A model generated the notes under the pieces. The model was not told where the DNA came from. It saw only the letters and a program-made list of their open reading frames with translations, and did no database searches. This document shows, piece by piece, positions 1-64,000 of a stretch of 64,000 nt of DNA. How positions within the stretch are numbered: position 1 is the first letter of the stretch; each line of letters begins with the position of its first letter. Position numbers and translations under genes: made by a program. This DNA is from Clostridiales bacterium (GTDB taxonomy: Bacteria > Bacillota > Clostridia > Christensenellales > CAG-138), in NCBI GenBank assembly GCA_009779405.1, contig WREI01000005.1:2166-66165 (forward strand), read 5' to 3'.

Positions 1-128
1 GGGGTTCTGCGCTCCCACACCTTTTTCCCGTAGGTCTGCGAAACGTCGAACACGCGCTTCGCATCATAGTTCCTGCCCTTTGTGCCGTCGTCCCGCTCGT
101 ATTCACCGTTCGCCAGCAAGTCAGTCAT
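1..128 (-). CDS. hypothetical protein, N-terminal part (gene continues past left edge)
   Basis: ATG at 128 (minus) after GGATGG; open frame MTDLLANGEYERDDGTKGRNYDAKRVFDVSQTYGKK to the window edge; no family recognised. Confidence 0.4.
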   Translation of the reverse strand, partial: MTDLLANGEYERDDGTKGRNYDAKRVFDVSQTYGKKVWERRT

Positions 129-200
129 TTGCGTTTTCACCATCCTGAGATTATACACACGTCATTTCAGAGCGTCCAAGGTGCGGAGCAGGTTGAGCTG

Positions 201-431
201 CTATTCTTCTTTCTCTTCCTCGTAATCGTATTTCAATTCATCAAAATCCGATAGGAATTCGTAGAAATGGGTTTCGTGCAGAGTAGCATCGCCGGAGTGT
301 AGAATTGCGTCAATGACTTCGGGCATCTCAATATGCGCAGCGATATACAGCATACGCAATGCGCCTGTAATGGCCTCATACTTACCTTGCTCATGGAGTT
401 CCCACAAGCAGGAGGTGATGGCTTCCATCAT
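201..431 (-). CDS. hypothetical small acidic protein (76 aa)
   Basis: ORF track; ATGA start/stop overlap with the upstream 43-aa ORF; Asp/Glu-rich C-terminus; no family recognised. Confidence 0.55.
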   Translation of the reverse strand: MMEAITSCLWELHEQGKYEAITGALRMLYIAAHIEMPEVIDAILHSGDATLHETHFYEFLSDFDELKYDYEEEKEE

Positions 432-559
432 TTCCGTGCTATATCCCTCAGTGCGTCTACAAGCGCACTTGTGAAGGTGCCAGAAACGGCGTTAATCAGG
501 TTCGGGCTGAGTTCATCCTCGTGGATTCTGGTCTGGTTTTTTGTTTCGTTGATGTTCAT
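428..559 (-). CDS. hypothetical 43-aa protein
   Basis: Hand translation MNINETKNQTRIHEDELSPNLINAVSGTFTSALVDALRDIARK; GGAGACC RBS upstream; translationally coupled to 201-431; below the ORF-track size cutoff. Confidence 0.45.
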   Translation of the reverse strand: MNINETKNQTRIHEDELSPNLINAVSGTFTSALVDALRDIARK

Positions 560-593
560 TTTTGGTCTCCTTTTTCTTAAATGATTTTCTTGT

Positions 594-742
594 TTATCAA
601 GCAATATCGCTTGTTGATAATGATATTGTAGTAAAAATGTAGTAAATACTCCGCAACGGCAATTTTGGGGGATTTCAATCGCTGTATAAAAACATCTTTA
701 TGCAATGGCGATTGTAGTAAATCGGGTTCAAATTGTAGTAAA
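594..742. promoter_or_regulatory. AT-rich control region with inverted repeat TTATCAA-N13-TTGATAA (594-620) and four direct TGTAGTAAA repeats (627-635, 638-646, 713-721, 734-742)
   Basis: Repeats read directly; lies between the leftward small genes and the tRNA; a related ATTGTAGCA occurs at 888-896. Confidence 0.5.
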
Positions 743-765
743 GATTTTTGCCCTTTTGAAAGACG

Positions 766-797
766 AAAGCTCCGAAAGTGCCTATTTTCGGAGCTTT
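766..797. terminator. 12-bp stem hairpin (AAAGCTCCGAAA / TTTCGGAGCTTT) abutting the tRNA-Arg 3' end, T-run on the plus strand
   Basis: Perfect inverted repeat 766-777/786-797, then TTTTTT on plus; weaker CTTTC tail on minus. Confidence 0.6.
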
Positions 798-799
798 TT

Positions 800-876
800 T
801 GGCGTGCCTGAAAGGATTCGAACCTTCGACCCTCAGAGTCGGAGTCTGATACTCTATCCAGCTGAGCTACAGGCAC
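800..876 (-). tRNA. tRNA-Arg (anticodon CCG)
   Basis: Minus strand GTGCCTGTAGCTCAGCTGGATAGAGTATCAGACTCCGACTCTGAGGGTCGAAGGTTCGAATCCTTTCAGGCACGCCA folds as a cloverleaf; anticodon loop CTCCGAC; encoded CCA. Confidence 0.9.
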
Positions 877-1036
877 ATTGCTTGTGGATTGTAGCACAGC
901 TTTGGCATCTTTGCAACAGATACCATAAAGTGTTCTGTTGCGCAATATATTACCTGCGAAAAAGTGAAATTATAAGAATTCCCGCAAAAATGGCGTGGTA
1001 AGATTGGGTTGCAATCAAGAGAGCGGGGGAGCCGGT

Positions 1037-1420
1037 ATGAACACAACGGAGCTGCAAACAAGAGTGGAGACCTATTTCGCGCAATGCGACGCGACGCGGC
1101 GCGATGTCACCAAGAAGGACGGGACTGTATCCGTATGGCAGCTGCCCTATACGTTCTACGGGCTCTGCGCGGCGTTAGGCGAGAGCGCGGCGCGCCTGCT
1201 GGCGCAGTCGCAGGGACGGGGGGCAGGGGCGCGCATCCTGCGCTGCGCGCTGCACCGCATCGCGGCGCACTTGGCGGAGCGGGCTCTTTTGGGTGATTTC
1301 CCGCACCAAATGGTGCTGCCCCTATTGCGGGAGACGGGCTTTTTGCCTGAGAGCGCGGAGGAGGGCGAGCGGGTTTGGGAGGTGCGGATGGACGCGAGGG
1401 CGGAGGAGTTGGGGAGATGA
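1037..1420 (+). CDS. phage terminase small subunit
   Basis: MNTTELQTRVETYFAQCD...PYTFYGLCAALG resembles the terS N-terminal HTH region; directly upstream of terL; GGAGCC RBS. Confidence 0.7.
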   Translation: MNTTELQTRVETYFAQCDATRRDVTKKDGTVSVWQLPYTFYGLCAALGESAARLLAQSQGRGAGARILRCALHRIAAHLAERALLGDFPHQMVLPLLRETGFLPESAEEGERVWEVRMDARAEELGR

Positions 1421-1517
1421 GAGGAAAGAGGAGAGAGAAAAGAGGAAAGATAGAGCGGGCGGAGAACATAGGAAAAACATTATCTTTCCTCTTTTCTCTT
1501 TCCACTTTCCTCTTCTC
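1419..1517 (+). repeat. composite palindromic element, family B (GGAAAGW words), core forward
   Basis: L arm 1419-1450, core GATAGAGCGGGCGGAGAACATAGG.. 1451-1482, R arm 1483-1517; sits between terS stop and terL RBS. Confidence 0.85.
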
Positions 1518-1535
1518 AGAAAGGAGACCCCGCCC

Positions 1536-2852
1536 ATGCCAAAGACCCTAACCCTCCACGGCACCCCCAACCCCCGCCAGGCGGAGTTCTTCGCAGCGCA
1601 ATCGGCGCATATCGCCTATGGCGGCGCGCGGGGCGGCGGCAAGAGTTGGGCCATGCGCCGCAAGTTTGTGCTGCTGGCCTGCCGCTATGCGGGCTTGCAG
1701 ATTCTGCTCCTGCGGCGCACCCTGCCCGAACTGACGGAGAACCATGTGCGGCCCTTGCTAGCGGAGCTGTATGGCTTCGCGACCTTCCGCCAGACGGCGC
1801 GCGAGTTCCTCTTCCCCAACGGCAGCCGCATCAAGTTGGGCTATTGCGACCGGGAGGCGGATGTGTATCAGTACCAGGGGCAGGAGTATGACGTGGTGGG
1901 TCTGGAGGAGGCCACCCACTCCACCGAGAGCCAGATGCAGTTTCTCACGACCTGCAACCGCGGCACGCGTTCGGATTTCTCCCCCCGCATGTACTACACC
2001 TGCAACCCCGGCGGCGCGGGCCACGCGTGGGTGAAGCGGCTCTTTGTGGAGCGCAGTTACCGCGAGGGCGAAATCGCGGCGGACTATGCGTTCATCCCCG
2101 CAAAGGTGACCGACAACCCCATGCTGATGCGCAATAACCCCGACTATGTGCGCAAATTAGCGGCACTGCCCGAGCCCCTGCGCCGCGCCCACCTCCACGG
2201 CGACTGGGATGTGCTGGCGGGACAGTATTTCCCCGAATTCCTGCGTGAGCGGCACGCCGTCCCGCCCTTCGCGATCCCCGCCTGGTGGAAACGCTTCCGC
2301 GCCATGGACTGGGGCTACAACGACCCCTGCTGTGTACTCTGGTTCGCGCTGTCGCCCGAGGGCATCATCTGCGTGTACAGGGAGCTATATCTCACCAAAA
2401 CCCTGTCTGCAGAAGTGGCAAGGCAAGCGGTGGCGCTATCGGCAGACGAACGGATTGCCTACACCGTCGCCTCGCCCGACGCCTGGCAGCAGCGCGGGCT
2501 ATCCGCCGAGGGGCGCAGCATCGCGGAGGTCTTCGCGAAAAACGGTATGCCCCTGCTGCCTGCGGACAGCGCGCGGGTGGTGGGCTGGCAGAGGGTAAGG
2601 GAGTGTTTGGCATCCGGCCTTCTCATCTTCACCAGCTGCCCCAACCTTCTCCGCACCCTCCCGCTGCTGACCTTTGACCCGCGCGACTGCGAGGATGTGG
2701 CGGACAATTGCGAGGATCACGCCGCCGAAGCCCTGCGGTATGGGCTGATGAGCAGACCCTCCCGAAGCGTGGAGGTCGCGCCGCCCGCCACGAGAACGTA
2801 TAACCCGTTTGCGACGGGGCGGACGGCGGGGAGTGGGTTTGTCGAGTTGTGA
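1536..2852 (+). CDS. phage terminase large subunit
   Basis: MPKTLTLHGTPNPRQAEFF..AYGGARGGGKSW (Walker A) ..VVGLEEA (Walker B-like); AAGGAG RBS; start 81 codons inside ORF 1293-2852. Confidence 0.9.
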   Translation: MPKTLTLHGTPNPRQAEFFAAQSAHIAYGGARGGGKSWAMRRKFVLLACRYAGLQILLLRRTLPELTENHVRPLLAELYGFATFRQTAREFLFPNGSRIKLGYCDREADVYQYQGQEYDVVGLEEATHSTESQMQFLTTCNRGTRSDFSPRMYYTCNPGGAGHAWVKRLFVERSYREGEIAADYAFIPAKVTDNPMLMRNNPDYVRKLAALPEPLRRAHLHGDWDVLAGQYFPEFLRERHAVPPFAIPAWWKRFRAMDWGYNDPCCVLWFALSPEGIICVYRELYLTKTLSAEVARQAVALSADERIAYTVASPDAWQQRGLSAEGRSIAEVFAKNGMPLLPADSARVVGWQRVRECLASGLLIFTSCPNLLRTLPLLTFDPRDCEDVADNCEDHAAEALRYGLMSRPSRSVEVAPPATRTYNPFATGRTAGSGFVEL

Positions 2853-2950
2853 GTGAATAGTTAAGAGTTAAGAGTTGTTGAAGAAATGCCTGCGGCATTT
2901 CGGACCAACAAATAGCTTCTACCTTCACTCTTAACTATTCACTCTTAACT
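2853..2950. repeat. composite palindromic element, family A (GTGAAKAGT/TAAGAGT words)
   Basis: L arm from 2853 right after the terL TGA; inner hairpin GAAATGCCTGCGGCATTTC 2883-2901; R arm 2916-2950. Confidence 0.85.
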
Positions 2951-2969
2951 AAACAAAAAGGAGTTTCCC

Positions 2970-4551
2970 ATGAAAAAAGAACCCCAATCAACCCTCTGGA
3001 CCACCGCCTTCGCCCTCTTCACCGAGTTCAAGAACGCCTATGCCGGGGAGTGGCGGCGCTTGGACGCTTGCGAGCGCATGTATCGCGGTGAGCATTGGAA
3101 CGACGTGCCGATGCAGGACGCGAACGAGCCGCGGCCCGTGACGCCCATCTTGCAGTCCAGCATCGAGACCCTGGCCGCCGATCTGCTGGATCGCGTGCCT
3201 GCCGCCGTCATTACGCCCGAGCGCGGCGCGGACGAGCGCGTGGCCCGCATCGTGGATGCCGTGATCGCCCGCAACCACGACAGCGCGGGCTATGCGCTGC
3301 AATACCGCCTGTTGGTGCACGACCTCCTCGTTGGCGGTTGGTGCGCGCAGGAGGTGGGCTATGACCCCGCGCTGAACCAGCATCTGGGCGGCGCGTATAT
3401 ACGCCGCTGCGACCCCAAGAGCATACTCTTCGACCCCCTCTGCACCGATTTGCAGGAGAGCCGGGCCGTGTTCAAGATCGCCGAGAAGAGCCGCGCCTGG
3501 ATGGCACAGCACTATCCCGACGACGCGCCCTATCTTTGCGATATTCCGCTGCTCGGCAAAGACGCGGGGCGGGACGGCGCGCTGCTGCCCGACCGTTCGG
3601 ATACGCTTTTGTTGCTGGAATACTGGTGGCGGGAATACGACGCCGACACGAGAAGCTATGCCGTGCATATGGCCCAGCTATGCGGCGGCCGCGTACTGAA
3701 AGACAGCCGCGATACCAAGCCCGAGGGCTATTTTGCGCACGGACTCTATCCCTTTGTCACTGCCGCGCTGTACCCGCGCAGTGGCACCTGTCTCGGGCAC
3801 GGGCTCTGCGACCTCTATGCCGGGGCGCAGAAATACGCGGACAAGCTGGATCAGATCGTGATGAAAAACGCGCTGATGGCGAGCCGCAACAAGCTACTCG
3901 TGACCGAAGCCTCGGGCTTTGACACGGACGACCTGAAAGATTGGACGAAGGAAGTCCACCGCGGCGAAAGCCTGGCCGGGATATCGTGGTTCGCCACGCC
4001 GCCCCTGCCCGCGTATATCCTCTCCTACATCCGCGAAACGCGGGAGAATATCAAGAACGAGAGCGGCGCGGGGCAACTATTCCAGCAATGTGACGGCGGC
4101 CAGCGCCATCACCGCGCTCCAGGAGGCGGCCACCAAGCGGAGCCGTATGGCGAGCATGCAGCTCTACGAGGCCTTCTCGCAGGCCGTGCGTATGGAGATC
4201 GAGGTGGAACGCGAGTTCAATTTCTTCGCGCGGCCCGTAACGCTCACCACGGACGGGCGGCGCGAGGAGGTGCATTTCGATACCGCGCTGCTGCAACGCG
4301 AGGGCTATGGCGGCGTCACCCTGCCCGTCGAGTTCTTTATTTCCGTCAAGACGGAGCGGCAGAACCGCTTCGCCGCCGCAGCCCAAAATGAGCTGATCTT
4401 ACAGCTGGTGCAATTGGGGCCTTTGCAGGCGGCGGAAGCGGTCGAGCTGCTGCACTTTGAGGGGAAGGAGCAGGTGCTGGCGAAGATGCGAGAGCGTGGC
4501 ACAGAGGAAGCCGTCCCTGTCGCCCGGAAGGGGCGGCGGGGAGCCGGATAG
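2970..4551 (+). pseudogene. phage portal protein interrupted by a frameshift near 4069-4072
   Basis: Frame 1 (2970-~4070) turns into Arg/Gly-rich nonsense; frame 2 continues ..GNYSSNVTAASAITALQEAATKRSRM (portal-like motif) to 4551; switch at the run GCGGGGC. Confidence 0.8.
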
Positions 4552-4651
4552 TGAATAGTTAAAAGTTGTGGTTAAAATTCCTGCGGAATTTTGATTCAAT
4601 CAGGAATCGCTTGCGATTCCTGCCATAACTCTTCACTTTTCACTTTTAACT
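4551..4651. repeat. composite palindromic element, family A
   Basis: L arm GTGAATAGTTAAAAGTTGTGG overlaps the portal TAG; inner hairpins 4574-4592 and 4602-4621; R arm CCATAACTCTTCACTTTTCACTTTTAACT to 4651. Confidence 0.85.
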
Positions 4652-4686
4652 CACCAAACACAATCCAAACCCGAAAGGAGAACCAG

Positions 4687-5085
4687 ATGTTATTCAAAAA
4701 GAACTCCCCGCCGCCGGAAGCGACGGAAGAAAACCCCTTTGCCGAGCTGGCGGTCGAGCTGGCGCAGATGGCTGAAGAGGGCAGTTTGCCCGAGGGCTTC
4801 GATTTGGAAGCCGCCTGTCAGGATCCGGCCTTTGCGGCGCTTTTGGGCGAGTTGGAGCCGTATGCGGCCATCCGCATCTATGCGGCTGAAGCGCGCGCGG
4901 CTGCCGCCGAGGAGAACGCCATGCAGACGCTCTCAGCCCGCCAGCAGGCGCGGGCCTCCCTGCCTCTGCCCGCGCGCGGCGGCAGCGGCACAACCGCCAC
5001 GCCCGATTATGCCGCGATGTCCCCCGCCGCTTTCCGCGCCCTCGAAGCGCAGCTCCGCGCCGCGCAGAGGCGGGGAAGGAAATAG
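4687..5085 (+). CDS. phage scaffolding-like protein
   Basis: Acidic, Ala-rich 132-aa protein between portal and capsid genes; AAGGAG RBS; function inferred from position only. Confidence 0.5.
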   Translation: MLFKKNSPPPEATEENPFAELAVELAQMAEEGSLPEGFDLEAACQDPAFAALLGELEPYAAIRIYAAEARAAAAEENAMQTLSARQQARASLPLPARGGSGTTATPDYAAMSPAAFRALEAQLRAAQRRGRK

Positions 5086-5169
5086 GCAGTAGGCAGTAGT
5101 GCCTGCAAACAAACTTTAATTAGAATTGTTTGCGACAATTCTTACCATGCCTACTGCCCACTGCCTATT
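5083..5169. repeat. composite palindromic element, singleton word GGCAGTA
   Basis: L arm TAGGCAGTAGGCAGTAG 5083-5099 (includes the stop); inner hairpin AGAATTGTTTGCGACAATTCT 5122-5142 followed by TACC; R arm CTACTGCCCACTGCCTATT 5151-5169. Confidence 0.8.
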
Positions 5170-5207
5170 GTCTCGTATACCAACAAAATTCGAAAGGAAT
5201 CAAACCA

Positions 5208-6431
5208 ATGAACACCACCACCAACGAATCCGCTTTTTTCAACAAGCAGTTCTATGACAAGAAGCTCCTGGAGACCGCCAAGACGCGCTTGGTGCACGCC
5301 AACTTCGGGCAGAAGCGCAACATCCCTCGCCACAACGGCAAGAGCGTGGAGTTCCGCCGCTATGAGCTCTTTACCCCCGACGCCAACGCACTGACCTTGC
5401 AGGAGGGGGTGACCCCCGCCGGGCAGAGCCTCGCGCAGTCCAAATTGGAGACGGAGGTCAAGCAGTACGGCGCCTATGTCGAGGTCTCCGACCTCTTGGA
5501 TATGACGGGCTATGACGAGGTGATCGCCGACAGCGCCGAGCTTCTGGGCGAACAGCTGGGCTGCGTCATCGAGCAGGTAACCCGCGACGAGATGGCGGCG
5601 ACGACCAACCTCCAATACGCGGGCGAGGGCCACAGCGACCGCTACGAGCTCAGCGCCGCGGATGTACTGACGACGGAGGAGATCCGCAAGGCCGTGCGCA
5701 CCCTGAAGCGCAACAAGGCGCGCCCCTTTATGAGCACGCCCGAGGGCGCGCCCCGCAAGCCGCACTTCGTCTGCATCTGTTCACCCGAAGCGACCTATGA
5801 CTTGCAGAACGACCCGCTCTGGCGCGACGTCAGCAAATACAGCAACGCGGAACAGATCTATTCCGGCGAAATCGGCCAGCTCTTCGGCGTCGTGTTCGTG
5901 GAGAGCACCGAGAGCAAGGTATACGCGCAGACCGTCTATACGCAGGCAGTGGAAAAGCTCTCCGCGGGCGACACGGGGCTGATCTTGCCCGCGCCCGCAA
6001 CGGCGGAGCAGGAGCTGTTCTATAAGACAGCGGGAACCCGTCTCGGCATCAGAGAGAGCGCCAAGCAACTCACCACGGCCGGGAGCGCCGCCGCGCTGCC
6101 GAACGGCAACTGGGAGGTGCAGGTGGACGCCATGATGGGTTTGGATATCCTGCAGGGCTGGACCGTCTATTCCTACGACGCGGGCGCGGTGAATGCCGTT
6201 GGCGTGGGTGCGGATGTGCACGCCGCGCTGGTCTTCGGCGCGGATGCCTATGGCATCGTGGACGTGGACGGCAGCGGCACCATGGAGACCATCATCAAGC
6301 CCTGTGGCAGCTCCGGCTCCCTCGACCCCCTGAACCAGCGCGCAACCGTAGGCGCGAAAGTTGCTGCCTACGCCGTGAAAATCTTGAATCCCCTGTGGCT
6401 TGTCAAGATTGAGCATACGGTGAGCGGTTAG
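5208..6431 (+). CDS. phage major capsid protein (N4-gp56-like family)
   Basis: N-terminus FYDKKLLETAKTRLVHANFGQKRNIPRHNGKSVEFRRY matches my recollection of N4-gp56-type capsid proteins; position after the scaffold-like gene; AAAGGA RBS. Confidence 0.75.
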   Translation: MNTTTNESAFFNKQFYDKKLLETAKTRLVHANFGQKRNIPRHNGKSVEFRRYELFTPDANALTLQEGVTPAGQSLAQSKLETEVKQYGAYVEVSDLLDMTGYDEVIADSAELLGEQLGCVIEQVTRDEMAATTNLQYAGEGHSDRYELSAADVLTTEEIRKAVRTLKRNKARPFMSTPEGAPRKPHFVCICSPEATYDLQNDPLWRDVSKYSNAEQIYSGEIGQLFGVVFVESTESKVYAQTVYTQAVEKLSAGDTGLILPAPATAEQELFYKTAGTRLGIRESAKQLTTAGSAAALPNGNWEVQVDAMMGLDILQGWTVYSYDAGAVNAVGVGADVHAALVFGADAYGIVDVDGSGTMETIIKPCGSSGSLDPLNQRATVGAKVAAYAVKILNPLWLVKIEHTVSG

Positions 6432-6551
6432 TAAATGAGTTAAGAGTTAAGAGTGAATAGTTAAGAGTTGCGGTAAGAACCGCAAGCGGTTCTTAATCTT
6501 ATGAAATGCCATGGGCATTTCGACAATAACTCTTCACTATTCACTCTTAAC
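6431..6551. repeat. composite palindromic element, family A
   Basis: L arm 6431-6473; inner hairpins AAGAACCGCAAGCGGTTCTT 6475-6494 and GAAATGCCATGGGCATTTC 6503-6521; R arm 6523-6551. Confidence 0.85.
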
Positions 6552-6587
6552 CGCGAACACAACGAACAACGACGAAAGGAATAAGCC

Positions 6588-6815
6588 ATGAATACCAACG
6601 AAACCATCACCCTCTACCTCCCCGCCGACGCGGGGGCCTATGTCGAGGGTTGCCTGAACGGCAAGAATTTCCGTGTGAAGACCGGCGAGTTTGTGGAAGT
6701 GCCCTCCTATATCGCCAAAATTCTGACCGCCAGTGGGCGCGCCCGTGCCGTGTCCGCGAAAACAGCCGCCGCCTTTGCCGCGCCGGGCGGGAAGGGTATG
6801 GGGTTACTGCCGTGA
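6588..6815 (+). CDS. hypothetical small head-module protein (75 aa)
   Basis: ORF track; AAAGGA RBS; GTGA overlap with the next gene. Confidence 0.6.
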   Translation: MNTNETITLYLPADAGAYVEGCLNGKNFRVKTGEFVEVPSYIAKILTASGRARAVSAKTAAAFAAPGGKGMGLLP

Positions 6816-7354
6816 CACTGCAAGAATTGATTGCGGGCGTACTGCAAGAATTGCATCGCGCCTCGGATACGGCGACCGTCGCCGAGTGGCGACCGCGCCT
6901 GACCGTGTATATCAACGAAGCGCTCACCGATGTCACGGTCGCCCTGCGCCCCTGGCGGCGCGAAGCCGTGCAGATCGTGGACGGGCGCGTCGATACCACC
7001 GTCCTCTCCCGCAAATGCGCGAAGGCATTAGAACTGCGCATAGGCGGCCAGCGCAGGCCCTTCTATTATGGCGGGGAGGAGAGCAGTCTCTGCGTGCCGG
7101 GTACAAAGGACGCGACGGCCGAGCTCTGCTACCGCTATACCCCGCCCCCGCTGGCGGAATTGACGGACGTCCCCGACCTGCCCGCCGAGTGCCACGCCTT
7201 GCTGATCACCTACGCCGCCGCGCGCGAGCGCATGCAGATGGACGGCGTCTCCCAAAACGCCGCTTCCATAGGCTTCTCCCTCTACGAAACGCAGAGACGC
7301 AGAGCGAGAGCGGGGAGTGGGGAGGCGATTGGGTATTCTATTTTTAATAGCTGA
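6812..7354 (+). CDS. hypothetical phage protein (possible head-tail adaptor)
   Basis: GTG start overlapping the upstream stop; VTLQELIAGVLQELHRASD..; role inferred from position only. Confidence 0.5.
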   Translation: MTLQELIAGVLQELHRASDTATVAEWRPRLTVYINEALTDVTVALRPWRREAVQIVDGRVDTTVLSRKCAKALELRIGGQRRPFYYGGEESSLCVPGTKDATAELCYRYTPPPLAELTDVPDLPAECHALLITYAAARERMQMDGVSQNAASIGFSLYETQRRRARAGSGEAIGYSIFNS

Positions 7355-7450
7355 AAGAGGAAAGTGGAAAGAGTAAAGATAGAGTAAGCGGAGTATATGA
7401 ACATAAAATTTAACCGTCACTTTCCTCTTTCCACTTTCAACTTTCCTCTT
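7353..7450 (+). repeat. composite palindromic element, family B, core forward
   Basis: L arm GAAAGAGGAAAGTGGAAAGAGTAAA; core GATAGAGTAAGCGGAGTATATGAACATAAAATTTAACC; R arm 7418-7450. Confidence 0.85.
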
Positions 7451-7476
7451 ATCACACAAGGAGGTACGAACCCCAT

Positions 7477-8915
7477 ATGTCCCTACAAACCCTACGCTAC
7501 ACCCACTTCACGGGCATCCTGCAGTCCGCGCCGGAGAGCATGCTGCCCCTGCACGCGAGCCCCTTGGCCTATAACATCGATACGGAGCGGGGCTGGCTGC
7601 GGACGGCCAGCGGCTATGTTGCCGTTGTGCCGGCCATTCCCTCCGGGCAGCTGCCCCTGCGCCTGTTCCGCTGGCAAAAGACGGACGGAAGCGCGAACTG
7701 GCTTGTCTGCACGTCGACGAATATACTGGTCTATCACGTGGGTACGGGCGCTTGGCAGAGCGTATATAATTTCCCGCAGGCCTTGTATTTGCCCGGCCAA
7801 ATCAGCTTCCTCCGCTTGAAGATAGGCAGTGCGGAAAAGCTCCTGATCGCCAATCCCCACGGGCAGATGCAGCTTTGGGATGGGCAGAGCACAGCCGTCA
7901 CTCCGTTTGGCTCTGCCGTGCAGCTCTCCGATATGCCCCAAAACTACGCCGCGCTCTATTTCGGGCGCCTGTTCTGCGCGGGCGATCCGGCCCATCCCGC
8001 GCGTCTGTATTGGTCGCAGGTGCCGGGCGGCACGCGAAGCGTGGAGGACTGGCGGGCGGACGGCGCCAGCCCCGACGCGGGCGGCGGACACAACGAGATA
8101 GGCGGGGACGCAGAGCCGATCACGGGCCTGTTTGCGCTTTCCAACCAGTTGGTCATCCTCAAAAACGAGAAGGTATACCGTCTCGTAGGCGACAGGCCGA
8201 GCAACTATCGCGTCATCCTCGGGATACGGGCCTGCCCCTCGTACCCCATACCGCCTGTGCCGCCATGGGCGACCGACTCTTTTTTCTGGCCCGCTCGGGA
8301 CTCTATTGTTACGACGGGCAGGGTCTCACCCGCCCCATGCACGCGGACGCACTGGTGTATTCCCTCGGCGTCAGCCGCTTTGACAAGTGTGTCGCGGCGA
8401 GTTGCGCGGGCAAACTCTGGTTCGCCGTGCAGCAGGAAGAGTACGGGTTTAACGAGGTCTCCTACGTGTATGACACGCGGCGGGCCTCGTGGATGGAACG
8501 GCAGGGCTATGGTTGCGCGGACTATGTGAGCGCGGACGGCCAGCTCTATATGCTCACCTATAACGGGCATATCGTGCGTTTTGATGAGGGCGCGGCGACC
8601 TATGAAGGCGCGCCGATCGAAGCCCTGTGGTGCACGCCCCGCACGGACGCCGGCGGCAAATTTTCGGAAAAGCAGCTATTGTCCCTCTTCTGCCGCGTAT
8701 GGCTGGGTGGCCTGCGCGTGCAGGTGGTCACGGACAGGGAAAACTGTATCCGCAATTTCACGCCGAAGAACCCGAACGACCCCGAGGACGCGGAAATCTC
8801 GCTCACAGGCAGCGGGCGCGGATTTTCCCTGCGCTTCATGAACCCCGGCGGCACCCGCTTCTGTCTCCTCGACGGCGCGGAGCTGTTGGTGGATGTGCAG
8901 CGGAGACCGCTGTGA
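7477..8915 (+). pseudogene. phage structural protein (about 480 aa if repaired) with a frameshift near 8215-8225
   Basis: Frame of 7477 is plausible to ..YRLVGDRPSNYRVIL; a second frame is plausible from RDTGLPLVPHTACAAMGDRLFFLARSGLYCYDG to 8915; each frame is low-complexity nonsense beyond the junction. Confidence 0.65.
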
Positions 8916-9028
8916 AAGTGGAAAGAGGAAAGAGGAAAGGGGAAAGGGGAAAGTTAGAGTGAGCGGAGTATATGGACATAAAATTTCTAACCATCAAGTT
9001 CCTCTTTCAACTTTCCACTCTTAATTTC
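8914..9028 (+). repeat. composite palindromic element, family B, core forward
   Basis: L arm GAAAGTGGAAAGAGGAAAGAGGAAAGGGGAAAGGGGAAA; core GTTAGAGTGAGCGGAGTATATGGACATAAAATTTCTAACC; R arm 8995-9028. Confidence 0.85.
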
Positions 9029-9047
9029 TATGTAAAGGAGTACAACC

Positions 9048-9236
9048 ATGCCCTACACCCCTACCGGACTGCAAGCCCTATTCCCCGTCTATTTGGAGCG
9101 CGACAAGGGCGAAGGAACCCTGCGCGACAGCGTGAACGGGCGCATTGCGCAGAACGAGAACAATATCAACCAGAATTTTGAGACCCTGTTCTATAAAATT
9201 CTGGAATTGGAATCCGCCTTGGCGGTGAACACGTAA
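9048..9236 (+). CDS. hypothetical small phage protein (62 aa)
   Basis: ORF track; AAAGGAG RBS at 9034-9040. Confidence 0.55.
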   Translation: MPYTPTGLQALFPVYLERDKGEGTLRDSVNGRIAQNENNINQNFETLFYKILELESALAVNT

Positions 9237-9238
9237 AT

Positions 9239-9262
9239 GTAGGGGCGAGACATGTCTCGCTC
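9239..9262 (+). repeat. stand-alone REP-like unit: GTAGGGGCG plus palindrome GCGAGACATGTCTCGC
   Basis: Read directly; shares the GTAGGGGCG head with units at 21499, 22791 and 24290. Confidence 0.6.
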
Positions 9263-9282
9263 GCGAAAGGAGAATTACACAA

Positions 9283-10068
9283 ATGAGTAGCAGTATAAAC
9301 TATCCCGGCGTCCCGCAAACGGGTGCGGGCGCAAACAGCAGCGGCAATAGCGGCAGCGGCGGATTCTATGTGAACAGCTTTGAAGATCTGCTGCAGCAGA
9401 TGCTGTCGGCCTATGACCCCGCGCTGGTCAACTATACGCCGTTGGACGAGCAGAAGACTCTGCTGCAGATCGCTTCGTGGCTGCGGCCCGCATTTGACGC
9501 GGCCATCGAGATGCGCGGCAAGCAGACCGAGCGCGCCGCCGCGGAGTTGGACACAGACGCCTACGCGCGTGGTATGGGGAGCAGCACCTTCCTGAGCGAC
9601 GTGAAGGCGCGCAACCGCATGGATGAGGCGGACGATGTGCGCGCCATGGAGAGCGACTACGCGAGCAAGCTGGCGCAGTATCTCTACCAGGCCGTGGAGA
9701 CCGACCGTGCCAGGGCCCTGGATGTCGCCAAATTCAACGCGGAGCAGACCAACGCGGCCCGCGCGCACGCGGCCAACGCGGCGCAGAGCGCCTATGCATC
9801 GCAGTCGCGCGGCGGCGGAAAGAGCGGCGGCAGCGGCAGCAATAGCAAAGGCAGCAGCGCCCCCCTGGGCGGGCTCGGGCAGGGAAGCGCCGATGCCAAA
9901 CTCGGCGCGGAAGCCATGGCCTTCTACCGCGGTCTCAGCAGCGCCCAAAAGAAGCTCTTCTTCGACACGGGCAACCTGACCTATGCCAAACAGCGCAACG
10001 CGTTTCTGAAAGCCTACGGCGCGCAGAAATTCAACGCACTGCGGGTCGGCTTTTTGAAGGGGAACTGA
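9283..10068 (+). CDS. hypothetical phage protein with Gly/Ser-rich segments (261 aa)
   Basis: ORF track; AAAGGAG RBS; no family recognised. Confidence 0.6.
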   Translation: MSSSINYPGVPQTGAGANSSGNSGSGGFYVNSFEDLLQQMLSAYDPALVNYTPLDEQKTLLQIASWLRPAFDAAIEMRGKQTERAAAELDTDAYARGMGSSTFLSDVKARNRMDEADDVRAMESDYASKLAQYLYQAVETDRARALDVAKFNAEQTNAARAHAANAAQSAYASQSRGGGKSGGSGSNSKGSSAPLGGLGQGSADAKLGAEAMAFYRGLSSAQKKLFFDTGNLTYAKQRNAFLKAYGAQKFNALRVGFLKGN

Positions 10069-10073
10069 TTTTT

Positions 10074-10189
10074 AGTGTGAAGCGTGAAGTGTGGAGTGTG
10101 GAGTTTCGGTAGGAATCGCAAGCAATTCCAATTAAAGTTCAAAATGCCGCAGGCATTTTTACCTTAACTCCACTCTTCACACTCCACAC
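10074..10189. repeat. composite palindromic element, singleton words GTGAAGC/GTGTGGA
   Basis: L arm AGTGTGAAGCGTGAAGTGTGGAGTGTGGAGTT; inner hairpins 10112-10129 (after GGTA) and 10141-10159 (before TACC); R arm 10162-10189. Confidence 0.85.
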
Positions 10190-10218
10190 CCGCCCCCCTA
10201 CCCCAACCCCGAAGATTC

Positions 10219-10233
10219 TGTTATAATACCCCC
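10219..10233 (+). promoter_or_regulatory. extended -10 promoter (TGTTATAAT) 6 nt upstream of the holB ATG; predicts a leaderless mRNA
   Basis: TG 10219-10220, TATAAT 10222-10227, ATG 10234; no SD sequence fits in the gap. Confidence 0.55.
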
Positions 10234-11181
10234 ATGAACAACCCCCGATTCGAAGAACTACTGCGCGAAGGCGCCGCGCCGCATGCCCTGCTTTTGGCGG
10301 GCATGCAGGGTTGCGGGCAGAACGCGCTGGCGCGGCGCTTTGCCGCGCTGTATTTGGGCTTGCCAGAGAGCGGACTCGCGAACAGCCCTTATTTTTATAT
10401 GTGTACGGAGACGGTCGTGGACGCAGTGCGCGATGCGGCGTTTTTTGTGAATCGGCAGGCCTACGGCGCGGGACGGCGTTGCGTGATCTTTCCCGACGCG
10501 CACAATTTGCAGCCCCTGGCGCAGAACGCGCTGCTGAAAACCCTCGAGGAACCGCCCGCGAACACTTTGATGATACTGACCGGGCATGAGCCGGGCCTGC
10601 TCTCCACCATACGCTCCCGTTGCGCCGCCCTGCGCGTGGGCGCGGAGGATGCGAACAGTTTTCAGACGCGGTTACTGCGCGAAGGCATCGCCCCCGAACG
10701 CGCCGCCATCTGTGCCGCGCTTTCCGGGGGCGCCTATGACAGCGCAAAAGAATACGCCACCGAGCAATATTGGGATTTCCGCCGCGGCGTGCTGGATCTG
10801 ATTGAAAGGCTGCTCCACGGCAAACCCGTTTTGCTGGAACTGCACAAATATCTGGCCGAGCAGCAGCCCCGCCCGTCCGTAAACAGCGAAAAAAAGAAGG
10901 CAGGCGTGCAAAGGGAGAGCATCGCCGCCTTTTTGGAGTTGCTCCTCTCCGTATTGCGGGATATCCGTATGTTACGCTTGGATATTCGCCTGCCCATCAT
11001 CCACGCGGATCGCGCCGATTCGCTCGGGAAACACGCCGCGCTATTTACAAATTCCGCTTTGCAGGGTATGATGAGAGTTGGGTTTGACGCGCAGAAGTTT
11101 TTGCGTGATAACGCTTCGCCGCCCCTGCTCCTCGACTGGAGTTGGGCGGAAATGCAACAATATATAAATAAGGATACATAA
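10234..11181 (+). CDS. holB: DNA polymerase III subunit delta prime
   Basis: LLKTLEEPP and TIRSRC motifs; followed by ricT as in Firmicutes. Confidence 0.9.
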   Translation: MNNPRFEELLREGAAPHALLLAGMQGCGQNALARRFAALYLGLPESGLANSPYFYMCTETVVDAVRDAAFFVNRQAYGAGRRCVIFPDAHNLQPLAQNALLKTLEEPPANTLMILTGHEPGLLSTIRSRCAALRVGAEDANSFQTRLLREGIAPERAAICAALSGGAYDSAKEYATEQYWDFRRGVLDLIERLLHGKPVLLELHKYLAEQQPRPSVNSEKKKAGVQRESIAAFLELLLSVLRDIRMLRLDIRLPIIHADRADSLGKHAALFTNSALQGMMRVGFDAQKFLRDNASPPLLLDWSWAEMQQYINKDT

Positions 11182-11182
11182 G

Positions 11183-12355
11183 ATGGTCAAAATTATCGGT
11201 GTAAAATTCAGAAACGGGTCGCGGGTCTATTTTTTCGATCCCGCCGCGCTCGACATATTGGACGGGCAGGGGCTCATTGTGGAGACCGCGCGCGGGCAGG
11301 AATATGCCTTCGCCGTAGGCACGGTGCGTGAAGTGGAGGAGAGCGAGATCGTCGCGCCCCTGCGCCCGGTGCTGCGCGTCGCCACGGAAGCGGATACGCG
11401 CATGCGCGGCGAGAATATCGCCAAGGAACGGGACGCGCTCGGAAGATGCCAGGCGGAGGTACTGCGCCACGGGCTGGATATGAAGGTCGTGGATGTGGAG
11501 AGCTCCTTCAACGGCAGCAAGATCACCTTTTTCTTCACGGCGGACGAGCGCGTGGACTTTCGCAACTTAGTGCGCGATCTGGCGGGCATGTTCCGCACGC
11601 GCATCGAACTGCGCCAGATCGGTGTGCGCGACGAGGCCAAGATGCTCGGCGGTCTGGGCGGTTGCGGGCGCCCGGTCTGCTGCAAGCAGTTTTTGGACGA
11701 TTTCAAGCCGGTATCCATCAAAATGGCCAAGGAGCAGGGCCTGGCCCTCTCGCCGACCAAGATATCCGGGCTCTGCGGGCGCCTGATGTGCTGCCTGCAA
11801 TATGAGCAGTCGACCTATGAGGAGACCCGCAAAAAGATGCCCAAAATAGGCAAGGCCGTGGTGACGGCGGACGGCGAGGGTACGGTGGTGGAAAACAACG
11901 CGGTGACCGAAAAGACCCGCGTGCGCGTCGCGTTGCCGGACGGCACCTATGATTTGCGCAGTTATCACTATACGCATATAGCCGCTGCGGGCGAGCGCGT
12001 ACCCGCCGCGGCATTTGCACCGCGGGAGAATACTGCGCCCGCCATGGGGCAGGCCCCGCGCCGGGAGGAAAGCGCGCCCCCTTCCGCGCAACCGCGCGGC
12101 GGGCAGCCCCAAAAGCGCGACGGCAGTGGCCGCCCGGCCCCCTCCAAGCCCGCCCAGAGCAATGCGCCCCCATCTAAGCCGAGACCGGACGCAAACAAGG
12201 CCCCGCGTCCGAAGCCCAAGAAGCAGGCCTATGAGAAGGATATTTCCGAAGCCGCGCTGCCCGAACAGCAGGCCCCCGCGCACAACGCAGCGCCGCAAAA
12301 CGCCGCGAAGCGAAAGAAGAATCGGCGAAGCTTCGGGTATGGGAAGAAGAGATAG
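11183..12355 (+). CDS. ricT: PSP1-domain regulatory protein RicT (YaaT) with Pro/Ala/Lys-rich C-terminal tail
   Basis: VKFRNGSRVYFFD.., GGCGRPVCCKQFL, GLCGRLMCCLQYE cysteine motifs. Confidence 0.9.
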   Translation: MVKIIGVKFRNGSRVYFFDPAALDILDGQGLIVETARGQEYAFAVGTVREVEESEIVAPLRPVLRVATEADTRMRGENIAKERDALGRCQAEVLRHGLDMKVVDVESSFNGSKITFFFTADERVDFRNLVRDLAGMFRTRIELRQIGVRDEAKMLGGLGGCGRPVCCKQFLDDFKPVSIKMAKEQGLALSPTKISGLCGRLMCCLQYEQSTYEETRKKMPKIGKAVVTADGEGTVVENNAVTEKTRVRVALPDGTYDLRSYHYTHIAAAGERVPAAAFAPRENTAPAMGQAPRREESAPPSAQPRGGQPQKRDGSGRPAPSKPAQSNAPPSKPRPDANKAPRPKPKKQAYEKDISEAALPEQQAPAHNAAPQNAAKRKKNRRSFGYGKKR

Positions 12356-12363
12356 TTACGTTT

Positions 12364-12438
12364 GAAGTAATAAGTAAAAATGCAGAAAACAGAGAGAACG
12401 GCTCTACACCTCTCTGCCTTCTGCATTATTACTTATTC
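12364..12438. repeat. composite palindromic element, family C (AATAAGT/AATGCAG words)
   Basis: L arm GAAGTAATAAGTAAAAATGCAGAAAACAGAGAG 12364-12396; R arm CTCTCTGCCTTCTGCATTATTACTTATTC 12410-12438; between convergent genes. Confidence 0.85.
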
Positions 12439-12439
12439 C

Positions 12440-13420
12440 TTATCGGAAGATGCCTTCCAAGATAAAGCTGTCCACATCGTCGTCATAAAAATTATAATCA
12501 TCCAATACGGGCGAATAGGTGACGACAGACAGATTGCCCGTGGCGGGGTCTATCGTCAGTATGCGCAGGTAGCCGAGACCCTCGCCGTTGCGATGCTCTT
12601 CCTGCAGGTTGAAGAGCAACGCCGTCACTGTATGCCCGGCAGGATAACTTTTCCGCCATTTTGCTTCGCCGTACATATGCCCGCAGAGCAACAGACGCAG
12701 ATTCGGATGCGCGGCGAACAGGGCTTCCAGTCGCTCCCCGCCCCCCGTGGGCATGCCATCCGCCAACAAAAAGCTGTGAATGAGGATGATGACCACATGG
12801 TTCGAGTGCGCCGCCATTTGCGTTTCCACCCAATCGAAATGCGGGGTTTCCTCCCCCTGCCAGCCGATGCCGAGCAGCAGAATTTTCAAGCCGCCCGCGT
12901 CGATTGGCTGCGCCCAGCATTGCCCGCCCTCGTAGAGCAGTTCGGGCTCGCGCGCATCGCAGAAGTCGTGGGATAAATATTCGGTATAATCGAAAACGGG
13001 ACGCCACACATCGTGGTTGCCGGCAACGACATAGAGGGGCATTGCGCCGCGTATGGCGGCCATGCCGGGCGCAATGTTTTCCCATTGTTCGGGCTTCTCA
13101 CGGTTATCCACCACATCGCCCACATGCAGGGCCGCAATCAGGTTATGTGCCGCCGCATTGTCTGCAATCCAGCGCGCCGTTTCGTCAAACGCTTCGGGAT
13201 ACTTGGCCGCGTAGATCTGCGTATCGGAGATCCATACAAAGGAGAAGGGCGTGGGGATGGGCGTGGGCGCGGGGGTAACGATTGTGATCTCCACGGTGAA
13301 GGGCGTCGGGGTGGGATCGGGCGGCGTCGGATGCGCTTGCGAGGGCAGGTCTGCGCAGGCGCAAACAACGCAGAGCGCCGCGACGCATAACAGGAGCGCG
13401 CAAAACCGAATCTTTCGCAT
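12440..13420 (-). CDS. metallophosphoesterase lipoprotein
   Basis: Lipobox LCVVCAC; FVWISDTQ, GDVVDN, GNHD calcineurin-like motifs; start at MRKI chosen for GAGG spacing. Confidence 0.8.
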   Translation of the reverse strand: MRKIRFCALLLCVAALCVVCACADLPSQAHPTPPDPTPTPFTVEITIVTPAPTPIPTPFSFVWISDTQIYAAKYPEAFDETARWIADNAAAHNLIAALHVGDVVDNREKPEQWENIAPGMAAIRGAMPLYVVAGNHDVWRPVFDYTEYLSHDFCDAREPELLYEGGQCWAQPIDAGGLKILLLGIGWQGEETPHFDWVETQMAAHSNHVVIILIHSFLLADGMPTGGGERLEALFAAHPNLRLLLCGHMYGEAKWRKSYPAGHTVTALLFNLQEEHRNGEGLGYLRILTIDPATGNLSVVTYSPVLDDYNFYDDDVDSFILEGIFR

Positions 13421-13441
13421 ACCCATACCTCATAAGCAAAA

Positions 13442-13503
13442 GCGGGCGGCCAAAGGCCGCCCCCCAAAATGTCCCGACATCCGTTTGCGGCGGATGTCGG
13501 GAT
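13442..13503 (-). terminator. two tandem intrinsic terminator hairpins downstream of 13518-14723
   Basis: GCGGGCGGCC/GGCCGCCC 13442-13463 and TCCCGACATCCG/CGGATGTCGGGA 13472-13503, each followed by a T-run on the minus strand. Confidence 0.75.
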
Positions 13504-13517
13504 GTTTTTATTACGGC

Positions 13518-14723
13518 TTAGTCCTTCTTTTTCTTTCCGGCCAGGAGGATGATCACGACAACGATGATAATGATCGCCGCACCGCCGCCGATGATGAACC
13601 ACTTCCAGTTATCCCAGAAGCTGGGCTCGTCAACCTCGGGCTCGATTTCGGGCTCAATCTCGGGCTCGGACTCAGGCTCGGGAGCGGTATAAGCGATCTC
13701 ATACAGATGCTTGCCGTCTTCGGTCGTCGAAGAAACGGTGATCCACATTTCGACGCCCGGCTCGAAGTCCGTGATATCGGTCGTCTGCACGGAACCGTCG
13801 TTGTTGAGAACGATGCCTTCAATATTGGCAGGCACCTTGATCTCGGCCCAGCCATCGACCACGGTCAGATCCGCGCCCGGCCAGCCGCCGAAGGGCTCGG
13901 GCCATGCATAGAAGCAGGGCAGAGTCCAGCTATTGGGTACCGCGATGTGCACGGTGACCATCGGCGCATAGCTGAGTTCATAGAGATGCTTGCCATCATC
14001 GGTCGAGGTCAGAACGGTGATCCAGAGATCCACGCCCTTGTCGAATTCGGTGATGTCAACCGTCTGCGGGGAGCCGTCGTTGCTGATGACGATGCCTTCG
14101 ATAGCGGCAGGCACCAGGATCTCGGCATAGCCGTCGACCGCTTCCACATCCAGGCCCGGCCAACCGCCGAAGGGCTCAGGCCATGCATAGAAGCAGGGCG
14201 CGGTCCAGCTTGCGGGTACGGTCAGATGCACGGTGATATCGCCTTCGAGGGCCTCGCCCGGCTCTTCCGGTTCCGCTACCTCGAGGGGCACATACTCCGG
14301 CTCATCGCCTTCGGTCAGCGCTTCTTCGGCAATCACTCCGACAAAGCCGTCTTCGGTTTCTTCGACGGTGATCCACATCGTGCCGGCAGCAAAGCCTTCG
14401 TCGTTCTTGATGTCCGCCGTTTGCGCACCGCCATCAAAGCCCTCGTTCACAATCAGTCCGGTCAGTCCGGCGGGAACATACATATAGAACCAGCCATCGT
14501 TGGCGGGATCAGCCGTAAAGGCTTCGCCCGGCCAATTTGCAAAGAGGTTGCCATTCGGTCCCCAAGCCCATAGGCCGGGGGCTTCCCAAGCTTCCGGAAC
14601 TTGCGCATACAGAAGCAGCGCGCCTTCTCTCGGCAATTCTTCTGCACCGGCAGTCGGTACCAGCGCAAGCAGTCCTACGAGCAACATGCACAGAGACAGT
14701 GCAATCGCTACGATTTTTTTCAT
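13518..14723 (-). CDS. membrane-anchored surface protein with three CBM25/26-like (starch-binding-type) repeats
   Basis: Signal peptide; three repeats with W.W....WPG...DGW/Y......I..NDG..QT.DI pattern; C-terminal TM plus KKKKD. Confidence 0.6.
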   Translation of the reverse strand: MKKIVAIALSLCMLLVGLLALVPTAGAEELPREGALLLYAQVPEAWEAPGLWAWGPNGNLFANWPGEAFTADPANDGWFYMYVPAGLTGLIVNEGFDGGAQTADIKNDEGFAAGTMWITVEETEDGFVGVIAEEALTEGDEPEYVPLEVAEPEEPGEALEGDITVHLTVPASWTAPCFYAWPEPFGGWPGLDVEAVDGYAEILVPAAIEGIVISNDGSPQTVDITEFDKGVDLWITVLTSTDDGKHLYELSYAPMVTVHIAVPNSWTLPCFYAWPEPFGGWPGADLTVVDGWAEIKVPANIEGIVLNNDGSVQTTDITDFEPGVEMWITVSSTTEDGKHLYEIAYTAPEPESEPEIEPEIEPEVDEPSFWDNWKWFIIGGGAAIIIIVVVIILLAGKKKKD

Positions 14724-14779
14724 AACCCTAAAACCTCCAAATAATATTAGTGAAGGGGGTATCCCTTCTACTCAAATAT

Positions 14780-14808
14780 ATAATACACATTTGTAACATT
14801 TCTGTCAA
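14780..14808 (-). promoter_or_regulatory. sigma-70-type promoter TTGACA-17-TATTAT for 13518-14723
   Basis: Minus strand TTGACA (14808-14803), 17-nt spacer, TATTAT (14785-14780). Confidence 0.7.
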
Positions 14809-14882
14809 GAAAAATATACGCGGTGCTTTTTGGCTGCAAATTGCAATTTAATTGCACGCCACAACGGGAAAGGCACAAATTC

Positions 14883-14912
14883 TTGCGGCGGGCGGGCATA
14901 GTATGTTACAAT
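14883..14912 (+). promoter_or_regulatory. promoter TTGCGG-18-TACAAT with TGT extension for 14940-16076
   Basis: TTGCGG 14883-14888; TGTTACAAT 14904-14912; AAAGGAG RBS 14925-14931. Confidence 0.55.
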
Positions 14913-14939
14913 GCTCGCATATCGAAAGGAGTCCACGAT

Positions 14940-16076
14940 ATGCGAAGAATATGGACAGGGATCCTCGCCTGCCTGTTGCTGCTGCTCCTGTTGCCGGGCG
15001 CTGCGCGGGCAGAGGAGGAAAATCCGGTCATCCGCTCCCTGAAAACGGACGGCGCGCTGGTATATATCGACGCTTGGGGCTATAGCCCCGTCACTGCCTA
15101 TGCGTTCTCGACGATCGAAGCCGCGCCTGCGCAGGACGCCACGGATTGGCGGCCCTACAAGGGCAGCCACATGCCCGTGTACAAGTGGGACGGCGACTAT
15201 TTCGTGCGTGTGATGGACGCGGAGGGGCGTATCAGCGAAGCCGAGCGGGTGACGGTCGCTTCGGGCTATACCTATGTGTTGGAGGCGGAGGGGCAGGACT
15301 ATCTCCGGGAACCGATCGAGAAATTCCTCGAGAAGAACGGGGACTCCATGGAGACTTTTAACCGATACCTTGCCCGGCAGGCGGAGCGGGCGGGCCTGTT
15401 TACCCCCGCGGCGGTCGCGTTGGTATCCGTCGGGTTTTTGAGCCGCATGGCGCAATACGACATGACGCTCGCCTATCAGGCGCACGGCAATTATACCCGC
15501 GCGGGCGATTGGGGTTTGGCCCCCGGTTGGGGCGCCAAGCTCAGCAAGCCCGATATGGACAACAGCAACAAACAGGCCTATCTGTATGGCGCCATGAACT
15601 GCGGCACCATCATCATGTGGGCCTATAAGCAGGCGGGCCTGAATCTCAGCGGTACCGGCGGACGGGACGGGATAGGCGACACGGGCCATCGCGTCAGGAG
15701 AGGGGACAACAAGATAAAGCTCGACAACGGGGACACGGGCGACCTCATCTCGACCAAGACAGGCCACTTCATTCTCATCTTGGACAGGGTGGATACGGAT
15801 ATGGACGGGGCGGCGGACTCCTACCTGGTTTTTGAGATGGAAAGCCCCTATCTGAAGCTCAAATGCCGCAGTTTTCGATCCGTGCGCGGATGCACGTTTT
15901 GGGATATGTCCGCCGTGTTCGACGGAAGCGGGGCCTATAAGCGGCTGAGCGCCTACTGGCCGGGGCAGTTCACAGTTCCCGTGGAGGAATTCCCGGAGTA
16001 CTATGTGAAAACCCATCGGCAGCATAATGCCGGATATAGAAAAGGAATGAGATATCGAATTATCCATCTTTATTGA
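14940..16076 (+). CDS. secreted NlpC/P60-like cysteine peptidase domain protein
   Basis: Signal peptide LLLLLLLPGAARA; GAMNCGTIIMWAYKQAGL (Cys) and GHFILILD (His) resemble the NlpC/P60 catalytic pair. Confidence 0.65.
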   Translation: MRRIWTGILACLLLLLLLPGAARAEEENPVIRSLKTDGALVYIDAWGYSPVTAYAFSTIEAAPAQDATDWRPYKGSHMPVYKWDGDYFVRVMDAEGRISEAERVTVASGYTYVLEAEGQDYLREPIEKFLEKNGDSMETFNRYLARQAERAGLFTPAAVALVSVGFLSRMAQYDMTLAYQAHGNYTRAGDWGLAPGWGAKLSKPDMDNSNKQAYLYGAMNCGTIIMWAYKQAGLNLSGTGGRDGIGDTGHRVRRGDNKIKLDNGDTGDLISTKTGHFILILDRVDTDMDGAADSYLVFEMESPYLKLKCRSFRSVRGCTFWDMSAVFDGSGAYKRLSAYWPGQFTVPVEEFPEYYVKTHRQHNAGYRKGMRYRIIHLY

Positions 16077-16105
16077 CCCAACAAACGGGAGATGCGTGAA
16101 ACTTT

Positions 16106-17575
16106 ATGAATAGGCAGATTCGTATATTCTTGATTGCCATAATGCTGCTTGGCGCCTGCTTGCCGCAACTGCCCGCGCGTGCGGCGGAGCAACCCATTCC
16201 GGCGCCGAATCCGCCGTTCGCGCTTCCGATCGAATGTTTCTCCGGCTCTGCTTTCGCGGAGGAGCTCCCGTATTTGCAGGATAACGACTATATCACCTGC
16301 TATCCGAAGAAGCCCTGCGAAGGGGAACTGCGGGTACAGATCGACCTGTCCGCGCTCTCAACGACCATGGAAGGGTTTATGATCCACTGGAAGGACGAAC
16401 CGGGCGCGTACAGCGTTTCGTTTGACAGCGCGGAAAGCGCCGCGATGCCGGGCGGGTTTCTGTGCGCCTATTTCAGTATTCCCACGGGCGCCCGCACCAT
16501 ACAGATTGCCTTTGGCGGCGGGGACCCCATCGCGGAACTGGCCTTCTATGCGGAGGGCAGTACGCCGGAAGGGTTTAAGCAGGCCTGGGAACCCACGCAC
16601 GCAGACTGCGATTTGATGATCGTATCCGCGCATATGGACGATGAACACCTGTTCCTCGGCGGGCTCGTTCCCGATTATGCGGCCGAGAGGGGCTATCGTG
16701 TCACGATGGTCTACCTGACCGACTCGCCGCGCGGCGTGCTCTCCCGGCAGCGGGACAGCGAGGCCCTGGCCGGGCTTTGGAGCAATGGGTTGCGGCATTA
16801 TCCGATTTTCATGTGCTTTCCGGGCAGGGGTGCGGTCTCCAATCTCGATGCGGCCAAGGCCAGCAACGATTGGAAGGCGATGCTGAAGCTGCTTGTGGAA
16901 TATATACGCCGCTATAAACCGGCAGTGGTCGTGACGCTGGGCGGGGAATACGGGAACGACCAGCACAGATTGGTGGCCTGGTTGCTGCCCCAGGCGGTCA
17001 CGGCGGCAAAGGATGAAAAGCGCTATAAGGAATCCGCCGAAGCATACGGCACGCACGAAGTTTCAAAGCTCTATATACACTCCTACGAAAAAGGCCCCAT
17101 CACGCTCGACCTGCGCCGTCCCCTTTCCGCGTTCGGCGGGGCGACGGCCCTCGAAATGGCGCAAATCGGATTTTCCTATCATGTATCCCAGCATTTTTTG
17201 CGCTTTTTCGTGACGGACGAAGGCTATAGCGGCTGTGGAAAATTCGGACTGCGCTACAGCGCCGTGGGAAAGGACCTCGCAGGAAACGATTTGTTTGAGA
17301 ATATTGAGACGCCCCCGCCGACACCCGAGCCGACGCCCGAGCCGACGCCCACACCGGAACCGCCGACGGCAAGCCCGGTACCGACCGATACGCCACCGCC
17401 CACCGCGCAGCCCACGCAGGCAGCCACGCCCTCCCCGGATATCGGGGAACCGGTTCCCGCGCGCGAAACCAACGGCAACAACATCGTTTGGTTCGTTGCC
17501 ATCGGCGCGGGGCTTTTATTCGTGTTGATTGGCCTGATTATTTTGGGAATACGGGGCCTTGCGCGGCGTCGCTGA
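16106..17575 (+). CDS. PIG-L/LmbE-family deacetylase with signal peptide, Pro/Thr linker and C-terminal TM anchor
   Basis: MIVSAHMDDEHLF (AHPDDE-type motif); PTPEPTPEPTPTPEPP linker; hydrophobic C-terminus. Confidence 0.75.
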   Translation: MNRQIRIFLIAIMLLGACLPQLPARAAEQPIPAPNPPFALPIECFSGSAFAEELPYLQDNDYITCYPKKPCEGELRVQIDLSALSTTMEGFMIHWKDEPGAYSVSFDSAESAAMPGGFLCAYFSIPTGARTIQIAFGGGDPIAELAFYAEGSTPEGFKQAWEPTHADCDLMIVSAHMDDEHLFLGGLVPDYAAERGYRVTMVYLTDSPRGVLSRQRDSEALAGLWSNGLRHYPIFMCFPGRGAVSNLDAAKASNDWKAMLKLLVEYIRRYKPAVVVTLGGEYGNDQHRLVAWLLPQAVTAAKDEKRYKESAEAYGTHEVSKLYIHSYEKGPITLDLRRPLSAFGGATALEMAQIGFSYHVSQHFLRFFVTDEGYSGCGKFGLRYSAVGKDLAGNDLFENIETPPPTPEPTPEPTPTPEPPTASPVPTDTPPPTAQPTQAATPSPDIGEPVPARETNGNNIVWFVAIGAGLLFVLIGLIILGIRGLARRR

Positions 17576-19216
17576 TTATCCGTCCAACACGCGGATTATG
17601 CCGGGTATAAAGTCGTCTCTGTTTTCGACAAAGAACGGAACGAGCAGGATATCCTGTAAAAACCGGGACCTTCCGCCATAGCCGAGCTGATTGCGCAGTT
17701 CGCCCAGAAACCACATCTGCGCGGTCTGCCCGCCATCTAAATTGTACGCGATGCGGCAGCCGTAATCCTTCATCAGTTCGGCAAGCTCATCCATGCGCAA
17801 ACCGCTGGATCGCCCGTTGCCCGCTTCCACAAGCACCCAAATATAATGCCCCGGTTCAAAATAGCCGAACACCATGCGTTGGTTGCGCGCGCCGTAATGC
17901 CCCGAATCCAAGGTCGGGGAGCTTTTCTGCAGAACGGGGAATTCCTTTCGCGGCTGCCCGGTTGCATCCAGCAGAATGGGGCCGAAGGAGAGCAGCTGCC
18001 AAATATTCCTGTCCTCTACAACGGTCGCGTCATATTCCCCTATCCCCATCGTGGCGACCGTGCCGTCCCGGTAGAGGATGAAAATATCGTATTCGGGGTC
18101 TACTGTGCCGCGTATCACATCGCTGTTGCGCACACTCAAGCCATATTTGCGGTTGTGGTAAAAGTCTCCCGAGATCGCCGCAATCGCGTTGCTCTTTTCC
18201 GCAAGCTGGGGCAGGCGCAGCCGCCAGTCTTTCTTGTCGGGATACCACAGGTAACTGCGAAGATCCACGATTTCCTGCACATAAATATCGATCCTGTGAA
18301 TGAATTGCTGGTTGAATTTTCCGTCCTTGTCCGTTACTTCGGTGCTGTAAAACAGTGCGATGGTATCCGTTTGATAGCTGTCTTCCGTTATCACCACTTC
18401 CCCATCGGTGAACACATCAAAGCGGCCGCCGCAGAGACCGGAGGGCGTCGGCTCGGGCGTTGGGGTCGGCTTGGGCGTCGGTTCGGGCGTCAGCGTCGGG
18501 TTGGGGGCGGGCGTTTCGACTGCGGGCGTGGGATCCGCCGTTACGACAATGACAGGCCTTGCGGCGGCGGGCAGCACGATTATCAATACGATGCAAGCCA
18601 CGCAGATAAAAGCGATGCAGGCCGCGGTGACCCAGAAACGCTTGTCCCTATGCGTAAAAAAAGCCACCGTCCGCTTCACGGCGGCAATGGCGGCGTGCTT
18701 AATCCGGCTTGCGGCAGCGGGAACGGTCTTCTTCAGCCGGCTCAGGGCAGAGAGAACGGTTTTCCGAATCCATTTGGCAGCGGCAATGCTTGCTTTTTTA
18801 ATCCACTTGGCTACAGATACACTTGCTCTCTTGACCCATTTGGCGACGGTGACGCTTGCTTTCTTGACCCACTTGGCGACGGCGACGCTTGCTTTCTTAA
18901 TCCATTTCGCGGTGGATATGCTTGTTTTCTTAATCCATTTAGCTACGGCAACGCTTGCCTTCTTAATCCACTTCGCGGTGGATATGCTTGTTTTCTTAAT
19001 CCATTTAGCTACGGCAACGCTTGCCTTCTTAATCCACTTCGCGGTGGATATGTTTGTTTTCTTAATCGATTTGGCGGCAGCAATACTTGCCTTCTTCACC
19101 CATTTTGCGCAAGCAATAGAGAAATCCGCAATTGAAAACCGGCGCTGTCCTGCATCCGTCTTGCGGCGACGCTCGGGGGTCTCTCGTTTCTTGTGAATGT
19201 GCTTCCAAAATTTCAT
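17576..19216 (-). CDS. phosphodiester glycosidase (DUF2233/NAGPA-like) membrane protein with N-terminal 11-residue tandem repeats
   Basis: AISGDFY and YNLDGGQTAQM motifs in the C-terminal domain; TM; about 12 copies of AKWIKKASVAV-type repeat at the N-terminus. Confidence 0.75.
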   Translation of the reverse strand: MKFWKHIHKKRETPERRRKTDAGQRRFSIADFSIACAKWVKKASIAAAKSIKKTNISTAKWIKKASVAVAKWIKKTSISTAKWIKKASVAVAKWIKKTSISTAKWIKKASVAVAKWVKKASVTVAKWVKRASVSVAKWIKKASIAAAKWIRKTVLSALSRLKKTVPAAASRIKHAAIAAVKRTVAFFTHRDKRFWVTAACIAFICVACIVLIIVLPAAARPVIVVTADPTPAVETPAPNPTLTPEPTPKPTPTPEPTPSGLCGGRFDVFTDGEVVITEDSYQTDTIALFYSTEVTDKDGKFNQQFIHRIDIYVQEIVDLRSYLWYPDKKDWRLRLPQLAEKSNAIAAISGDFYHNRKYGLSVRNSDVIRGTVDPEYDIFILYRDGTVATMGIGEYDATVVEDRNIWQLLSFGPILLDATGQPRKEFPVLQKSSPTLDSGHYGARNQRMVFGYFEPGHYIWVLVEAGNGRSSGLRMDELAELMKDYGCRIAYNLDGGQTAQMWFLGELRNQLGYGGRSRFLQDILLVPFFVENRDDFIPGIIRVLDG

Positions 19217-19262
19217 GCGGCTGAATCCTTGTAATTAGTATTATGCGACAAAATTCGCGCAA

Positions 19263-19291
19263 ATTATAACACGGAGAGGACCTGTGGTCAA
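19263..19291 (-). promoter_or_regulatory. promoter TTGACC-17-TATAAT (TGT-extended) for 17576-19216
   Basis: Minus strand TTGACC 19291-19286, TATAAT 19268-19263, TG at -15/-14. Confidence 0.7.
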
Positions 19292-19343
19292 CCATACTGT
19301 AACAAAAGCCAACAAAAGTTTCGAGTACTTCGAATGGTCGTCC

Positions 19344-20099
19344 CTACCATAAAATCGGCGCCCGCAGTTCCCCCTGCACAAACCTCGCCATGGGGCGCAT
19401 CTTGAACGCGTTGGCGGCGTGGCGCGCGTCTATTTTTTGTCGGATGGCGGGATCGTCGCAGACGCCCTCGCGGATATATCTGTCGAGCACGGCATAGGTG
19501 AAACCCAGATTGTCCTCATCGCTCCTGTCCGTCAATCCGTCCGCTGGGATTTTGTCCACGAGCAGCGCGGGCAAACCGAGCGCGTGGCCGACGGCGACGA
19601 CCTCGGTCGCGGTCAGGCTTGCCAGCGGCGAGAAATCGCCCGCCGCGTCACCGTAAAGCGTGGAATAGCCGACATAGTCCTCCGAGAGGTTGCAGGTGTT
19701 GGCCACGCGCCCGTTGACGGACTGGGAGACGGCATAGAGCGTCGCCATGCGCAAGCGCGGCGCGAGATTCACGCGCGCCCAACCCGAGACCAGTATATGC
19801 GCGCCCAACTCCTCGTCGACGGCACGGAAGGCGTCGGCAATGTTTGCGGTGAAGTGCTCAATCCCCAAATGCAGCGCCAGACAGCGCGCATCGGCAATAT
19901 CCCGCTGCACGCCGTTGGGCATCAGCACGCCCAGGACGCGCGCGCGCCCCAGCGCCTCCACGCAGAGCGCGGCGACAACGGAGGAATCCTTGCCGCCCGA
20001 AATGCCGATCACCGCGCGGCAACCCTCTCCGTTCGCGGCAAACCAGTCGCGTATCCACGCAACTGCCGCATTCTTCACTTGTTCCGCATCAAATTTCAT
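19344..20099 (-). CDS. nadE: NH3-dependent NAD+ synthetase
   Basis: GISGGKDSSVVAAL PP-loop motif; length 251 aa. Confidence 0.9.
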   Translation of the reverse strand: MKFDAEQVKNAAVAWIRDWFAANGEGCRAVIGISGGKDSSVVAALCVEALGRARVLGVLMPNGVQRDIADARCLALHLGIEHFTANIADAFRAVDEELGAHILVSGWARVNLAPRLRMATLYAVSQSVNGRVANTCNLSEDYVGYSTLYGDAAGDFSPLASLTATEVVAVGHALGLPALLVDKIPADGLTDRSDEDNLGFTYAVLDRYIREGVCDDPAIRQKIDARHAANAFKMRPMARFVQGELRAPILW

Positions 20100-20151
20100 A
20101 CAGAATTCTTTCGTGTGCTTTACATAGCTTGTCCCGTTGTGAGGGAGTTAT

Positions 20152-20266
20152 GAGCGAATAGTGAAGCGTTAAGAGTTGTGGTGGAAATTCCGCAGGAATT
20201 TCCAATTAAATTTTGGAATCGCTTGCGATACCTTCCGCAACTCTTAACTCTTCACTTTTTACTCAC
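20152..20266. repeat. composite palindromic element, family A
   Basis: L arm 20152-20181; inner hairpins GGAAATTCCGCAGGAATTTCC 20183-20203 and GGAATCGCTTGCGATACC 20215-20232; R arm 20235-20266 covers the tmcAL stop. Confidence 0.85.
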
Positions 20267-21468
20267 ACAATCACAATCCCCTCCGTATCCCGATGCAGCT
20301 TCACGCCCTGCGCGTAGCCCAACAGGTCGGTGGTGAGGGTGTCGGCCGCGAAGGAGTGGACGCTGGCGGGGTGCTTGTCTATCTTGCGCAGGTCGGAATT
20401 GCGCGCAATGACGGGGACGGGGCAGGCCGTCGCCATACCCGAGAGCAGGTTACGCGCGCGGCTCTGAATGCCCAACACCTTCACATAATCGTTGCTGGCC
20501 AGGGCCATATCCCGCGTCAGATCCGCGCTGATGCCCAAGAGCGCACAGCAGGCCATGCGCTTGATGCGCGCCATCGTATAGCGCTTGCTCTTCACGGTTT
20601 CATAGAAGGCGGCGAGGTTCGCGCAGTCCCGCGCGGCGCGGAAAATGACGTTCTCAATCCCCTCGCCCGCGCCCGGCAGGGCTGCCAACTCCTCCTTTTC
20701 CATCGTGCGCAGTTTATAGAGTATCATCGCTTCCACGGTGCGCTCCGCCGTCACCATGGCGTTGTTGAAGCGCAGGGCGCCGCCCACAAAGAGGGGTACG
20801 GAATCCAGCGCCGCCTCGTCGCCACAGCGCAGGGCTTCGCGTATGGCTGAGCCCGAGGAGATGGCGCCGCGCAGGGCGGCGTCGTGGTGGGCGCTGCCCC
20901 GGCGCAGTACGGGTACGGGGCGTATCTGGGGCGCGTATTTTTTCAGGGCGCGCAGGTATTCGATTGCCAATATATTGTTGGGCTTTTCCAACTCCGAAAG
21001 GTAATACCTATCCAAACCCATCTCGGCAAAGGCATCGGTTCGCGCGCGGGGGTAGGCCTTGCCCTGCGCGAGATGTTTTGCCAGCAGTTCCTTATATTGC
21101 GGACTCTCATTGTCGCTGATATCGGCCAGGTATTGCAGCAGCTGCAAGTTGTCACATTCGCAGCCAAAGGGCAAATGGGTGACCAACCCCGTATTGGCCA
21201 GCGCCCGTACCGCGCCCGCCGCAAACTGTTCGGCAGGGGCCAACGCATGTACGGCGGGGATCTCGAGAACTAAGGTCGCGCCCGCCTGCAAGGCCCATTC
21301 CGCGCGCGTATATTTGTCCGCGCAGGCCAACTCCCCGCGCTGGACAAAGTTGCCGCTCATCGCGACGACGCAGAGATCCGCACCCGTCAGGCGGCGGCTC
21401 TCCTCCATATGATAGATATGTCCGTTGTGCAGCGGGTTGTATTCCGCGATAATGCCAATGGTTTTCAT
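20263..21468 (-). CDS. tmcAL: tRNA(Met) cytidine acetate ligase (UPF0348/YlbM family)
   Basis: MKTIGIIAEYNPLHNGHIYH nucleotidyltransferase motif; AGGAG RBS; start 23 codons inside ORF 20263-21537. Confidence 0.85.
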   Translation of the reverse strand: MKTIGIIAEYNPLHNGHIYHMEESRRLTGADLCVVAMSGNFVQRGELACADKYTRAEWALQAGATLVLEIPAVHALAPAEQFAAGAVRALANTGLVTHLPFGCECDNLQLLQYLADISDNESPQYKELLAKHLAQGKAYPRARTDAFAEMGLDRYYLSELEKPNNILAIEYLRALKKYAPQIRPVPVLRRGSAHHDAALRGAISSGSAIREALRCGDEAALDSVPLFVGGALRFNNAMVTAERTVEAMILYKLRTMEKEELAALPGAGEGIENVIFRAARDCANLAAFYETVKSKRYTMARIKRMACCALLGISADLTRDMALASNDYVKVLGIQSRARNLLSGMATACPVPVIARNSDLRKIDKHPASVHSFAADTLTTDLLGYAQGVKLHRDTEGIVIV

Positions 21469-21498
21469 GGGGGGACTCCTTTTGGGCGGGGGTTTTCC

Positions 21499-21522
21499 GT
21501 AGGGGCGCGATATATCGCGCCC
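21499..21522 (+). repeat. stand-alone REP-like unit GTAGGGGCGCGATATATCGCGCCC
   Basis: GTAG followed by the perfect palindrome GGGCGCGATATATCGCGCCC; in a divergent intergenic gap. Confidence 0.6.
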
Positions 21523-21649
21523 TGCAGCATATTCCATGTATTTCGGGAAGATCGACAGTTAGTATATCATTTTTCGCGCGGATATGGTACAATTTCAGGC
21601 AGAAAATATTGCAATCCCGTGCATAAAGCAATTCAAAGGAAGACAGCGC

Positions 21650-22153
21650 ATGAAAATCGGAAGGGAAAATGAAAAATTAGAATTCAAGAAGACCACTGCC
21701 GAGCTGAAAGAGGGCGTTATCTCGATGGCGGCCATTCTGAATAAGCACGGCGGCGGCGAGCTGTATTTCGGCGTCCGCAATGATGGTACGCCACTCGGGC
21801 AGATGCTGTCCGATAAAACCCTGCGTGATGTCAGCCAGGCGGTTTCCAATCATATTGAGCCCAAAGTGCATCCCCAAATCTCAGAACTTGTGATTTTCTA
21901 CCGATCGGATGATCTGAGTTATTCCGAGGTTTATTCCGAATTTTCTTCACATAACCCCGTCGGTATAAATGAGATGCAGCAGAAGATAATGGCATTATTG
22001 ACAGAGAATCCGAAGCTCACCGCGCAAAAACTCAGTGAACAATTAGGGATCACCCCGCGCCAAATTGAAACAAATATCAAAGCGCTCAAAGACGCCGGGA
22101 AGATAGAACGGGCGGGCGCAAACAGAAACGGCTATTGGATTGTGAAAATATGA
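21650..22153 (+). CDS. AlbA_2/Schlafen-type DNA-binding domain fragment fused to a winged HTH (probably internally deleted)
   Basis: MKIGRENEKLEFKKT..GGELYFGV is AlbA_2-like; C-terminus LTAQKLSEQLGITPRQIETNIKALK is an HTH; relatives are usually much longer; visibly lower GC. Confidence 0.55.
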   Translation: MKIGRENEKLEFKKTTAELKEGVISMAAILNKHGGGELYFGVRNDGTPLGQMLSDKTLRDVSQAVSNHIEPKVHPQISELVIFYRSDDLSYSEVYSEFSSHNPVGINEMQQKIMALLTENPKLTAQKLSEQLGITPRQIETNIKALKDAGKIERAGANRNGYWIVKI

Positions 22154-22782
22154 CCCCCGTCACACTGATTTACGGAACCGGGAATCCGGCGAAATTAGAA
22201 CATATGCGGAAAATGCTTGCGCCGCTCCCTGTTGCGATACTTGGGTTGCGTGAGCTTGGTATTGCGACGCCCGAACCGGAAGAAAGCGGCAGCACGCCCT
22301 TGGAGAATGCGCGCATTAAGGCGTTGGCATACTATCATGCGTTGCGGCAGCCCGTCTTTGCCTGCGATTCGGGGTTGTATATTGAAGGGTTGCCCGAGGA
22401 TTTGCAGCCGGGTGTGCATGTGCGCATAAAAGAGGGAAAGCGCATGAACGACGCGGAGATGATCGCCCACTACGCCGCGCTGGTCCGCAGCTTGGGCGGC
22501 AGGGCTGTGGCGCGCTATAAGAACGCAATTTGCCTCGTGACGGGCGAGAATGAAATCCACGAGCACTTCGGGGACGATATCTCCGGCGATACGTTTTATC
22601 TCGTGGATACGCCACACGCCAAACACGCGGAGGGCTTCCCCTTGGATTGCCTGTCGGTGCACATCGAAAGCGGCGAATACTATTATGACAGGGAAGGTCT
22701 GCGGAGCGAGAGTATAGGCATGTGCGAAGGCTTTCAGGCGTTTTTTATGGCGCTCTTCCCGGAACACCACACCGCCCCGTGA
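22150..22782 (+). CDS. Ham1/RdgB-like non-canonical NTP pyrophosphatase
   Basis: IYGTGNPAKLEHM N-terminal motif; ATGA overlap with the upstream stop. Confidence 0.6.
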   Translation: MTPVTLIYGTGNPAKLEHMRKMLAPLPVAILGLRELGIATPEPEESGSTPLENARIKALAYYHALRQPVFACDSGLYIEGLPEDLQPGVHVRIKEGKRMNDAEMIAHYAALVRSLGGRAVARYKNAICLVTGENEIHEHFGDDISGDTFYLVDTPHAKHAEGFPLDCLSVHIESGEYYYDREGLRSESIGMCEGFQAFFMALFPEHHTAP

Positions 22783-22790
22783 ATAATACC

Positions 22791-22814
22791 GTAGGGGCGG
22801 ATAGCAATACGCCC
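22791..22814 (+). repeat. stand-alone REP-like unit GTAGGGGCGGATAGCAATACGCCC
   Basis: Near-identical inverted copy at 24290-24314. Confidence 0.6.
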
Positions 22815-22841
22815 ACCGAATACCATAAAAAGGAGCACCCC

Positions 22842-23837
22842 ATGTCACTACTGCAACAAATCATCGAAAAAGCCAAGTCAAACAAAAAGCACGTATTGCT
22901 GCCCGAGGGCGGCGAACGGCGCACCCTGCTGGCGGCGGCGCGCATCCACGCCGAGGGCATAGCCCGCGTCACCCTGCTGGGCAATGCGGACGTCATCCGC
23001 ACAAACGCACTGACGGCGGGCGCGGATATCGCGGGAATCGAAATCGTCGATCCCACTACCGACCCGCGCCACGAAGCCTTTTCAAATGCGTTCTATGAGA
23101 TGCGCAAGGACAAGGGCGTGAGCAAGGAGGGGGCGTGCGCGACCCTGCGCGACCCGATGTTCTTTGCCGCCATGCTGGTGAAGCAGGGTTATGCCGACGG
23201 CTTTGTGTCGGGCGCGGTGCATACGACGGGCGACACCCTGCGCCCCGGCCTGCAAATCATCAAGACCGCGCCGGGCGTGAAGACCGTCTCGGGCGCGTTT
23301 ATTATGGAATTCGCGGATACGAATCTGGGTGACAACGGGCTGCTGATTTTCGCCGACTGCGCGGTCAACCCCGATCCCGACGCACGGCAGCTGGCGGAAA
23401 TAGCGATCTCCTCCGCCCAAACCGCGCAGAGTCTCTGTGGGCTCACCCCCCGCGTGGCAATGCTCAGTTTTTCCACCAAGGGCAGCGCCAAGCACGCGAA
23501 TGTCGACAAGGTGCGCGAAGCGACGCGCATCGCGCGCGAACTCGCGCCGGAACTGATGCTGGACGGCGAATTGCAGGCCGACGCCGCGCTGGTACCCGAT
23601 GTGGGGCAGTTGAAATCGCCCGGCTCCACCACGGCAGGTTATGCCAACGTCCTCGTCTTCCCCGACCTGCAGGCGGGCAATATCGGCTATAAATTGGTGC
23701 AGCGTCTCGCGGGTGCCGCCGCCGTCGGCCCCATCTGCCAGGGTTTCGCCGCACCCGTCAATGACCTCTCGCGCGGCTGTTCGGTGGAGGATATTGTGCA
23801 TTTGGTGGCGATTACGGCGGTGCAGGGGCAACGTTAA
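22842..23837 (+). CDS. pta: phosphate acetyltransferase
   Basis: MSLLQQIIEKAKSNKKHVLLPEG..; VSGAVHTTGDTLRP; AAGGAG RBS. Confidence 0.9.
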   Translation: MSLLQQIIEKAKSNKKHVLLPEGGERRTLLAAARIHAEGIARVTLLGNADVIRTNALTAGADIAGIEIVDPTTDPRHEAFSNAFYEMRKDKGVSKEGACATLRDPMFFAAMLVKQGYADGFVSGAVHTTGDTLRPGLQIIKTAPGVKTVSGAFIMEFADTNLGDNGLLIFADCAVNPDPDARQLAEIAISSAQTAQSLCGLTPRVAMLSFSTKGSAKHANVDKVREATRIARELAPELMLDGELQADAALVPDVGQLKSPGSTTAGYANVLVFPDLQAGNIGYKLVQRLAGAAAVGPICQGFAAPVNDLSRGCSVEDIVHLVAITAVQGQR

Positions 23838-23901
23838 TCTCCGTTGCTTGCGGCAACGCAGGCCCATGGCATACACTGGCGGCGAAAAGGAGGTGTTTTA
23901 T

Positions 23902-24045
23902 ATGTTTGCACAAAATCTGAAAACACTTAGAAAAACCAAGGGCTACTCCCAAGAGGAGTTGGCCATACGCCTGTACGTCATCCGCCAAACCGTCAGCAAG
24001 TGGGAAAAGGGCCTGTCCGTGATAGAGCAGATCGCCTGCCTGTAG
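23902..24045 (+). pseudogene. XRE-family HTH gene fragment (47 codons)
   Basis: MFAQNLKTLRKTKGYSQEELAIRLYVIRQTVSKWEKGLSV is an HTH_3 motif that ends abruptly; AAGGAGG RBS. Confidence 0.65.
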
Positions 24046-24050
24046 CCGTC

Positions 24051-24206
24051 TCACCGCCGTTTATACTGGGGACGCTCGAAATCCTTGCCGCTCTGCTTGT
24101 CCGTATTGATTTGAGCCTGTGGGATTTGCAATTCCCGCAGGGCGGCAAGTTGCCTGTCGTCGTTTTGGTCGCCGCTGCTGACGCGGATATAGGCGTAGAT
24201 CTTCAT
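24051..24206 (-). pseudogene. serine recombinase (resolvase/invertase) N-terminal fragment (51 codons)
   Basis: Hand translation MKIYAYIRVSSGDQNDDRQLAALRELQIPQAQINTDKQSGKDFERPQYKRR; the YxRVSxxxQ catalytic motif is present and the rest is missing. Confidence 0.7.
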
Positions 24207-24245
24207 TTTTTTCGCTCCTTTTTTTTACATTGTAGCAAACAAAAT

Positions 24246-24272
24246 AGCGGCTGTCCGATTCGGAAAGCCGCT
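24246..24272 (-). terminator. intrinsic terminator downstream of trpS
   Basis: AGCGGCT/AGCCGCT stem, followed on the minus strand by ATTTTGTTT. Confidence 0.6.
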
Positions 24273-24289
24273 GTATGCATGCAAATCGC

Positions 24290-24314
24290 GGGCGTATTGC
24301 TATCGCGCCCCTAC
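24290..24314 (-). repeat. stand-alone REP-like unit GTAGGGGCGCGATAGCAATACGCCC (minus strand)
   Basis: Overlaps the trpS stop codon; inverted partner of 22791-22814. Confidence 0.6.
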
Positions 24315-25315
24315 ATATCCAGCCCCAGCTTCCGATACACCTTCCGCAAAGTCCTGCGCCCGGCGGCGGAGGCCTTTTCCGCGCCGCTGCGGAGTAGGGC
24401 GTTGAGATGTTCCTTATCCGCGAGCAGGCGGGCATATTCGGCCTGCACGGGTGCGAGGGCGCTTTGCACGGCGTCGGTGACGGCCTGTTTCAGCTGTCCG
24501 TAGCCTTGCCCCGCAAATTCCGCCGCGGCGTCCACGGCGCTTTGGCCCTTGCAGGCGGCATAGATGGTCAACAGATTGGAGACGCCCGGGCGATGCTCGG
24601 GATCGAACTCGATCACGCCGTCGCTGTCGGTCACCGCGCGTTTGATCTTGCGGGCAACGGTGTCGTTGTCGTCGGTCATGCTGATATAGGCGTTCGGGTT
24701 CTCGTCCGACTTGCTCATCTTCTTGGTCGGATCCTGCAGGCTCATAATGCGCGCGCCGTATTTGGGGATGAACGGCTCGGGCACGGCAAAGGTCTCGCCG
24801 TAGGCGTTGTTGAAGCGGATGGCAATGTCCCGCGCCAATTCGACGTGCTGCTTCTGGTCGGCGCCTACGGGCACGCCGTTCGCATTGTAGAGCAATATGT
24901 CTGCCGCCATCAGCGAGGGGTAGGTAAACAGGCCCGCGTTGATATTCTCCTGCTTGGCGCTCTTGTCCTTGAACTGGGTCATGCGCGAAAGCTCGCCCAT
25001 ATAGGTATGGCAGGTCAAAAGCCAGGCCAGCACGCTGTGCTCCGGCACCTGCGACTGAATAAACAGCGTGGCGCGCTCGGGATTGACGCCGCAGGCCAAT
25101 ATCATGGCCGCGAGATTGCGGATATTGCGGCGCAGCTCGGCAGGGTTTTGCCGCACAGTGAGCGCGTGCAGATCGGCCACGGCATAATAACAATTATCCG
25201 TTTGCGACATAATCGCCCAGTTTTTCATCGCGCCCAGATAGTTGCCGAGCGTCATGCCGCCGCTGGGTTGCATGGCGGAGAGGATGGTGCGGGGTTGGTT
25301 GGGGGTGGTTTCCAT
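24311..25315 (-). CDS. trpS: tryptophan--tRNA ligase
   Basis: GGMTLGNYLGA (HIGH-type) and KMSKSD motifs; 334 aa. Confidence 0.95.
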   Translation of the reverse strand: METTPNQPRTILSAMQPSGGMTLGNYLGAMKNWAIMSQTDNCYYAVADLHALTVRQNPAELRRNIRNLAAMILACGVNPERATLFIQSQVPEHSVLAWLLTCHTYMGELSRMTQFKDKSAKQENINAGLFTYPSLMAADILLYNANGVPVGADQKQHVELARDIAIRFNNAYGETFAVPEPFIPKYGARIMSLQDPTKKMSKSDENPNAYISMTDDNDTVARKIKRAVTDSDGVIEFDPEHRPGVSNLLTIYAACKGQSAVDAAAEFAGQGYGQLKQAVTDAVQSALAPVQAEYARLLADKEHLNALLRSGAEKASAAGRRTLRKVYRKLGLDM

Positions 25316-25331
25316 GGGGGCTCCTTTTTTT

Positions 25332-25427
25332 GAGTGGAAAGTGGAAAGATGAAAGAGGAAAGATCATGTTATTCCCATACGCTTCACCTGCTCTATCTTT
25401 CCGCTTTCCACTTTCAGTTTTCCTCTT
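25332..25427 (-). repeat. composite palindromic element, family B, core reverse
   Basis: L arm 25332-25363; core is the reverse complement of GATAGAGCAGGTGAAGCGTATGGG..; R arm 25396-25427; fills the gap between the rnpB 3' end and the trpS RBS. Confidence 0.85.
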
Positions 25428-25430
25428 AAA

Positions 25431-25911
25431 TTGCGAGTGTTTCATAAGCCGGGTTCTGTATACACCTTTCGGTGACAGTGCTTATCTATCTGGGCGCGCC
25501 GTTGCCTGACGCGCTCGGCGCGGTTACCGGGAACGCGGCGGGCCGCCGTTATCCCAATATGCCATAGGCATATTGCATTCCCATATCAACCTTGCACCGC
25601 GTGGGGTTTACACAGCGGGTCTCGTCGCCGAGACCCCGGTGCGCTCTTACCGCACCTTTTCATCCTTACCCAGCACCTAATTTGGCATACAGCTTGTTTG
25701 AATTTGTGACTTCTCTTATGCCAAATTAGGCGCCGGGCGGTTCTTTTCTGTTGCACTTTCCCTGAGGTCGCCCTCGCCGGATGTTATCCGGCACGCTGCC
25801 CTGTGGTGCCCGGACTTTCCTCCCGGCACCTGTTTGCGAACAAGAGATGTTCGAATCCCATGCAGTTCTGTTCGCAAATAGGTGCCGGGCAAGCACCTGA
25901 AACACTCGCAA
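25431..25911 (-). ncRNA. rnpB: RNase P RNA, bacterial type A (ends +/-10 nt)
   Basis: Minus strand carries GGGAGGAAAGTCCGGGCAC, GAAAAGGTGCGGTAAGAGCGCACC and ACAGAACCCGGCTTAT; 14-bp P1 pairs TTGCGAGTGTTTCA with TGAAACACTCGCAA; downstream of nif3 and the zinc-ribbon gene. Confidence 0.9.
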
Positions 25912-25921
25912 ATTTATAGTT

Positions 25922-26638
25922 TTATTCCAAATACAACAATCTCCCGCAATTCTCGCACTCGCAGATCTCGTTGCCGGGGCCGAGACGGCGCAACAGATTG
26001 CCGGGGAGGGACATTTTGCAGCCGCCGCATTTATCGCCAAGCACTGTCACCACGGGCGCGGGGAAATATTTGCGGGCCTTGTCATACTTCGCCGCCAGCG
26101 CGGGCGCGACTAAGCTTTTAACTGCCGCGACCGCCGCTTCCGCTTCGGCGACCGCCGCCGCTCCCTGTGCCTTTTCGGTTTCGCAGAGGGCGCGCACCTC
26201 GTCATACTCCTTTTTGATGCGCGCGGCGTTGCGGCGCGTGGCGTTGTATTCCTGCGAAAGCCGCTTCACGCCCGCTGTCGCGGCATGCGCTTCGCGCTCC
26301 AATGCCGCCCATTCCCTGTCAAGGTGTTCGATATCGCGGATAAACTCCGCCATCTCCTCGGCGGTGGTTTCGCTGTCGCCCGTGAGGTTGTCCAGCTCGG
26401 CGCTCTCCATCTGCATGCGCTTGGCCGCCGCGTCCGCCTGCGCCTGCAAGCGCGCCAAGGCCGCTTCTATCTGCGCCAATTCCGCGCTCTGCTTGGCAAT
26501 GTTGTCCTGCATATCTTTCAGCTGCTTATGCAGGCGCGAGAACCTTTTGCGGTTCTCCGTGTTTTTGATGGCTTCTTCCGTATGCTGCAACTGTAAATCA
26601 GCGCTCTGGAAGGCCAGAAAGTCTTTAAGCTGGCTCAT
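25922..26638 (-). CDS. coiled-coil C4 zinc-ribbon protein (COG1579 family)
   Basis: Long coiled coil followed by CGGCKMSL...CECENCGRLLY; follows the Nif3 gene. Confidence 0.8.
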   Translation of the reverse strand: MSQLKDFLAFQSADLQLQHTEEAIKNTENRKRFSRLHKQLKDMQDNIAKQSAELAQIEAALARLQAQADAAAKRMQMESAELDNLTGDSETTAEEMAEFIRDIEHLDREWAALEREAHAATAGVKRLSQEYNATRRNAARIKKEYDEVRALCETEKAQGAAAVAEAEAAVAAVKSLVAPALAAKYDKARKYFPAPVVTVLGDKCGGCKMSLPGNLLRRLGPGNEICECENCGRLLYLE

Positions 26639-26668
26639 GTTGTTCCTCCTCGATTGTCGCGTGCGGGT

Positions 26669-27427
26669 TTACGATTGAAAAACCCGCAACGCCGCGCGGT
26701 CATTCTCACTCAGCATATATTGTACACCATTATCGGCCGCCTGTAAACGCGCAATCAGGGGTTTTAATACCACAGATTCCGTTTCATAGTGTCCACATAC
26801 TGCCAAAGCGATGCCGAGGGCGCGCGCGAAGAGCGCGTCGGAGTGTTTCGCGTCGCCCGTCAGCAAGATATCTGCCCCCGCTGCCGCTGCTTTTTGCAGA
26901 TCGGAAGCGCCGCCGCCACCGACCAGCGCGACCGTTTCGATGCGTTGGCTGAGATCCCCGGCATATAATGGCGTAGCCTGCAAGCGTTCGCGGCAGAGTT
27001 CCAAAAACTCCGAAAGCGTGCATGGCGTTGGCAGCGTCCCCACGCGCCCCAAGTTCTCGGGAGGAAGTGGGCGCAGGTTTTCAAGACCCATGCAGGCCGC
27101 CAGACAGTCGTTCACACCGCCCTGCGCCGCATCGAGGTTCGTGTGCGCGGCAAAGTGCGCGATGCCATGCCGCGCCAGCAAGTATGGCAGATCCCGATGC
27201 GAAAGGCGCGTCAGCGGGTCCTTTATGGACGGGTGGTGCGTGAGAATGAGATCCGCACCCTTCTCCACGGCTTCGGCAATGACGGGCGGCGTGCAATCCA
27301 GCGCGACCAGCACGCGCGCAATCTCCTCCCTCTCCGTGCCGACCAGCAGCCCGATATTGTCCCCTTCCCAAGCCAGCGCGGGCGGGGCGATTGCGTCCAT
27401 CAGGGCGCAGAATTCGTCAATATGCAT
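26669..27427 (-). CDS. Nif3-like dinuclear metal centre protein
   Basis: MHIDEFCALMDAIAPPALAWEGDNIGLLVG; AAGGAGG RBS; start 54 codons inside ORF 26669-27589. Confidence 0.85.
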   Translation of the reverse strand: MHIDEFCALMDAIAPPALAWEGDNIGLLVGTEREEIARVLVALDCTPPVIAEAVEKGADLILTHHPSIKDPLTRLSHRDLPYLLARHGIAHFAAHTNLDAAQGGVNDCLAACMGLENLRPLPPENLGRVGTLPTPCTLSEFLELCRERLQATPLYAGDLSQRIETVALVGGGGASDLQKAAAAGADILLTGDAKHSDALFARALGIALAVCGHYETESVVLKPLIARLQAADNGVQYMLSENDRAALRVFQS

Positions 27428-28098
27428 TCTATCCTCCTTATATCGTCCAATTGTTTGATAAACTTCGCTTCCCCCGCCGTGCCGGTTGCTTCGCGGAGGC
27501 GCCGTTCGGCAAGCACGCGCTGCCGCGCCAACAGTTCGGGCAGCAAGGGCTCCCGTTGCGCAACGGCCATATAGCCCACGGTGTAGCAAGCTTCGGGAAA
27601 GCCCGCAGGCAAGCCCTGCCGCGTTGCGCGCGGCTCGGCTTTGATAATCTGATACAGCCGCCGCCCGTCGCGCACCACGCGGTCGTCCGAGATATGATAG
27701 TTGTTTTCATATAAGAACCGCCGCAAATCCTCCTGCGAGCTCTGGGGCTGCAACACCGCAAAGCGCGCGCCCGCAAGCGGCGGGGTTATAGTCGCAAGCA
27801 GCTTGGCGATCAGCGTGCCGCCCATGCCCATCATGCAAACGGCGTCCGCTTCGCCCGTGCGCAGGGGCGAAAGTCCGTCCCCGACCCGCAATTCCACCCT
27901 GTCCGCCTGCCCCGCCAGCTGCACCAAGCGCCGCGCCTTCATCAGCGAGGGCTCGGAAATATCCACGCCCACGGCCATAGCGCCGCCCTGCGCCAGCGCC
28001 ACGGCAAGCCTGCCGTGGTCACAGCCTATATCGGCAACGGTTTTCGCGCCCGCAAGGAGCGCGAGCGCGGTTGAAAGGCGGGGGGATAGGTGGAGCAT
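27400..28098 (-). CDS. trmK: tRNA (adenine22-N1)-methyltransferase
   Basis: LSPRLSTALALL..VADIGCDHGRLAV SAM motif; trmK-nif3 gene order. Confidence 0.85.
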   Translation of the reverse strand: MLHLSPRLSTALALLAGAKTVADIGCDHGRLAVALAQGGAMAVGVDISEPSLMKARRLVQLAGQADRVELRVGDGLSPLRTGEADAVCMMGMGGTLIAKLLATITPPLAGARFAVLQPQSSQEDLRRFLYENNYHISDDRVVRDGRRLYQIIKAEPRATRQGLPAGFPEACYTVGYMAVAQREPLLPELLARQRVLAERRLREATGTAGEAKFIKQLDDIRRIECILTNSAP

Positions 28099-28133
28099 TT
28101 TGGTTCTCAGTTCTCAAGGGTTGGTATGCGATT

Positions 28134-28143
28134 ATTATAACAG
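28134..28143 (-). promoter_or_regulatory. extended -10 element CTGTTATAAT upstream of trmK
   Basis: Minus strand reads CCCCGAATTCTGTTATAATAATCGC; same TGTTATAAT core as the holB promoter. Confidence 0.5.
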
Positions 28144-28221
28144 AATTCGGGGTGATAGCATAGCGTTGCCATCCCTCTTACCAAACTTTGCATTTTCTAT
28201 TATATTAAATACGTAAAAAAG

Positions 28222-28310
28222 GCCGTCATCGGCGTCACAGCGTCACTGACGCACGGGTTTTGATCGGCACGCAATGACGACGATGACGGCGATGACGGCG
28301 ATGACGACGA
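28222..28310. repeat. imperfect palindromic element, singleton word GATGACGGC/CGTCATCGG
   Basis: L arm GCCGTCATCGGCGTCACAGCGTCACTGACGC; R arm GCAATGACGACGATGACGGCGATGACGGCGATGACGAC; pairing is imperfect. Confidence 0.6.
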
Positions 28311-28341
28311 TTTCTAAGATATATATCTCCAAAGAAGTCAA

Positions 28342-28370
28342 TTGCAATCGCTCCCTACCACTGCTATACT
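28342..28370 (+). promoter_or_regulatory. promoter TTGCAA-17-TATACT (TG-extended), 6 nt before the ATG at 28377; leaderless
   Basis: TTGCAA 28342-28347; TGCTATACT 28362-28370; no room for an SD. Confidence 0.7.
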
Positions 28371-28376
28371 TGCCCC

Positions 28377-28946
28377 ATGAAGAACATCATTTTTCTAAAC
28401 GGCGTGTCCAGCTCGGGTAAATCCACGCTGGCGAAAGCCCTACAGGAAGCGCTGCCGGAACCGTACTGCCTGCTCAGCGTCGACAATTTCCTCAATACCA
28501 TGCATGAGAAATTCCTGAACGCCGAACACTACGCGACGATATTTCGGGCCGTTGGGGTCATGCACCGCACAATCCGGGTCTTCGCAGACGCGGGGCTGCC
28601 TGTGATTGTGGATCATGTGCTGGAGCGGCAGGACTGGCTGACGGAATGCGTAAACCTACTGCACGGATACTCGGTGCTGTTTGTCCGCGTGACCTGCCCG
28701 GTGGAGGAACTGCGGCGCAGGGAAAAGGCGCGCGGCGACCGCGATATTGGGCAGGGCGAGAGCCAGCTGGCGTACCTATGCCCGAAGGATGGCACCTATG
28801 ATATCACGGTGGATACATGCAACAGCTCTATAGAGGAATGCGTGCGCGATATTATGGCACTGTTGGAGGAGCCAAGAAAGCCGAGGGCGTTTGAGACGCT
28901 TTGGGCGCGATACAATGCGCAATGCACGACGCGCAATGCGCAATGA
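28377..28946 (+). CDS. chloramphenicol phosphotransferase-like P-loop kinase
   Basis: FLNGVSSSGKSTLAKAL Walker A; CPT-family-like layout; the last ~10 codons (NAQCTTRNAQ) lie in the arm of a family D element. Confidence 0.7.
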   Translation: MKNIIFLNGVSSSGKSTLAKALQEALPEPYCLLSVDNFLNTMHEKFLNAEHYATIFRAVGVMHRTIRVFADAGLPVIVDHVLERQDWLTECVNLLHGYSVLFVRVTCPVEELRRREKARGDRDIGQGESQLAYLCPKDGTYDITVDTCNSSIEECVRDIMALLEEPRKPRAFETLWARYNAQCTTRNAQ

Positions 28947-29022
28947 AGCGCCCGCTCAATCAAGGAGATGCCGACGGCATCTCTACAACCATTGCGCGTT
29001 GAACATTGCACATTGAACATTG
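28913..29022. repeat. composite palindromic element, family D (CAATGCG/CAATGTT/CAACGCG words)
   Basis: L arm 28913-28945; inner hairpin GAGATGCCGACGGCATCTC 28965-28983 followed by TAC; R arm 28990-29022. Confidence 0.85.
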
Positions 29023-29044
29023 ACGCAGAATATGCCCCTGGCAA

Positions 29045-29073
29045 TTGCAATCGCCCCCTATAACTGTTATACT
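29045..29073 (+). promoter_or_regulatory. promoter TTGCAA-17-TATACT (TG-extended), 7 nt before the ATG at 29081; leaderless
   Basis: About 37 of 44 positions identical to the promoter at 28339-28379 by hand alignment. Confidence 0.7.
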
Positions 29074-29080
29074 CTCCACC

Positions 29081-29725
29081 ATGAAAGCAAAACATATCAT
29101 TTGGGACTGGAACGGAACCTTAATCGAGGACACCTGGCTGAGCCGCGAGATCGCCAACGCCATGCTGGCCGAGCGAGGGTTGCCGGAATTTACTTGTGAC
29201 GCGGACTATCGCGAGACTTTCTGCTTTCCGGTGGTGGAATATTACTACCGCCGGGGCTATACCTTTGAGGACGAGAGTTTCGACGAGGTATCGGACGACT
29301 ATGTACTGCGCTATGAGGCCAATTGGCCGCGCTGCCGCCTGCGCCCCGGCACGATCGCCGCGCTGCAAACGGCGCGCAAGGCCGGACTGCGCCAGAGCGT
29401 GCTTTCGGCCACGCGCTTGGGGAGATTGACCCCGCAACTGCAATATTTCGGGGTCTGGCGCTATATGGAGCGCGTGCTTGGACTGACCGATGATTTGGCG
29501 GGCAGCAAGGCGCATCTGGCCGTGCAGTATTTTGCCGAAGCGGGCCTGAAGCCCGAGGACGTGGTCTTTATCGGCGACACCGACCACGACTTCGCCGTCG
29601 CGCAGCGGGTCGGCAGCCAGTGCATCCTGCTGGCGGACGGGCATCAGGACGAAAAAGTGCTGAAAAAATGCGGCGCGCCCGTATTTGAAACCCCCTTGCA
29701 AGCTGTGGAATATATCCTTTCATGA
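29081..29725 (+). CDS. HAD-superfamily hydrolase (phosphoglycolate phosphatase-like)
   Basis: IIWDWNGTL (DxDGT-like motif I variant), FIGDTDHD motif IV. Confidence 0.7.
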   Translation: MKAKHIIWDWNGTLIEDTWLSREIANAMLAERGLPEFTCDADYRETFCFPVVEYYYRRGYTFEDESFDEVSDDYVLRYEANWPRCRLRPGTIAALQTARKAGLRQSVLSATRLGRLTPQLQYFGVWRYMERVLGLTDDLAGSKAHLAVQYFAEAGLKPEDVVFIGDTDHDFAVAQRVGSQCILLADGHQDEKVLKKCGAPVFETPLQAVEYILS

Positions 29726-30561
29726 TCCTGTTTGAGAACGTCACATATGAATACCCGGAGACCACCCGCCCCGCCCTGCGGGAGATTTCGCTTGCGCTGG
29801 ATACGGCGGCGTTTACCGCCGTCGTGGGGCATAACGGCAGCGGCAAGAGCACCTTTGCCAAGTTGGTGAACGGTCTGCTCCTGCCCACAAGCGGAACGGT
29901 TACGGTGAACGGGCTGGCGACGGCAGAGGAAAAGAACCTGCTCGATATACGCCGCGGCGTGGGCATGGTCTTCCAAAACCCCGACAACCAGTTTGTCACG
30001 ACGATTGTGGAGGAGGATGTGGCCTTCGGCCCCGAGAATCTCGGCGTACCGACGGAGGAAATACGCGAGCGCGTGGACGAGGCCCTGGCCACAGTGGGAC
30101 TGTCGGACTATGCCCGCCACGCGGCGCACAAGCTCTCGGGCGGGCAGAAACAGCGTGTCGCCGTCGCGGGGATGCTGGCCATGCGCCCCCAACTGATGGT
30201 GCTGGACGAGGCCAGCGCCATGCTCGACCCGCGCGGGCGGCAGGAACTCCTCGGGACCGCGCACAAGCTGCATGCGGGCGGCATGGGCATCCTGATGATC
30301 ACCCAATATATGGAGGAAACCGTCGACTGCGACCGCCTGATCGCCCTCCAAAACGGCGAGGTCGCCTTCGACGGCAAGCCCGGCGGCTTCTTCCGCGACG
30401 GCGATTTCGTCCGCTCCATAGGTCTCGAAACCCCCGAAGCCGTCTATATCCGCGACGCGTTGCGGCGGAATGGCGCGGCGATTGCGGGGAAGGCGTTGAC
30501 CTTGGAGGAGTTGGCGGAGGAAGTTTGCGCGCTGCGCGCGCAGTTAAGAGTGAATAGTTAA
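29722..30561 (+). CDS. ecfA1: ECF transporter ATPase component EcfA1
   Basis: GHNGSGKST Walker A; LSGGQKQRVAVAG signature; ecfA1-ecfA2-ecfT-truA gene order. Confidence 0.9.
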   Translation: MILFENVTYEYPETTRPALREISLALDTAAFTAVVGHNGSGKSTFAKLVNGLLLPTSGTVTVNGLATAEEKNLLDIRRGVGMVFQNPDNQFVTTIVEEDVAFGPENLGVPTEEIRERVDEALATVGLSDYARHAAHKLSGGQKQRVAVAGMLAMRPQLMVLDEASAMLDPRGRQELLGTAHKLHAGGMGILMITQYMEETVDCDRLIALQNGEVAFDGKPGGFFRDGDFVRSIGLETPEAVYIRDALRRNGAAIAGKALTLEELAEEVCALRAQLRVNS

Positions 30562-30677
30562 GAGTTGCGGTAAAAAACAGCAAGCTGTTTTTATTGAAGC
30601 TTTAATATCGGAAATTTCGCAGAAATTTCCCAACCGTGCTGATGTATCGGCACGGTGCAACTCTTCACTATTCACTC
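30543..30677. repeat. composite palindromic element, family A (three inner hairpins)
   Basis: L arm 30543-30570 contains the ecfA1 stop; hairpins 30573-30592, 30610-30630, 30633-30656; R arm 30657-30677. Confidence 0.85.
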
Positions 30678-30704
30678 GTCAAAAGTAAGAAACGGAAAAC
30701 AAGC

Positions 30705-31559
30705 ATGCTCCAAATCAAGACGACCAACCTAACCCACACCTACACCACCGGCTCCAACGAGGCGGTGCTTGCCGTGAACGGCGTCAGTTTTTCAGTTGTG
30801 GAGGGCGAATTTGTCGGGATCATCGGGCATACGGGCAGCGGGAAGACGACGCTGGTGCAGCATCTGAACGGATTGCTGGCGCCCACATCGGGCAAGGTGT
30901 TTGTGGGCGATTATGATATGTCCGAGAAGAAGCAGCGCGTCCGCGCGCGCAAGCTGGTCGGGATGGTGTTTCAGTATCCCGAATATCAGTTGTTTGCGGA
31001 TACGGTGATTTCGGACGTGAAGTTTGGGTTGAAGCAGGATAAACTGCCCGAGGAGGAGCAGAATAGGCGGGCGCGGGAAGCGCTGGCGCTCGTGGGGCTG
31101 GATCCAGACCTGTTTGCGGAAAAGAGCCCCTTCGACCTCTCGGGCGGCGAGAAGCGCCGCGCGGCGCTGGCGGGCGTGCTGGTCATGCGGCCCCGCTTTT
31201 TGGTGTTGGATGAGCCGATGGCCGGCTTGGATCCGCGCGGGCGCAAGGAGATCCTGCATGTGCTGGAAAAACTGCGGGCGGACACGGGTTGCGCGATCCT
31301 GATGATCTCCCATTCGATGGACGACGTGGCCCGCTTTGCCACGCGCATACTGGTCATGGACAAGGGCCGCCTGGTGATGGACGATACGCCGCAGGCCGTC
31401 TTTGCCCGCGAGACGGAGCTGTCGGCCATCGGCCTGTCCCTGCCCTATTCCGCCGTGTTCTGCCGCCTGTTGCGCCAGCGCGGCATGGATGCCCCGAACG
31501 ATATTTGCACGACCCGCGCCCTGCTTGCGTGGCTGAAAGGAGAATTGTCCCATGCCTGA
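30705..31559 (+). CDS. ecfA2: ECF transporter ATPase component EcfA2
   Basis: GHTGSGKTT Walker A; LSGGEKRRAALAG; start 23 codons inside ORF 30636-31559. Confidence 0.9.
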   Translation: MLQIKTTNLTHTYTTGSNEAVLAVNGVSFSVVEGEFVGIIGHTGSGKTTLVQHLNGLLAPTSGKVFVGDYDMSEKKQRVRARKLVGMVFQYPEYQLFADTVISDVKFGLKQDKLPEEEQNRRAREALALVGLDPDLFAEKSPFDLSGGEKRRAALAGVLVMRPRFLVLDEPMAGLDPRGRKEILHVLEKLRADTGCAILMISHSMDDVARFATRILVMDKGRLVMDDTPQAVFARETELSAIGLSLPYSAVFCRLLRQRGMDAPNDICTTRALLAWLKGELSHA

Positions 31560-32373
31560 TATCACGCTGGGGCAATTCGTCCCGAAAGATTCCTGCATCC
31601 ACAGATTGGATCCGCGTACCAAGATCGTCGGCATGATACTCTATATCACCGCCGTCCTGCTCGTGAAATCCCTGCTCTGGGCGCTGGCCGTCCCCGCCGC
31701 GTTTGTGATCCTCGTGACCCTGCTTGCGAAAATCCCCATCGGCTATCTGTGGAAGGCGATCAAGCCCCTGCGCGTGGTGCTCTTGATGATGTTCGTGCTG
31801 CAAGTGCTGATGGTGCACGGCCCGGAGGATACCGTTTGGTTTGAATGGTGGAAGATCATCATCACAAAGGAGAGCGTGATCAACGCCTCGTTCCTCTCCC
31901 TGCGCCTGGTATTGTTGGTGACGGGCACTTCGCTGATGACCCTCACCACCTCGCCGCTGGCGCTGACGGATGGGCTCGAGCGCATGATGGCGCCGCTGAA
32001 AAAAGTGAAATTCCCCGCGCACGAACTGGCACTGATGATGAGCATCGCCCTGCGCATGATCCCCGTGCTGATGGAGGAGACGGAGCGCGTCCGCAAGGCC
32101 CAGCTCTCTCGCGGCGCGGATTTTGAGAGCGGCAACATCCTCAAGCGCGCGAAGGCGATGATCCCCATATTGATCCCACTCTTTGTCTCCGCCTTCCGCC
32201 GCGCCGATGAATTGGCCATGGCCATGGAGAGCCGCTGCTATCACGGCGGCGAGGGCCGCACCAAGCTGCATGTACTGCGCTATGCCTGGGCCGACCTCGT
32301 GGCTGTGATAATTCTGCTGATGCCGATCGCGGCGGCCATACTCTTCGAATATTTCTTCGGTGTAAAAGTATAA
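31552..32373 (+). CDS. ecfT: ECF transporter transmembrane component EcfT
   Basis: CbiQ-like TM protein; RLDPRTKI motif; overlaps the ecfA2 stop. Confidence 0.85.
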   Translation: MPDITLGQFVPKDSCIHRLDPRTKIVGMILYITAVLLVKSLLWALAVPAAFVILVTLLAKIPIGYLWKAIKPLRVVLLMMFVLQVLMVHGPEDTVWFEWWKIIITKESVINASFLSLRLVLLVTGTSLMTLTTSPLALTDGLERMMAPLKKVKFPAHELALMMSIALRMIPVLMEETERVRKAQLSRGADFESGNILKRAKAMIPILIPLFVSAFRRADELAMAMESRCYHGGEGRTKLHVLRYAWADLVAVIILLMPIAAAILFEYFFGVKV

Positions 32374-33119
32374 TGCGCCGCATACGTCTGATTATCGAAT
32401 ACGACGGGATAAACTATGTCGGCTGGCAAACCCAACCGAACGGCGTTGCCATACAGGAAAAGATCGAGCAGGCCATCCTGCACATCACGGGCCAACATGT
32501 GGCCCTGCACGGCTCGGGCCGCACCGACAGCGGCGTGCACGCGCGCGCGCAGGTCGCGCACTTCGATACGGATGCGCGTATGGACGCCGGGAAATTCGCC
32601 GTCGCGCTGAATACCCGCCTGCCATCCGATATCCGCATCCTTTTTTCGGAGGAATGCGCGTCGGATTTCCATGCCCGCTTTTCGGCAAAGGAAAAGCAGT
32701 ACCGCTATACCCTGCAAATCGGCGAGCATGCGCGCGTGGAGACCCGCAACACCGCCCTGCACCTGCACAGCGCGCCCGACTTCGCGAAAATGCAGCGCGC
32801 GGCGCAATCCATAATCGGAACGCACGATTTCGCGGCCTTTATGGCAGCAGGTTCGAAGGTGGAAAACACCACGCGCAGCATCTACGCATCCGAATGGACG
32901 CAAATAGACAACTATTGGTACTACAACGTGCGCGGCAGCGGCTTCCTATATAATATGGTGCGCATCCTGGTCGGCACCATGCTCGACATAGGCCGCGGCT
33001 ATCTGCCCGAAAACGCCATGGAAACGGCCCTCGCAACCCGAAACCGCAACAACGCGGGCGCAACCGCCCCCGCGCACGGGCTCTGTTTGATGCGGGTGGT
33101 TTATGATAGTGAAGAGTGA
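32373..33119 (+). CDS. truA: tRNA pseudouridine(38-40) synthase
   Basis: IEYDGINYVGWQ..GSGRTDSGVHA catalytic Asp motif. Confidence 0.95.
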   Translation: MRRIRLIIEYDGINYVGWQTQPNGVAIQEKIEQAILHITGQHVALHGSGRTDSGVHARAQVAHFDTDARMDAGKFAVALNTRLPSDIRILFSEECASDFHARFSAKEKQYRYTLQIGEHARVETRNTALHLHSAPDFAKMQRAAQSIIGTHDFAAFMAAGSKVENTTRSIYASEWTQIDNYWYYNVRGSGFLYNMVRILVGTMLDIGRGYLPENAMETALATRNRNNAGATAPAHGLCLMRVVYDSEE

Positions 33120-33125
33120 AGAGTT
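33108..33125. repeat. solo family A arm (AGTGAAGAGTGAAGAGTT) with no partner arm
   Basis: Covers the last truA codons and the stop; no complementary arm within 150 nt. Confidence 0.5.
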
Positions 33126-33242
33126 CTCGTAAAGCATGCGGCGTTTTTATGAATTATTTGTAATATCTGTCATAGCCCTGTGGTGAAACGGGCAAGTATG
33201 GTGTATGATGTTTCATACCCATTTTTATTTTGGAGCAAAGCT

Positions 33243-35357
33243 ATGAACGAGCATTTTGAAGATAAAACGGCCGAACTTTCGGAAACAACCGAAACGGTCG
33301 AAACAACCGAAACCGTGGAAAGCGCCGAAACGACCGAAACAGTCGAAACGGCGGAAACAGCGGAAACGATAGAAGCGCCCGAGACCGCGGCGCCTGCCGA
33401 ATCGTTCTTTTCCGAGGAAGACGCGATGTTTGAGCGCGCCCCGGGTGCGGCATTTTTTGCCGCGGGCGGGGAATGGATCATGGAATCCGCCGAGCCCAAG
33501 CCCCCCGCCTTTGATGCGGAGTTCAGCGAGGAGCTTGCGTTTGAGGAGGAGGATGCCCCCGTGCCCAAGCCGCGCAAGCAAAAGCGCAAAAAGCGCTCGG
33601 CCTATTCCGCGCGCCGCCGCCGCGCCGCGTTTTTGTGGATCAGCATCGCGGCGGTCTTCGTCCTCGTGACGGGCGTCTTCACCGGGCAATATGTGGGCGC
33701 CATGATCGCGAATCCGCAGAATCAATTCGTGGTTGAGGCCGACACTCCCGCGCCCGCGCCCGCGCCCCCCGACAGCAGCGCGCCAAGCGCAACCCTGAAC
33801 CCGGACGGCACCACCCCCGCGCCGACGCCCGACCCGATGGATGCGCTCCTGTCCATCAGCGATGACAGCATACGCAGCGGCGATATCGTCAACATCATGC
33901 TGATCGGCGTGGACTATGAGGACATACGCACCACCTCCGGTTGGGGCGGCAAGAGCGGCAACTCCTTCCACTCCGATGTGATGATGGTATTGGCCTGTAA
34001 TTTCAAGGAAAACCGCGTCGATATCATCAGCATACCCCGCGATTCCTATGTGAAGATACCCGGCGTGGGCGGCATTTATAAGGCCAACGCCTCCCTGAAC
34101 TGCGCGAAGGATTCCGAGGGAAACTACGGATACTTCGCCAAGGACGGCTCGGGCTTCCGCAAGGTCTGCGATATGGCCGAGTGGATGCTGGGCGGCGCGG
34201 CGAAGATCGATTACTATTATGCCGTCAACTTCGGCTCCGTCAAGCAGATCGTCGACCTGTTGGGCGGCGTATATTATGACCTCGAAGGCAATTTCGACAA
34301 CGGCGGCCGCCGCTATTATAAGGGTCCCCAGCTGATGGACGGCCAGGCGGTGCTCGACTATATGCGCGTGCGCAAGGGCGGACACGGCAACCTGCCCACG
34401 GGCGACGAGAACCGCACCGCGCGCCAGCGCAAGATGATGGTCGCCATCTTAGAGCAGCTGAAGCAGTCGGGCAATATCTTCAAGATTCCGCAGATGATCA
34501 AATCCTTTGAAGGTGACTTTTTCACCAACTGCACGGTGGAGCAGACCGCGAGCCTGCTGCTCTTTGCCTATAACCTGCGCGAGCAGGACATAGGTCTCTA
34601 TTCCATGGGCGGCAGCATGCGCACGATCTTCCACTGGAATTTCTGTATGACCAACCAAAAGAACCGCGTGAGCATCATCAAAAAGGTCTATGGCGTGGAG
34701 GTGCAGCAGCGCAATGCCTACTCCAACGCGGGCGCGGAGCGCACCTGGGGCGAGATGCTCTATCCGGTCTATATGAAGAATGCGGATAAGATCCTCAAAT
34801 ATGTCGACGACCTGATGGCAAAGGACAATTTGCTGCCCGAGTTCACCTCATCGCCGACGCCGACGGTGACGCCGACGCTCTCCCCCACGCCGACGCCCAG
34901 TCCTACGCCGACGCCCACGCGCACACCGACGCCGACCTTTACGCCCACACCCACCAATACCCCGGATACGGGGGATTCGTCGGGCGTAATATTCGCGTAC
35001 AAGGCCCCCATGTTCGGCGGCGGCATACTTTACGCGGGCGCCACGGCGGAGCCCACGCGCCAGTATACGGCCAAGCAGCGCCAGGAACTGAAAGAATTGC
35101 ATGATTTTGTGGATAAGATGAAGCAGTGGCACAAGAAGGGCAACGCGCAGGCCTATGACCTCTCGAACCTGTTGGAACTGCAAAACCGCATCATCGCGAT
35201 TGCGAAGGAATACGACTGGACGGAAAAATCCAGCGGCAACAGTTCGCGCATCCTGCTGCCCAGCAGCCCCACGGACACCGCAAAGAACAATTCCGCCTGG
35301 TCTCTCATCTATTGGCAGGACAAAAAGGTGAATGATTTTATTGTAAACTTTAATTAA
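33243..35357 (+). CDS. LytR-CpsA-Psr (LCP) family protein with acidic TETVE repeats, TM, Pro/Thr linker and a C-terminal extra domain
   Basis: IVNIMLIGVD..SDVMMVLA..ISIPRDSYV LCP motifs; GGAG RBS. Confidence 0.85.
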   Translation: MNEHFEDKTAELSETTETVETTETVESAETTETVETAETAETIEAPETAAPAESFFSEEDAMFERAPGAAFFAAGGEWIMESAEPKPPAFDAEFSEELAFEEEDAPVPKPRKQKRKKRSAYSARRRRAAFLWISIAAVFVLVTGVFTGQYVGAMIANPQNQFVVEADTPAPAPAPPDSSAPSATLNPDGTTPAPTPDPMDALLSISDDSIRSGDIVNIMLIGVDYEDIRTTSGWGGKSGNSFHSDVMMVLACNFKENRVDIISIPRDSYVKIPGVGGIYKANASLNCAKDSEGNYGYFAKDGSGFRKVCDMAEWMLGGAAKIDYYYAVNFGSVKQIVDLLGGVYYDLEGNFDNGGRRYYKGPQLMDGQAVLDYMRVRKGGHGNLPTGDENRTARQRKMMVAILEQLKQSGNIFKIPQMIKSFEGDFFTNCTVEQTASLLLFAYNLREQDIGLYSMGGSMRTIFHWNFCMTNQKNRVSIIKKVYGVEVQQRNAYSNAGAERTWGEMLYPVYMKNADKILKYVDDLMAKDNLLPEFTSSPTPTVTPTLSPTPTPSPTPTPTRTPTPTFTPTPTNTPDTGDSSGVIFAYKAPMFGGGILYAGATAEPTRQYTAKQRQELKELHDFVDKMKQWHKKGNAQAYDLSNLLELQNRIIAIAKEYDWTEKSSGNSSRILLPSSPTDTAKNNSAWSLIYWQDKKVNDFIVNFN

Positions 35358-35478
35358 GTGGAAAGAGACACCTTTCAGCTTTCATAGAAAGCTGAAAGGG
35401 AGGAAAGAGGAAAGTTAGAGTGAGCAATGAACATGGAAATGCCTTAACTTTCCTCTTTCATCTTTCCACTTTCCTCTC
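35358..35478 (+). repeat. composite palindromic element, family B, core forward, with extra hairpin 35371-35399
   Basis: Core GTTAGAGTGAGCAATGAACATGGAAATGCCTTAAC; R arm CTTAACTTTCCTCTTTCATCTTTCCACTTTCCTCTC. Confidence 0.85.
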
Positions 35479-35487
35479 TGCTAAGTT

Positions 35488-35955
35488 ATGATTCTGCAAG
35501 CAACCCAACAAGACCTCCCCGAACTCATGGCTCTGTACCGGAGCCTGATTGGCACGCCCGGCTGCATCTGGAGCACGGAATATCCCTTTTTGGAGTTGGC
35601 GGAGGAGGATGTGGAGCGGGGCTATGTCTTTGTGATGCGGATGGGCGGCAGGCTGATCGCGACCATCACCGTGGAGACGCCGGAGGATATCGCCGACTTG
35701 GACTGGACGTCCAAGCGCCCCTGCGAACTGGCGCGCTTAGGCGTGGCGCAGGAATATCAGGGACAGGGCCTTGGCGCAACGATGCTGCAATTTGCCCTGT
35801 ACAAAGCAATGGAACGCGGCCACGACGGCGCGATCCTGTTGGTAAACCCCGCGCACGAAGCCGCCGTTGCCCTGTACAGAAAGCATGGATTTGCGCGTTG
35901 CGGGGATCTATTTATGTATGAAAGAAATTGGGATAGGTATGAGCTGTGTTTTTAA
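35488..35955 (+). CDS. GNAT-family N-acetyltransferase
   Basis: RLGVAQEYQGQGLGATML acetyl-CoA-binding motif. Confidence 0.75.
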   Translation: MILQATQQDLPELMALYRSLIGTPGCIWSTEYPFLELAEEDVERGYVFVMRMGGRLIATITVETPEDIADLDWTSKRPCELARLGVAQEYQGQGLGATMLQFALYKAMERGHDGAILLVNPAHEAAVALYRKHGFARCGDLFMYERNWDRYELCF

Positions 35956-36067
35956 GTGGAAAGAAGAAAGTGAAGGTAAAAAATGCTGCGCATTTTTGAT
36001 TGAAATTTTATGTCCATATTCCCCCGCCCACTCTAACTTTCCTCTTTCCACTTTCAACTTTCCACTT
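35956..36067 (-). repeat. composite palindromic element, family B, core reverse
   Basis: L arm GTGGAAAGAAGAAAGTGAAGG; GGTA plus hairpin AAAAATGCTGCGCATTTTT 35979-35997; core is the reverse complement of GTTAGAGTGGGCGGGGGAATATGGACATAAAATTTC; R arm reaches 36067 and covers the WYL gene stop. Confidence 0.85.
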
Positions 36068-37058
36068 CAGCTTGCGCTTCCAACGCAAGCCGCAGTCTCT
36101 CTCGCCATTCCTCCGCCACCCCCTCCGGCTCCAAAATCACCACCTCGCCGCTCAGGCCGAATAGCCAGCCGTAGAACTGGGGACTGACGGCGGCGCGTAT
36201 GTGGGCGCGGCAAAACCCGCCCTCCTTCGCTTCCACGCAGAGCGCGTCGCCGAAACGGTCGGCAAAGACGGGCAGCAGCGCGCTGTCAAAGCGCAGAAGT
36301 ATGTTTTCCTCCCGTCCCGAATACATGGAAAAGCAGGCGTCCACATATTTGGCCAAATCCAGCTCGGCAAACTCGTCCTTGCCTTGCCGCTCGCTGCCCT
36401 CACAGAGCTGAATATGCTCCATTTTATCCACGCGGTAATGCTTGAATATACCCTCCGCCGCCACATAGGCCAGCAGGTAATAATTGTCCTGCGCGCAGAT
36501 GAGGGCGTAGGGACTGACGCAATAGCGCTCGCCGCGGCGTCGATAGACCTTTTTCGCGCGGGCGCGGTAGCTGAGATAGCGGAAGCTGATATCGGCGTCG
36601 GTGCCGATGGCAGCATGAATCTTGTCCACCGATACAAAGATGCTTTCGTCCATGTTGCGCACGCGGCCCGAGACATAGAGCTCGCGCTGCAAGCGCTTTG
36701 CGTCGTGCTCGCTGCACAGGCAGGAGAGCTTTTCGATCAGCTCGGCCGCCTTCTTCTCGGTGAGAAAGCGCGCCGCCTGCACGCCGTCTATCAGCATCTT
36801 CAGCTCCGCAAGTTCAAAATCCCGCTGCCCGAGGTAGTAGCGCGTGGTGCCGCCACTGCGCAGGCTGCAAATATCGAGCCCGTGCGCGCGCAGTACGGCA
36901 AAATCTTTATACAAACTCTTGCGCTCGGCATTAAAGCCCGCCGTTTGCAGGCGCAACAACAACTCCTCCATGCGAAGCGCGTGCGCGGCATCCGTTTCAC
37001 GCAGGAAGATTTCGCGCAGTAATAATAGTTTTTCTCTGCCGATGCTGCCTTTGGACAT
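36054..37058 (-). CDS. HTH-WYL-WCX-type transcriptional regulator
   Basis: N-terminal wHTH; YYLLAYVAAEGIFKHYRVDKM WYL motif; 334 aa. Confidence 0.75.
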   Translation of the reverse strand: MSKGSIGREKLLLLREIFLRETDAAHALRMEELLLRLQTAGFNAERKSLYKDFAVLRAHGLDICSLRSGGTTRYYLGQRDFELAELKMLIDGVQAARFLTEKKAAELIEKLSCLCSEHDAKRLQRELYVSGRVRNMDESIFVSVDKIHAAIGTDADISFRYLSYRARAKKVYRRRGERYCVSPYALICAQDNYYLLAYVAAEGIFKHYRVDKMEHIQLCEGSERQGKDEFAELDLAKYVDACFSMYSGREENILLRFDSALLPVFADRFGDALCVEAKEGGFCRAHIRAAVSPQFYGWLFGLSGEVVILEPEGVAEEWRERLRLALEAQAEVES

Positions 37059-37073
37059 GAAAGGAACCCCCCT

Positions 37074-37562
37074 TTATATCAACCCGGAAAGATCGAGAAA
37101 ATGCCGCGACGCATTGTTCGGCTCATAATACACGGGTAGTTTCTGGTCGCTGCGCGAAAGATAGGGCCGGGGGTCTATCTGACATTTGCTCTCGCCGCGA
37201 TGCGAGGTGTCCGTTTCGGGATCCTTCCAGTAGTAAGAAATCTCGTAATACTCATGGGTGGTGAAACTGTCGGAATAGCGATATTTGCACTTGGTCACTT
37301 CCGTTACGGTCGCCATCGCGCGCGCACCGCTTTTACGCAGGCTTTTTTGCCGCGCGCTTTTGGCCAATGCAAAAACGAAGATTCCAATACCAAGAGAAGA
37401 AAACATAGCCCCCAGAATCATGGAAATATGCACATCCGATGATGTACAGTTCATCTCCCCACTCTGTATGGCGGATGAGAGCGCGAGGTTCAGCCCTACG
37501 ATTGCCAAGCCAAAGATGAGTATGACAATGCCCACGCCGAGGCCGCTATTTTTCTGATTCAT
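37074..37562 (-). CDS. DUF3592-like membrane protein (two TM plus beta-rich domain)
   Basis: Two hydrophobic segments, then ATVTEVTKCKYRYSD..YYEISYYW..LPVYYEP as in DUF3592; visibly lower GC than neighbours. Confidence 0.6.
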   Translation of the reverse strand: MNQKNSGLGVGIVILIFGLAIVGLNLALSSAIQSGEMNCTSSDVHISMILGAMFSSLGIGIFVFALAKSARQKSLRKSGARAMATVTEVTKCKYRYSDSFTTHEYYEISYYWKDPETDTSHRGESKCQIDPRPYLSRSDQKLPVYYEPNNASRHFLDLSGLI

Positions 37563-37584
37563 AATACCTCTCTCCTGACTCGTT

Positions 37585-38631
37585 CTATTTCGTTGCCGCC
37601 GCGCTCAGATCCAAGCCCGCCAGATCCCCCGCCATCAGGTGAAAATAACCCTGCGCGGCGATCATGGCGGCATTGTCCGTGCGATAGGGCGCGGCGGGGG
37701 CAAAGAAGCGCACGCGCCGCTTGGCGCATTCGCGCGTCAGCAACTCCCGCAGATGCCCGTTCGCGCATACGCCCCCCGCCAGACAGAGCGTATCGCCCTC
37801 CCTACAGTGCAGCAGAGCTTTATGTGTGAGGGTTTTGTTGATGGCCTGCTGAAAGCTTGCGGCTATATCGGGCAGAAACAATTCCTCCCCGCGCGCCCTT
37901 GCGTTGGCAATCAGGTTCACCAGCGCGGTCTTTATCCCCGAAAAACTCATATCGGGGTCGTCGCTCTCATTCAGCGTGGAGTGAAAGGGATACTTGTTCG
38001 GATCGCCGCCCCGCGCCAGCTTTTCGAGTTCCGGCCCGCCGGGGTAGGGCAGTCCCAGCGCGCGCGCGGCCTTGTCATAGGCTTCGCCCGCCGCGTCGTC
38101 GCGGGTTTGGCCCAAAAGGGAGTAACTGTCATAGCTGTCAACGCGGAGCACATGGCTATGCCCACCGCTGGCGACCAGAGAGACAAAGGGCGGTTCCAAC
38201 GCGGGATGGCTGATATAGTTCGCGGCGATATGGCCGTGGATATGGTCCACGCCCAAAAGCGGCAGGCCCCCCGCCAGTGCCAGCGCCTTTGCATAGCAAA
38301 CGCCCACCAGCAGCGCCCCCACCAATCCGGGGCGGCAGGTGACGGCAATCGCGTCCAAATCCTCCTTGCGCAAGCCCGCCGCGTCCAAGGCCTCGCGCAC
38401 CACAATCCCGATCTGATCCGCATGGTTGCGGCTGGCCAATTCCGGCACCACGCCGCCATACTGCCGATGCAGCGGTATCTGCGTATAGATCACATTGGAC
38501 AGCACAACACACCCGCCCTGCACCACAGCGGCGGCAGTCTCATCGCAGGAAGTCTCGATGCCGAGGACATATGCCTGCTTCTTCAAGGGCAAGCTCTCGG
38601 CCTTTTTTCGGGCGGTTTCGTTATAACGCAT
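37585..38631 (-). CDS. tsaD: tRNA N6-adenosine threonylcarbamoyltransferase
   Basis: VLGIETSCDETAAAVV; GHIHGHIAAN metal-binding motif. Confidence 0.95.
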   Translation of the reverse strand: MRYNETARKKAESLPLKKQAYVLGIETSCDETAAAVVQGGCVVLSNVIYTQIPLHRQYGGVVPELASRNHADQIGIVVREALDAAGLRKEDLDAIAVTCRPGLVGALLVGVCYAKALALAGGLPLLGVDHIHGHIAANYISHPALEPPFVSLVASGGHSHVLRVDSYDSYSLLGQTRDDAAGEAYDKAARALGLPYPGGPELEKLARGGDPNKYPFHSTLNESDDPDMSFSGIKTALVNLIANARARGEELFLPDIAASFQQAINKTLTHKALLHCREGDTLCLAGGVCANGHLRELLTRECAKRRVRFFAPAAPYRTDNAAMIAAQGYFHLMAGDLAGLDLSAAATK

Positions 38632-38639
38632 GATTCGCT

Positions 38640-38701
38640 AAGTAATAAGTAATAATGCAGAATGCAGAGAGGGGAATATTTTCTCTGCATTCTGCATTAT
38701 T
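38640..38701. repeat. composite palindromic element, family C (compact)
   Basis: L arm AAGTAATAAGTAATAATGCAGAATGCAGAGAG; R arm CTCTGCATTCTGCATTATT contains the stop of 38697-39605. Confidence 0.85.
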
Positions 38702-39605
38702 CCCTATCCTCTCTCCCAAACTCCTCCACATCCCCGCGAATCTCCGCCTCCCACTGCGCGGTCTCGGCGAGCTCGTTGCGCTTGCTCAAGGGGGTGTTCA
38801 TCTTGCGGTGCAGGGACAGGAGGTCGGGCGCGTCTTCAACCGTGATCGCCGCCAGCGGGTCGCGGTTCGCTCTGGCGGCGATGGCGCGCTTTTCCGTCCG
38901 GCGTTCGATAACGCGCAGGGCGATGATCCCGGTCAGCGAGAGCAGGGGGAGCGGCGCAAGCAACGCGGCGCCATAGATGCCTATACGCGTCACATAGGCG
39001 GAGAAAAACTCCTGCGGCAGCATTTCGATCATATTCGTCCCGGCGGGCAGCAGCCAGTTGGTGGAGTTCGGAAACGCGACTTGATGGAAAAAGGTCCAGA
39101 ACCCGTCGAAGTCCGCGACCGCCCAGATGCCGACGAAGGCCGCAATCACCCCAAAGAGCATATAGGCATAGCATATGGCCGCGCCGCAGGTCGGAATCAG
39201 CTGCCGCCGCTGGAGGACGATGCCCAACAGAAAGAGGAAGATGGCGCCGATGGCGGCAAAGTTGCGCAGGGCGGCGATGCGCTGCCAAAGGTTGCGCACC
39301 TCCCGCATATGCACCTTCTCAATGGTGGAGGGGAACATCTCGGTCTTGAGCATGCCCTTATAGCCCTCGTAATAGATATCGTTCACATCGCCGCGCATAT
39401 AGTCCAAGAGCCGTTGCGTCGCGCCCACGACGTCGGGCAGGCGGGAGTTGAGACTCTCACTCGCATAGCTCTTGATCTCCGCGTGGGTCTGCTCCAAAAA
39501 GGGCCGATCCCGCATCGTAAGATCCACCGCCGTGACAATCAGGCAGGCGATCAGCAGCAGCGTGGCAAGGGACATCAGAGGTATGGTAAAAGCTTTTCTT
39601 TTCAT
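38697..39605 (-). CDS. TIGR01906/DUF1461 integral membrane protein (Lit-like)
   Basis: TM topology and the FFHQVAFPN..W motif recalled from DUF1461. Confidence 0.65.
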   Translation of the reverse strand: MKRKAFTIPLMSLATLLLIACLIVTAVDLTMRDRPFLEQTHAEIKSYASESLNSRLPDVVGATQRLLDYMRGDVNDIYYEGYKGMLKTEMFPSTIEKVHMREVRNLWQRIAALRNFAAIGAIFLFLLGIVLQRRQLIPTCGAAICYAYMLFGVIAAFVGIWAVADFDGFWTFFHQVAFPNSTNWLLPAGTNMIEMLPQEFFSAYVTRIGIYGAALLAPLPLLSLTGIIALRVIERRTEKRAIAARANRDPLAAITVEDAPDLLSLHRKMNTPLSKRNELAETAQWEAEIRGDVEEFGREDRE

Positions 39606-39644
39606 GCGAGTATTATAGTGGATGGGTTCCCCTATTGCAAGCGG

Positions 39645-39706
39645 GAGAGAGGAAAGTTAAGGCATTTCCATGTTCTCCGCCTACTCTATCTTTCCACTTT
39701 CAACTC
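39645..39706 (-). repeat. composite palindromic element, family B (short), core reverse
   Basis: GAGAGAGGAAAGTTAAGGCATTTCCATGTTCTCCGCCTACTCTATCTTTCCACTTTCAACTC; core is the reverse complement of GATAGAGTAGGCGGAGAACATGGAAATGCC. Confidence 0.75.
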
Positions 39707-40950
39707 AACGGCGTATACCCTGTCTTCTCCACCAAATACTGTCCCTGTTCGGACAATATCCATTCCAGCAGCAGCGCTATATTCTCGGCGCATTCGCTCT
39801 CTCGCCCCACGACCGTCAACGCATAAAAGTGCGCGACCAGCGGATAATTTTCGTCTGAGGGCGAGAAGCCGTCCACCGAGAGCATCTTGATCTTGCCGCC
39901 TTGGATCATCTCGGTCATGTAATAGCGGAACGAATAGCCTATGGCGTTCTTGTAGTTTTTGTAACTCACGACCTCGGCGAAACCGCCCATTGTGGAATAG
40001 ATATCCTCCTTATTCGGGCGCATCACGGGTGTTTCGCCCATCATCTTGCGCAGCGCGATTTGGCTGCCCGATTCCTCGTTGCGCTGGAAGGCGTGAATCT
40101 CCCAGTTCCGCCCGCCCACGACGCGCCAGTCGGTGATCTCCCCCGAATAGATGCCCTTGATTTGCGCGAGGGACAGGTTCTCCACCGGGTTGCGCCCGTT
40201 GACAAAGAAGACGAAGGACTCCCGGCCTATGGGCGTCAGTTGCAGGGTGACGCCCGCTTCCTCCGCAGCTGCAAGCATCGCGGGGGACAGATCCATCAGG
40301 AAGACGATATCTGCAGCGCCCGCCAACAAATTCTTGAACGCTTGATCCGTGCGCGTACAGTCCACCAACGGGAAGGGCTTTTCGCGCAGATTGTAGTTGT
40401 CTATCTGCTTGGGATACACCGCCTGCGCAAACGCCGCATACAGCGGATAGAGCGCGGTTGCGCCGTCCAATCTCGGCAGCGCGGCATCGTGCGCAAACTG
40501 CAAGTCCGCCGCTTCGGACAGGGTCGCCAAGCGGTTGTGTTCGGCAAAGGGCTCATATTCGGACAGCGCTATCTGCTCCGCCGCGACACCCGAAACGGCA
40601 TTCTCATAGGCCTGTACGCCGATAATCGCGCCGAGCGAAAGAATAAACAATACCGCAAACGCAATAGCCGGAGACAATTTCAGCTTTGCGCGGAAGGGCT
40701 TCCAGATAAAGAGCAGAGTGGCCGCCAGCGCGAGGACGGCGGGCAGATTGAGCAGCCAGGTCGGCCCGTTATAGGCAGAGCTAAACCCAATTGCAAGCAG
40801 GGAAATAAACCAAATAATAGTTATGCCGAAACACGCAAGCACCGTGCCCGTAATCTTGGCAAGCAGCCGCTTGCGCAGGCAGAGCGCGACAATCATTGCT
40901 ATCATCGCGTTGAACGGTATGCTCAGAATGAACAAGAATAATAGATCCAT
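39700..40950 (-). CDS. PstS-family substrate-binding domain protein with N-terminal multi-TM region
   Basis: LDGATALYPLYAAFAQAVY and GYSFRYY fit PBP-like-2 proteins; 4-5 N-terminal hydrophobic helices. Confidence 0.65.
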   Translation of the reverse strand: MDLLFLFILSIPFNAMIAMIVALCLRKRLLAKITGTVLACFGITIIWFISLLAIGFSSAYNGPTWLLNLPAVLALAATLLFIWKPFRAKLKLSPAIAFAVLFILSLGAIIGVQAYENAVSGVAAEQIALSEYEPFAEHNRLATLSEAADLQFAHDAALPRLDGATALYPLYAAFAQAVYPKQIDNYNLREKPFPLVDCTRTDQAFKNLLAGAADIVFLMDLSPAMLAAAEEAGVTLQLTPIGRESFVFFVNGRNPVENLSLAQIKGIYSGEITDWRVVGGRNWEIHAFQRNEESGSQIALRKMMGETPVMRPNKEDIYSTMGGFAEVVSYKNYKNAIGYSFRYYMTEMIQGGKIKMLSVDGFSPSDENYPLVAHFYALTVVGRESECAENIALLLEWILSEQGQYLVEKTGYTPLS

Positions 40951-40959
40951 TTAATTTTC

Positions 40960-41442
40960 CTACCAATTGATTTTCTTTGTATGTCCCCAATGGTTCCCGA
41001 TATGCCCGATGCCGAAGACAACAGCGGATACTATCATCCAAATCACCCGCCCGTAAATGCCGAGCAGCACAAACGCCAAAACAGGCAGGGCCGCGCCCGG
41101 CACGGGGACGCCAAGCAGCGGACGGTAGAAGTCCCGCAGGGTCCGCGGGCTTCCGAAATAGCGTATCCAATACACTATATACAAGCCCATCAAGGCCGCC
41201 GAGATAAACAGCCAGACAAGCCACAAATCAAGCGCGCGCGGATTGTAATCGCTGAAAATCAAAAGGGAAGCGGTACAGAGCGCTTGTCCTACGCGCTCGA
41301 ATATGCGCAGAATCTTATTCTCTCCCGACGAATCATAACCCTCCGGTCTGCGCCGCGCCCAAAGTATGCCCGGAACAATCAGCAGCAGCAGATAGAGCAG
41401 GCCGATGTAGGAGAAGCCAACGTTGCCGAGCCAACGCGTCAT
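40960..41442 (-). CDS. hypothetical integral membrane protein
   Basis: Start MTRWLGNVGF chosen inside ORF 40960-41649; four hydrophobic helices; overlaps the upstream stop by 4 nt. Confidence 0.5.
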   Translation of the reverse strand: MTRWLGNVGFSYIGLLYLLLLIVPGILWARRRPEGYDSSGENKILRIFERVGQALCTASLLIFSDYNPRALDLWLVWLFISAALMGLYIVYWIRYFGSPRTLRDFYRPLLGVPVPGAALPVLAFVLLGIYGRVIWMIVSAVVFGIGHIGNHWGHTKKINW

Positions 41443-41798
41443 GTTCGCCTTCCCCCTGTTCCCTTCCCCCTGTCTCCTGTCAACGCATAACTCCGCCGCA
41501 CCATGCGCAACAACTGCTCCTCCGGCACATCGCCGTCCACGGCGACGCCGTTCCAGTGCGTCTTGTTCATATGATAGGCGGGCGTGACGTCCGCAAACAG
41601 ATTGCGCAAAAAATCGGCTTCCATGGGCTCGCATTTGAGGTTGACGCAAACCCGGCCGCCGCGCTCATAAATATGCGCAAAGCCCTTACGGCTCCCGCGG
41701 TGGCGCATCACGCACCAGGACTCGCCGTCGCCAAACGGATAGTCCTCATATGCGCCCGGCAGGGCCAGGCAGTGGTTCTTTAGTTCCCGGGCGGTCAT
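41439..41798 (-). CDS. MmcQ/YjbR-family DNA-binding protein
   Basis: MTARELKNHCLALPGAYEDYPFG...HMNKTHWNGV is typical of the YjbR family. Confidence 0.7.
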   Translation of the reverse strand: MTARELKNHCLALPGAYEDYPFGDGESWCVMRHRGSRKGFAHIYERGGRVCVNLKCEPMEADFLRNLFADVTPAYHMNKTHWNGVAVDGDVPEEQLLRMVRRSYALTGDRGKGTGGRRT

Positions 41799-41912
41799 GG
41801 GGTTATAGAAGATTGTTCCATAGGAGCACCTCCGATATGAACTATACAGGAAACGGGTGCGGATTGCAATCCCGGTATGGTGCAAAGCGTTAAAAGGGGA
41901 GCGGGGGCAGGG

Positions 41913-42017
41913 CAATGCGTCAATGTGCAACGCACAATGTTCAATATGGTGGGAATGTATAAACCCACAAAATAAAGAGAGATGCCGGGGGCATCTCAAG
42001 CTTCATTGCACATTGCC
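41913..42017. repeat. composite palindromic element, family D
   Basis: L arm CAATGCGTCAATGTGCAACGCACAATGTTCAAT; hairpins 41949-41968 and GAGATGCCGGGGGCATCTC 41979-41997; short R arm CATTGCACATTGCC 42004-42017. Confidence 0.75.
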
Positions 42018-42048
42018 GTTTGGGCGCTTTCCGAGATATATACCCCTT

Positions 42049-42720
42049 TCATACACCCTTCCTTTCACAACTTTCCCCCAGCGGGCAATCCCCGCAGAGC
42101 GGCCTTTTACGGCAGTGGGTCTTGGCGTGGATCACAATCAGCGCGTGGAATTGGTTGTACAGGGCAGCATCCACAGGGAGACGTTCGGTGAAATAAGCTT
42201 GGATCGCGTCATAACCATTGCCCGCGGGAAGGGACAGGCGCGCGCATAGGCGGGAGGTATAGGCATCGACCACAAAGGAAGGGAACCCGAACGCATAGAG
42301 CAGGATGGAATCGGCGGTCTCCTTGCCTATGCCGCGTGTGGCCAAAAGCTCGGCACGCAGGCGGGGGAGGGGTTCGCGCCGGACGGTGGGCACATCAAAA
42401 TCATAGCGGGCGTACCACTGTGTCAGGGCTTTCAGGTAGGCCGCTTTTTGGTTGAAAAACCCGGCGGGGCGTATGATCTCGGCAAGCGCCGCCAGTTCCG
42501 CTTGCAACACAAACGCCGGGTTGAGCCGATCCCCGAAATTGGCAATTGCGCGCCCCACATTGCCCCAGGCCGTGTTTTGGGTCAACACCGCGCCAACCAT
42601 CATCTCATAAGGCGAATCCGCGGGCCACCAGTGCAGCTCGCCGTAGCGGGCGTGGAGGGCGTCATACAGGCAGCGTGTCGACAAAGTGCCTTTGTCGACA
42701 CGGTTCAACCGGATTTTCTT
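42049..42720 (-). CDS. endonuclease III-related HhH-GPD protein with a 4Fe-4S loop (start uncertain)
   Basis: GAVLTQNTAWGNV HhH-GPD motif; C-terminal CRKRPLCGDCPLGESC; no ATG near the expected N-terminus, candidate TTG starts around 42700-42720. Confidence 0.75.
   Translation of the reverse strand, partial: KKIRLNRVDKGTLSTRCLYDALHARYGELHWWPADSPYEMMVGAVLTQNTAWGNVGRAIANFGDRLNPAFVLQAELAALAEIIRPAGFFNQKAAYLKALTQWYARYDFDVPTVRREPLPRLRAELLATRGIGKETADSILLYAFGFPSFVVDAYTSRLCARLSLPAGNGYDAIQAYFTERLPVDAALYNQFHALIVIHAKTHCRKRPLCGDCPLGESCERKGV
42674..42702. promoter_or_regulatory. 13-bp perfect inverted repeat CGTGTCGACAAAG-TGC-CTTTGTCGACACG (two TGTCGACA cores); third core at 42829-42836
   Basis: Read directly; lies at or near the 5' end of the endonuclease III-like gene. 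Confidence 0.45.
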
Positions 42721-42869
42721 GTTTTGCTGCGCAAAACGGCCAGAAAATCCTTCAATGTGTGCGCTTAACGGGCGGATGAACCGCCCTTGCGCACGGATTG
42801 AAAGCTTCTGCCCGCTCACGCGGGACTTTGTCGACAATCCGGCGTCATACAAGTTCTGCGCGGCGTTGC

Positions 42870-43142
42870 TCACAGAAACCACCAAAGAAGGAAGGTGACG
42901 CCCAATTGCAGCAGGATAATCAGCGGAAGGCCGACCATAAATTTGGCGTGCTTGGTCTTGTGGCGTACAAGGCACATGGTAATCAGCATGGCGAGCGCCC
43001 CGCCCAGCAGGGAGATCGTCAGCAGGCTGCGCTCCGGCACGCGGCGTGCGTTGTGCTGCCGCGCGGCGCGCTTATCGTGCACGGTAATCACGATGGCGAT
43101 GGCGCTGAGGAGGGTGAGATAGGCAATTGCAATGTATGGCAT
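42870..43142 (-). CDS. DUF1294-like small membrane protein
   Basis: HDKRAARQHNARRVPERSLL..GGALAM motif recalled from DUF1294. Confidence 0.6.
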   Translation of the reverse strand: MPYIAIAYLTLLSAIAIVITVHDKRAARQHNARRVPERSLLTISLLGGALAMLITMCLVRHKTKHAKFMVGLPLIILLQLGVTFLLWWFL

Positions 43143-43152
43143 ATGTGGCTCC

Positions 43153-43917
43153 TTATTCTACACAGACAAAGGTAATGGGAACATCTTTATTTCTGCTTAA
43201 AGCAAACGCATCCGGCAGCTGATCCCTGTACAGCGGGTCATTGGTATAGAAGATATATGCGACGTCGGTCTCAGAATGAAACACGAGACAGTATATCTTG
43301 CTGCCCTCCAAAATCAAATCCACGCCCATGCCCGCGCCGCTGATAAAGCCGGAGTAAGTAAACATCTCTCTGTTGTCCCAGCCGGAACCATATTCCATCA
43401 CCCGCGTAATATACGCAAATTCCTCTTCGCCCAACAGCGCAACCATATTCGCGCGGATTTCCTCCGTGGGGAAGATATCATGGACTATGTTTGCGTTGGT
43501 ATACGCGGGTTCATCCTTCGTGTAAACACCGTCGGGTTCGACGTTCGTTCCGAAGCCAAGGGCCATCCAAACGCCCTCATACGAAACGATCAGATTCTCT
43601 CCGTCCAAGGTAAAGGTAAGCGTTCCTTCGTCCGTATGATCGGCAAAGTCCACTGCTATATGCCATTCCGCCCGATTGGGTGCGGTGAACAAAGCCACAC
43701 CATCCGTGCCACCGGTATGCGCCTCCCAAACCGCATCTATGCTGAACCGAAACTGCGTATCGGTTTGCTCTGTTATCTCAATCTGCGCGCGCATGCTCCG
43801 CTCCACATTTGTCCTCTGCCAAACTCCTGTGAAGTCTTCGTTTTTGGTCGGGCCAGCGCAGGCGGCGCAAAGTGCGGCGATGCACAGCACCAGAGTTATT
43901 GCAATGACTTTGCGCAT
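43153..43917 (-). CDS. hypothetical lipoprotein
   Basis: Lipobox LCAACAG after the signal peptide; no family recognised. Confidence 0.6.
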   Translation of the reverse strand: MRKVIAITLVLCIAALCAACAGPTKNEDFTGVWQRTNVERSMRAQIEITEQTDTQFRFSIDAVWEAHTGGTDGVALFTAPNRAEWHIAVDFADHTDEGTLTFTLDGENLIVSYEGVWMALGFGTNVEPDGVYTKDEPAYTNANIVHDIFPTEEIRANMVALLGEEEFAYITRVMEYGSGWDNREMFTYSGFISGAGMGVDLILEGSKIYCLVFHSETDVAYIFYTNDPLYRDQLPDAFALSRNKDVPITFVCVE

Positions 43918-43929
43918 AAACGATCTCCT

Positions 43930-44307
43930 TTACAAATCAATCTTTTTCCTGAAAATGAAATCCCCGTTATCTAAATCTGCAACGCCGGTGTTCACAAACC
44001 CGAGCCCCTGCCAAAATGGCGTCGCACTGTCCGTGGTGAGTTCGGCGAATTTCGCGCCGCGCGCCTTTTCGCGCGCTTCTATCAGTTCATACAGCAGTTT
44101 ACCATAACCCTGTCCGCGACAGGGCGGCTCCACGCAGAATTCCATGATAAAGAGCTTGCCGTCCTCCGTATAATAGTTGCAATACAGGGCAAAGCCAAGG
44201 GCGGATTGATGGGCGTCCAACAATTGCACGGCGCGGATGGGATTCTCGGCGCGGTCCATCAGCGTCTCGACCGTCGTTTGATATTCCTCCGAAAGCAGAT
44301 AGTCCAA
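43930..44307 (-). CDS. GNAT-family acetyltransferase, possibly N-terminally truncated (start unclear)
   Basis: CRGQGYGKLL motif; frame stays open upstream to ~44415 with no ATG/GTG/TTG before the TTG at 44307. Confidence 0.5.
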   Translation of the reverse strand: MDYLLSEEYQTTVETLMDRAENPIRAVQLLDAHQSALGFALYCNYYTEDGKLFIMEFCVEPPCRGQGYGKLLYELIEAREKARGAKFAELTTDSATPFWQGLGFVNTGVADLDNGDFIFRKKIDL

Positions 44308-44417
44308 AAACTCGGCGGGCAGACCATATAAGTCCTCCCGGAAATAGCGGCGCAGGCGCGCGAAGAACGCGCCGCGCCGATCGCGGGGGAGTTCGGCGAT
44401 ATGTGCGGTTGCGGCTA

Positions 44418-44831
44418 CTATGCTTTCAGATCCGCAAAGCCGACCACCTCACAGCCGCGCGCGCGGATGGCCGCTTCCGCCTGCTCCCTGCAACGGCTGC
44501 CGCCCGTGGCGGAGACGAGACAGAGGGACACGCGCGCGCCCGCGGGCAACAGGGCGATGGCGGCATGGACGGCGGGCGGCATATGCCCCGCCCATACCGG
44601 GGAGAAGATGTGGATATGCTCGTAGGCCGCAAGATCTGCCGCAAGCTCCTCTATCGGCCAAGCCTTGCCGCGCAGGGCGGCGGCGACGCCCGCCGTGAAT
44701 GCCTTGAGCTTGTTGGGGCGCTTTACATCGCGGATTTCGGCGATATCATCCGCCCCCTCGCGCGACGCGCAGAACTCTGCGCAGGCCTTTGTGTGGCCTG
44801 TGTAGGAATAGTATAGGATCAGATATTTCAT
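44418..44831 (-). CDS. flavodoxin-family protein
   Basis: MKYLILYYSYTGHTK flavodoxin-type N-terminus; start 16 codons inside the ORF. Confidence 0.7.
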   Translation of the reverse strand: MKYLILYYSYTGHTKACAEFCASREGADDIAEIRDVKRPNKLKAFTAGVAAALRGKAWPIEELAADLAAYEHIHIFSPVWAGHMPPAVHAAIALLPAGARVSLCLVSATGGSRCREQAEAAIRARGCEVVGFADLKA

Positions 44832-45370
44832 GTTGTTCCTCCCGTCTTTAGGTGCAATTTTATTTTCTTCACCGCCCAATCATAATGGCTGGCGGTCGCG
44901 GAGATGCAGTATGCGCCAACGCTCGTGCTGCCCGTCCAAGGATAGTGCTGTTTCTCAAAGAGTTCGGCGTCACTCAAGGATTCGATCAGGGCCATAGCCT
45001 GGGCGTGGCTTTCGCGCAGCAGCGCTTCCGCCTGCACATAACTTGTGCCCTGATGCTTTTCCCCAAATTCCACGTTCATATCACCATAGCTCTTCCAGGT
45101 ATGGGGCGCGGGCAGAAAGGGCAGGGGTTCGCCGCGCAGGTTGGATTCCACCCATCGGAGGAGCAAGGAATGCCATTCATAGAGGTGCACCAGCACATCG
45201 CGCAGATTTTTATCGCGCGGCCAGTGCGCTTCCTTTAGCTTTGGATCGTTACCGAAACGGAATTCGGCATCTCGCAGGGCGGGCGGCATAGAAGCAATCA
45301 GGCTCCACATCTTGTTCCATTGCTCGCTTGCGGCGGCGATCAGTTCGGTTTTATTCGTCGGTCGAGGCAT
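44828..45370 (-). CDS. ClbS/DfsB-family four-helix-bundle protein
   Basis: MPRPTNKTELIAAASEQWNKMW.. N-terminus as in ClbS/DUF1706; GGATGG RBS. Confidence 0.7.
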   Translation of the reverse strand: MPRPTNKTELIAAASEQWNKMWSLIASMPPALRDAEFRFGNDPKLKEAHWPRDKNLRDVLVHLYEWHSLLLRWVESNLRGEPLPFLPAPHTWKSYGDMNVEFGEKHQGTSYVQAEALLRESHAQAMALIESLSDAELFEKQHYPWTGSTSVGAYCISATASHYDWAVKKIKLHLKTGGTT

Positions 45371-45384
45371 GGGTTTCCATCCTT

Positions 45385-48132
45385 TCATTTCCTGTTCTTT
45401 CGCCAAGAATAGATGCCGACGGCAAGCCCCGGCAGCGCAATGGCGCCTGCGCCGATCCATACAAACAGGCTGCCGTTCCCGGCGGGCTTTTCGGGGGTCT
45501 CCACTGTGACAACACAGCTTTCGCTATAGTCGCCGTCATTTGTGGTGACGCTGATGACGGTTACACCCGCCGCCTGCGCCGTAACTACGCCGCTCATATC
45601 CACCGTGGCCACGGTGACGTCACCGGATGCCCAGGTCACGGAGACGTCGGTTCCGCCTGTGGACGACACAATGACTGTCAGCGCGGCGCTTTCTCCCACA
45701 AAGAGACGCAGGTGCATCGGGTCCAAGTTCACGCCCGTCACGTGCGCCGCTTCCGCCAAAGTCGTCGCCGTCAGCGCGGATTCCTCGCCATGCCCGGCGG
45801 CATTGACGGCCCGCATCCGGAAGGTATATTCCGTCCCGCTTGAAAGTTCGGTGAAAGTATGTTCGCCCTCTCCGCCCGGTTCCACCCACGCGTCGCCCAT
45901 GGAGACCTGATAGCCAAGAATCTCGCTGCCGCCGTCGTCCTCCGGGGGTTCCCAGCGGATAGTCACAGCATATGCCCCGAGCACGACTGCAAGGTTGCGC
46001 GGCGCGCCGGGCGTGGTATAGACCTCCACCGCGACGGCCTTGCTTGCGACGGTCGCGCTCTTTTCGCCGCTCACGTTGCCGTTGGTGTTGGTTACCTCCA
46101 CATAATAATAGGTCAGGCCCGCGGCGTTTGTGGGCGGATCATATTTGGCCTTGGTCGCGCCGCCGATCTTGCGCCCCTTTGTGTTGCTGTCCGTTTCGCT
46201 CTCATACCACTGATAACTGAGCGTACCCTTGTCGTCTACATCCGCCGTTACGGACAGGGTGAGCTCGTCTCCCAACTCCACCTTGCCGCCCTTGGGCTGC
46301 ACTATGATCTCCGGCGTTTCGGCGTTGACCAAGGCGTTGACCGTGACTTTCGCCGTATTGCTGGCGATGGAAGCCGTTTTATGTCCAGTCGCGTTGTTGT
46401 TGGTGTTCGTCACGATGATGTAATAATAGCTCGTCCCCTCGCGGGCGGTGGAGGGCGTATAGGATGCCTTGGTCGCGCCGCTGATGGCGGTTCCGCCGCT
46501 GTTGCCGTCCTTGCTGTTGCTGTACCACTGATAGGTGAGCGTGCCGCCGTCCGTCACCTCCGCCGCCACCGACAGGGTGATTCCCGCGTTCAGGTGCACG
46601 GTGCCGCCGTTGGGATGGCCCGTGATCTTCGGCGTTTGGGCGTCGATCAGGGCGGCGGGATTCACGATAAGCTTGGCCGCCTTACTGGCAATGGTGGCCG
46701 TTTTCGCGCCGCTTGCGCTGTCGTTGGTGTTGGTGATCGTCACATAATAATAGACAGTCCCGATATTCGCCGTGGAGGGCGCATAGCTTGCCGCGGTCGC
46801 GCCGCTGAGCAGGGTACCGCCGCTGTTGCTCTCGCTGCCGTTGCTGTACCACTGATAGGTGAGCGTGCCGCCGTCGGTCACCTCGGCCATGACCGTCAGG
46901 GTAAAGCTTTCGTTCACCGTCACGGTGCCGCCATTGGGCTGGCCACCAATCTCCGGCGTCTGGGCGTCGACCAAAGCCGGGGCGCTGACCGTGACCTTGG
47001 CCGCGTCGCTGGTGACGGTGGCGCTGTTCGCGCCGATCACGCCGTCATTGGTGTTGGTGATCATCACATAATAATAGACAGTCCCCAAGTCCGCCGTGGG
47101 CGGAGAATAGCTTGCAGCGGTGGCACCGTCAATCGGCGCATCGCTGTACCATTGATAGCTGAGCGTACCGCCGTCCGACACTTCGGCCACAACCGATAGC
47201 GTGACGCTGCCATATTGCTCCACTTCAGCGCCCTTGGGTTGGCCGCTGATCTCCGGTGTCTGGGCGTCCGTGATCGCGCCCACCGTCAGGGTCGCGGTAT
47301 CGGAAACGGCGATACCCGCCATACCCTCTGCCACGCAGCGGAATTGGTTTTCATGTATCGCGTTGCTGACGGCCCGCAGACGCAGGGCGTCCTTGGTCTG
47401 CCCGGCGATATCCTCCCAGGTCGCGCCGCCGTCCACGGAACGCTGCCATTGCAGCGCGGGCGCGGGGGCGCCGATAGCCGAGACCGAGAAGACGATATCC
47501 TGCCCCACCGCCGCGCTTTGGCTCTCGGGCTGGACGGAAAAATCCGGCTCCCGGATCGCTCTCACCTTGGAGAAATGCTCGGTAAACCAAGCCTGCTCAT
47601 AGCCCCCGGCAGCCGGATCGGGGACATAGGCGGTGGCATTTACGCCGTCAAGAAGCCTGTCTCCGATGAGGGGGGCATCGTTGCCCGTAAACAGGATGGC
47701 GGAAAGCCGCGTGCAGCCGCTGAACATGGCATCGGGCAGCATGGGCAGGGCGGGTAATTTCACTGCCGTCAGCGAAGTGCAGTCTTGAAACAGGACGCTG
47801 AACTCCTTCCTGTGGCCGCTGAGGTCCAATTCAGTCAAAGCGGTCAGTTCATTGCGGATAAAATCCTCATCCGCGGCGTTCAGCGCAGACTCGTCCGTCA
47901 GAACCAGTTTCGTCACTTCCCGATAGTCGCTGACATAGGCATCCGCCGCCGCCCGCAACCCGCCGGGCTCCACGGCAGAGAGCGTCAGGGTGCCGTTTTC
48001 ATAGCCCGGAAACGACGCGGACCAGGCGGCAAACATGGGCGGGGGCGCGGATACTTGAGGCCCGCAGGCGCAGCCTGCTACGCAGAGCAGCAGGGCCACG
48101 ATAAAGAGTATGGCATATAACTTCTGTTTCAT
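45385..48132 (-). CDS. large cell-surface lipoprotein: BspA-type LRR region, about six tandem Ig-like repeats, FN3, Big_2, C-terminal TM
   Basis: Lipobox LCVAGCACG; repeated ..GGTLTYQWYSN..GATAASY.PST...GT.YYYV.ITNTN.. units about 105 aa apart; FN3-like PGAPRNL..WEPPEDDGG; AGGGAGAG RBS. Confidence 0.8.
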   Translation of the reverse strand: MKQKLYAILFIVALLLCVAGCACGPQVSAPPPMFAAWSASFPGYENGTLTLSAVEPGGLRAAADAYVSDYREVTKLVLTDESALNAADEDFIRNELTALTELDLSGHRKEFSVLFQDCTSLTAVKLPALPMLPDAMFSGCTRLSAILFTGNDAPLIGDRLLDGVNATAYVPDPAAGGYEQAWFTEHFSKVRAIREPDFSVQPESQSAAVGQDIVFSVSAIGAPAPALQWQRSVDGGATWEDIAGQTKDALRLRAVSNAIHENQFRCVAEGMAGIAVSDTATLTVGAITDAQTPEISGQPKGAEVEQYGSVTLSVVAEVSDGGTLSYQWYSDAPIDGATAASYSPPTADLGTVYYYVMITNTNDGVIGANSATVTSDAAKVTVSAPALVDAQTPEIGGQPNGGTVTVNESFTLTVMAEVTDGGTLTYQWYSNGSESNSGGTLLSGATAASYAPSTANIGTVYYYVTITNTNDSASGAKTATIASKAAKLIVNPAALIDAQTPKITGHPNGGTVHLNAGITLSVAAEVTDGGTLTYQWYSNSKDGNSGGTAISGATKASYTPSTAREGTSYYYIIVTNTNNNATGHKTASIASNTAKVTVNALVNAETPEIIVQPKGGKVELGDELTLSVTADVDDKGTLSYQWYESETDSNTKGRKIGGATKAKYDPPTNAAGLTYYYVEVTNTNGNVSGEKSATVASKAVAVEVYTTPGAPRNLAVVLGAYAVTIRWEPPEDDGGSEILGYQVSMGDAWVEPGGEGEHTFTELSSGTEYTFRMRAVNAAGHGEESALTATTLAEAAHVTGVNLDPMHLRLFVGESAALTVIVSSTGGTDVSVTWASGDVTVATVDMSGVVTAQAAGVTVISVTTNDGDYSESCVVTVETPEKPAGNGSLFVWIGAGAIALPGLAVGIYSWRKNRK

Positions 48133-48152
48133 AAGTCTCTCCCTTATGTGTT

Positions 48153-48980
48153 TTATAATTTTTGGCATTCCTCGCAATAATAGACGCTCCCGCCCATATA
48201 GGCCTCTTTCCGGGCCGCACCGCCACAGTTCGGACAGATGAGGAGCTTATTGTTCTTGCTGAGCTTGGTTTTATAGCCGCCCGGATTGCCAAACAGGTCG
48301 CGCTCGGTCTCGCGGCCGCCCAGGTCCGTCATCTCCCGCAAGGTGGCCTTCATAACGTCGAACAGCTCGCGGCGCTCTGCTTCCGAAAGCGTATGCATCT
48401 TGCGCTTGGGGTGGATTTTGGCGTTCAGCAAAATATCTTGCAGCACGCCGTTGCCGAGGCCCGGTATGCGCTGCTCGGTCGCGAGGAAGGCCTTCGCGCT
48501 CATGCGCTCCCCCTTCTCGGCGAACAGGGTTTGGAAGTGGGCGTAGTCGAAGGCGTCCGACAGGGGCGGGACGGCTTGCTTGGAGACCCGGTAATAGAAA
48601 TTCTCGTCCAGCCCGCCCGCGTCGGCAGCCATAATGCCGCCATACATCGCGACCGTGACGACCAGCGCCGCACCGTCCGTAAAGCGCATCAGCAACTGGT
48701 GCTTGTCCGGCACGGCTTCGCCGAGGGCGTAGTAGCGCAGGATGGTGCCGTCGTTGAGACTGAGGATAGCACCCTCCATTTGGAGCTCCACGCGCCCGCC
48801 ATAAGCGTGGGCCATTTCCACCACGCGGCCGGACAGCAGGGCGTCATAGCTCTCCGGTTCCCCGTGATACCAGGTGAATTTGTGGGGGGATGCGGCGGCA
48901 ATGACGCTTTCAATGCGCTTGCCGCGTATGGTTTCGTTCAGTTGCCCGGCCAGGGCGATGGCTTCGGGTAGTTCGAGCAT
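48153..48980 (-). CDS. Fpg/Nei-family DNA glycosylase homologue
   Basis: MLELPEA N-terminus, H2TH region IPGLGNGVLQDIL, C-terminal zinc finger CPNCGG..CEECQ; AAGGAGG RBS. Confidence 0.8.
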   Translation of the reverse strand: MLELPEAIALAGQLNETIRGKRIESVIAAASPHKFTWYHGEPESYDALLSGRVVEMAHAYGGRVELQMEGAILSLNDGTILRYYALGEAVPDKHQLLMRFTDGAALVVTVAMYGGIMAADAGGLDENFYYRVSKQAVPPLSDAFDYAHFQTLFAEKGERMSAKAFLATEQRIPGLGNGVLQDILLNAKIHPKRKMHTLSEAERRELFDVMKATLREMTDLGGRETERDLFGNPGGYKTKLSKNNKLLICPNCGGAARKEAYMGGSVYYCEECQKL

Positions 48981-49012
48981 GGGGGTTGGCCTCCTTGTTG
49001 GTATGGGTTCTG

Positions 49013-49135
49013 TAATGTTCAATGTTCAACGCGCAATGTTCAATGACGGATGAAACCCCCTGTGGGCGTTTCTTTAATCAAAAAGATGCGCAGCATCTCC
49101 ACCATCATTGCGCGTTGAACATTGCATATTATACA
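49013..49135. repeat. composite palindromic element, family D
   Basis: L arm TAATGTTCAATGTTCAACGCGCAATGTTCAATG 49013-49045; hairpins 49052-49072 and 49084-49098 (followed by CCACC); R arm 49106-49135 covers the stop of 49129-49548. Confidence 0.85.
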
Positions 49136-49548
49136 TTAAAGTCTTCACTCTTAAAACCGGCATAGTACCGCCCGCGCGCCGCCGTAAATTTCAACACACA
49201 ATAGTCCGGGTCGCCGACACCCAGCGGATAATACATGGTATCGCCGACTTCCCATATCTCCTCCTTGATGGCGGCGTCCTCCAGCACTTCCATCGTGCCG
49301 ACGAGCTGCACGCCGCGATAAAATCGGCGGTCATAGAAATAGATGGCGGCCTTGGGATTCCCGCGGTACTGCGCCACGCGCCGTGAACTCGTGTTAGTGG
49401 AAAACCAGAACGCGCGTATGCCCTCGCGCTTGCGCGGCGTGAGCATACATTTCAGGTTGGGGAAGCCATCCGCGTCCACAGACGCGATAAAGCAGTGTTT
49501 CTGTTTTTCGATCAGGTTGCCGATGGTTTGGGTGGGGTCGCGTAGCAT
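49129..49548 (-). CDS. pyridoxamine 5'-phosphate oxidase-family (general stress protein 26-like) protein
   Basis: KHCFIASVDADGFPN..FWFSTNTSSRRV..NPKAAIYF pattern. Confidence 0.75.
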   Translation of the reverse strand: MLRDPTQTIGNLIEKQKHCFIASVDADGFPNLKCMLTPRKREGIRAFWFSTNTSSRRVAQYRGNPKAAIYFYDRRFYRGVQLVGTMEVLEDAAIKEEIWEVGDTMYYPLGVGDPDYCVLKFTAARGRYYAGFKSEDFNV

Positions 49549-49591
49549 GGGGGTGTCCTCCTATTTGGTTTGGCTGGCGGGGATGGGAATG

Positions 49592-49704
49592 GTGAGTTGC
49601 GTGAAGAGTGAAGAGTGAAGAGTTGCGGTAGGAATCGCAAGCGATTCCAAATTTAAATTAGAAATTCCTGCGGAATTTCTGCCTTAACTCTTAACTCTTC
49701 ACTC
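49592..49704. repeat. composite palindromic element, family A
   Basis: L arm 49592-49628; GGT+AGGAATCGCAAGCGATTCC 49627-49648; AGAAATTCCTGCGGAATTTCT+GCC 49660-49683; R arm 49681-49704. Confidence 0.9.
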
Positions 49705-50401
49705 AAAACAACTTCCTCTCCCCCTTAATATCAATACCGCATTCCCGCGCAACACTGCTCTGCTTGAACGGATTGATTTTCAGCACTTCGCCGTCCTTAC
49801 GGAAGAAGGAGCCCGTGTTTTTGAACCAGAAGGTTTTACCTGCGGCTGCGCATTGCTCGCGGATTTGCAGTACCCAGTCATAGTCGCAGACGCGCGCTTC
49901 GCGGCCGCTTTCGCCGCCGACTGTGACGTGTTCCACGCCTTGCAGATAGGGCGTCAAATCAATCGGCCCCAGCAACGGCCCACAGGCGATAAAGCGGCGG
50001 CGGATGGGGAATGAAAGAAACAGGGGCAGGCGTTGATCGGCGATTGCCTGATTCTCCACGGTGCAGCCGAGGTTCACGTTTTCATAGCCATCGCCCCAGT
50101 CGGCGGGCAGGGAGACGGGGAAGCGGTCTATGCGCTTGGTCAGGATAAGGAATTCCAAATCCGGGCGCGCGCGCATCATCGCCCAGGCCTCGGCGCGCCA
50201 CGCGTCCGCTTCGGAAAGAAAGAAGTCCGTGGCAAAGCAGGTGGCGACGATCTTACCGCTTACAATCCGTAAGGGCTTGTCAAACTCGCCGGTCTTGACA
50301 ATCTCGTTCTGCCCATAGCGCTTGCTGTAAGATCCGTAGAAATAGCAATATTTACAGCCCTCGCTGTGCGCATAACAGCCCGTCCACGGCTCCCAGTTCA
50401 T
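49703..50401 (-). CDS. DUF5131 (phage Gp37/Gp68-like) protein
   Basis: MNWEPWTGCYAHSEGCKYCY N-terminus is typical of the family. Confidence 0.7.
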   Translation of the reverse strand: MNWEPWTGCYAHSEGCKYCYFYGSYSKRYGQNEIVKTGEFDKPLRIVSGKIVATCFATDFFLSEADAWRAEAWAMMRARPDLEFLILTKRIDRFPVSLPADWGDGYENVNLGCTVENQAIADQRLPLFLSFPIRRRFIACGPLLGPIDLTPYLQGVEHVTVGGESGREARVCDYDWVLQIREQCAAAGKTFWFKNTGSFFRKDGEVLKINPFKQSSVARECGIDIKGERKLF

Positions 50402-50844
50402 TGCAGTCTCCTCTCCATATACACCTTGTCTTTCAGTACAATACCGTCCTCAATAATCGGCTGCTCGTAGTGCGTCGTAAAATAATCGGGTATCCTGTGC
50501 GTAACCTCAAAGCCCAAGCGCCCGTAAAATCGCAGTATGCCCGACACATCCCCCGTGCCGAGTATCAGCTTGCGCTGGTTGAACCAATAGCGCGCCGCCA
50601 CAAACTCCACCAAGCGAGACGCATAGCCCCGGCGGCGGTAACCGGGGTCGGTGGCGAGGTTTTGGATTTCGATCACCCCGTCGCCCTCAACCGTGACCGC
50701 AATGGCTGCCGCGGGATATTCACCGTCAAACAGCACATACAGCTCCCCGCGCTGCAAATACGCGTCGATTTGGCTCTCCGACTCATCGCCCAAGAGCAAA
50801 AGCGGGAGAAAGGCCTTTTTGTTTGCGGCGATGCGCTCAATCAT
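50398..50844 (-). CDS. GNAT-family N-acetyltransferase
   Basis: IQNLATDPGYRRRGYASRLV motif; start MIERIAANKK overlaps the upstream stop. Confidence 0.7.
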   Translation of the reverse strand: MIERIAANKKAFLPLLLLGDESESQIDAYLQRGELYVLFDGEYPAAAIAVTVEGDGVIEIQNLATDPGYRRRGYASRLVEFVAARYWFNQRKLILGTGDVSGILRFYGRLGFEVTHRIPDYFTTHYEQPIIEDGIVLKDKVYMERRLQ

Positions 50845-51400
50845 TGCCGAAATACTCCCTTGCCAAAATCCCATAATACGCCGCGTCGCAAAACCCAATC
50901 TGATTGTTCCTATCCGCTTCGCGCAGGGTACCCTCGTAACGCAGGCCCGCCTTCTGCATCACCTTGCCGCTGTTCGGGTTGCGTGGGTCGTGGCGGGATT
51001 CGACGCGGTTCACGCCCACTTCTTCAAAGAAAAAGCGCACCAACCGCCGCAGAGCTTCGCTCGCAACGCCCATATGCCACCAAGTTCGACCGATGCAATA
51101 GCCGACATGCACCATGCGCGTGTCTTCGTTTTGGTGCACCGCGGCGATGCTGCCGACAAGCTCGCCGCTTTCCCGGATTTCGATGGCCCAGCTGTAGTGG
51201 TTCGGCTTCTCATAGGCCGCTTCCCATATCGCAAGTATTCTCTGCGTCTCCGCAATATCGCCGTGCGGTTGCCAGGTCAAAAATTTCGTCACCTCCGCGT
51301 CGTTCGCCCAGTTATAGAACATGGCGGGGGCATCCGCCGTTGTGAAACGGCGGAGCGTCAGGCGGGAGGTTTCGAGTTGTACGGTGCCAAGGTGGTGCAT
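50837..51400 (-). CDS. GNAT-family (RimJ/RimL-type) N-acetyltransferase
   Basis: LETSRLTLRRFTTADAPAMF..; GYCIGRTWWHMGVASEAL. Confidence 0.8.
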   Translation of the reverse strand: MHHLGTVQLETSRLTLRRFTTADAPAMFYNWANDAEVTKFLTWQPHGDIAETQRILAIWEAAYEKPNHYSWAIEIRESGELVGSIAAVHQNEDTRMVHVGYCIGRTWWHMGVASEALRRLVRFFFEEVGVNRVESRHDPRNPNSGKVMQKAGLRYEGTLREADRNNQIGFCDAAYYGILAREYFGND

Positions 51401-51417
51401 GGGGGGCTCCTTTGTAC

Positions 51418-51545
51418 AGTGAAGAGTTAAGAGTGAATAGTGAAGAGTTATGGTAGAAATGCCTGCGGCATTTCTGCAACTAAAAGCTTAAATAAAAACA
51501 GCTTGCTGTTTTTACCGCAACTCTTCACTACTCTTCACTCTTCAT
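51418..51545. repeat. composite palindromic element, family A
   Basis: L arm 51418-51453; GGT+AGAAATGCCTGCGGCATTTCT 51452-51475; AAAAACAGCTTGCTGTTTTT+ACC 51494-51516; R arm 51515-51545. Confidence 0.9.
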
Positions 51546-51599
51546 TTAATTATAACAGACTCCGCGCACATATACACGTATTTTTTACAATTCGACACC

Positions 51600-51657
51600 T
51601 TGCATTCGATTTTCGCATATGCTATCATACAAACAGTTGAACAGATGCTCAACTGTT
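51600..51657 (+). promoter_or_regulatory. promoter TTGCAT-17-TATCAT, then operator-like inverted repeat AACAGTTGA-N8-TCAACTGTT (51632-51657) upstream of the P-type ATPase
   Basis: TTGCAT 51600-51605; TATCAT 51623-51628; the 9-bp inverted repeat overlaps the expected transcription start. Confidence 0.6.
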
Positions 51658-51678
51658 GGTATATAGGAGGTTCGGGGT

Positions 51679-53799
51679 ATGAAACGGGAATACAGTTTGG
51701 AGGGCTTGGACTGCTATAACTGCGCGGCCAAGATCGAAAAGCGCGTGGCGGCCTTGCCGGGCGTGCAGGCCGCGACATTGGCCTTTGCCACGGGGCGTTT
51801 GGTTGTGGAGAGCGGGCAGGATTTGAGGAATGAAATTGTACGGATTGTGCATGAACTCGAACCGGGCGTGAAAGTAATAGGTAATAGATGCGACCTCCGC
51901 ACAAGCGCGGAGGGCAGAGAAAGGGCTGACGAGGGACACAGCAGTAAAGCAACTTGGCTCCTGCGCGGCAACGGCCTTCTCTTATTTGTCACCGCCCTGC
52001 TCTTGGAATGGGTCTTCCACTTGGAATGGGCAAGCGCCGCCGTCTGCGTCGCTGCGTATCTGCTCTTGGGCTGGGACGTGCTGTATAAGGCCGGACGCAA
52101 CTTGCTGAAGGGCCACCTGTTAGACGAAAACTTCCTGATGTCGCTTGCCACCATAGGCGCGCTATTCACGCGCAACTTTATCGAAGCCGCGGCGGTGATG
52201 CTCTTCTATCAGGTGGGCGAATATTTTCAGGAGCGGGCCGTGGGCAAATCCAGAAAGTCCATCGCCGCGCTTATGCAATTGCGGCCCGATACGGCCAACT
52301 TGTTGCGGGGCGGGGAGACCCTGCGCGTCGCGCCCGAGACCGTGGCTGTGGGCGAGGAGATTCTCATTCGCCCCGGCGAGCGCGTACCCTTGGACGGCGT
52401 GGTGCTGTCTGGCAGCTCCTTTATGGATCTGTCCGCGCTGACGGGCGAGAGCGTGCCCCGCCGCGCGGGCGAGGGGGACGCCGTGCTCTCTGGTACCGTC
52501 AATCAAAGCGGCGCATTGACTGTGCGCGTCACCAAGCCGTTTGGCGAAAGCACCGCGAGCAAAATCATCGAAATGACCCAAAACGCCGCCTCAAAAAAGG
52601 CGAAGACCGAGCAGTTTATCACCCGCTTTTCGGCGGTCTATACGCCCGTGGTCGTGGGATGCGCGCTGCTGCTGGCCCTGCTGCCGCCGCTGCTGTTGGG
52701 CGGAGGCTGGGGCGATTGGATACACAGGGGGCTTATTTTCCTTGTCATTTCCTGCCCCTGCGCGCTCGTGCTCTCGGTGCCGCTCGGTTTTTTCGGCGGC
52801 ATAGGCGGGGCCGGGCGGCGCGGCATACTGGTCAAGGGCGGGAACTATCTGGAAGCCTTGGAACGCTTAGATATCGCCGTGTTTGATAAGACCGGCACCC
52901 TCACCTACGGGAATTTTGAAGTGACAAAACTGCTTTGCGCGGCGGGCGTGACGGAGGAAGACTTGTTGGAGACTGCCGCAAGGGCCGAGACGCAGAGCAG
53001 CCATCCGATTGCGCAGTCGATTTTGCGGGCATATGGGAAGACCCCGGATGTGAGCGGAAACTATGAGGAGATTGCGGGGCAGGGCGTGCGGGCGGAAGTG
53101 GATGGTTCTGTTATTCTTGTCGGGAATGAGAAGTTAATGTTCAACGCGCAGATGCCACATCCGCACTTGTGCGGATGGCGCAATGCGTATAGGGACGAGG
53201 TCGGAACGCGCGTCTATGTCGCCAGGGACGGCGCATATATAGGCTGCATAGTCGTGGCCGATGCCGTAAAGGCGGAGAGCCGGGCGGCGCTGGCGGCTTT
53301 GAAGGCGCGGGGTGTGCGCAAGACCGTTATACTGACGGGGGATGATGCGGCTGTGGCGCAGGCTGTGGCGGCGGAGTTGGGCGTGGATGAAGTGTGGGCC
53401 GGGTTGCTGCCGCAAGACAAAATGGCGGAGATTGAGCGCCTTTTGGGCGAGAAGCGCCCGGGCGGCACATTGTGCTTTGCGGGGGACGGGATCAACGACG
53501 CGGCGGCGCTGGCGCGGGCGGATATCGGCATCGCCATGGGCGCATTAGGTACGGACGCGGCGATGGAAGCCGCCGACCTCGTATTGATGACGGACGATCC
53601 CACAAAGCTGGCTATTGCCATGGACTTAGCCCGCCGCACCAAGCGCATCGTTTGGCAAAATATCATCTTCGCGCTCACAGTAAAACTCGTCTTCCTCGCC
53701 CTCGGCGCCCTCGGCGTCTCGGGCATGTGGGAAGCGGTGTTTGCGGATGTAGGCGTGTCGTTGTTGGCGGTGTTGAACGCGGCGCGGGCGGGGCGGTAG
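51679..53799 (+). CDS. heavy-metal (Cd/Zn/Co-type) translocating P1B-type ATPase
   Basis: HMA domain GLDCYNCA; CPC; DKTGTLT; SSHP; GDGINDAAAL; GGAGG RBS. Confidence 0.95.
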   Translation: MKREYSLEGLDCYNCAAKIEKRVAALPGVQAATLAFATGRLVVESGQDLRNEIVRIVHELEPGVKVIGNRCDLRTSAEGRERADEGHSSKATWLLRGNGLLLFVTALLLEWVFHLEWASAAVCVAAYLLLGWDVLYKAGRNLLKGHLLDENFLMSLATIGALFTRNFIEAAAVMLFYQVGEYFQERAVGKSRKSIAALMQLRPDTANLLRGGETLRVAPETVAVGEEILIRPGERVPLDGVVLSGSSFMDLSALTGESVPRRAGEGDAVLSGTVNQSGALTVRVTKPFGESTASKIIEMTQNAASKKAKTEQFITRFSAVYTPVVVGCALLLALLPPLLLGGGWGDWIHRGLIFLVISCPCALVLSVPLGFFGGIGGAGRRGILVKGGNYLEALERLDIAVFDKTGTLTYGNFEVTKLLCAAGVTEEDLLETAARAETQSSHPIAQSILRAYGKTPDVSGNYEEIAGQGVRAEVDGSVILVGNEKLMFNAQMPHPHLCGWRNAYRDEVGTRVYVARDGAYIGCIVVADAVKAESRAALAALKARGVRKTVILTGDDAAVAQAVAAELGVDEVWAGLLPQDKMAEIERLLGEKRPGGTLCFAGDGINDAAALARADIGIAMGALGTDAAMEAADLVLMTDDPTKLAIAMDLARRTKRIVWQNIIFALTVKLVFLALGALGVSGMWEAVFADVGVSLLAVLNAARAGR

Positions 53800-53800
53800 A

Positions 53801-53937
53801 AGGAATAGGAAATAATGCAGAATGCAGAGATTTTTACGGAATACAATCCGCAAAAGCTTGATTATGCATATGTTTGCGGAATGTAATCCTTAAAATATGC
53901 TAAGCTTCACTGCCTTCTGCATTATTACTTATTATTT
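53801..53937. repeat. composite palindromic element, family C
   Basis: L arm AGGAATAGGAAATAATGCAGAATGCAGAGA; inner pairing TCCGCAAA/TTTGCGGA; R arm TCACTGCCTTCTGCATTATTACTTATTATTT. Confidence 0.8.
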
Positions 53938-53996
53938 AATTTAATCGTTGACTACTCAACAAATGAATGGTAAACTGCTCCCGTGGAGGTGGCCTT

Positions 53997-54485
53997 ATGG
54001 ACGCTATGAAGGAACAGTTGGTGCAGCTGCTGTTTAAGATCCGCAATCTGGGCGCGTTCGCGACCTCGCGCATGGACGCCTGCCCTGTGGGGGTCGATAT
54101 CAATATGACCGAGTTCCTGTTTATGCAGCAGGTGGCAAACCGGGATACGCGGCGCGGGTTCAGCCTGCAGGATATGCAGAACAATTTTGGGATATCTAAG
54201 TCCGGCGCGTCCAAGATGCTCTCCGCCTTGGAAAAGAAGGGCTGTCTCCTGCGCGATACGGATAAAAAGGATCGCCGCAATCTGGTCGTCACCCTGACCG
54301 AAGCGGGCCTGTTGGCCGTGACACAGCTGAAAGACTACGTGGACCTCGCCATCTCGGAATATATACGCCGCTTGGGCGAGACCGAGCTGTTGCAGGCCAT
54401 CGCGTTGATCACCCGTTTGGAAAAAGAGAGCAACGCGGTGCGGGACGCCGTGCGCACCAAGCGTCTGGAGCCGGGGGTAAATTAA
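53997..54485 (+). CDS. MarR-family transcriptional regulator
   Basis: wHTH ..SLQDMQNNFGISKSGASKMLSALEKKGCLLRDTDKKDRRN; GGAGGTG RBS. Confidence 0.8.
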   Translation: MDAMKEQLVQLLFKIRNLGAFATSRMDACPVGVDINMTEFLFMQQVANRDTRRGFSLQDMQNNFGISKSGASKMLSALEKKGCLLRDTDKKDRRNLVVTLTEAGLLAVTQLKDYVDLAISEYIRRLGETELLQAIALITRLEKESNAVRDAVRTKRLEPGVN

Positions 54486-54490
54486 GACAT

Positions 54491-55630
54491 ATGCGAGTTC
54501 TGATCTTATCGACGGGTACGGGGCAGGGCCACAATTCCGCGGGCTTTGCGGTACAGGAATATCTGCTTGCGCAGGGCGTCGACGCGATTTTTGTCGACGT
54601 GCTGAACACGGGCAACCAAAAGGCGAAATTTATCGCGGGCCTGTATAACGGCATGGTCACGCGCGCGCCTTGGATCTTCGGCGCGCTCTATGCAACGGCG
54701 GAGCGCATACGCGACCCATACAAGCATTCGATCATCTATTGGCTCAACACCCTCTACGCGCGCTCTCTGTATGAACGGATCATGGAATTGCAGCCGGATA
54801 TCATCGTCTGCCCCCACCTGTTCAGTGCGCAGGCGATCACGAACCTGATCCTGAAATTCGGGCTGGATATCCCGACCCTCGGCATTATCACCGATTATAC
54901 CTGCAGCCCCTTCTGGGAGGAGACGCGGCTCACGCACAATATCGTCGCGCACCCCATCGTGTTAGAAGAATCCGTGGCACACGGTATGCCGCGGGAAAGA
55001 CTGTCCTGTCCCGGCATGCCCGTCTCCGCGCGCTTTACGCGCAAGCAGGACAAGGCGGCGGCGCGGGCGGTCTTCGGCATCGAGAAGGAGACGGTTTTCG
55101 CCATCATGGGCGGCAGCATGGGCTATGGGAAGATCCCCGATCTGGCAAAGGCTTTGTTGCGGCGCGCGCCGGACGCACAGGTCGTGGCCGTCTGCGGGAA
55201 CAACGAACGCGTGCTGGAAAAAACCAAGAAGATACCCGGCGTCATCGCGCTGGGCTTTATCGACAACGTGGATATCCTTGTGGACGCCGCGGATCTGCTC
55301 TTAACCAAGCCAGGTGGGCTCTCCTGCTCCGAGGCCATCGCCAAGCGCGTGCCGCTGGTGATCACCCTGCCCATACCCGGCGGCGAAGAGCACAACGCCC
55401 GAGTGATCTCCTCGCTCGGCATGGGCGTTGCCGCGCGCACGGTGGAAGAAGCGGCAGACGCCGCCTGCGCCCTGCTCGCAGACCCTGCCGCGCAGGAAAC
55501 GATGATCGCCGCGCAGGGCTCCCTGTATTGCGCGACCGCTGCAGCGGTGATAGGCCGGCAGGTGATGCGGATGGCATTGCGGCGCGGCACGGAATATGAG
55601 CTGGAGTTGGAGGAGACGGCGCTGGCGTAA
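54491..55630 (+). CDS. GT28-family diacylglycerol glycosyltransferase (MGDG synthase/UgtP-like)
   Basis: MRVLILSTGTGQGHNSAG N-terminus; C-terminal TKPGGLSCSEA motif. Confidence 0.8.
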   Translation: MRVLILSTGTGQGHNSAGFAVQEYLLAQGVDAIFVDVLNTGNQKAKFIAGLYNGMVTRAPWIFGALYATAERIRDPYKHSIIYWLNTLYARSLYERIMELQPDIIVCPHLFSAQAITNLILKFGLDIPTLGIITDYTCSPFWEETRLTHNIVAHPIVLEESVAHGMPRERLSCPGMPVSARFTRKQDKAAARAVFGIEKETVFAIMGGSMGYGKIPDLAKALLRRAPDAQVVAVCGNNERVLEKTKKIPGVIALGFIDNVDILVDAADLLLTKPGGLSCSEAIAKRVPLVITLPIPGGEEHNARVISSLGMGVAARTVEEAADAACALLADPAAQETMIAAQGSLYCATAAAVIGRQVMRMALRRGTEYELELEETALA

Positions 55631-55634
55631 TTAT

Positions 55635-55741
55635 GAGTGAAGAGTTAATAGTGAATAGTTGCGGCAGGAATTCCTGCGGAATTCCCTAACTAAATAAAAA
55701 ATACCGCAGGTATTTTCACCATAACTCTTAACTCTTCACTC
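55635..55741. repeat. composite palindromic element, family A
   Basis: L arm 55635-55664; GGCA+GGAATTCCTGCGGAATTCC 55667-55685; AAAATACCGCAGGTATTTT+CACC 55698-55720; R arm 55719-55741. Confidence 0.9.
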
Positions 55742-55754
55742 GAAAGGAGGGGCC

Positions 55755-56408
55755 ATGCTAAACTGCATAATAATGACCCTCGCGGGCTTCCTCTCGGGCG
55801 CGGTGATGTATGCCTACCTGCTCCCGAAGCTCTTGCGCGGCGTGGACGTGCGCGAACACGGCGAGGACGGGAATCCGGGCAGCATGGGCGCGATTGCCGC
55901 CGTGGGCCTGCCCTTCGGGCTTTTTTGCCTTGCATTGGAAGTATTGAAGGCCGCCGTCCCCGTCTTTATCGCGGCGCAGGTGCTGGATGTATCGGGCTGG
56001 TATTTGCTGCCCGTCGTGCTGGCGCCCGTGCTGGGGCATGCCTATACCCCGTTTCTGAAATTCCGCGGGGGGAAGGCAATTGCCGCCGCATACGGCGCCC
56101 TCTTGGGCATGGTTGGCATCAGCTGGATGCTGCTCTTCTTTATCGGCGCGCTGCTCTTCTTCCAATTCCTCATCGTGCTGCATCCCCATTCCGCCGTCAC
56201 CATCATCGGCTTCGCGGCAGCGGCGCTCTTGTCCCTGCTCTTTGAGCCCGTCTGGGCGCTGAAATTGGCCGCGTTGGGGATCGCAGCCTTGGTCTGCGGC
56301 AAAAACCTGCGCAATCCCAACCGCGGGGCGCACTATGTCTCCGTGGGCGCGCTGCGTTTCACTTGGGAAGAGCGGCGCATTGTATTGAAAAACACGAGAA
56401 AGGCCTGA
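55755..56408 (+). CDS. plsY: glycerol-3-phosphate acyltransferase PlsY-like
   Basis: GNPGSMG and HAYTPFLKFRGGKAIA motifs; AAAGGAGG RBS. Confidence 0.8.
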   Translation: MLNCIIMTLAGFLSGAVMYAYLLPKLLRGVDVREHGEDGNPGSMGAIAAVGLPFGLFCLALEVLKAAVPVFIAAQVLDVSGWYLLPVVLAPVLGHAYTPFLKFRGGKAIAAAYGALLGMVGISWMLLFFIGALLFFQFLIVLHPHSAVTIIGFAAAALLSLLFEPVWALKLAALGIAALVCGKNLRNPNRGAHYVSVGALRFTWEERRIVLKNTRKA

Positions 56409-56410
56409 TT

Positions 56411-57421
56411 ATGAAAAAGAAAAGACCCGAAACAGAACCGAAGCTCACATGGGCGGAAATCAAGGACAATAAGCCGATCGGCCTGTTCATCATCGCGAAC
56501 ATCTACGCGCTGGCATCCGTGCTCGGCATACTCCTCTTTAACGCGTGGCCGGATATGCATTTCATCTGGCGTATCGCGATCGCCGCCGCCGCCGCGACCG
56601 TATTCGTATACCTCACGGGCCTGATCTTTCAAAACGCGTCGGTCTATGATCCCTATTGGAGCGTCGCGCCCCTCGTCGTGTTTTCGGGCTTTGCCGTGCA
56701 CGTCGGCGTGGTCAGCCAAGGCACGCCGCTGCTCCTGCTTGCGGTCTGGTTCTGGGGCCTCAGACTGACCCGCAACTGGGCTTATACGTTCAAAAACCTC
56801 GCCACGCAGGACTGGCGCTATGACAATTTCAAGCAGCGCTTCCCGCGTCTCTATCCGATCATCAGCCTGTTCGGCATACACCTGTTCCCCACCCTCGTCG
56901 TCTATCTTTGCATGCTGCCGGGGATCGCACTGATGCAAAACTATTTCTTCAATATATTTACGGTGTTAGGCTTTGCGGTCTGCGTCGGCGCAACCATCCT
57001 GCAACTGATTGCCGACAGGCAGATGTACCAATTCCGGCGCAAAGACAAGGACAGGCAGGGCATCATCCGCGTGGGCCTGTGGAAGCACGCGCGCCACCCG
57101 AACTATCTGGGCGAAATTCTGATGTGGTGGGGCGTCTACGGCATGATGCTCTCGGTCGCGCCGCGCCTGTGGTTCCTCGGTCTCGGCGCATTGGTCAACA
57201 CGCTGATGTTTCTCTTTATCAGCATCCCCATGGCGGACAAGCGCAACCGCGCAAATAAGCCCGGCTTCGCGGAATACGTGCGCGAGACGAACCACTTGCT
57301 GCCGTTCAGGCTGAAGCGGCAGGTGAAAGGGAGCAGGGGACAGGGGGCAGGGGACAGGGATCAGGAGACCGCCCCCGATCCCGCTGTCTCCGCGCTGCCC
57401 TTTTTGCCCCCGGATCTGTAA
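56411..57421 (+). CDS. DUF1295 (steroid 5-alpha-reductase/ICMT-like) membrane protein with a repeat-derived C-terminal tail
   Basis: GLWKHARHPNYLGEILMWWG motif; the last ~35 codons overlap the GC-rich palindrome 57333-57410. Confidence 0.75.
   Translation: MKKKRPETEPKLTWAEIKDNKPIGLFIIANIYALASVLGILLFNAWPDMHFIWRIAIAAAAATVFVYLTGLIFQNASVYDPYWSVAPLVVFSGFAVHVGVVSQGTPLLLLAVWFWGLRLTRNWAYTFKNLATQDWRYDNFKQRFPRLYPIISLFGIHLFPTLVVYLCMLPGIALMQNYFFNIFTVLGFAVCVGATILQLIADRQMYQFRRKDKDRQGIIRVGLWKHARHPNYLGEILMWWGVYGMMLSVAPRLWFLGLGALVNTLMFLFISIPMADKRNRANKPGFAEYVRETNHLLPFRLKRQVKGSRGQGAGDRDQETAPDPAVSALPFLPPDL
57333..57410. repeat. GC-rich imperfect palindrome built from GGGGACA/GGGGGCA words, inside the 3' end of a CDS
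   Basis: L arm GCAGGGGACAGGGGGCAGGGGACAGGGATC; R arm GATCCCGCTGTCTCCGCGCTGCCCTTTTTGCCCC; pairs only with bulges. Confidence 0.5.
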
Positions 57422-57443
57422 TTGCCTGTATATATCTGATTAT

Positions 57444-57479
57444 GCGTGACGTGCGTGACAACCGTTACATCTGTTACGC
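57444..57479 (+). repeat. 16-bp hairpin from GCGTGAC words, stable only as plus-strand RNA
   Basis: GCGTGACGTGCGTGAC-AACC-GTTACATCTGTTACGC: 14 of 16 pairs including 4 G-U on plus; those 4 become C-A on minus. Confidence 0.6.
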
Positions 57480-57483
57480 TTTG

Positions 57484-57556
57484 TAATGCTCAATGTTCAA
57501 CGCGCAATGTTCAATGTTGGTGGAAACGCCAAGGCGTTTCTCTATTGATTGTATAG
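57484..57556. repeat. composite palindromic element, family D with a degenerate right arm
   Basis: L arm TAATGCTCAATGTTCAACGCGCAATGTTCAATG; GGTG+GAAACGCCAAGGCGTTTC 57523-57540; right side only weakly complementary. Confidence 0.65.
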
Positions 57557-57566
57557 TATACCTGCA

Positions 57567-58816
57567 TCACCCATTAAACCGCAGCGCATCAATCGGCTTA
57601 CACTTCGCCGCCTTGTTTGCGGGGTAGATGCCGAAAACTAAGCCCACAAACAGGGAGAAGCCGAGCGCCATTTCTATGACCGAGAGCGAGATGGCGAGGG
57701 GGATATTCATAAAATATGCGACGACGCGCAGGATCAGCGCGGAGATGCCCAGGCCGAGTCCGCCGCCCAACAGGCAGAGCAGGAGCGCTTCCACGAGGAA
57801 CTGGAAGAGGATATTGCCGCGCGTGGCGCCGATGGCCTTGCGTATGCCTATTTCCCGCGTGCGCTCGGTGACGCTGGTCAGCATCATGTTCATGATCCCG
57901 ATGCCGCCTACCAGGAGCGCGATGCCCGCGATGCCGCCCAGCATCAGCGTGAGGGTCGCCGTCGCTTCGCCCAGCGCGTCTAACACATTGCTCTGGTTAT
58001 AGATCGAATAGTTGCTGTTGTCGCCGCCGCTCATGCCGAACATCGCCATTACATTGGTGCGCATATTGCCCGAACGCCGACGGTTGCTGCCCTCGGAATT
58101 ATCCGGCATCAGATCATCCAGATACGCTTTCAGTTGGGCTTCGGCGTCGTTCACCGAGTCCGAATTGCTCGCCGCGACCGTGAAGCTCGCGACGGCGCGC
58201 GTGCCTGCTATCTTCTGCGCCAGCGTGAAGGGGATGAATATCTGCGAATCGGTGCTGCCCATGGTGCCGCTCTCGTTCTTTTGCAGCACGCCCACCACGG
58301 TATAGGGCAGGCCCGCGATGGTGATCGTCTCGCCCACCGGATTGCTGCCTTCAAACAGCGTGCTCGCGATGTTTGCGCCGATGACGGCGACATAGCTCTC
58401 ATTGTCCAAATCCGCCTGCGTGATAAAGCGGCCCTGTGCCAGCGGCGCGTTCTTGACGGCGGGATAGGCGGGCGTCGTGCCGGATATGGAGCGGGCGTTC
58501 ATCGTATTGCCCATCCATTTCAGCTGGCCGCCGCTGACGTTCTGTGAAGGGGCGACATCGAGCACGACGTCCATCGCGCGGAGATCCGTCTCCAATTTTT
58601 CCAAATCGAGCGGGTTGTCCTCGGTCAGTATGCTCACTTCCAGCACATTGGTGCCTATGCCCTCGATGGTCGTGACGATCTGCCCGGTCGCGCCCTGGCC
58701 GATGGTAATGAGTACGGTGATCGCGACGATGCCGATGATAATGCCCAACACGGTGAGGAAGGAGCGGGTCTTGTTGCCCCAAATGGCCTTGACCGCCATC
58801 TTTGCCGATTGCCAGA

Positions 58817-58820
<4 letters not shown>
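57567..58820 (-). CDS. ABC transporter permease (MacB/FtsX-type)
   Basis: N-terminal TM, large extracytoplasmic domain, C-terminal FtsX-like three TM; operon with the ATPase and adaptor genes. Confidence 0.85.
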
Positions 58821-59496
<676 letters not shown>

Positions 59497-59500
<4 letters not shown>

Positions 59501-61092
59501 GGCTGGCCCCCTATGTACGTGATGATCTCGCCATCGCCCGGCTCGCGCTGCCCGCCGCCTTCGGGTATCATCACGGGGCCGCTGTTGAAGCTCATGCCTA
59601 TGTTCTCCTGGAAGAAGATGGAGTTTTGGGTGTTGTTCTGGGTATCCAAAATCAGCACGCGGTCGCCCTCGCTGAGCCCCGTCAGCACTTCGGCATAGGT
59701 CGCGTCCGCCAAGCCCGTGGTGATATAGACCTTCTCGCCCGGTTCGCCGATATTCTCCGTCACGCCGTCGACCGCTCTGTATACGTACTGCTGCCCGCGC
59801 TCATAATAGATGGCGGCCTGCGGCACGCGGAGCACGTTCTCGCGGGAGTCGATGACGATGGTCGCCTGTGCGCTCATGCCGATTAGGAAGGCCTTGTTTT
59901 CGGCCACGGTGATCTCGACGGCGTATTTCACCGCACCGATGCTGCCTGTGCCGCTCTGCGCGACGCGCGTCACCACGCCCTCAAAGGCGCCCCGCACCGC
60001 GTCCACGGTGACAAGGGCCGTCTGCCCGACCGCGATGCTGGCGATATCGGCCTCGTCCACGCTGACTTGCAGGATGTTCGCGCCGCCCGGATAGAGATTG
60101 ACGAGCGCCGCACCGCCCGTGCTCTCGACGATGCCCGCCCTGTCCGTCACCAATACGCCCGTATCGAGGGCTTCCAAAAGCGTGGCATAGGCCTCGCCCA
60201 AATCCTCGCGCTCGGCAACGGCGGCATAATATTCATCGGAATAGGGCAGGTCGGAAAGGGCCAGCAGCTGCGCGCCCGCGTTCACCTTCTGGTTTACGGA
60301 GACGGAGAGGGCCGAAACTTTGCCGCCCTTGTGGGTGATATAGATGGGCGCGGAGACGGCGGCCACGCCGCGGCCCACTTCCTCGCCCGCGGCATTGCGC
60401 AGGATAACTTCGGCACCCACAGCCGGCCCGTCGTCGCTGAAGGTGACGCTTGCCACGCCCTGCACGACCTCGCGCACAACGGCGTCATAGCTCTTGCCGT
60501 CTATCACAGCAGTCAAGGCGTCGCCCTCCGCATAATCGTCGCCGAGCGCGCAGTGCACCAGCATTTTGCCGTCGCCCGAGAGCAGCAGCAGGGCGCCCCG
60601 ATCGGTCATCACGCTGTTCACCCAAGCGTTCTTTTGCGCATAAATCTCCTTCACGCGCGAGACAGAGGGCGCAGTGACCTTGCCCGTATCCTTATGTTGC
60701 ATGGTGAGCATGCGTATACGCTGGTCGAGGGTCGTGACGGACGAGCGTATCGCCGTGAGCGCGGCGCCGACTTCGGCGGCGTCAATTTTCGCCACGGCGT
60801 CGCCCGCCGCCAGCACATCGCCCGCCCGCACGAGATAGGTCAGTTTACTGAGGGCATAGGGCATGTCGACCGCAACGGGCTCACCCGCCGACAGCGACCC
60901 GTCGGCCGCGACGGAGCGCGTGATATTCCCGCGCGTCACCTCCTGCGCCGTATAGGCGGCAGCGGGCGCTTCCGCCGCTTTCGGGGTGAAATACCAATAC
61001 ACGAGACCCACCGCCCCGATGATCAGGATGAAGATGATGAGCTTGAACCAGCCCGATTTGGTGAAGCGCTTTTTTTTGTTTGTCTGCGACAT
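59497..61092 (-). CDS. efflux transporter periplasmic adaptor (HlyD/MacA-like), N-terminal TM
   Basis: Membrane anchor, lipoyl/beta-barrel-like segments, operon context. Confidence 0.7.
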
Positions 61093-61109
61093 GTTGCTCT
61101 CCTTTATTT

Positions 61110-61198
61110 GAGTGAATAGTGAAGAGTTGCGGTGAAAATACCTGCGGTATTTTTATTTCATTAGGAATCGCCTGCGATTCCTACCATAACTCTTAACT
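61110..61198. repeat. composite palindromic element, family A (short right arm)
   Basis: L arm GAGTGAATAGTGAAGAGTTGCGG; GGTG+AAAATACCTGCGGTATTTT 61135-61153; AGGAATCGCCTGCGATTCCT+ACC 61163-61185; R arm CCATAACTCTTAACT. Confidence 0.85.
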
Positions 61199-61330
61199 GA
61201 TGCGCCAGTTTACCACAGAAATAAGTCTTTCCAACATGCAAAAAGTGAAAAAAGAATGACACCCATGCATTTTCGCACGGATTTTGGGGAAAAGTATGTA
61301 GCAGATACAGAGCAAAGGAGGTGAAAACCC

Positions 61331-61603
61331 ATGGCAAAAACCACGAGCACCAGCAATAAGAGCAAGAGCACGAATAGCCGCAGCGGCGGCAGCAGCAGCG
61401 CAAGCAGTTCCGGCACGAAAAAGCAGAGTATAAGCCCGGCGCAGAAGACCAAGTTCGACAGCTTCAAGTCCGAAGTCGCGTCCAGTTTGAACGTCAATCT
61501 GAAAGAGGGCTATAACGGCGATATCTCCGCGAAGGACGCGGGCAAGGTCGGCGGCGAGATGGTCAAACGTATGATCGCATACGCCGAGAACAACATGAAG
61601 TAA
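61331..61603 (+). CDS. alpha/beta-type small acid-soluble spore protein with Ser-rich N-terminal extension
   Basis: KFDSFKSEVASSLNVNL...GKVGGEMVKRMI SASP core; AAAGGAGG RBS. Confidence 0.85.
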   Translation: MAKTTSTSNKSKSTNSRSGGSSSASSSGTKKQSISPAQKTKFDSFKSEVASSLNVNLKEGYNGDISAKDAGKVGGEMVKRMIAYAENNMK

Positions 61604-61613
61604 GGAGTACACC

Positions 61614-61802
61614 ATGCCAAAGCAAGGATCCCTGATCCCCGAAAGCAAGAAGAAATTGGACAGCTGGAAGGCCGAGGCCGCTTCATCCCTAAACGTGAAT
61701 CTGCAAAAGGGCGGCGACATTTCCGCCAAGGATGCGGGCAAGGTCGGCGGCGAGATGGTCAAACGCATGATCGAATTCGCGAAGACGAATATGGACAAAT
61801 GA
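61614..61802 (+). CDS. alpha/beta-type small acid-soluble spore protein
   Basis: KLDSWKAEAASSLNVNL..GKVGGEMVKRMI; AAGGAG RBS. Confidence 0.85.
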   Translation: MPKQGSLIPESKKKLDSWKAEAASSLNVNLQKGGDISAKDAGKVGGEMVKRMIEFAKTNMDK

Positions 61803-61803
61803 G

Positions 61804-61830
61804 AAAAAGCTGCCGCAAGGCAGCTTTTTT
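61804..61830 (+). terminator. intrinsic terminator after the SASP pair
   Basis: AGCTGCC-GCAA-GGCAGCT followed by TTTTTT. Confidence 0.85.
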
Positions 61831-61991
61831 AGTGAAAAGTGAATAATTAAGAGTTAAGAGTTGCACCGTGCCGATGTATCGGCACGGTTGGAAATCGCAA
61901 GCAATTCCCATGATAATATTGAAATGCCGCAGGCACTTCTACCATAACTTTTAACTCTTCATTCTTAACTCTTAACTCTTAACTATTCACT
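61831..61991. repeat. composite palindromic element, family A (largest copy, three inner hairpins)
   Basis: L arm 61831-61864; hairpins 61865-61888, 61890-61908, 61921-61939 (+TACC); R arm 61942-61991. Confidence 0.9.
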
Positions 61992-61993
61992 TG

Positions 61994-62665
61994 CTATATC
62001 TCCCTCGCGGCTCTCCTTGCATTCTCCACAAACAAGCGCACCTTCTCCGGGTCTTTGCGCAACACGACGCCGTTCTCCACGACCGAGGTCTTGGTCAGCG
62101 AGTCCACGCCCCAGGGGCGCACCTTTTGCACGGCGTCATATACATTGTCTGCGGACAGGCCGCCCGCCAGCACGACAGGGATATTGACCTCCTCGACAAT
62201 GCGGCGATCCAAGTCCCAATCGTGTACAATGCCGCTCGCGCCGATGCCATATTGACAGAGGGTATCCGTCATCAGATAATCTGCCGCGCCCTCATAGCTC
62301 TTGGCGACGGTGACGCACTCCGGCCCGTCCACAGACACAGCTTGCATCAGGCGTATGCCGGGGATCGCGGCTTTCAGTTTGGCCGCGAACGCGTGGGTGG
62401 CAAAGACCACCTCGTCGCAGAGATGCACGATATCCGGGCGCAGTTCCTTCGCGATTTCGATCACCAGATCCTCATCGCGCACCATAATGATGGCGAGCTT
62501 GACCGCCAAATGCCCGATGGCGTCAAACACGGCTCGGGCCCGTTCCACATCAATACAAGCGGGGCAGGAAGCATCGCCCACCAGCAGGCCGATCTGATCG
62601 ATGCCGGCGCGGATGCACTCCAGCGCTTCCTCGGGCGTCTGTATGGAAAAGACTTGGGTGACCAT
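61994..62665 (-). CDS. phosphoribosylanthranilate isomerase (TrpF)-like TIM-barrel protein
   Basis: Start MVTQVFSIQTPEEALE with AAGGAG RBS; C-terminus ..VLAGGLSADNV..PWGVDSLTKT resembles the PRAI fold. Confidence 0.55.
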   Translation of the reverse strand: MVTQVFSIQTPEEALECIRAGIDQIGLLVGDASCPACIDVERARAVFDAIGHLAVKLAIIMVRDEDLVIEIAKELRPDIVHLCDEVVFATHAFAAKLKAAIPGIRLMQAVSVDGPECVTVAKSYEGAADYLMTDTLCQYGIGASGIVHDWDLDRRIVEEVNIPVVLAGGLSADNVYDAVQKVRPWGVDSLTKTSVVENGVVLRKDPEKVRLFVENARRAAREI

Positions 62666-62684
62666 GGCGAATCTCCTTTTAGAT

Positions 62685-62827
62685 GATAAGTAATAATGCA
62701 GAATGCAGAGAGGGTTGAGAAGTAAGAGGTAATAATGCAGAGAGATTCTGAGCAAAGACTTATTTGCTCGTCCTAACGCATGTTTGCCGAATGAAGATTC
62801 TCTGCATTCTGCATTATTACTTGTTCC
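62685..62827. repeat. composite palindromic element, family C (left arm partly duplicated)
   Basis: L arm 62685-62712, partial second copy 62720-62744; R arm TCTCTGCATTCTGCATTATTACTTGTTC 62800-62827; the Fur-family ORF reads into it. Confidence 0.85.
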
Positions 62828-63225
62828 TTCTCCTCCTCCCGCACACACTCCGTGCACAGGCCGCCGAAACTCAGGCGGTGGCGCTCCACGCGCAGGCCGG
62901 TGCGCTTGGAGAGCTCCTTATCCAAGATCTCCGGGAAGTTCGGCATTTCATCCAGGATATTCAGGACGCAGCCGCAGGCCCGGCAATAGAAATGATAATG
63001 AATGGGCGTAAACGGTTCATAGCGCGTCGGCTGATGGGGCAATTCCACGGAGCGCAACACTTCCCGCGCTGCCAGCACCTGCAAATTACGGTACACCGTG
63101 GCGCGCGAGATATTGGGCAGCTGCTCGACTATAGCAGCATACACGTCGTCCGCACTCGGATGCCCTCCCATGGCATGCACGCATTGCAAGACGGCTTCTT
63201 TCTGTTTTGTCTCCCTTGTGCTCAT
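62773..63225 (-). CDS. Fur-family transcriptional regulator
   Basis: TKQKEAVLQ..ISRATVYRNL wHTH; HYHFYCRACG and GLCTEC metal motifs; about 17 C-terminal codons lie in the repeat. Confidence 0.85.
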   Translation of the reverse strand: MSTRETKQKEAVLQCVHAMGGHPSADDVYAAIVEQLPNISRATVYRNLQVLAAREVLRSVELPHQPTRYEPFTPIHYHFYCRACGCVLNILDEMPNFPEILDKELSKRTGLRVERHRLSFGGLCTECVREEEKEQVIMQNAENLHSANMR

Positions 63226-63229
63226 TCCT

Positions 63230-63250
63230 TAATAATACAATATATTATTA
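63230..63250. promoter_or_regulatory. Fur-box-like palindrome TAATAATA-CAATA-TATTATTA immediately upstream of the Fur-family gene
   Basis: 8-bp arms read directly; begins 5 nt upstream of the start codon region. Confidence 0.5.
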
Positions 63251-63415
63251 TGCGTGAAAAGTCAAGTTTTATTCCGTTTTTCGCGCCGTTTCGACAAAAA
63301 CAGTACGAATCCAAGGAAATCCGGGCCAAAACCCGCCCAAGGCGGCGCGCCTATCCGCCCGAGGGCGGCGCATCCTGTCCACCCGCAGGTGGGGAACTCG
63401 CAAAAACATTGTGAA

Positions 63416-63455
63416 ATAAAAAGGTCGCCGCGAACCTAGCGTAGTCCGCGGCGAC
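63416..63455 (-). terminator. intrinsic terminator downstream of tRNA-Gly
   Basis: GTCGCCGCG/CGCGGCGAC stem, then CTTTTTATTT on the minus strand. Confidence 0.8.
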
Positions 63456-63456
63456 G

Positions 63457-63532
63457 TGGAGCGGGAAACGGGGCTCGAACCCGCCACCTCAGCCTTGGCA
63501 AGGCTGCGCTCTACCGAATGAGCTATTCCCGC
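63457..63532 (-). tRNA. tRNA-Gly (anticodon GCC)
   Basis: Minus strand GCGGGAATAGCTCATTCGGTAGAGCGCAGCCTTGCCAAGGCTGAGGTGGCGGGTTCGAGCCCCGTTTCCCGCTCCA; anticodon loop TTGCCAA. Confidence 0.95.
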
Positions 63533-63580
63533 GACCGCATTTATTATAGCGCTTTATCGGGTTTTGTCAACCGTCCGCGC

Positions 63581-63614
63581 AAAAAAAGGACGCCCCCGCA
63601 TTAGGAGGGCGTCC
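63581..63614 (-). terminator. intrinsic terminator downstream of the dockerin-containing gene
   Basis: GGACGCCC/GGGCGTCC stem, then TTTTTTT on the minus strand. Confidence 0.8.
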
Positions 63615-63628
63615 CGGTTGGGAATTGC

Positions 63629-64000
63629 TTAGAGTACGGTGATGATATTGGCCAAATAGCGCAGGATCTTCGCGGCGTCCTCGGCGGTGATCGCGGCGCG
63701 GTTGGGCAACAGCGGCGTCACATCCGTAACCTCGGCGTTGATCGCGCCCTGGTCGCTGAGGTCCGACAGGCCCGCAAGGAAGCGCAGGATGGCCGCGGCA
63801 TCAGCGGCGTCGACCGCGCCGTCGCAGTTCGCGTCGCCGCGCATGGCAGTGACGGGCGGCGTGCCAATGAAGTCAATGTAACCGTCGGTCAGTATGAGCC
63901 TTCCTTCCGATTCCACGCTGAAGAGGTCTTCGAACTCGCTCCAAAGGCAGATGAACATCTCGTCCAAGGGGTCGCTACTTCCGCCAACCGTGATGTCGAA
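63629..64000 (-). CDS. dockerin type I repeat-containing protein, C-terminal part (gene continues past right edge)
   Basis: GDANCDGAVDAADAAAILRFLAG and a second ..ITAEDAAKILRYL repeat; frame open to the window edge. Confidence 0.7.
   Translation of the reverse strand, partial: FDITVGGSSDPLDEMFICLWSEFEDLFSVESEGRLILTDGYIDFIGTPPVTAMRGDANCDGAVDAADAAAILRFLAGLSDLSDQGAINAEVTDVTPLLPNRAAITAEDAAKILRYLANIITVL

Follow-up and report, generated by a model that had tools for sequence, protein, structure and literature searches.

Palindromic repeats with heptamer arms between the genes of a Clostridiales bacterium

The 64-kb stretch of DNA analysed here (the window), from a spore-forming Firmicute, carries about one self-complementary insert of ~100 bp every 2 kb, in which inverted arrays of tandem heptamers enclose a core. 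About 25 robust palindromes and some 6 fragments together take up ~3.1 kb, or 4.8% of the window. These inserts are genuine and were acquired after the split from relatives, and they occupy the spacer that separates a stop codon from the following ribosome-binding site. Our preferred reading, which we regard as probable, is that they represent several dispersed-repeat families of the REPIN/MITE kind, whose members are small, non-autonomous and self-complementary.

A dense, intergenic, palindromic family of 7-nt words had been proposed in a sequence-only reading; scanning, folding and period analysis bear it out, with the word families as originally listed. Repeat detection returned 68 inverted pairs no more than 200 nt apart, of which the longest 25 fall almost without exception on the proposed sites. 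Our own inverted-repeat scan (gapless, arm at least 18 nt, at least 72% complementary, span up to 230) found 23 long clusters (21 of them elements, two the RNase P RNA gene) versus 0-1 in each of ten Markov shuffles. When folded against 200 shuffles, 25 of 30 sites gave z-scores of -3.9 to -10.9 and no shuffle was as stable; the rest are fragments or weak, so that the 31 copies first counted are better given as about 25 solid and about 6 partial ones than as 31 equals. The description of the elements as AT-rich islands in GC-rich DNA is confirmed by a GC content mostly of 0.33-0.46 (up to 0.54 in family D) versus ~0.58 for the window. Neither Rfam nor plasmid and phage BLAST collections contained a match to the element family.

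The arms match themselves at a mean of 0.74 at lag 7 versus 0.24-0.32 at lags 5, 6, 8 and 9. Their words (AGTGAAG, AGTTAAG, AGTGGAA, AGAATGC and others) often begin with AGT or AGA, and at least seven unrelated word families coexist within 64 kb. Family B words place GGA every 7 nt, and the string GTGAATAGTTAAG contains TGA, TAG and TAA in three frames, as had been pointed out. The AT-rich words cannot form G4, which only 57333 could. The purine-rich arm comes first on either strand, with a reversal in one doubtful member (28222..28312). Each core consists of one to three short hairpins; those of families A and D, and of some singletons, have a perfect Watson-Crick stem of 8-11 bp, an apex of GCA/TGC or GCAAGC/GCTTGC, and an outward-facing 'AGTTGCGGTA(G)' foot that only approximates GTAG (GGTAG, GGTAA, GGTGA, GGCAG). 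In stem, apex and outward foot the core therefore resembles two inverted REP units, and in families A and D it has the look of a REPIN doublet, with a GGTAG-like foot on a short perfect hairpin in inverted arrangement. REP-like hairpins are absent from families B and C. The whole insert is predicted to fold in mRNA into a long hairpin of -30 to -60 kcal/mol.

Family A is represented by 2838..2957 (terL/portal gap; 35-nt arms, z -9.7, CM 66.6 bits), 4550..4652 (core inverted, with the Y hairpin before the X hairpin; z -7.4, CM 104.8 bits), 6439..6551 (capsid/adaptor gap; z -9.9, CM 112.9 bits), 20151..20265 (between nadE-like and HIGH-NTase genes on the minus strand; z -9.7), 49597..49706 (z -7.7; the top CM match, 121 bits), 51416..51540 (in a divergent gap; z -7.8, CM 100 bits), 55635..55741 (between the MGDG-synthase gene and plsY, with a stop 4 nt before and a start 13 nt after; z -7.4) and 61107..61198 (z -4.8, CM 85 bits). 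The copy at 61831..61992 has three inner hairpins (z -6.0) and lies directly after a canonical terminator (61804-61829), and that at 30526..30677 includes a GC hairpin (z -10.9), lies between ecfA1 and ecfA2, and provides ecfA1 with its final ~11 codons and its stop. A family A core is combined with AGTGTGG words at 10074..10199, upstream of holB (z -5.9, CM 103 bits).

Family B comprises 1420..1513 (AGAGGAA/AGTGGAA words in the gap between a small phage ORF and terL; 33-nt arms 94% complementary, z -6.9), 7353..7450 (separating the adaptor gene from the phage gene that follows; z -4.7), 8917..9019 (which aligns with other family B copies; z -4.3), 25333..25415 (flanked by the genes for RNase P RNA and a tRNA synthetase; z -5.7), 35357..35479 (with a nested 13-bp hairpin at 35371-35399; z -6.5) and 35954..36067 (between convergent genes whose stops both lie within the arms; z -3.95). 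Family C has AGTAATA/AGAATGC words at 12365..12441 (32-nt arms 88% complementary, z -8.6), where both stops of a convergent gene pair abut the element (gaps +9 and -2), a minimal core at 38645..38707 (arms 20/20 paired, z -7.9), and further copies at 53804..53933 (after a P-type ATPase gene; z -7.7) and 62688..62832 (arms 24/24 paired, z -7.5). To family D belong 28913..29022 (CAATGCG/CAACGCG words and a GAGATGCC-GAC-GGCATCTC hairpin with a CTAC foot; z -7.3) and 49013..49131 (26-nt arms 92% complementary, z -7.0). A singleton with AGTAGGC words, 5081..5169 (19-nt arms with 18/19 paired, z -8.2), contains the stop codon of the upstream ORF in one arm, and the doubtful member mentioned above is a palindrome of the 9-mer GATGACGGC, of period 9, not 7 (z -4.1). 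The weak or partial sites are 33105..33150 (after truA; a family A left arm, AGTGAAGAGTGAAGAGTT, without its partner; z +0.8), 39650..39705 (truncated, with a core that aligns with family B; z -1.4), 41913..41999 (degenerate and family D-like, with CAATGCG/CAATGTT words and a GAGATGCC-GGG-GGCATCTC hairpin; z -2.4), 57333..57400 (a weak palindrome of GGGGACA words in the 3' tail of a DUF1295 ORF that ends at 57421; z -1.3), and two fragments at 57444..57545 (a GCGTGAC hairpin, and the left arm of a family D element that bears a GAAACGCC-AA-GGCGTTTC hairpin; z -1.85 for 57444/57487).

The claim that elements start near stop codons holds for about 20 of 30 copies, in which the stop codon of a flanking ORF is placed at -34 to +9 nt relative to the outer edge; the next start codon follows 8-34 nt past the other edge. 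Copies occur inside operons, among them ecfA1/ecfA2 and the phage structural module. The flanking genes share no common function. Alignment places family A in both orientations relative to transcription, and the asymmetric core of family B is co-directional with transcription in all six determinable cases.

Comparison of the copies points to dispersed repeats, not locally grown structures: 20151 and 49597 are 88.7% identical over 97 nt in inverted orientation, 7353 and 8917 86% over 88 nt, 4550 and 61107 86% over 84 nt, and 1420 and 25333 83% over 72 nt, again inverted, and this homology (83-89%, in both orientations) spans unique core and linkers. Shared cores between loci already partly show recent common ancestry of the copies. 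At six orthologous junctions in relatives the spacer is short and lacks the element, which at these places shows, on sequence grounds, lineage-specific insertion. Where the element of 150 nt separates ecfA1 from ecfA2 here, the genes overlap or are fused in four related contigs (L140-L143; EcfA2 identity 84%, 77%, 66% and 66%), and two of these (L140, 12.8 kb; L142, 11.6 kb) contain no heptamer palindromes. The other five junctions are syntenic in a 60-70%-identical phage (L137) and have 0-60 nt or a plain GC hairpin: genes overlap at the counterpart of 1420..1513, the GC hairpin replaces 6439..6551, the stop codon overlaps the SD at the counterpart of 7353..7450, and elements are likewise absent from those of 2838..2957 and 5081..5169. 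No target-site duplication is definable at the insertions, and no transposase of any kind lies in the 64-kb window. A tblastn search with IS200 TnpA and E. coli RAYT queries, a weak test, found none in the 1.46 Mb examined. Word number per arm varies between homologous copies.

The pairing of the arms had been taken as compensatory covariation and hence as selection for pairing, and this part of the earlier interpretation fails. Within families, an arm pairs no better with its own partner than with the arm of another copy (permutation p 0.14, 0.53 and 0.29), mismatches are mostly of transversion type, and G·U-compatible mismatches are not commoner on the transcribed strand (5 vs 5 for copies transcribed on the + strand). 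Clear double substitutions occur only in the small inner hairpins and are strictly Watson-Crick; in these hairpins 98% of the pairing is Watson-Crick, and of 8 pairs 6 carry a double substitution and none a single one. As the arms do not covary copy by copy and G·U is not in excess, the palindromy is, by its substitution pattern, an inherited DNA-level property of each family, like that of TIRs and REPINs, and not evidence of RNA-level selection.

Work by Ton-Hoang in 2012 reportedly also concerned REP/REPIN doublets and RAYT (Y1 HUH) transposases. Such doublets are mobilised by RAYT (Y1 HUH) transposases (Bertels & Rainey 2011, PMC3116915). Like them, the elements described here have short hairpins with a GTAG-like foot, arranged as inverted doublets that can fold up as a single long hairpin, and they lie outside genes, in many copies and in either orientation. 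Textbook GC-rich, GTAG-footed inverted doublets occur on L116, a related contig of Clostridia type. Our elements differ from REPINs in their very short, AT-rich cores, which pair perfectly and have an approximate foot, and in the heptamer arrays around the core, which REPINs lack; families B and C are without a REP-like hairpin, and no RAYT gene was found in the window. MITEs share small size, non-coding content, inverted terminal sequence, high copy number and insertion polymorphism between relatives; here, by contrast, neither a target-site duplication nor a parent IS with matching ends was found, and the ends are microsatellite arrays instead of a defined TIR. Stem-loops between cistrons also shape operon mRNA, as with the E. 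coli REP in malE-malF and the T7 RNase III sites. At the RNA level our elements probably work like read-through long stems between cistrons, a likeness that would be one of function only, those being single conserved sites and not a burst of dispersed repeats.

Heptamers of the cyanobacterial STRR type reportedly contain nested small dispersed repeats (work attributed to Mazel in 1990, Vioque in 1997 and Elhai in 2008), and hairpin repeats of 21-27 nt have been reported within cyanobacterial heptamer arrays. Both STRRs and our elements are intergenic tandem heptamer arrays, and at three Nostoc loci (L049, L033, L015) AGTTAGG/AGTTAAG arrays are matched by a downstream complement; cyanobacteria are, however, another phylum, and their arrays are often long and one-sided. 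Cyanobacterial small dispersed repeats (SDR) are also mentioned in PMC3116915. In Xanthomonas and Nostoc, convergent pairs of the G-rich heptamers GGGAATC/GGGGAYT have been described (Rehm et al. 2015, PMC4692102), with 70-75 convergent inverted pairs, mostly transcribed, per Xanthomonas genome. They too are tandem 7-nt units in intergenic positions between co-oriented ORFs, where the purine array of the sense strand overlaps the stop or comes within 50 bp of it and the antisense array lies just upstream of the next ORF; those words are G-rich and read as G-quadruplex formers (PMC4692102), whereas ours are AT-rich, belong to several families, enclose nested REP-like hairpins and are far denser. 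The 'global regulator binding sites' of Geobacter metallireducens, classes 1-3 (Aklujkar 2009, PMC2700814), are formed of 3-5 tandem 7-9-nt repeats paired on opposite strands 70-115 bp apart, with pyrimidine-rich MTYCTGA words 3' on each strand; one lies in the proB/proA operon, and the sites are absent from the sister species. Paired inverted heptamers, the same 3' pyrimidine side, a copy in an operon and absence from relatives are thus common to both, but the Geobacter sites have different words, are annotated only as putative IHF/HU sites, have no reported inner REP-like hairpins, and in some cases have IS elements at fixed distances (PMC2700814).

Could the elements be an assembly chimera, a collapse of low-complexity sequence, or a chance cluster of AT-rich spacers? 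The source is a metagenome assembly and repeats assemble poorly, yet 15 elements were recovered at 99.8-100% identity and with no indels in contigs of four other samples (ERZ27257304, ERZ27257295, JGI 3300010882, SRR10512950; two assemblers), similar elements occur in isolate genomes, among them Clostridium senegalense JC122, Nostoc NIES-4103 and Winogradskyella pacifica, and the shuffles gave 0-1 clusters where 23 were observed, so that this reading is extremely improbable and refuted as far as sequence analysis allows. Growth in place, in which a local hairpin such as a terminator gains 7-nt duplications on both sides by slippage and nothing moves, has more to offer. A stop codon or SD sequence would seed such duplications, family B words resemble the local SD GAAAGGAG, the end of ecfA1 in L140 (GTGAATAAATAA) is similar to GTGAATAGTTAA, the family A word at the corresponding position, arm word counts vary among homologous copies, Cyanothece strains differ by 7-nt indels, and the portion of PMC4679880 that draws on Mrazek 2007 has heptanucleotides as the most abundant long simple repeats in most prokaryotes, with slippage proposed. 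Non-repetitive cores and linkers common to distant copies, the recurrence of specific words at unrelated sites, and the palindromic word order, which independent slippage on two sides would not give, make it very unlikely.

Hardly stronger is the proposal that the heptamers are iteron-like sites, in inverted pairs, for a nucleoid, regulatory or RNA-binding protein (CsrA, S1), which matches proposals for the Geobacter paired sites, read as IHF/HU sites (PMC2700814), and for Beggiatoa heptamers; a post-transcriptional regulator has been proposed for TAACTGA repeats (PMC4679880). Strict 7-nt spacing, shared AGT/AGA word starts, invariant purine-first polarity and the regular GGA of family B would suit it, but the many unrelated word families would call for several different proteins, a repeat every 7 bp does not keep step with the turn of the DNA helix, the words are paired to the opposite arm in RNA, the neighbouring genes have no function in common, and relatives lack sites at the same genes. 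We also think it unlikely, though less so, that the elements are selected RNA structures (main transcript 3' ends, insulators or mRNA-stabilising hairpins) whose palindromy is kept by RNA pairing. Their folds are very stable and start at stop codons, a terminator scan agrees that strong hairpin-plus-T-run terminators are few in the window, some inner hairpins (A-tract, GC clamp, T-tract) resemble miniature bidirectional terminators (the scan flags 20182, 49660, 41979 and 57522), the family B cores are co-oriented, and Xanthomonas transcripts begin or end more often at the G-quadruplex-forming heptamer subset than at control repeats (PMC4692102). The idea that they are the main 3'-end structures nevertheless meets copies inside operons that must be read through, family A in both orientations, one copy immediately after a genuine terminator, and relatives whose same junctions work without elements; and because there is no arm covariation and no G·U excess, copies lie in essential operons, and most outer stems lack a U-tract, the evidence does not favour RNA-level selection.

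If the elements are non-autonomous dispersed repeats, as we prefer, duplication and dispersal within the lineage would have produced the copies, which would have settled in the few nucleotides between stop codon and downstream RBS, in operons and a resident prophage among other places. In vivo the insert may zip into an mRNA hairpin that rejoins upstream stop and downstream RBS, which would restore translational coupling and hence make it tolerated; in family A, the purine-first arm would further aid tolerance by setting three-frame stops before ribosomes from either direction. Any influence on expression, whether 3'-end protection, RNase III processing, partial attenuation or the like, would be a by-product and not the reason for existence. 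The most likely candidate for a mobiliser would be a REP-associated transposase of the Y1 (RAYT-like) type that works on hairpins in single-stranded DNA. Replication slippage would lengthen and trim the heptamer arms; the four other samples have no arm indel and therefore give no direct sign of slippage on a short timescale.

To our knowledge, a discrete ~100-bp composite dispersed repeat beside stop codons has not been described for Firmicutes. The elements had been presented as undescribed and unlike REP, a view that their REP/REPIN-like cores and the stop-adjacent inverted heptamers of Xanthomonas and Nostoc (PMC4692102) and Geobacter (PMC2700814) do not sustain; the class is already noted in Xanthomonas, cyanobacteria and Geobacter, though little studied. 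Palindromes with AGTTAAG/AGTGAAT arms of the same polarity are found in many phyla, and a lineage-specific mobile element does not account for such identical words. The consistent co-orientation of family B, for its part, hints at an orientation-dependent function or an insertion bias, neither of which a purely selfish model predicts.

The palindromic heptamer elements that the sequence-only reading had described, about 25 solid copies and some six partial ones, are real features of this DNA. A repeat tool returned 68 inverted pairs within 200 nt, the longest of them at the claimed sites, and a gapless inverted-repeat scan found 23 clusters in the window, two of which are helices of the RNase P RNA, as against 0-1 in ten shuffles. 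Folding gave z-scores of -3.95 to -10.9 at 25 of 30 sites, where none of 200 dinucleotide shuffles folded as well; six sites (33105, 39650, 41913, 57333 and 57444/57487) are fragmentary or weak. The arms match themselves at 0.74 at lag 7 versus 0.24-0.32 at lags 5, 6, 8 and 9, and so have the 7-nt tandem unit of heptamer SSRs and STRRs. Together the units account for 4.8% of the window (about 3.1 kb). Fifteen elements are reproduced in contigs of four other samples at 99.8-100% identity and with zero indels; the elements are therefore not assembly artefacts, nor are their arms hypervariable over that timescale, while contigs so nearly identical are uninformative on arm slippage and new insertions. 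The same-species contig L107 differs from the window by 76 mismatches, all clustered in the outermost ~300 nt (49853-50164) and ~170 nt (61558-61721) of its two ends, which suggests paralogue or strain mixing at contig ends and not real divergence.

The outer arms consist of 3-6 tandem heptamers, and in one register most words start with AGT or AGA: AGTGAAG, AGTTAAG and AGTGAAT in family A, AGTGGAA and AGAGGAA in family B, AGTAATA and AGAATGC in family C, and AGTAGGC and AGTGTGG in singletons, with family D (CAATGYK) as the exception. The family A consensus, ...AGTKAAG AGTTGCGGTAG-[GAATCGC AA GCGATTC]-AT-rich linker-[GAAATKCC GCA GGMATTTC]-TACCATAACT CTTMACT..., forms a three-way structure of an outer stem and two 8-10-bp hairpins. 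Hairpins of type X have the apex GCAAGC or its complement GCTTGC, those of type Y have a triloop GCA or TGC, and each carries an outward-facing foot (GGTAG, GGTAA or GGTGA); the same hairpin-plus-foot design is used by family D and by the singleton at 5081. The core of family B is a non-palindromic stretch of about 35 nt (TAGAGTGRGCGGAGWAYATGGAMAT...). Inner hairpins measure 17-24 nt with stems of 8-11 bp, and 27 of the 52 perfect hairpins of the window lie inside elements. Perfect hairpins of the X/Y type number 16 in the window versus 3 across 1.31 Mb of loci that are unrelated or only distantly related, and the cores are thus lineage-specific. Loop flip-flop of the inner hairpins, considered as a trace of hairpin-primed replication, was rejected because the orientation of the whole element explains most inversions and only one subfamily differs.

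At about 20 of 30 copies the flanking ORF has its stop codon between -34 and +9 nt relative to the outer edge, in many cases within the first heptamers, and downstream starts follow 8-34 nt past the other edge, which leaves room just for a Shine-Dalgarno sequence of the AAGGAG type; genes on the - strand show the same arrangement at the right edge of the element. Where an arm lacks stop codons the ORF continues into the element, as in a DUF1295 protein whose last ~30 codons run into the arm or hairpin at 57333-57421. As to arm polarity, on either strand 18 elements of the window have the purine-rich arm first, three are mixed and none is pyrimidine-first. An orientation bias relative to the replication strand was rejected as the cause, since the palindrome reads alike on both strands and the purine-first order is consequently a property of the element itself. 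A purine-rich sense array at the stop codon with a convergent inverted partner is also the arrangement of the STRR/Xanthomonas type (PMC4692102). At 28222-28312 a palindrome of 9-mers (GATGACGGC) occupies a divergent gap with its pyrimidine-rich arm first; its polarity is opposite to that of every heptamer element, and it probably belongs to another class of repeat.

The window has a GC content of about 0.58, and its genes indicate a spore-forming Firmicute: it carries two SASP genes (a tandem pair at 61331-61802), a LytR-CpsA-Psr protein, the gene orders ecfA1-ecfA2-ecfT-truA and holB-yaaT(PSP1), and trpS/tyrS, tsaD, plsY and pta. Public data contain little of the source organism, with exact protein matches coming from a handful of metagenome contigs. 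A phage-like module at about 995-10068, directly adjoined by holB, comprises a small ORF, terminase, a P22/SU10-type portal, capsid, adaptor and a few further ORFs; tail, lysis and integrase genes are absent from the window, and the module could be a defective prophage, a satellite or a GTA-like unit. The window encodes no transposase or integrase; in the upstream sequence L181:1-7031, about 1.2 kb ahead of its start, there is a small serine recombinase (Resolvase). The RNase P RNA gene (25429-25875, - strand) is 447 nt long against 367 Rfam model positions, i.e. about 80 nt longer, and holds two near-perfect hairpins of about 68 nt, at 25669-25737 and 25822-25889, with similar feet (CCCRGCACCT ... 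AGGYGCCGGG). These hairpins are not heptameric (lag-7 match 0.29-0.36). They are reminiscent of cyanobacterial RNase P RNA, whose helices are reportedly extended by repeats; Vioque is said to have described in 1997 how STRR arrays lengthen helix P12.

The elements arose by dispersal and insertion of whole units. Distant copies match over their entire length, unique linkers included: 20151 and 49597 share 88.7% over 97 nt in inverted orientation, 7353 and 8917 share 86% over 88 nt and 4550 and 61107 share 86% over 84 nt, both pairs in the same orientation, and 1420 and 25333 share 83% over 72 nt, inverted. The cleanest test of insertion is the ecfA1/ecfA2 junction. Four contigs from relatives (EcfA2 identity 84%, 77% and, for two of the contigs, 66%) have these genes overlapping or fused, and in the window about 150 nt of element parts them, the stretch at 30526-30561 encoding the last ~11 codons of ecfA1 and its TAA stop. 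At five junctions that bear elements here, a syntenic phage contig (L137, proteins 40-70% identical) has either a gap of 0-60 nt or a plain GC hairpin, and two of the ecfA relatives, L140 (12.8 kb) and L142 (11.6 kb), contain no heptamer palindromes. The burst is therefore lineage-specific, and the resident phage DNA was colonised as well. For the MGDG-synthase gene, synteny downstream differs in the closest metagenome relative (88% aa), and the others are too distant. The empty ecfA1 end of L140 (9990-10010) reads GTGAATAAATAATG, and the same codons in the window (30540-30565) read GTGAATAGTTAAG, a family A word pair; in this single case the resemblance could reflect microhomology used at insertion, or chance. 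As to a MITE, element edges show no consistent direct repeat as a target-site duplication, the orthologous empty sites being too diverged for breakpoints, and no parent IS with matching ends was found in the window or related contigs; plasmid and phage BLAST with one family A copy was likewise empty.

The sequence-only reading had taken the complementarity of the arms as pointing to selection for pairing, and had suggested that the elements may be the main 3'-end, insulator or RNA-stabilising structures; neither proposal is supported. Within families an arm matches its own partner no better than that of another copy (permutation p 0.14, 0.53 and 0.29), 29 of 49 arm mismatches are of the transversion type, and G·U-compatible mismatches are as frequent on the transcribed strand as on the opposite one. 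Y hairpins are 98% Watson-Crick, with six of eight pairs doubly substituted and none singly (G·U), and RNAalifold of family A gives the same picture; the pairing figure is an upper bound, since perfect pairing was in part how the hairpins had been picked. Relative to transcription, family A cores point either way, and the asymmetric core of family B (TAGAGTGRGCGGAG...ATGGAMAT) is co-oriented with transcription in all six determinable copies (7353, 8917, 1420, 35357, 25333 and 39650; two-sided p ~0.03). As intrinsic terminators the elements fail: their AT-rich outer stems run into a Shine-Dalgarno or coding sequence, with no U-tracts, only a few inner hairpins pass a loose terminator scan, copies lie inside operons that require read-through, and the element at 61831 directly follows a genuine terminator. 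On this evidence arm pairing is not under RNA selection, and we take palindromy to be an inherited feature at the DNA level. The RNA hairpin would then explain why insertions are tolerated, not why the elements exist.

In Rfam no element has a match; only RNase P RNA and two tRNAs reach the gathering threshold in the window, and sub-threshold matches at E<=1 are to eukaryotic miRNA-hairpin models, with nothing relevant among them. A literature search by element sequence strings also returned nothing relevant. CRISPR was rejected, the arms being inverted and the copies scattered, one per intergenic gap, as was the integron attC site, since GTTAAGA ... TCTTAAC has the opposite polarity to RYYYAAC ... 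GTTRRRY and the flanking genes form housekeeping operons with no integrase. The G-quadruplex unit of the Xanthomonas/Nostoc class does not apply, as only 57333 (GGGGACA) has G-runs. For the cores, the nearest known design is the REP/REPIN doublet with its GTAG foot: the inner hairpins are short palindromic units in the range of about 20-40 nt, and the family A consensus GGTAG-hpX-linker-hpY-CTACC is an inverted doublet forming one hairpin. Where REPs have the conserved 5' foot GTAG/GTGG, the outward-facing flank here is AGTTGCGGTA / GTTATGGT, then G or A, and the feet (GGTAG, GGTAA, GGTGA, GGCAG) resemble it without being constant. No RAYT gene is present in the window, and a tblastn search of 1.46 Mb with Y1 transposase queries (IS200 TnpA and E. 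coli RAYT), a weak test, had no match. A related, high-GC metagenome contig of Clostridia type (L116, same as L117) carries at 3139-3234 and 10155-10202 GC-rich inverted doublets with GTAG feet (TGTAGGGCGCGCCGACCCCGGCGCGCC ... CCCTACA), classical REPIN-like elements without heptamer arms.

Mazel reportedly described STRR heptamers in 1990, and Elhai is said to have found in 2008 that Nostoc 'small dispersed repeats', hairpins of 21-27 nt, are nested in heptamer arrays. The Nostoc repeats have been grouped with REPIN-like elements (Bertels & Rainey, PMC3116915). GGGAATC heptamers in Xanthomonas form 70-75 convergent inverted pairs per genome between co-oriented ORFs, with the same geometry as the elements here; they are mostly transcribed, were read as G-quadruplex formers, and were presented in 2015 with the remark that heptameric repeats had not been treated in detail in the literature (Rehm 2015, PMC4692102). 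Geobacter metallireducens has paired sets of 3-5 tandem repeats of 7-9 nt on opposite strands, one of them between proB and proA, which are absent in G. sulfurreducens and were annotated as putative IHF/HU sites; their polarity in the supplementary alignment is that found here (Aklujkar 2009, PMC2700814). TAACTGA repeats are known from Beggiatoaceae, cyanobacteria and Bacteroidetes (MacGregor 2015, PMC4679880), and heptamers, according to Mrazek 2007 as cited there, are the dominant long simple repeat in most prokaryotic genomes. The elements noted in the sequence-only reading are real and strikingly dense, but they do not amount to a new kind, paired heptamer arrays being known in Xanthomonas and Geobacter.

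The architecture extends well beyond this lineage. In a scan of 596 Gb of genome contigs the 17-mer GTGAATAGTTAAGAGTT matched more than 106 contigs of very different phyla; we estimate that ~70 chance matches are expected in that volume, so that no frequency is derivable, and the scan is informative because about 70 of the 109 matches listed sit in period-7 arrays of 25-151 nt. Among the matches listed, a complementary array (>=17/21) follows downstream in at least 15 and upstream in none, and BLAST matches to the window arms reach 32-48 nt. The composite of arms and inner hairpin recurs in Hymenobacteraceae and other Bacteroidota, Eubacteriales, Microcystaceae, Nostoc, Oscillatoria, Sulfurovum, Clostridium senegalense, a deltaproteobacterium, an acidobacterium and Patescibacteria. 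A covariance model of family A, a check proposed in the earlier reading, recovered 11/11 window copies (66-121 bits) and gave full-length matches in other phyla as well, at about 25 loci with E<1e-5; as these loci were preselected for the arm word, the matches demonstrate the presence of the architecture in those phyla and say nothing of its frequency. A blind scan of arm-word loci found 33 heptamer-armed palindromes, 27 purine-first, six mixed and none pyrimidine-first, including other words (AGTCCAA, GGCAGTG, GGGCATC, AGAATTT), and viral contigs yielded five further ones, all purine-first. In an IMG/VR contig (L172:5485-5658) a palindrome of TCAGGAG words uses the heptamer of the Geobacter metallireducens class 3 paired sites.

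We consider a lineage-specific burst of non-autonomous palindromic repeats, docked between stop codon and ribosome-binding site, to be the best-supported account of the window, and a fairly probable one; the elements are an AT-rich, multi-family, REP-hairpin-bearing Firmicute form of the paired heptamer-array palindromes of several phyla. That all heptamer-armed palindromes form a single pan-bacterial class arising from one unrecognised mechanism we hold to be rather unlikely, even with AGTTAAG/AGTGAAT arrays around a hairpin core in Firmicutes, Bacteroidota, Cyanobacteria, Acidobacteria, Campylobacterota, Deltaproteobacteria and Patescibacteria, and with the purine-rich arm 5' on both strands with no exception (18:0 in the window, 27:0 in other phyla, 5:0 in viral contigs), a rule that also fits the convergent pairs in Xanthomonas. 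The cross-phylum pattern does not give the impression of unrelated selfish repeats, and as arms and polarity are shared and cores vary by lineage, it suggests a conserved process in which 7-nt arrays are built, or are needed, around DNA hairpins. One candidate is hairpin-directed single-strand transposition combined with heptamer synthesis, templated or slipped, that proceeds from both 3' ends; another is a universal host factor reading 7-nt purine-rich repeats.

Purine-first polarity and the recurrence of AGT-type words across phyla are the interesting part. Earlier groups' ad hoc readings of heptamer repeats all differ (G-quadruplex, IHF site, translational regulator), and the AT-rich words rule out G-quadruplexes for these elements. 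This window is an unusually clean case, with many families, very high density, clear empty orthologous sites and REP/REPIN-linked cores. The elements matter for annotation and operon prediction because their arms supply C-terminal tails and stop codons and split formerly overlapping genes; and if one mechanism does underlie the 7-nt unit, the AGT-type words, the polarity and the docking at stop codons, it would be a new general process shaping intergenic DNA.

Follow-up and report, generated by a model that had tools for sequence, protein, structure and literature searches.

The doublet of short hairpins at positions 49597 to 49705 of the window (the whole stretch of DNA analyzed here, 64 kb in length) raises the question of whether a clostridial genome carries REP elements arranged as REPINs and, if so, what copies them. 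The initial annotation had described short hairpins with a GGTAG-type tag on their outer side and had taken their inverted pairs for REP/REPIN units. The observation of hairpin and outer tag is real, and all strings quoted for it are found in the window; their positions are as given, apart from two that are shifted by one base (the string beginning with CGGTAG starts at 10107, and the one ending in CTACC ends at 61943).

The window derives from a poorly sampled lineage of Clostridia, since the named relatives of two of its proteins, from Oscillospiraceae or Clostridia MAGs, are at most 59 to 62% identical (the closest relatives overall reach 87 to 88%). The same contig was recovered in several ENA, JGI, and Logan samples. 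Positions 1 to 10068 form a phage-like head-gene island with terminase, portal, capsid, and adaptor genes, in which almost every gap holds a heptamer-armed element; the remainder of the window consists of housekeeping genes.

Tagged hairpins between mirrored heptamer arms

The doublet in question consists of two different hairpins, separated by an AT-rich linker, between two arms of tandem heptamers (Table 1). The whole element is predicted to fold, both as RNA (−49 kcal/mol, z of −8.3) and as single-stranded DNA (−27.5 kcal/mol, z of −7.4), into a Y shape in which a long arm-arm stem bears the two hairpins. It has many relatives nearby. A word scan followed by inspection revealed 11 full doublets, a remnant consisting of one arm, and two single units made of other words. 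The intergenic gaps of the 64-kb window contain about 24 tagged hairpin units. In all 11 doublets the tags are on the outside, and the inverted pairing seen initially is thereby confirmed. A second family in the window has (GGAAAGW)n arms.

Table 1. Heptamer-armed elements in the window, with the parts of the doublet at 49597 to 49705
Position	Strand	Feature	Details
2853-2950	.	Doublet between terminase and portal genes	Left hairpin GAAATGCC-TGC-GGCATTTC (2883-2901), preceded by degenerate tag (GTTGAAG); right unit degenerate
4551-4657	.	Doublet	Hairpins 4574-4592 (AAAATTCC-TGC-GGAATTTT) and 4601-4622 (module a, inverted)
6439-6552	.	Doublet 3′ of capsid gene	Hairpins 6474-6495 (AAGAACCGC-AA-GCGGTTCTT) and 6503-6521
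10075-10190	.	Doublet	Hairpins 10112-10129 (a) and 10141-10159 (b); rarer words GTGGAGT/GTGAAGY in both arms
20159-20268	.	Doublet	Hairpins 20182-20204 (c) and 20215-20232 (a); approximately the reverse complement of the 49597 element
28965-29024	-	Single unit, other word	(CAATGTT-type)n words, GGTTGTAG, hairpin AGATGCC-GTC-GGCATCT
30543-30678	.	Doublet at ecfA1-ecfA2 junction	Hairpins 30573-30592 (e) and 30610-30630 (c-like); additional 10-bp hairpin g (30633-30656)
33107-33130	+	Degenerate single unit after truA	Left arm only, (GTGAAGA)2GTT, without convincing tag or hairpin
49597-49705	.	Doublet in question	Between minus-strand genes 49129-49548 and 49703-50401
49601-49624		Left arm	(GTGAAGA)3GTT
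49625-49630		Left tag	GCGGTAG
49631-49648		Hairpin a	GGAATCGC-AA-GCGATTCC
49649-49659		AT-rich linker	AAATTTAAATT
49660-49680		Hairpin c	AGAAATTCC-TGC-GGAATTTCT
49681-49684		Right-side tag	GCC
Up to 49705		Mirrored right arm	TTAACTCTTAACTCTTCACTC
51419-51546	.	Doublet in divergent intergenic region	Hairpins 51455-51475 (b) and 51493-51514 (e, inverted)
55637-55741	.	Doublet	Hairpins 55667-55685 and 55698-55716 (d)
57490-57545	+	Single unit, other word	(CAATGTT)n, tag GGTGG, hairpin GAAACGCC-AA-GGCGTTTC
61104-61198	.	Doublet	Hairpins 61135-61153 (d) and 61162-61183 (a, inverted)
61832-61991	.	Doublet adjoining canonical terminator	Hairpins 61890-61908 (a) and 61921-61939 (b); additional hairpin g (61865-61888) before a; long right arm of about 7 heptamers

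Units with readable boundaries are located either after a stop codon and ahead of the following ribosome-binding site or across a gene end. The doublet at 55637 fills the space from the stop codon of an MGDG-synthase-like gene to the Shine-Dalgarno sequence of plsY, the stop codon of the open reading frame that ends at 4551 comes from the arm of the doublet located there, and the last 6 codons of ecfA1 together with its stop codon are the left arm of the doublet at 30543. Indeed, three or more GTKAAKA words place stop codons (TGA, TAG, or TAA) in all three frames.

Unit grammar

The shared grammar is (GTKAAKA)n GTT RYGGTRR, hairpin, AT-rich linker, hairpin, YYACCRYAAC (TMTTMAC)n. The basic unit is polar: a C-poor heptamer array, phase-locked to a GTT-RYGGTRR junction, is followed by a short perfect hairpin and then by the AT-rich linker. 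The stems measure 7 to 11 bp and the loops 2 to 4 nt (mostly 3 to 4); the hairpin begins 0 to 2 nt into the RR of the tag, its 5′ side is A-rich and its 3′ side T-rich, and 2 to 4 GC pairs stand on top. Doublet partners are spaced 7 to 20 nt apart. Allowing for up to two mismatches, the arm-plus-tag pattern was found 17 times in the window, compared to 0 times in 100 shuffles. Perfect hairpins with a stem of at least 7 bp numbered 47 in the window versus 21.7 in Markov controls. Module GGAATCGCAAGCGATTCC occurs at 6 loci and module GAAATKCCTGCGGMATTTC at 9, with about zero expected for each. Since identical modules of 18 to 19 nt recur at many loci, the units are copied DNA.

The conserved 5′ tag withstood the alignment of more copies. 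Its consensus is RYGGTRR; NNGG is present at 18 of the window's 22 arm ends, where T and then RR mostly come next. Tag variants are GTAG, GTGG, GTGA, and GTAA. In most units the last one or two bases of the tag are also the first pairs of the stem, and the two tags of a doublet pair with each other in the predicted fold; hence, the tag may be just the inner end of the arm stem. In a noncircular test with 122 unique pattern matches from all loci, 61% led into a perfect stem of at least 7 bp within 0 to 2 nt, compared to 7% when random genomic sequence and 5% when shuffled sequence was used. As noted initially, the stems vary between copies yet stay paired, with 68 distinct stems among 86 hairpins, nearly all of them perfectly Watson-Crick; mismatches (G-U versus A-C) are too few to tell RNA from DNA. 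The loops are polar as well: by reading of the alignments, loop orientation matches tag orientation in 17 of 19 units in the window, and over all loci the tag strand carries CTGCG (14), CTTCG (6), CTTTG (4), and CTACG (3), with their complements almost absent.

Left and right partners are usually different modules. In the window the combination a+c occurs three times and is the only one to recur, with a+b, b+e, e+c, c+d, d+a, and f+b present once each. Every doublet is a different combination of modules as a whole, and the window holds no near-identical, recently transposed copy of an entire element. Matching of the two arms of an element is visible only in the odd-word doublet at 10075-10190 and in a related locus (L088, see below). 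For the main family of the window, arm covariation is not demonstrable (0.74 within versus 0.70 between elements) because all copies share one pool of words.

Among short periods of 4 to 12 nt, period 7 is the only one over-represented in the window, with 27 arrays compared to 0 to 7 for each other period, and the words fall into at least four families. Among the long simple repeats of prokaryotes, those with heptanucleotide units are also the most frequent (Mrazek 2007, cited in PMC4679880). It is therefore imaginable that heptamer tracts simply grow by replication slippage beside existing hairpins and are mirrored by fold-back repair, with no dedicated function or enzyme; the several different words and the unequal heptamer copy number of the two arms would fit such an origin. 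However, the arrays keep a constant phase relative to GTT-RYGGT, one 24-nt junction reappears from genome to genome with hairpins after it, and identical hairpin modules at many loci require copying. Furthermore, contigs of the same species that are 99.8 to 100% identical had no indel or other polymorphism in eight elements, and hence the arrays are not hypervariable. We consider slippage by itself a most improbable explanation.

Distribution beyond the window

The 24-nt arm-plus-tag pattern was scanned once over GTDB representative genomes and once over JGI metagenomes and yielded 84 and 41 stretches, respectively, where we estimate about one chance match for the genome scan. The heptamer-tag-hairpin unit is present in about 120 public loci, mostly from Clostridia MAGs but also from several other phyla. 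Among the 80 genome loci listed, about 70 are labeled Clostridia or Bacillota, with GC contents of 25 to 62%; the others are from Sulfurovum and other Campylobacterota, Patescibacteria, Lentisphaeraceae, Verrucomicrobia, Planctomycetaceae, and one cyanobacterium, and additional heptamer arrays were present in several loci from outside the Firmicutes. A run of T follows the hairpin in certain low-GC and Sulfurovum loci.

Outside the window, most units (102 of 134) stand alone; direct tandem arrays of units occur at L004, L063, and L066. Single units often start at or just after a stop codon in sense orientation (54 of the 102, versus 23 in the opposite-strand check on the side of the hairpin). 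In L088, a relative, the arms are built of AGTAATA, TAATGCG, GTGCAGA, GAATAGT, or GTCAATY, and each word is mirrored in its own partner arm; the heptamer word can therefore change while the architecture stays.

In the Oscillospiraceae MAG JAISYX01, heptamer half-units are directly adjoined, at their linker, by classical GTAG REP doublets (GTAGGGGCAGACCTATGTGTCTGCCC and GTAGGGGAYGATGTCCACATCRTCCC), which are identical inverted copies with GTAG on the outside and occur at several loci. A GC-rich GTAG hairpin like those of JAISYX01 is located at 21499-21522 of the window.

The pattern scan gave no match in viral contigs, although 8 elements lie in the phage-like head-gene island of the window, and a BLAST search with the element gave none in plasmid and phage collections. 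No Rfam family covers the elements at gathering or E-value thresholds: at the gathering threshold only RNase P and two tRNAs were found in the window, and the elements themselves matched only sub-threshold miRNA hairpin models. A full-text literature search with the heptamer words returned only unrelated primer-type matches, and the combined heptamer-tag-hairpin architecture was not found described in the literature.

Gain, loss, and retention

The initial annotation had suggested a comparison of element positions between relatives, and the positions do differ. In the closest sampled relative (Logan SRR26434396, loci L087 and L136, with 87% and 69% protein identity at the compared sites), two orthologous sites are empty: in L087, ecfA1 and ecfA2 abut without the element that the window has at 30543, and in L136 the gap between GT and plsY is 15 nt and lacks the element found in the window at 55637. 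The 26.4 kb available from this relative contain no heptamer array, compared to 21 arrays in the 64-kb window. A more distant relative (67% EcfA1 identity) does have an element at the same ecfA junction, with different words and the opposite order of modules, which suggests either an independent insertion or strong divergence. In general, related genomes differ widely in unit density.

At other sites the units persist. A unit 3′ of queA is kept in five GTDB species, with heptamers and a tag that have changed less than the queA coding sequence; its loop varies freely, and its stem displays a compensatory change from T-A to G-C. Together with the empty sites in the relative, this retained copy indicates that elements are both gained or lost and, at some sites, maintained.

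The conservation of the queA unit brings up a host-encoded, cis-acting RNA module that is not mobile at all. Three-frame stops and hairpin would mark gene ends and operon junctions, with a role in termination or uncoupling of translation, in protection of 3′ ends, or in RNase processing; a conserved RNA-binding factor would act as the reader, and spread would come about only by recombination or duplication. The compensatory stem change, the sense bias of single units just after stop codons, the presence of the motif in several phyla, and the strong predicted fold are consistent with such a module, and the TAACTGA arrays of other phyla have been proposed to act post-transcriptionally (PMC4679880). 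It should be said that the queA conservation and the sense bias, which fit a purely host-encoded RNA element as well, count against seeing the units as copied elements. However, an RNA module of the host would hardly be missing throughout the 26 kb of the closest sampled relative, where two orthologous junctions lack it, or differ so widely in density between related genomes. Identical modules stand at unrelated loci in either orientation, even in the divergent promoter region at 51419-51546; the hairpins are not terminator-like in this genome, and none has an Rfam match. On balance we regard a purely host-encoded module as unlikely.

Transposition by a DDE enzyme would be a second way to explain patchy distribution among lineages. 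The elements would then be MITEs, with the heptamer arrays as terminal inverted repeats and the inner hairpins as passengers, and indeed the copies have inverted arms in common, and both arms of any one element in L088 are built of a word particular to it. However, no target-site duplication flanks any of the 11 elements in the window, and none is apparent at the two empty orthologous sites (where the comparison is with a distant relative). The arms are variable in length and unequal between sides, single half-units and direct tandem units occur, a transposase was not found near any copy, and it is the tag with its hairpin, not the tip of the arm, that is conserved. An origin as MITEs is, hence, very unlikely.

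Search for a copying enzyme

Y1 enzymes are not expected to leave a target-site duplication. Searches by phmmer of the six-frame open reading frames of the window and 131 loci (903 kb in all) with the E. coli RAYT (4ER8) and the TnpA proteins of IS608, ISDra2, and Sulfolobus gave no match to a Y1/RAYT or IS200-type transposase at an E value of ≤10; the sequences of IS608 TnpA and the E. coli RAYT had been checked against the PDB, and phmmer may miss divergent RAYTs. Pfam revealed no transposase in the scanned open reading frames of the window or in open reading frame families that recur near elements: the nine recurrent families obtained by clustering and scanned were all housekeeping (e.g., ABC ATPase, QueA, TilS, RRF, and MatE). 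Precomputed Pfam marks of the genes called on L132, a locus that takes in about 7 kb upstream of the window, include no Y1_Tnp. The same locus encodes, just upstream of the window, a serine resolvase, which was considered as a mobilizer and rejected since it has the architecture of an ordinary resolvase/invertase and not that of the IS607 type. By our own estimate, for a single-copy RAYT and hundreds of units per genome, the 903 kb sampled would be expected to contain the gene only about 0.5 to 2.6 times, and its absence is therefore weak evidence.

This bears directly on the strict REPIN view, according to which doublets replicate as a whole and are mobilized by a RAYT (Y1) encoded once, between copies of these units, somewhere in the unsampled genome. 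The REP grammar with tag-outside dimers, the missing target-site duplications, and the bona fide GTAG REP doublets of the related MAG are all in keeping with it. The remark in the initial annotation that REP/RAYT systems have been described mainly in Proteobacteria is too narrow, considering that tagged REPs are reported in eight phyla (PMC3733652) and group 1 RAYTs in Clostridia (PMC5581495, beyond which we found no literature on RAYTs in Clostridia). However, only RAYTs of groups 2 and 3 are tied to abundant repeats (PMC5581495), no Y1 match was obtained, the heptamer arms have no counterpart in known REPINs, and the doublets join different modules in combinations that vary by site. We judge the strict REPIN view improbable. 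What stands of the REP/REPIN reading is the descriptive grammar, i.e., tag, stem, loop, intergenic location, and tag-outside dimers in high copy number; what does not is the near-identity of the partners.

Comparison with known repeats

E. coli BIMEs are mosaics of several palindromic types and linker motifs, mostly inverted and without target-site duplication. The elements of the window are alike in this: tagged palindromes are located outside genes, within operons or at gene ends, several hairpin types and linkers form mosaics in mostly inverted clusters, and target-site duplications are missing. They differ from E. coli REPs and BIMEs in lacking any sequence similarity, in stems that are AT-rich at the base and carry their GC pairs on top, in the tandem heptamer array on each unit (E. 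coli BIMEs have none), in the clostridial host, and in that a RAYT was not found in 903 kb. A REPIN consists of two near-identical REPs that replicate as one unit around a master sequence, but the hairpins paired here mostly belong to different modules, which makes the pairs mosaics of the BIME kind. With the REPIN-RAYT systems of Pseudomonas and enterobacteria the elements share the inverted geometry, the short spacer, the high copy number, and the long vertical persistence of some copies. The REPIN model does not account for the heptamer arms, for the occurrence of units in several phyla, or for the conservation of one orthologous copy.

In anatomy the units resemble the superfamily of GTAG-tagged REPs (Di Nocera et al. 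2013, PMC3733652). This superfamily consists of palindromic units of 20 to 40 bp with an unpaired GTAG-like motif at one end of the stem, accepts GTGG and GTRG as tag variants, has stems of 6 to 13 bp with loops of 2 to 4 nt, and occurs predominantly as tag-outside (HH) dimers; Firmicutes and Clostridia are not mentioned in the main text of that article. In the window, too, a small, high-copy-number palindromic unit is found outside genes, downstream of coding regions, with stems and loops of matching size, complementary stem changes, and tag-outside dimers. Peculiar to the present units are a tag that is often partly paired, the 7 to 20 nt between partners, and, as a new feature, the heptamer arms.

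For these arms the parallels lie elsewhere. The cyanobacterial STRR, which Mazel et al. reportedly described in 1990, are tandem repeats of heptamers. TAACTGA repeats are known from Beggiatoaceae, Cyanobacteria, and Bacteroidetes, and MacGregor noted their three-frame stop property (PMC4679880). Like the arms, they are intergenic tandem arrays of 7-nt words with several words per genome and stops in all three frames, overlap upstream stop codons or directly precede start codons, and have a patchy phylogenetic spread. The right-arm word TAACTCT differs from TAACTGA at 2 of 7 positions. The likeness is one of description: TAACTGA and STRR repeats are described as plain direct repeats, with one inverted pair and no report of tag and hairpin.

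Pneumococcal BOX elements consist of modules of 45 to 59 nt with a variable number of internal repeats and with ends that pair into a stem. They are likewise modular noncoding repeats of a Gram-positive bacterium, but the repeated module here is a heptamer, BOX has no tagged mini-hairpins, and there is no sequence similarity. Integron attC sites have the core polarity 5′-RYYYAAC...GTTRRRY-3′ and stand in co-oriented cassette arrays. In the elements, GTT comes first and AAC last on either strand, and the neighbors are housekeeping genes and not cassettes; attC was rejected on its core polarity. Intrinsic terminators were rejected for this genome as well: only one inner hairpin (49660-49680, on the minus strand) passed a consensus scan of 44001-64000, and the canonical terminators of that region are located elsewhere (e.g., at 61804-61829, next to the doublet at 61832). 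Chi, the DnaA box, the Haemophilus uptake sequence, and boxes for CodY, Rex, and Spo0A, compared by eye, were dropped, as they agreed just at the variable positions or had the wrong spacing.

A model for spread and retention

Our leading, and still tentative, reading is that the units are non-autonomous, hairpin-directed repeats copied by a putative enzyme, that they are tolerated thanks to arms that stop translation in every frame, and that they are retained as structured, transcribed spacers. In this model, an enzyme that reads the tagged hairpin on one DNA strand would spread the units. A Y1/HUH enzyme of the RAYT kind would be the leading candidate, and the heptamers could be iteron-like binding sites for it, although we are doubtful that the enzyme is a RAYT specifically. 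Inserted units would be transcribed within operons, where the three-frame stops may limit the damage to the upstream gene. Selection would then keep the structure, plausibly as a stabilizer of mRNA 3′ ends or intercistronic regions or as a processing site, much as has been described for E. coli REPs; a role in stabilizing RNA 3′ ends has been proposed for REPs (PMC3733652). Weighing against the model, no Y1 or other transposase was detected in the window, in about 7 kb upstream of it, or in 0.9 Mb of element-bearing loci, no near-identical whole element in the window points to recent transposition, contigs of the same species show no polymorphism, and the tag may be just a part of the arm stem.

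In our reading, the combined heptamer-tag-hairpin repeat is a new variant of REP/BIME-like repeated DNA. A far-reaching extension, to which we give little credence at present, is that heptamer array, GTT-RYGGTRR, and hairpin together define a widespread class of cis-elements in Clostridia, Campylobacterota, Patescibacteria, Lentisphaerota, and other groups. Such a class would link the STRR and TAACTGA repeats to REP hairpins, with iteron-like heptamers and a tagged hairpin that is recognized or cleaved by an HUH-type enzyme or a host factor.

There are practical consequences for MAG quality. The elements break short-read assemblies, with short-read unitigs and Logan contigs ending inside the arms, and they matter for gene calling because they rewrite the 3′ ends of genes such as ecfA1.

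In sum, the biology of REPs, BIMEs, and REPINs rests almost wholly on Proteobacteria, and a dense, modular REP-like system among uncultured Clostridia of the gut, accompanied by classical GTAG REP doublets in a related MAG, widens the range in which such systems should be sought. The heptamer repeats of bacteria have been noticed for decades and left unexplained; they are now given an anatomical partner, the tag with its hairpin, and since the heptamers are phase-locked to this conserved partner, hypotheses on a binding protein or a copying enzyme become testable.

Other repeat families in the window

Besides the GTKAAKA elements, the window holds a second family of heptamer-armed palindromes, in which (GGAAAGW)n arms flank the conserved core TAGAGTRAGCGGAGTATATGRACATAAAATTT; its copies gave sub-threshold miRNA-like matches in Rfam. 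A third type (53800-53940), between a metal P-type ATPase gene and a MarR-like gene, has AATGCAG arms, a word also found in the relative L088, and two inner hairpins (ACGGAATACAATCCGC and GCGGAATGTAATCC). Furthermore, a GGGGACA-type heptamer array (57333-57359) was observed within the long ORF 56363-57421; it may lie within the 3' end of a DUF1295-like gene or just past the true stop of that gene.

A termite-type sample yielded an Oscillospiraceae MAG that carries classical GTAG REP doublets. These doublets are GC-rich and REPIN-like, with identical inverted copies, one with a compensatory CG/TA change, and they immediately adjoin the linker of heptamer half-units. In the window, positions 21499-21522 hold a lone hairpin, GTAGGGGCGCGATATATCGCGCCC, that belongs to the classical GTAG REP type. 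It is located in the 5' region of a HIGH-nucleotidyltransferase gene, and the long ORF called there (20263-21537) is probably over-extended across the hairpin.

Repeat copies, RNA genes and REP doublets (window positions unless a locus is named)
Feature	Position	Strand	Remark
(GGAAAGW)n family	1415-1520		
(GGAAAGW)n family	7340-7459		
(GGAAAGW)n family	8913-8990		
(GGAAAGW)n family	25328-25418		
(GGAAAGW)n family	35383-35476		
(GGAAAGW)n family	35953-36067		hybrid, with an additional GGTA-tagged hairpin
RNase P RNA (class A)	25429-25875	-	family-B element directly adjoining
tRNA-Arg(CCG)	800-876	-	
tRNA-Gly(GCC)	63457-63532	-	
GTAG REP doublets, Oscillospiraceae MAG	L030; L034:5976-6146; L046:2630-2708 and 5192-5268; L057:3765-3888		

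Gene ends, assembly and the phage-like island

The repeats reach into coding sequence. EcfA1 has 279 amino acids in the window versus 273 in the relative lacking the element, and the repeat arm (30543-30561) encodes the final six codons (QLRVNS) and the stop codon. De Bruijn assemblies of this organism are also broken up by the repeats: matching contigs end within heptamer arms, beside the GTT junction (L085 at both ends, L086 at one; window 49620-51447).

Eight repeat elements occupy the intergenic gaps of a compact phage-like head-gene island (window 1-10068), which is directly followed by holB. It encodes a terminase, a P22/SU10-type portal, a capsid protein and an adaptor. A serine resolvase gene and one for an S24/S26 peptidase are found in the adjoining upstream sequence (L132:1-7031); tail genes were not seen in this region. 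Despite these eight elements, a scan of viral contigs with the element pattern gave no match.

A further heptamer array and possible local duplication of the units

A Sulfurovum contig with GTGAAGA-type units also has, at its end, a TGAGTAA heptamer array with about 18 copies of the word (L007:1-129). Downstream of the heptamer-tag-hairpin unit that lies 3' of queA, the 3' end of queA, a stop-codon palindrome and the unit itself appear to be tandemly duplicated in two loci (L069 and L083), which suggests that local duplication is one route by which the units multiply.
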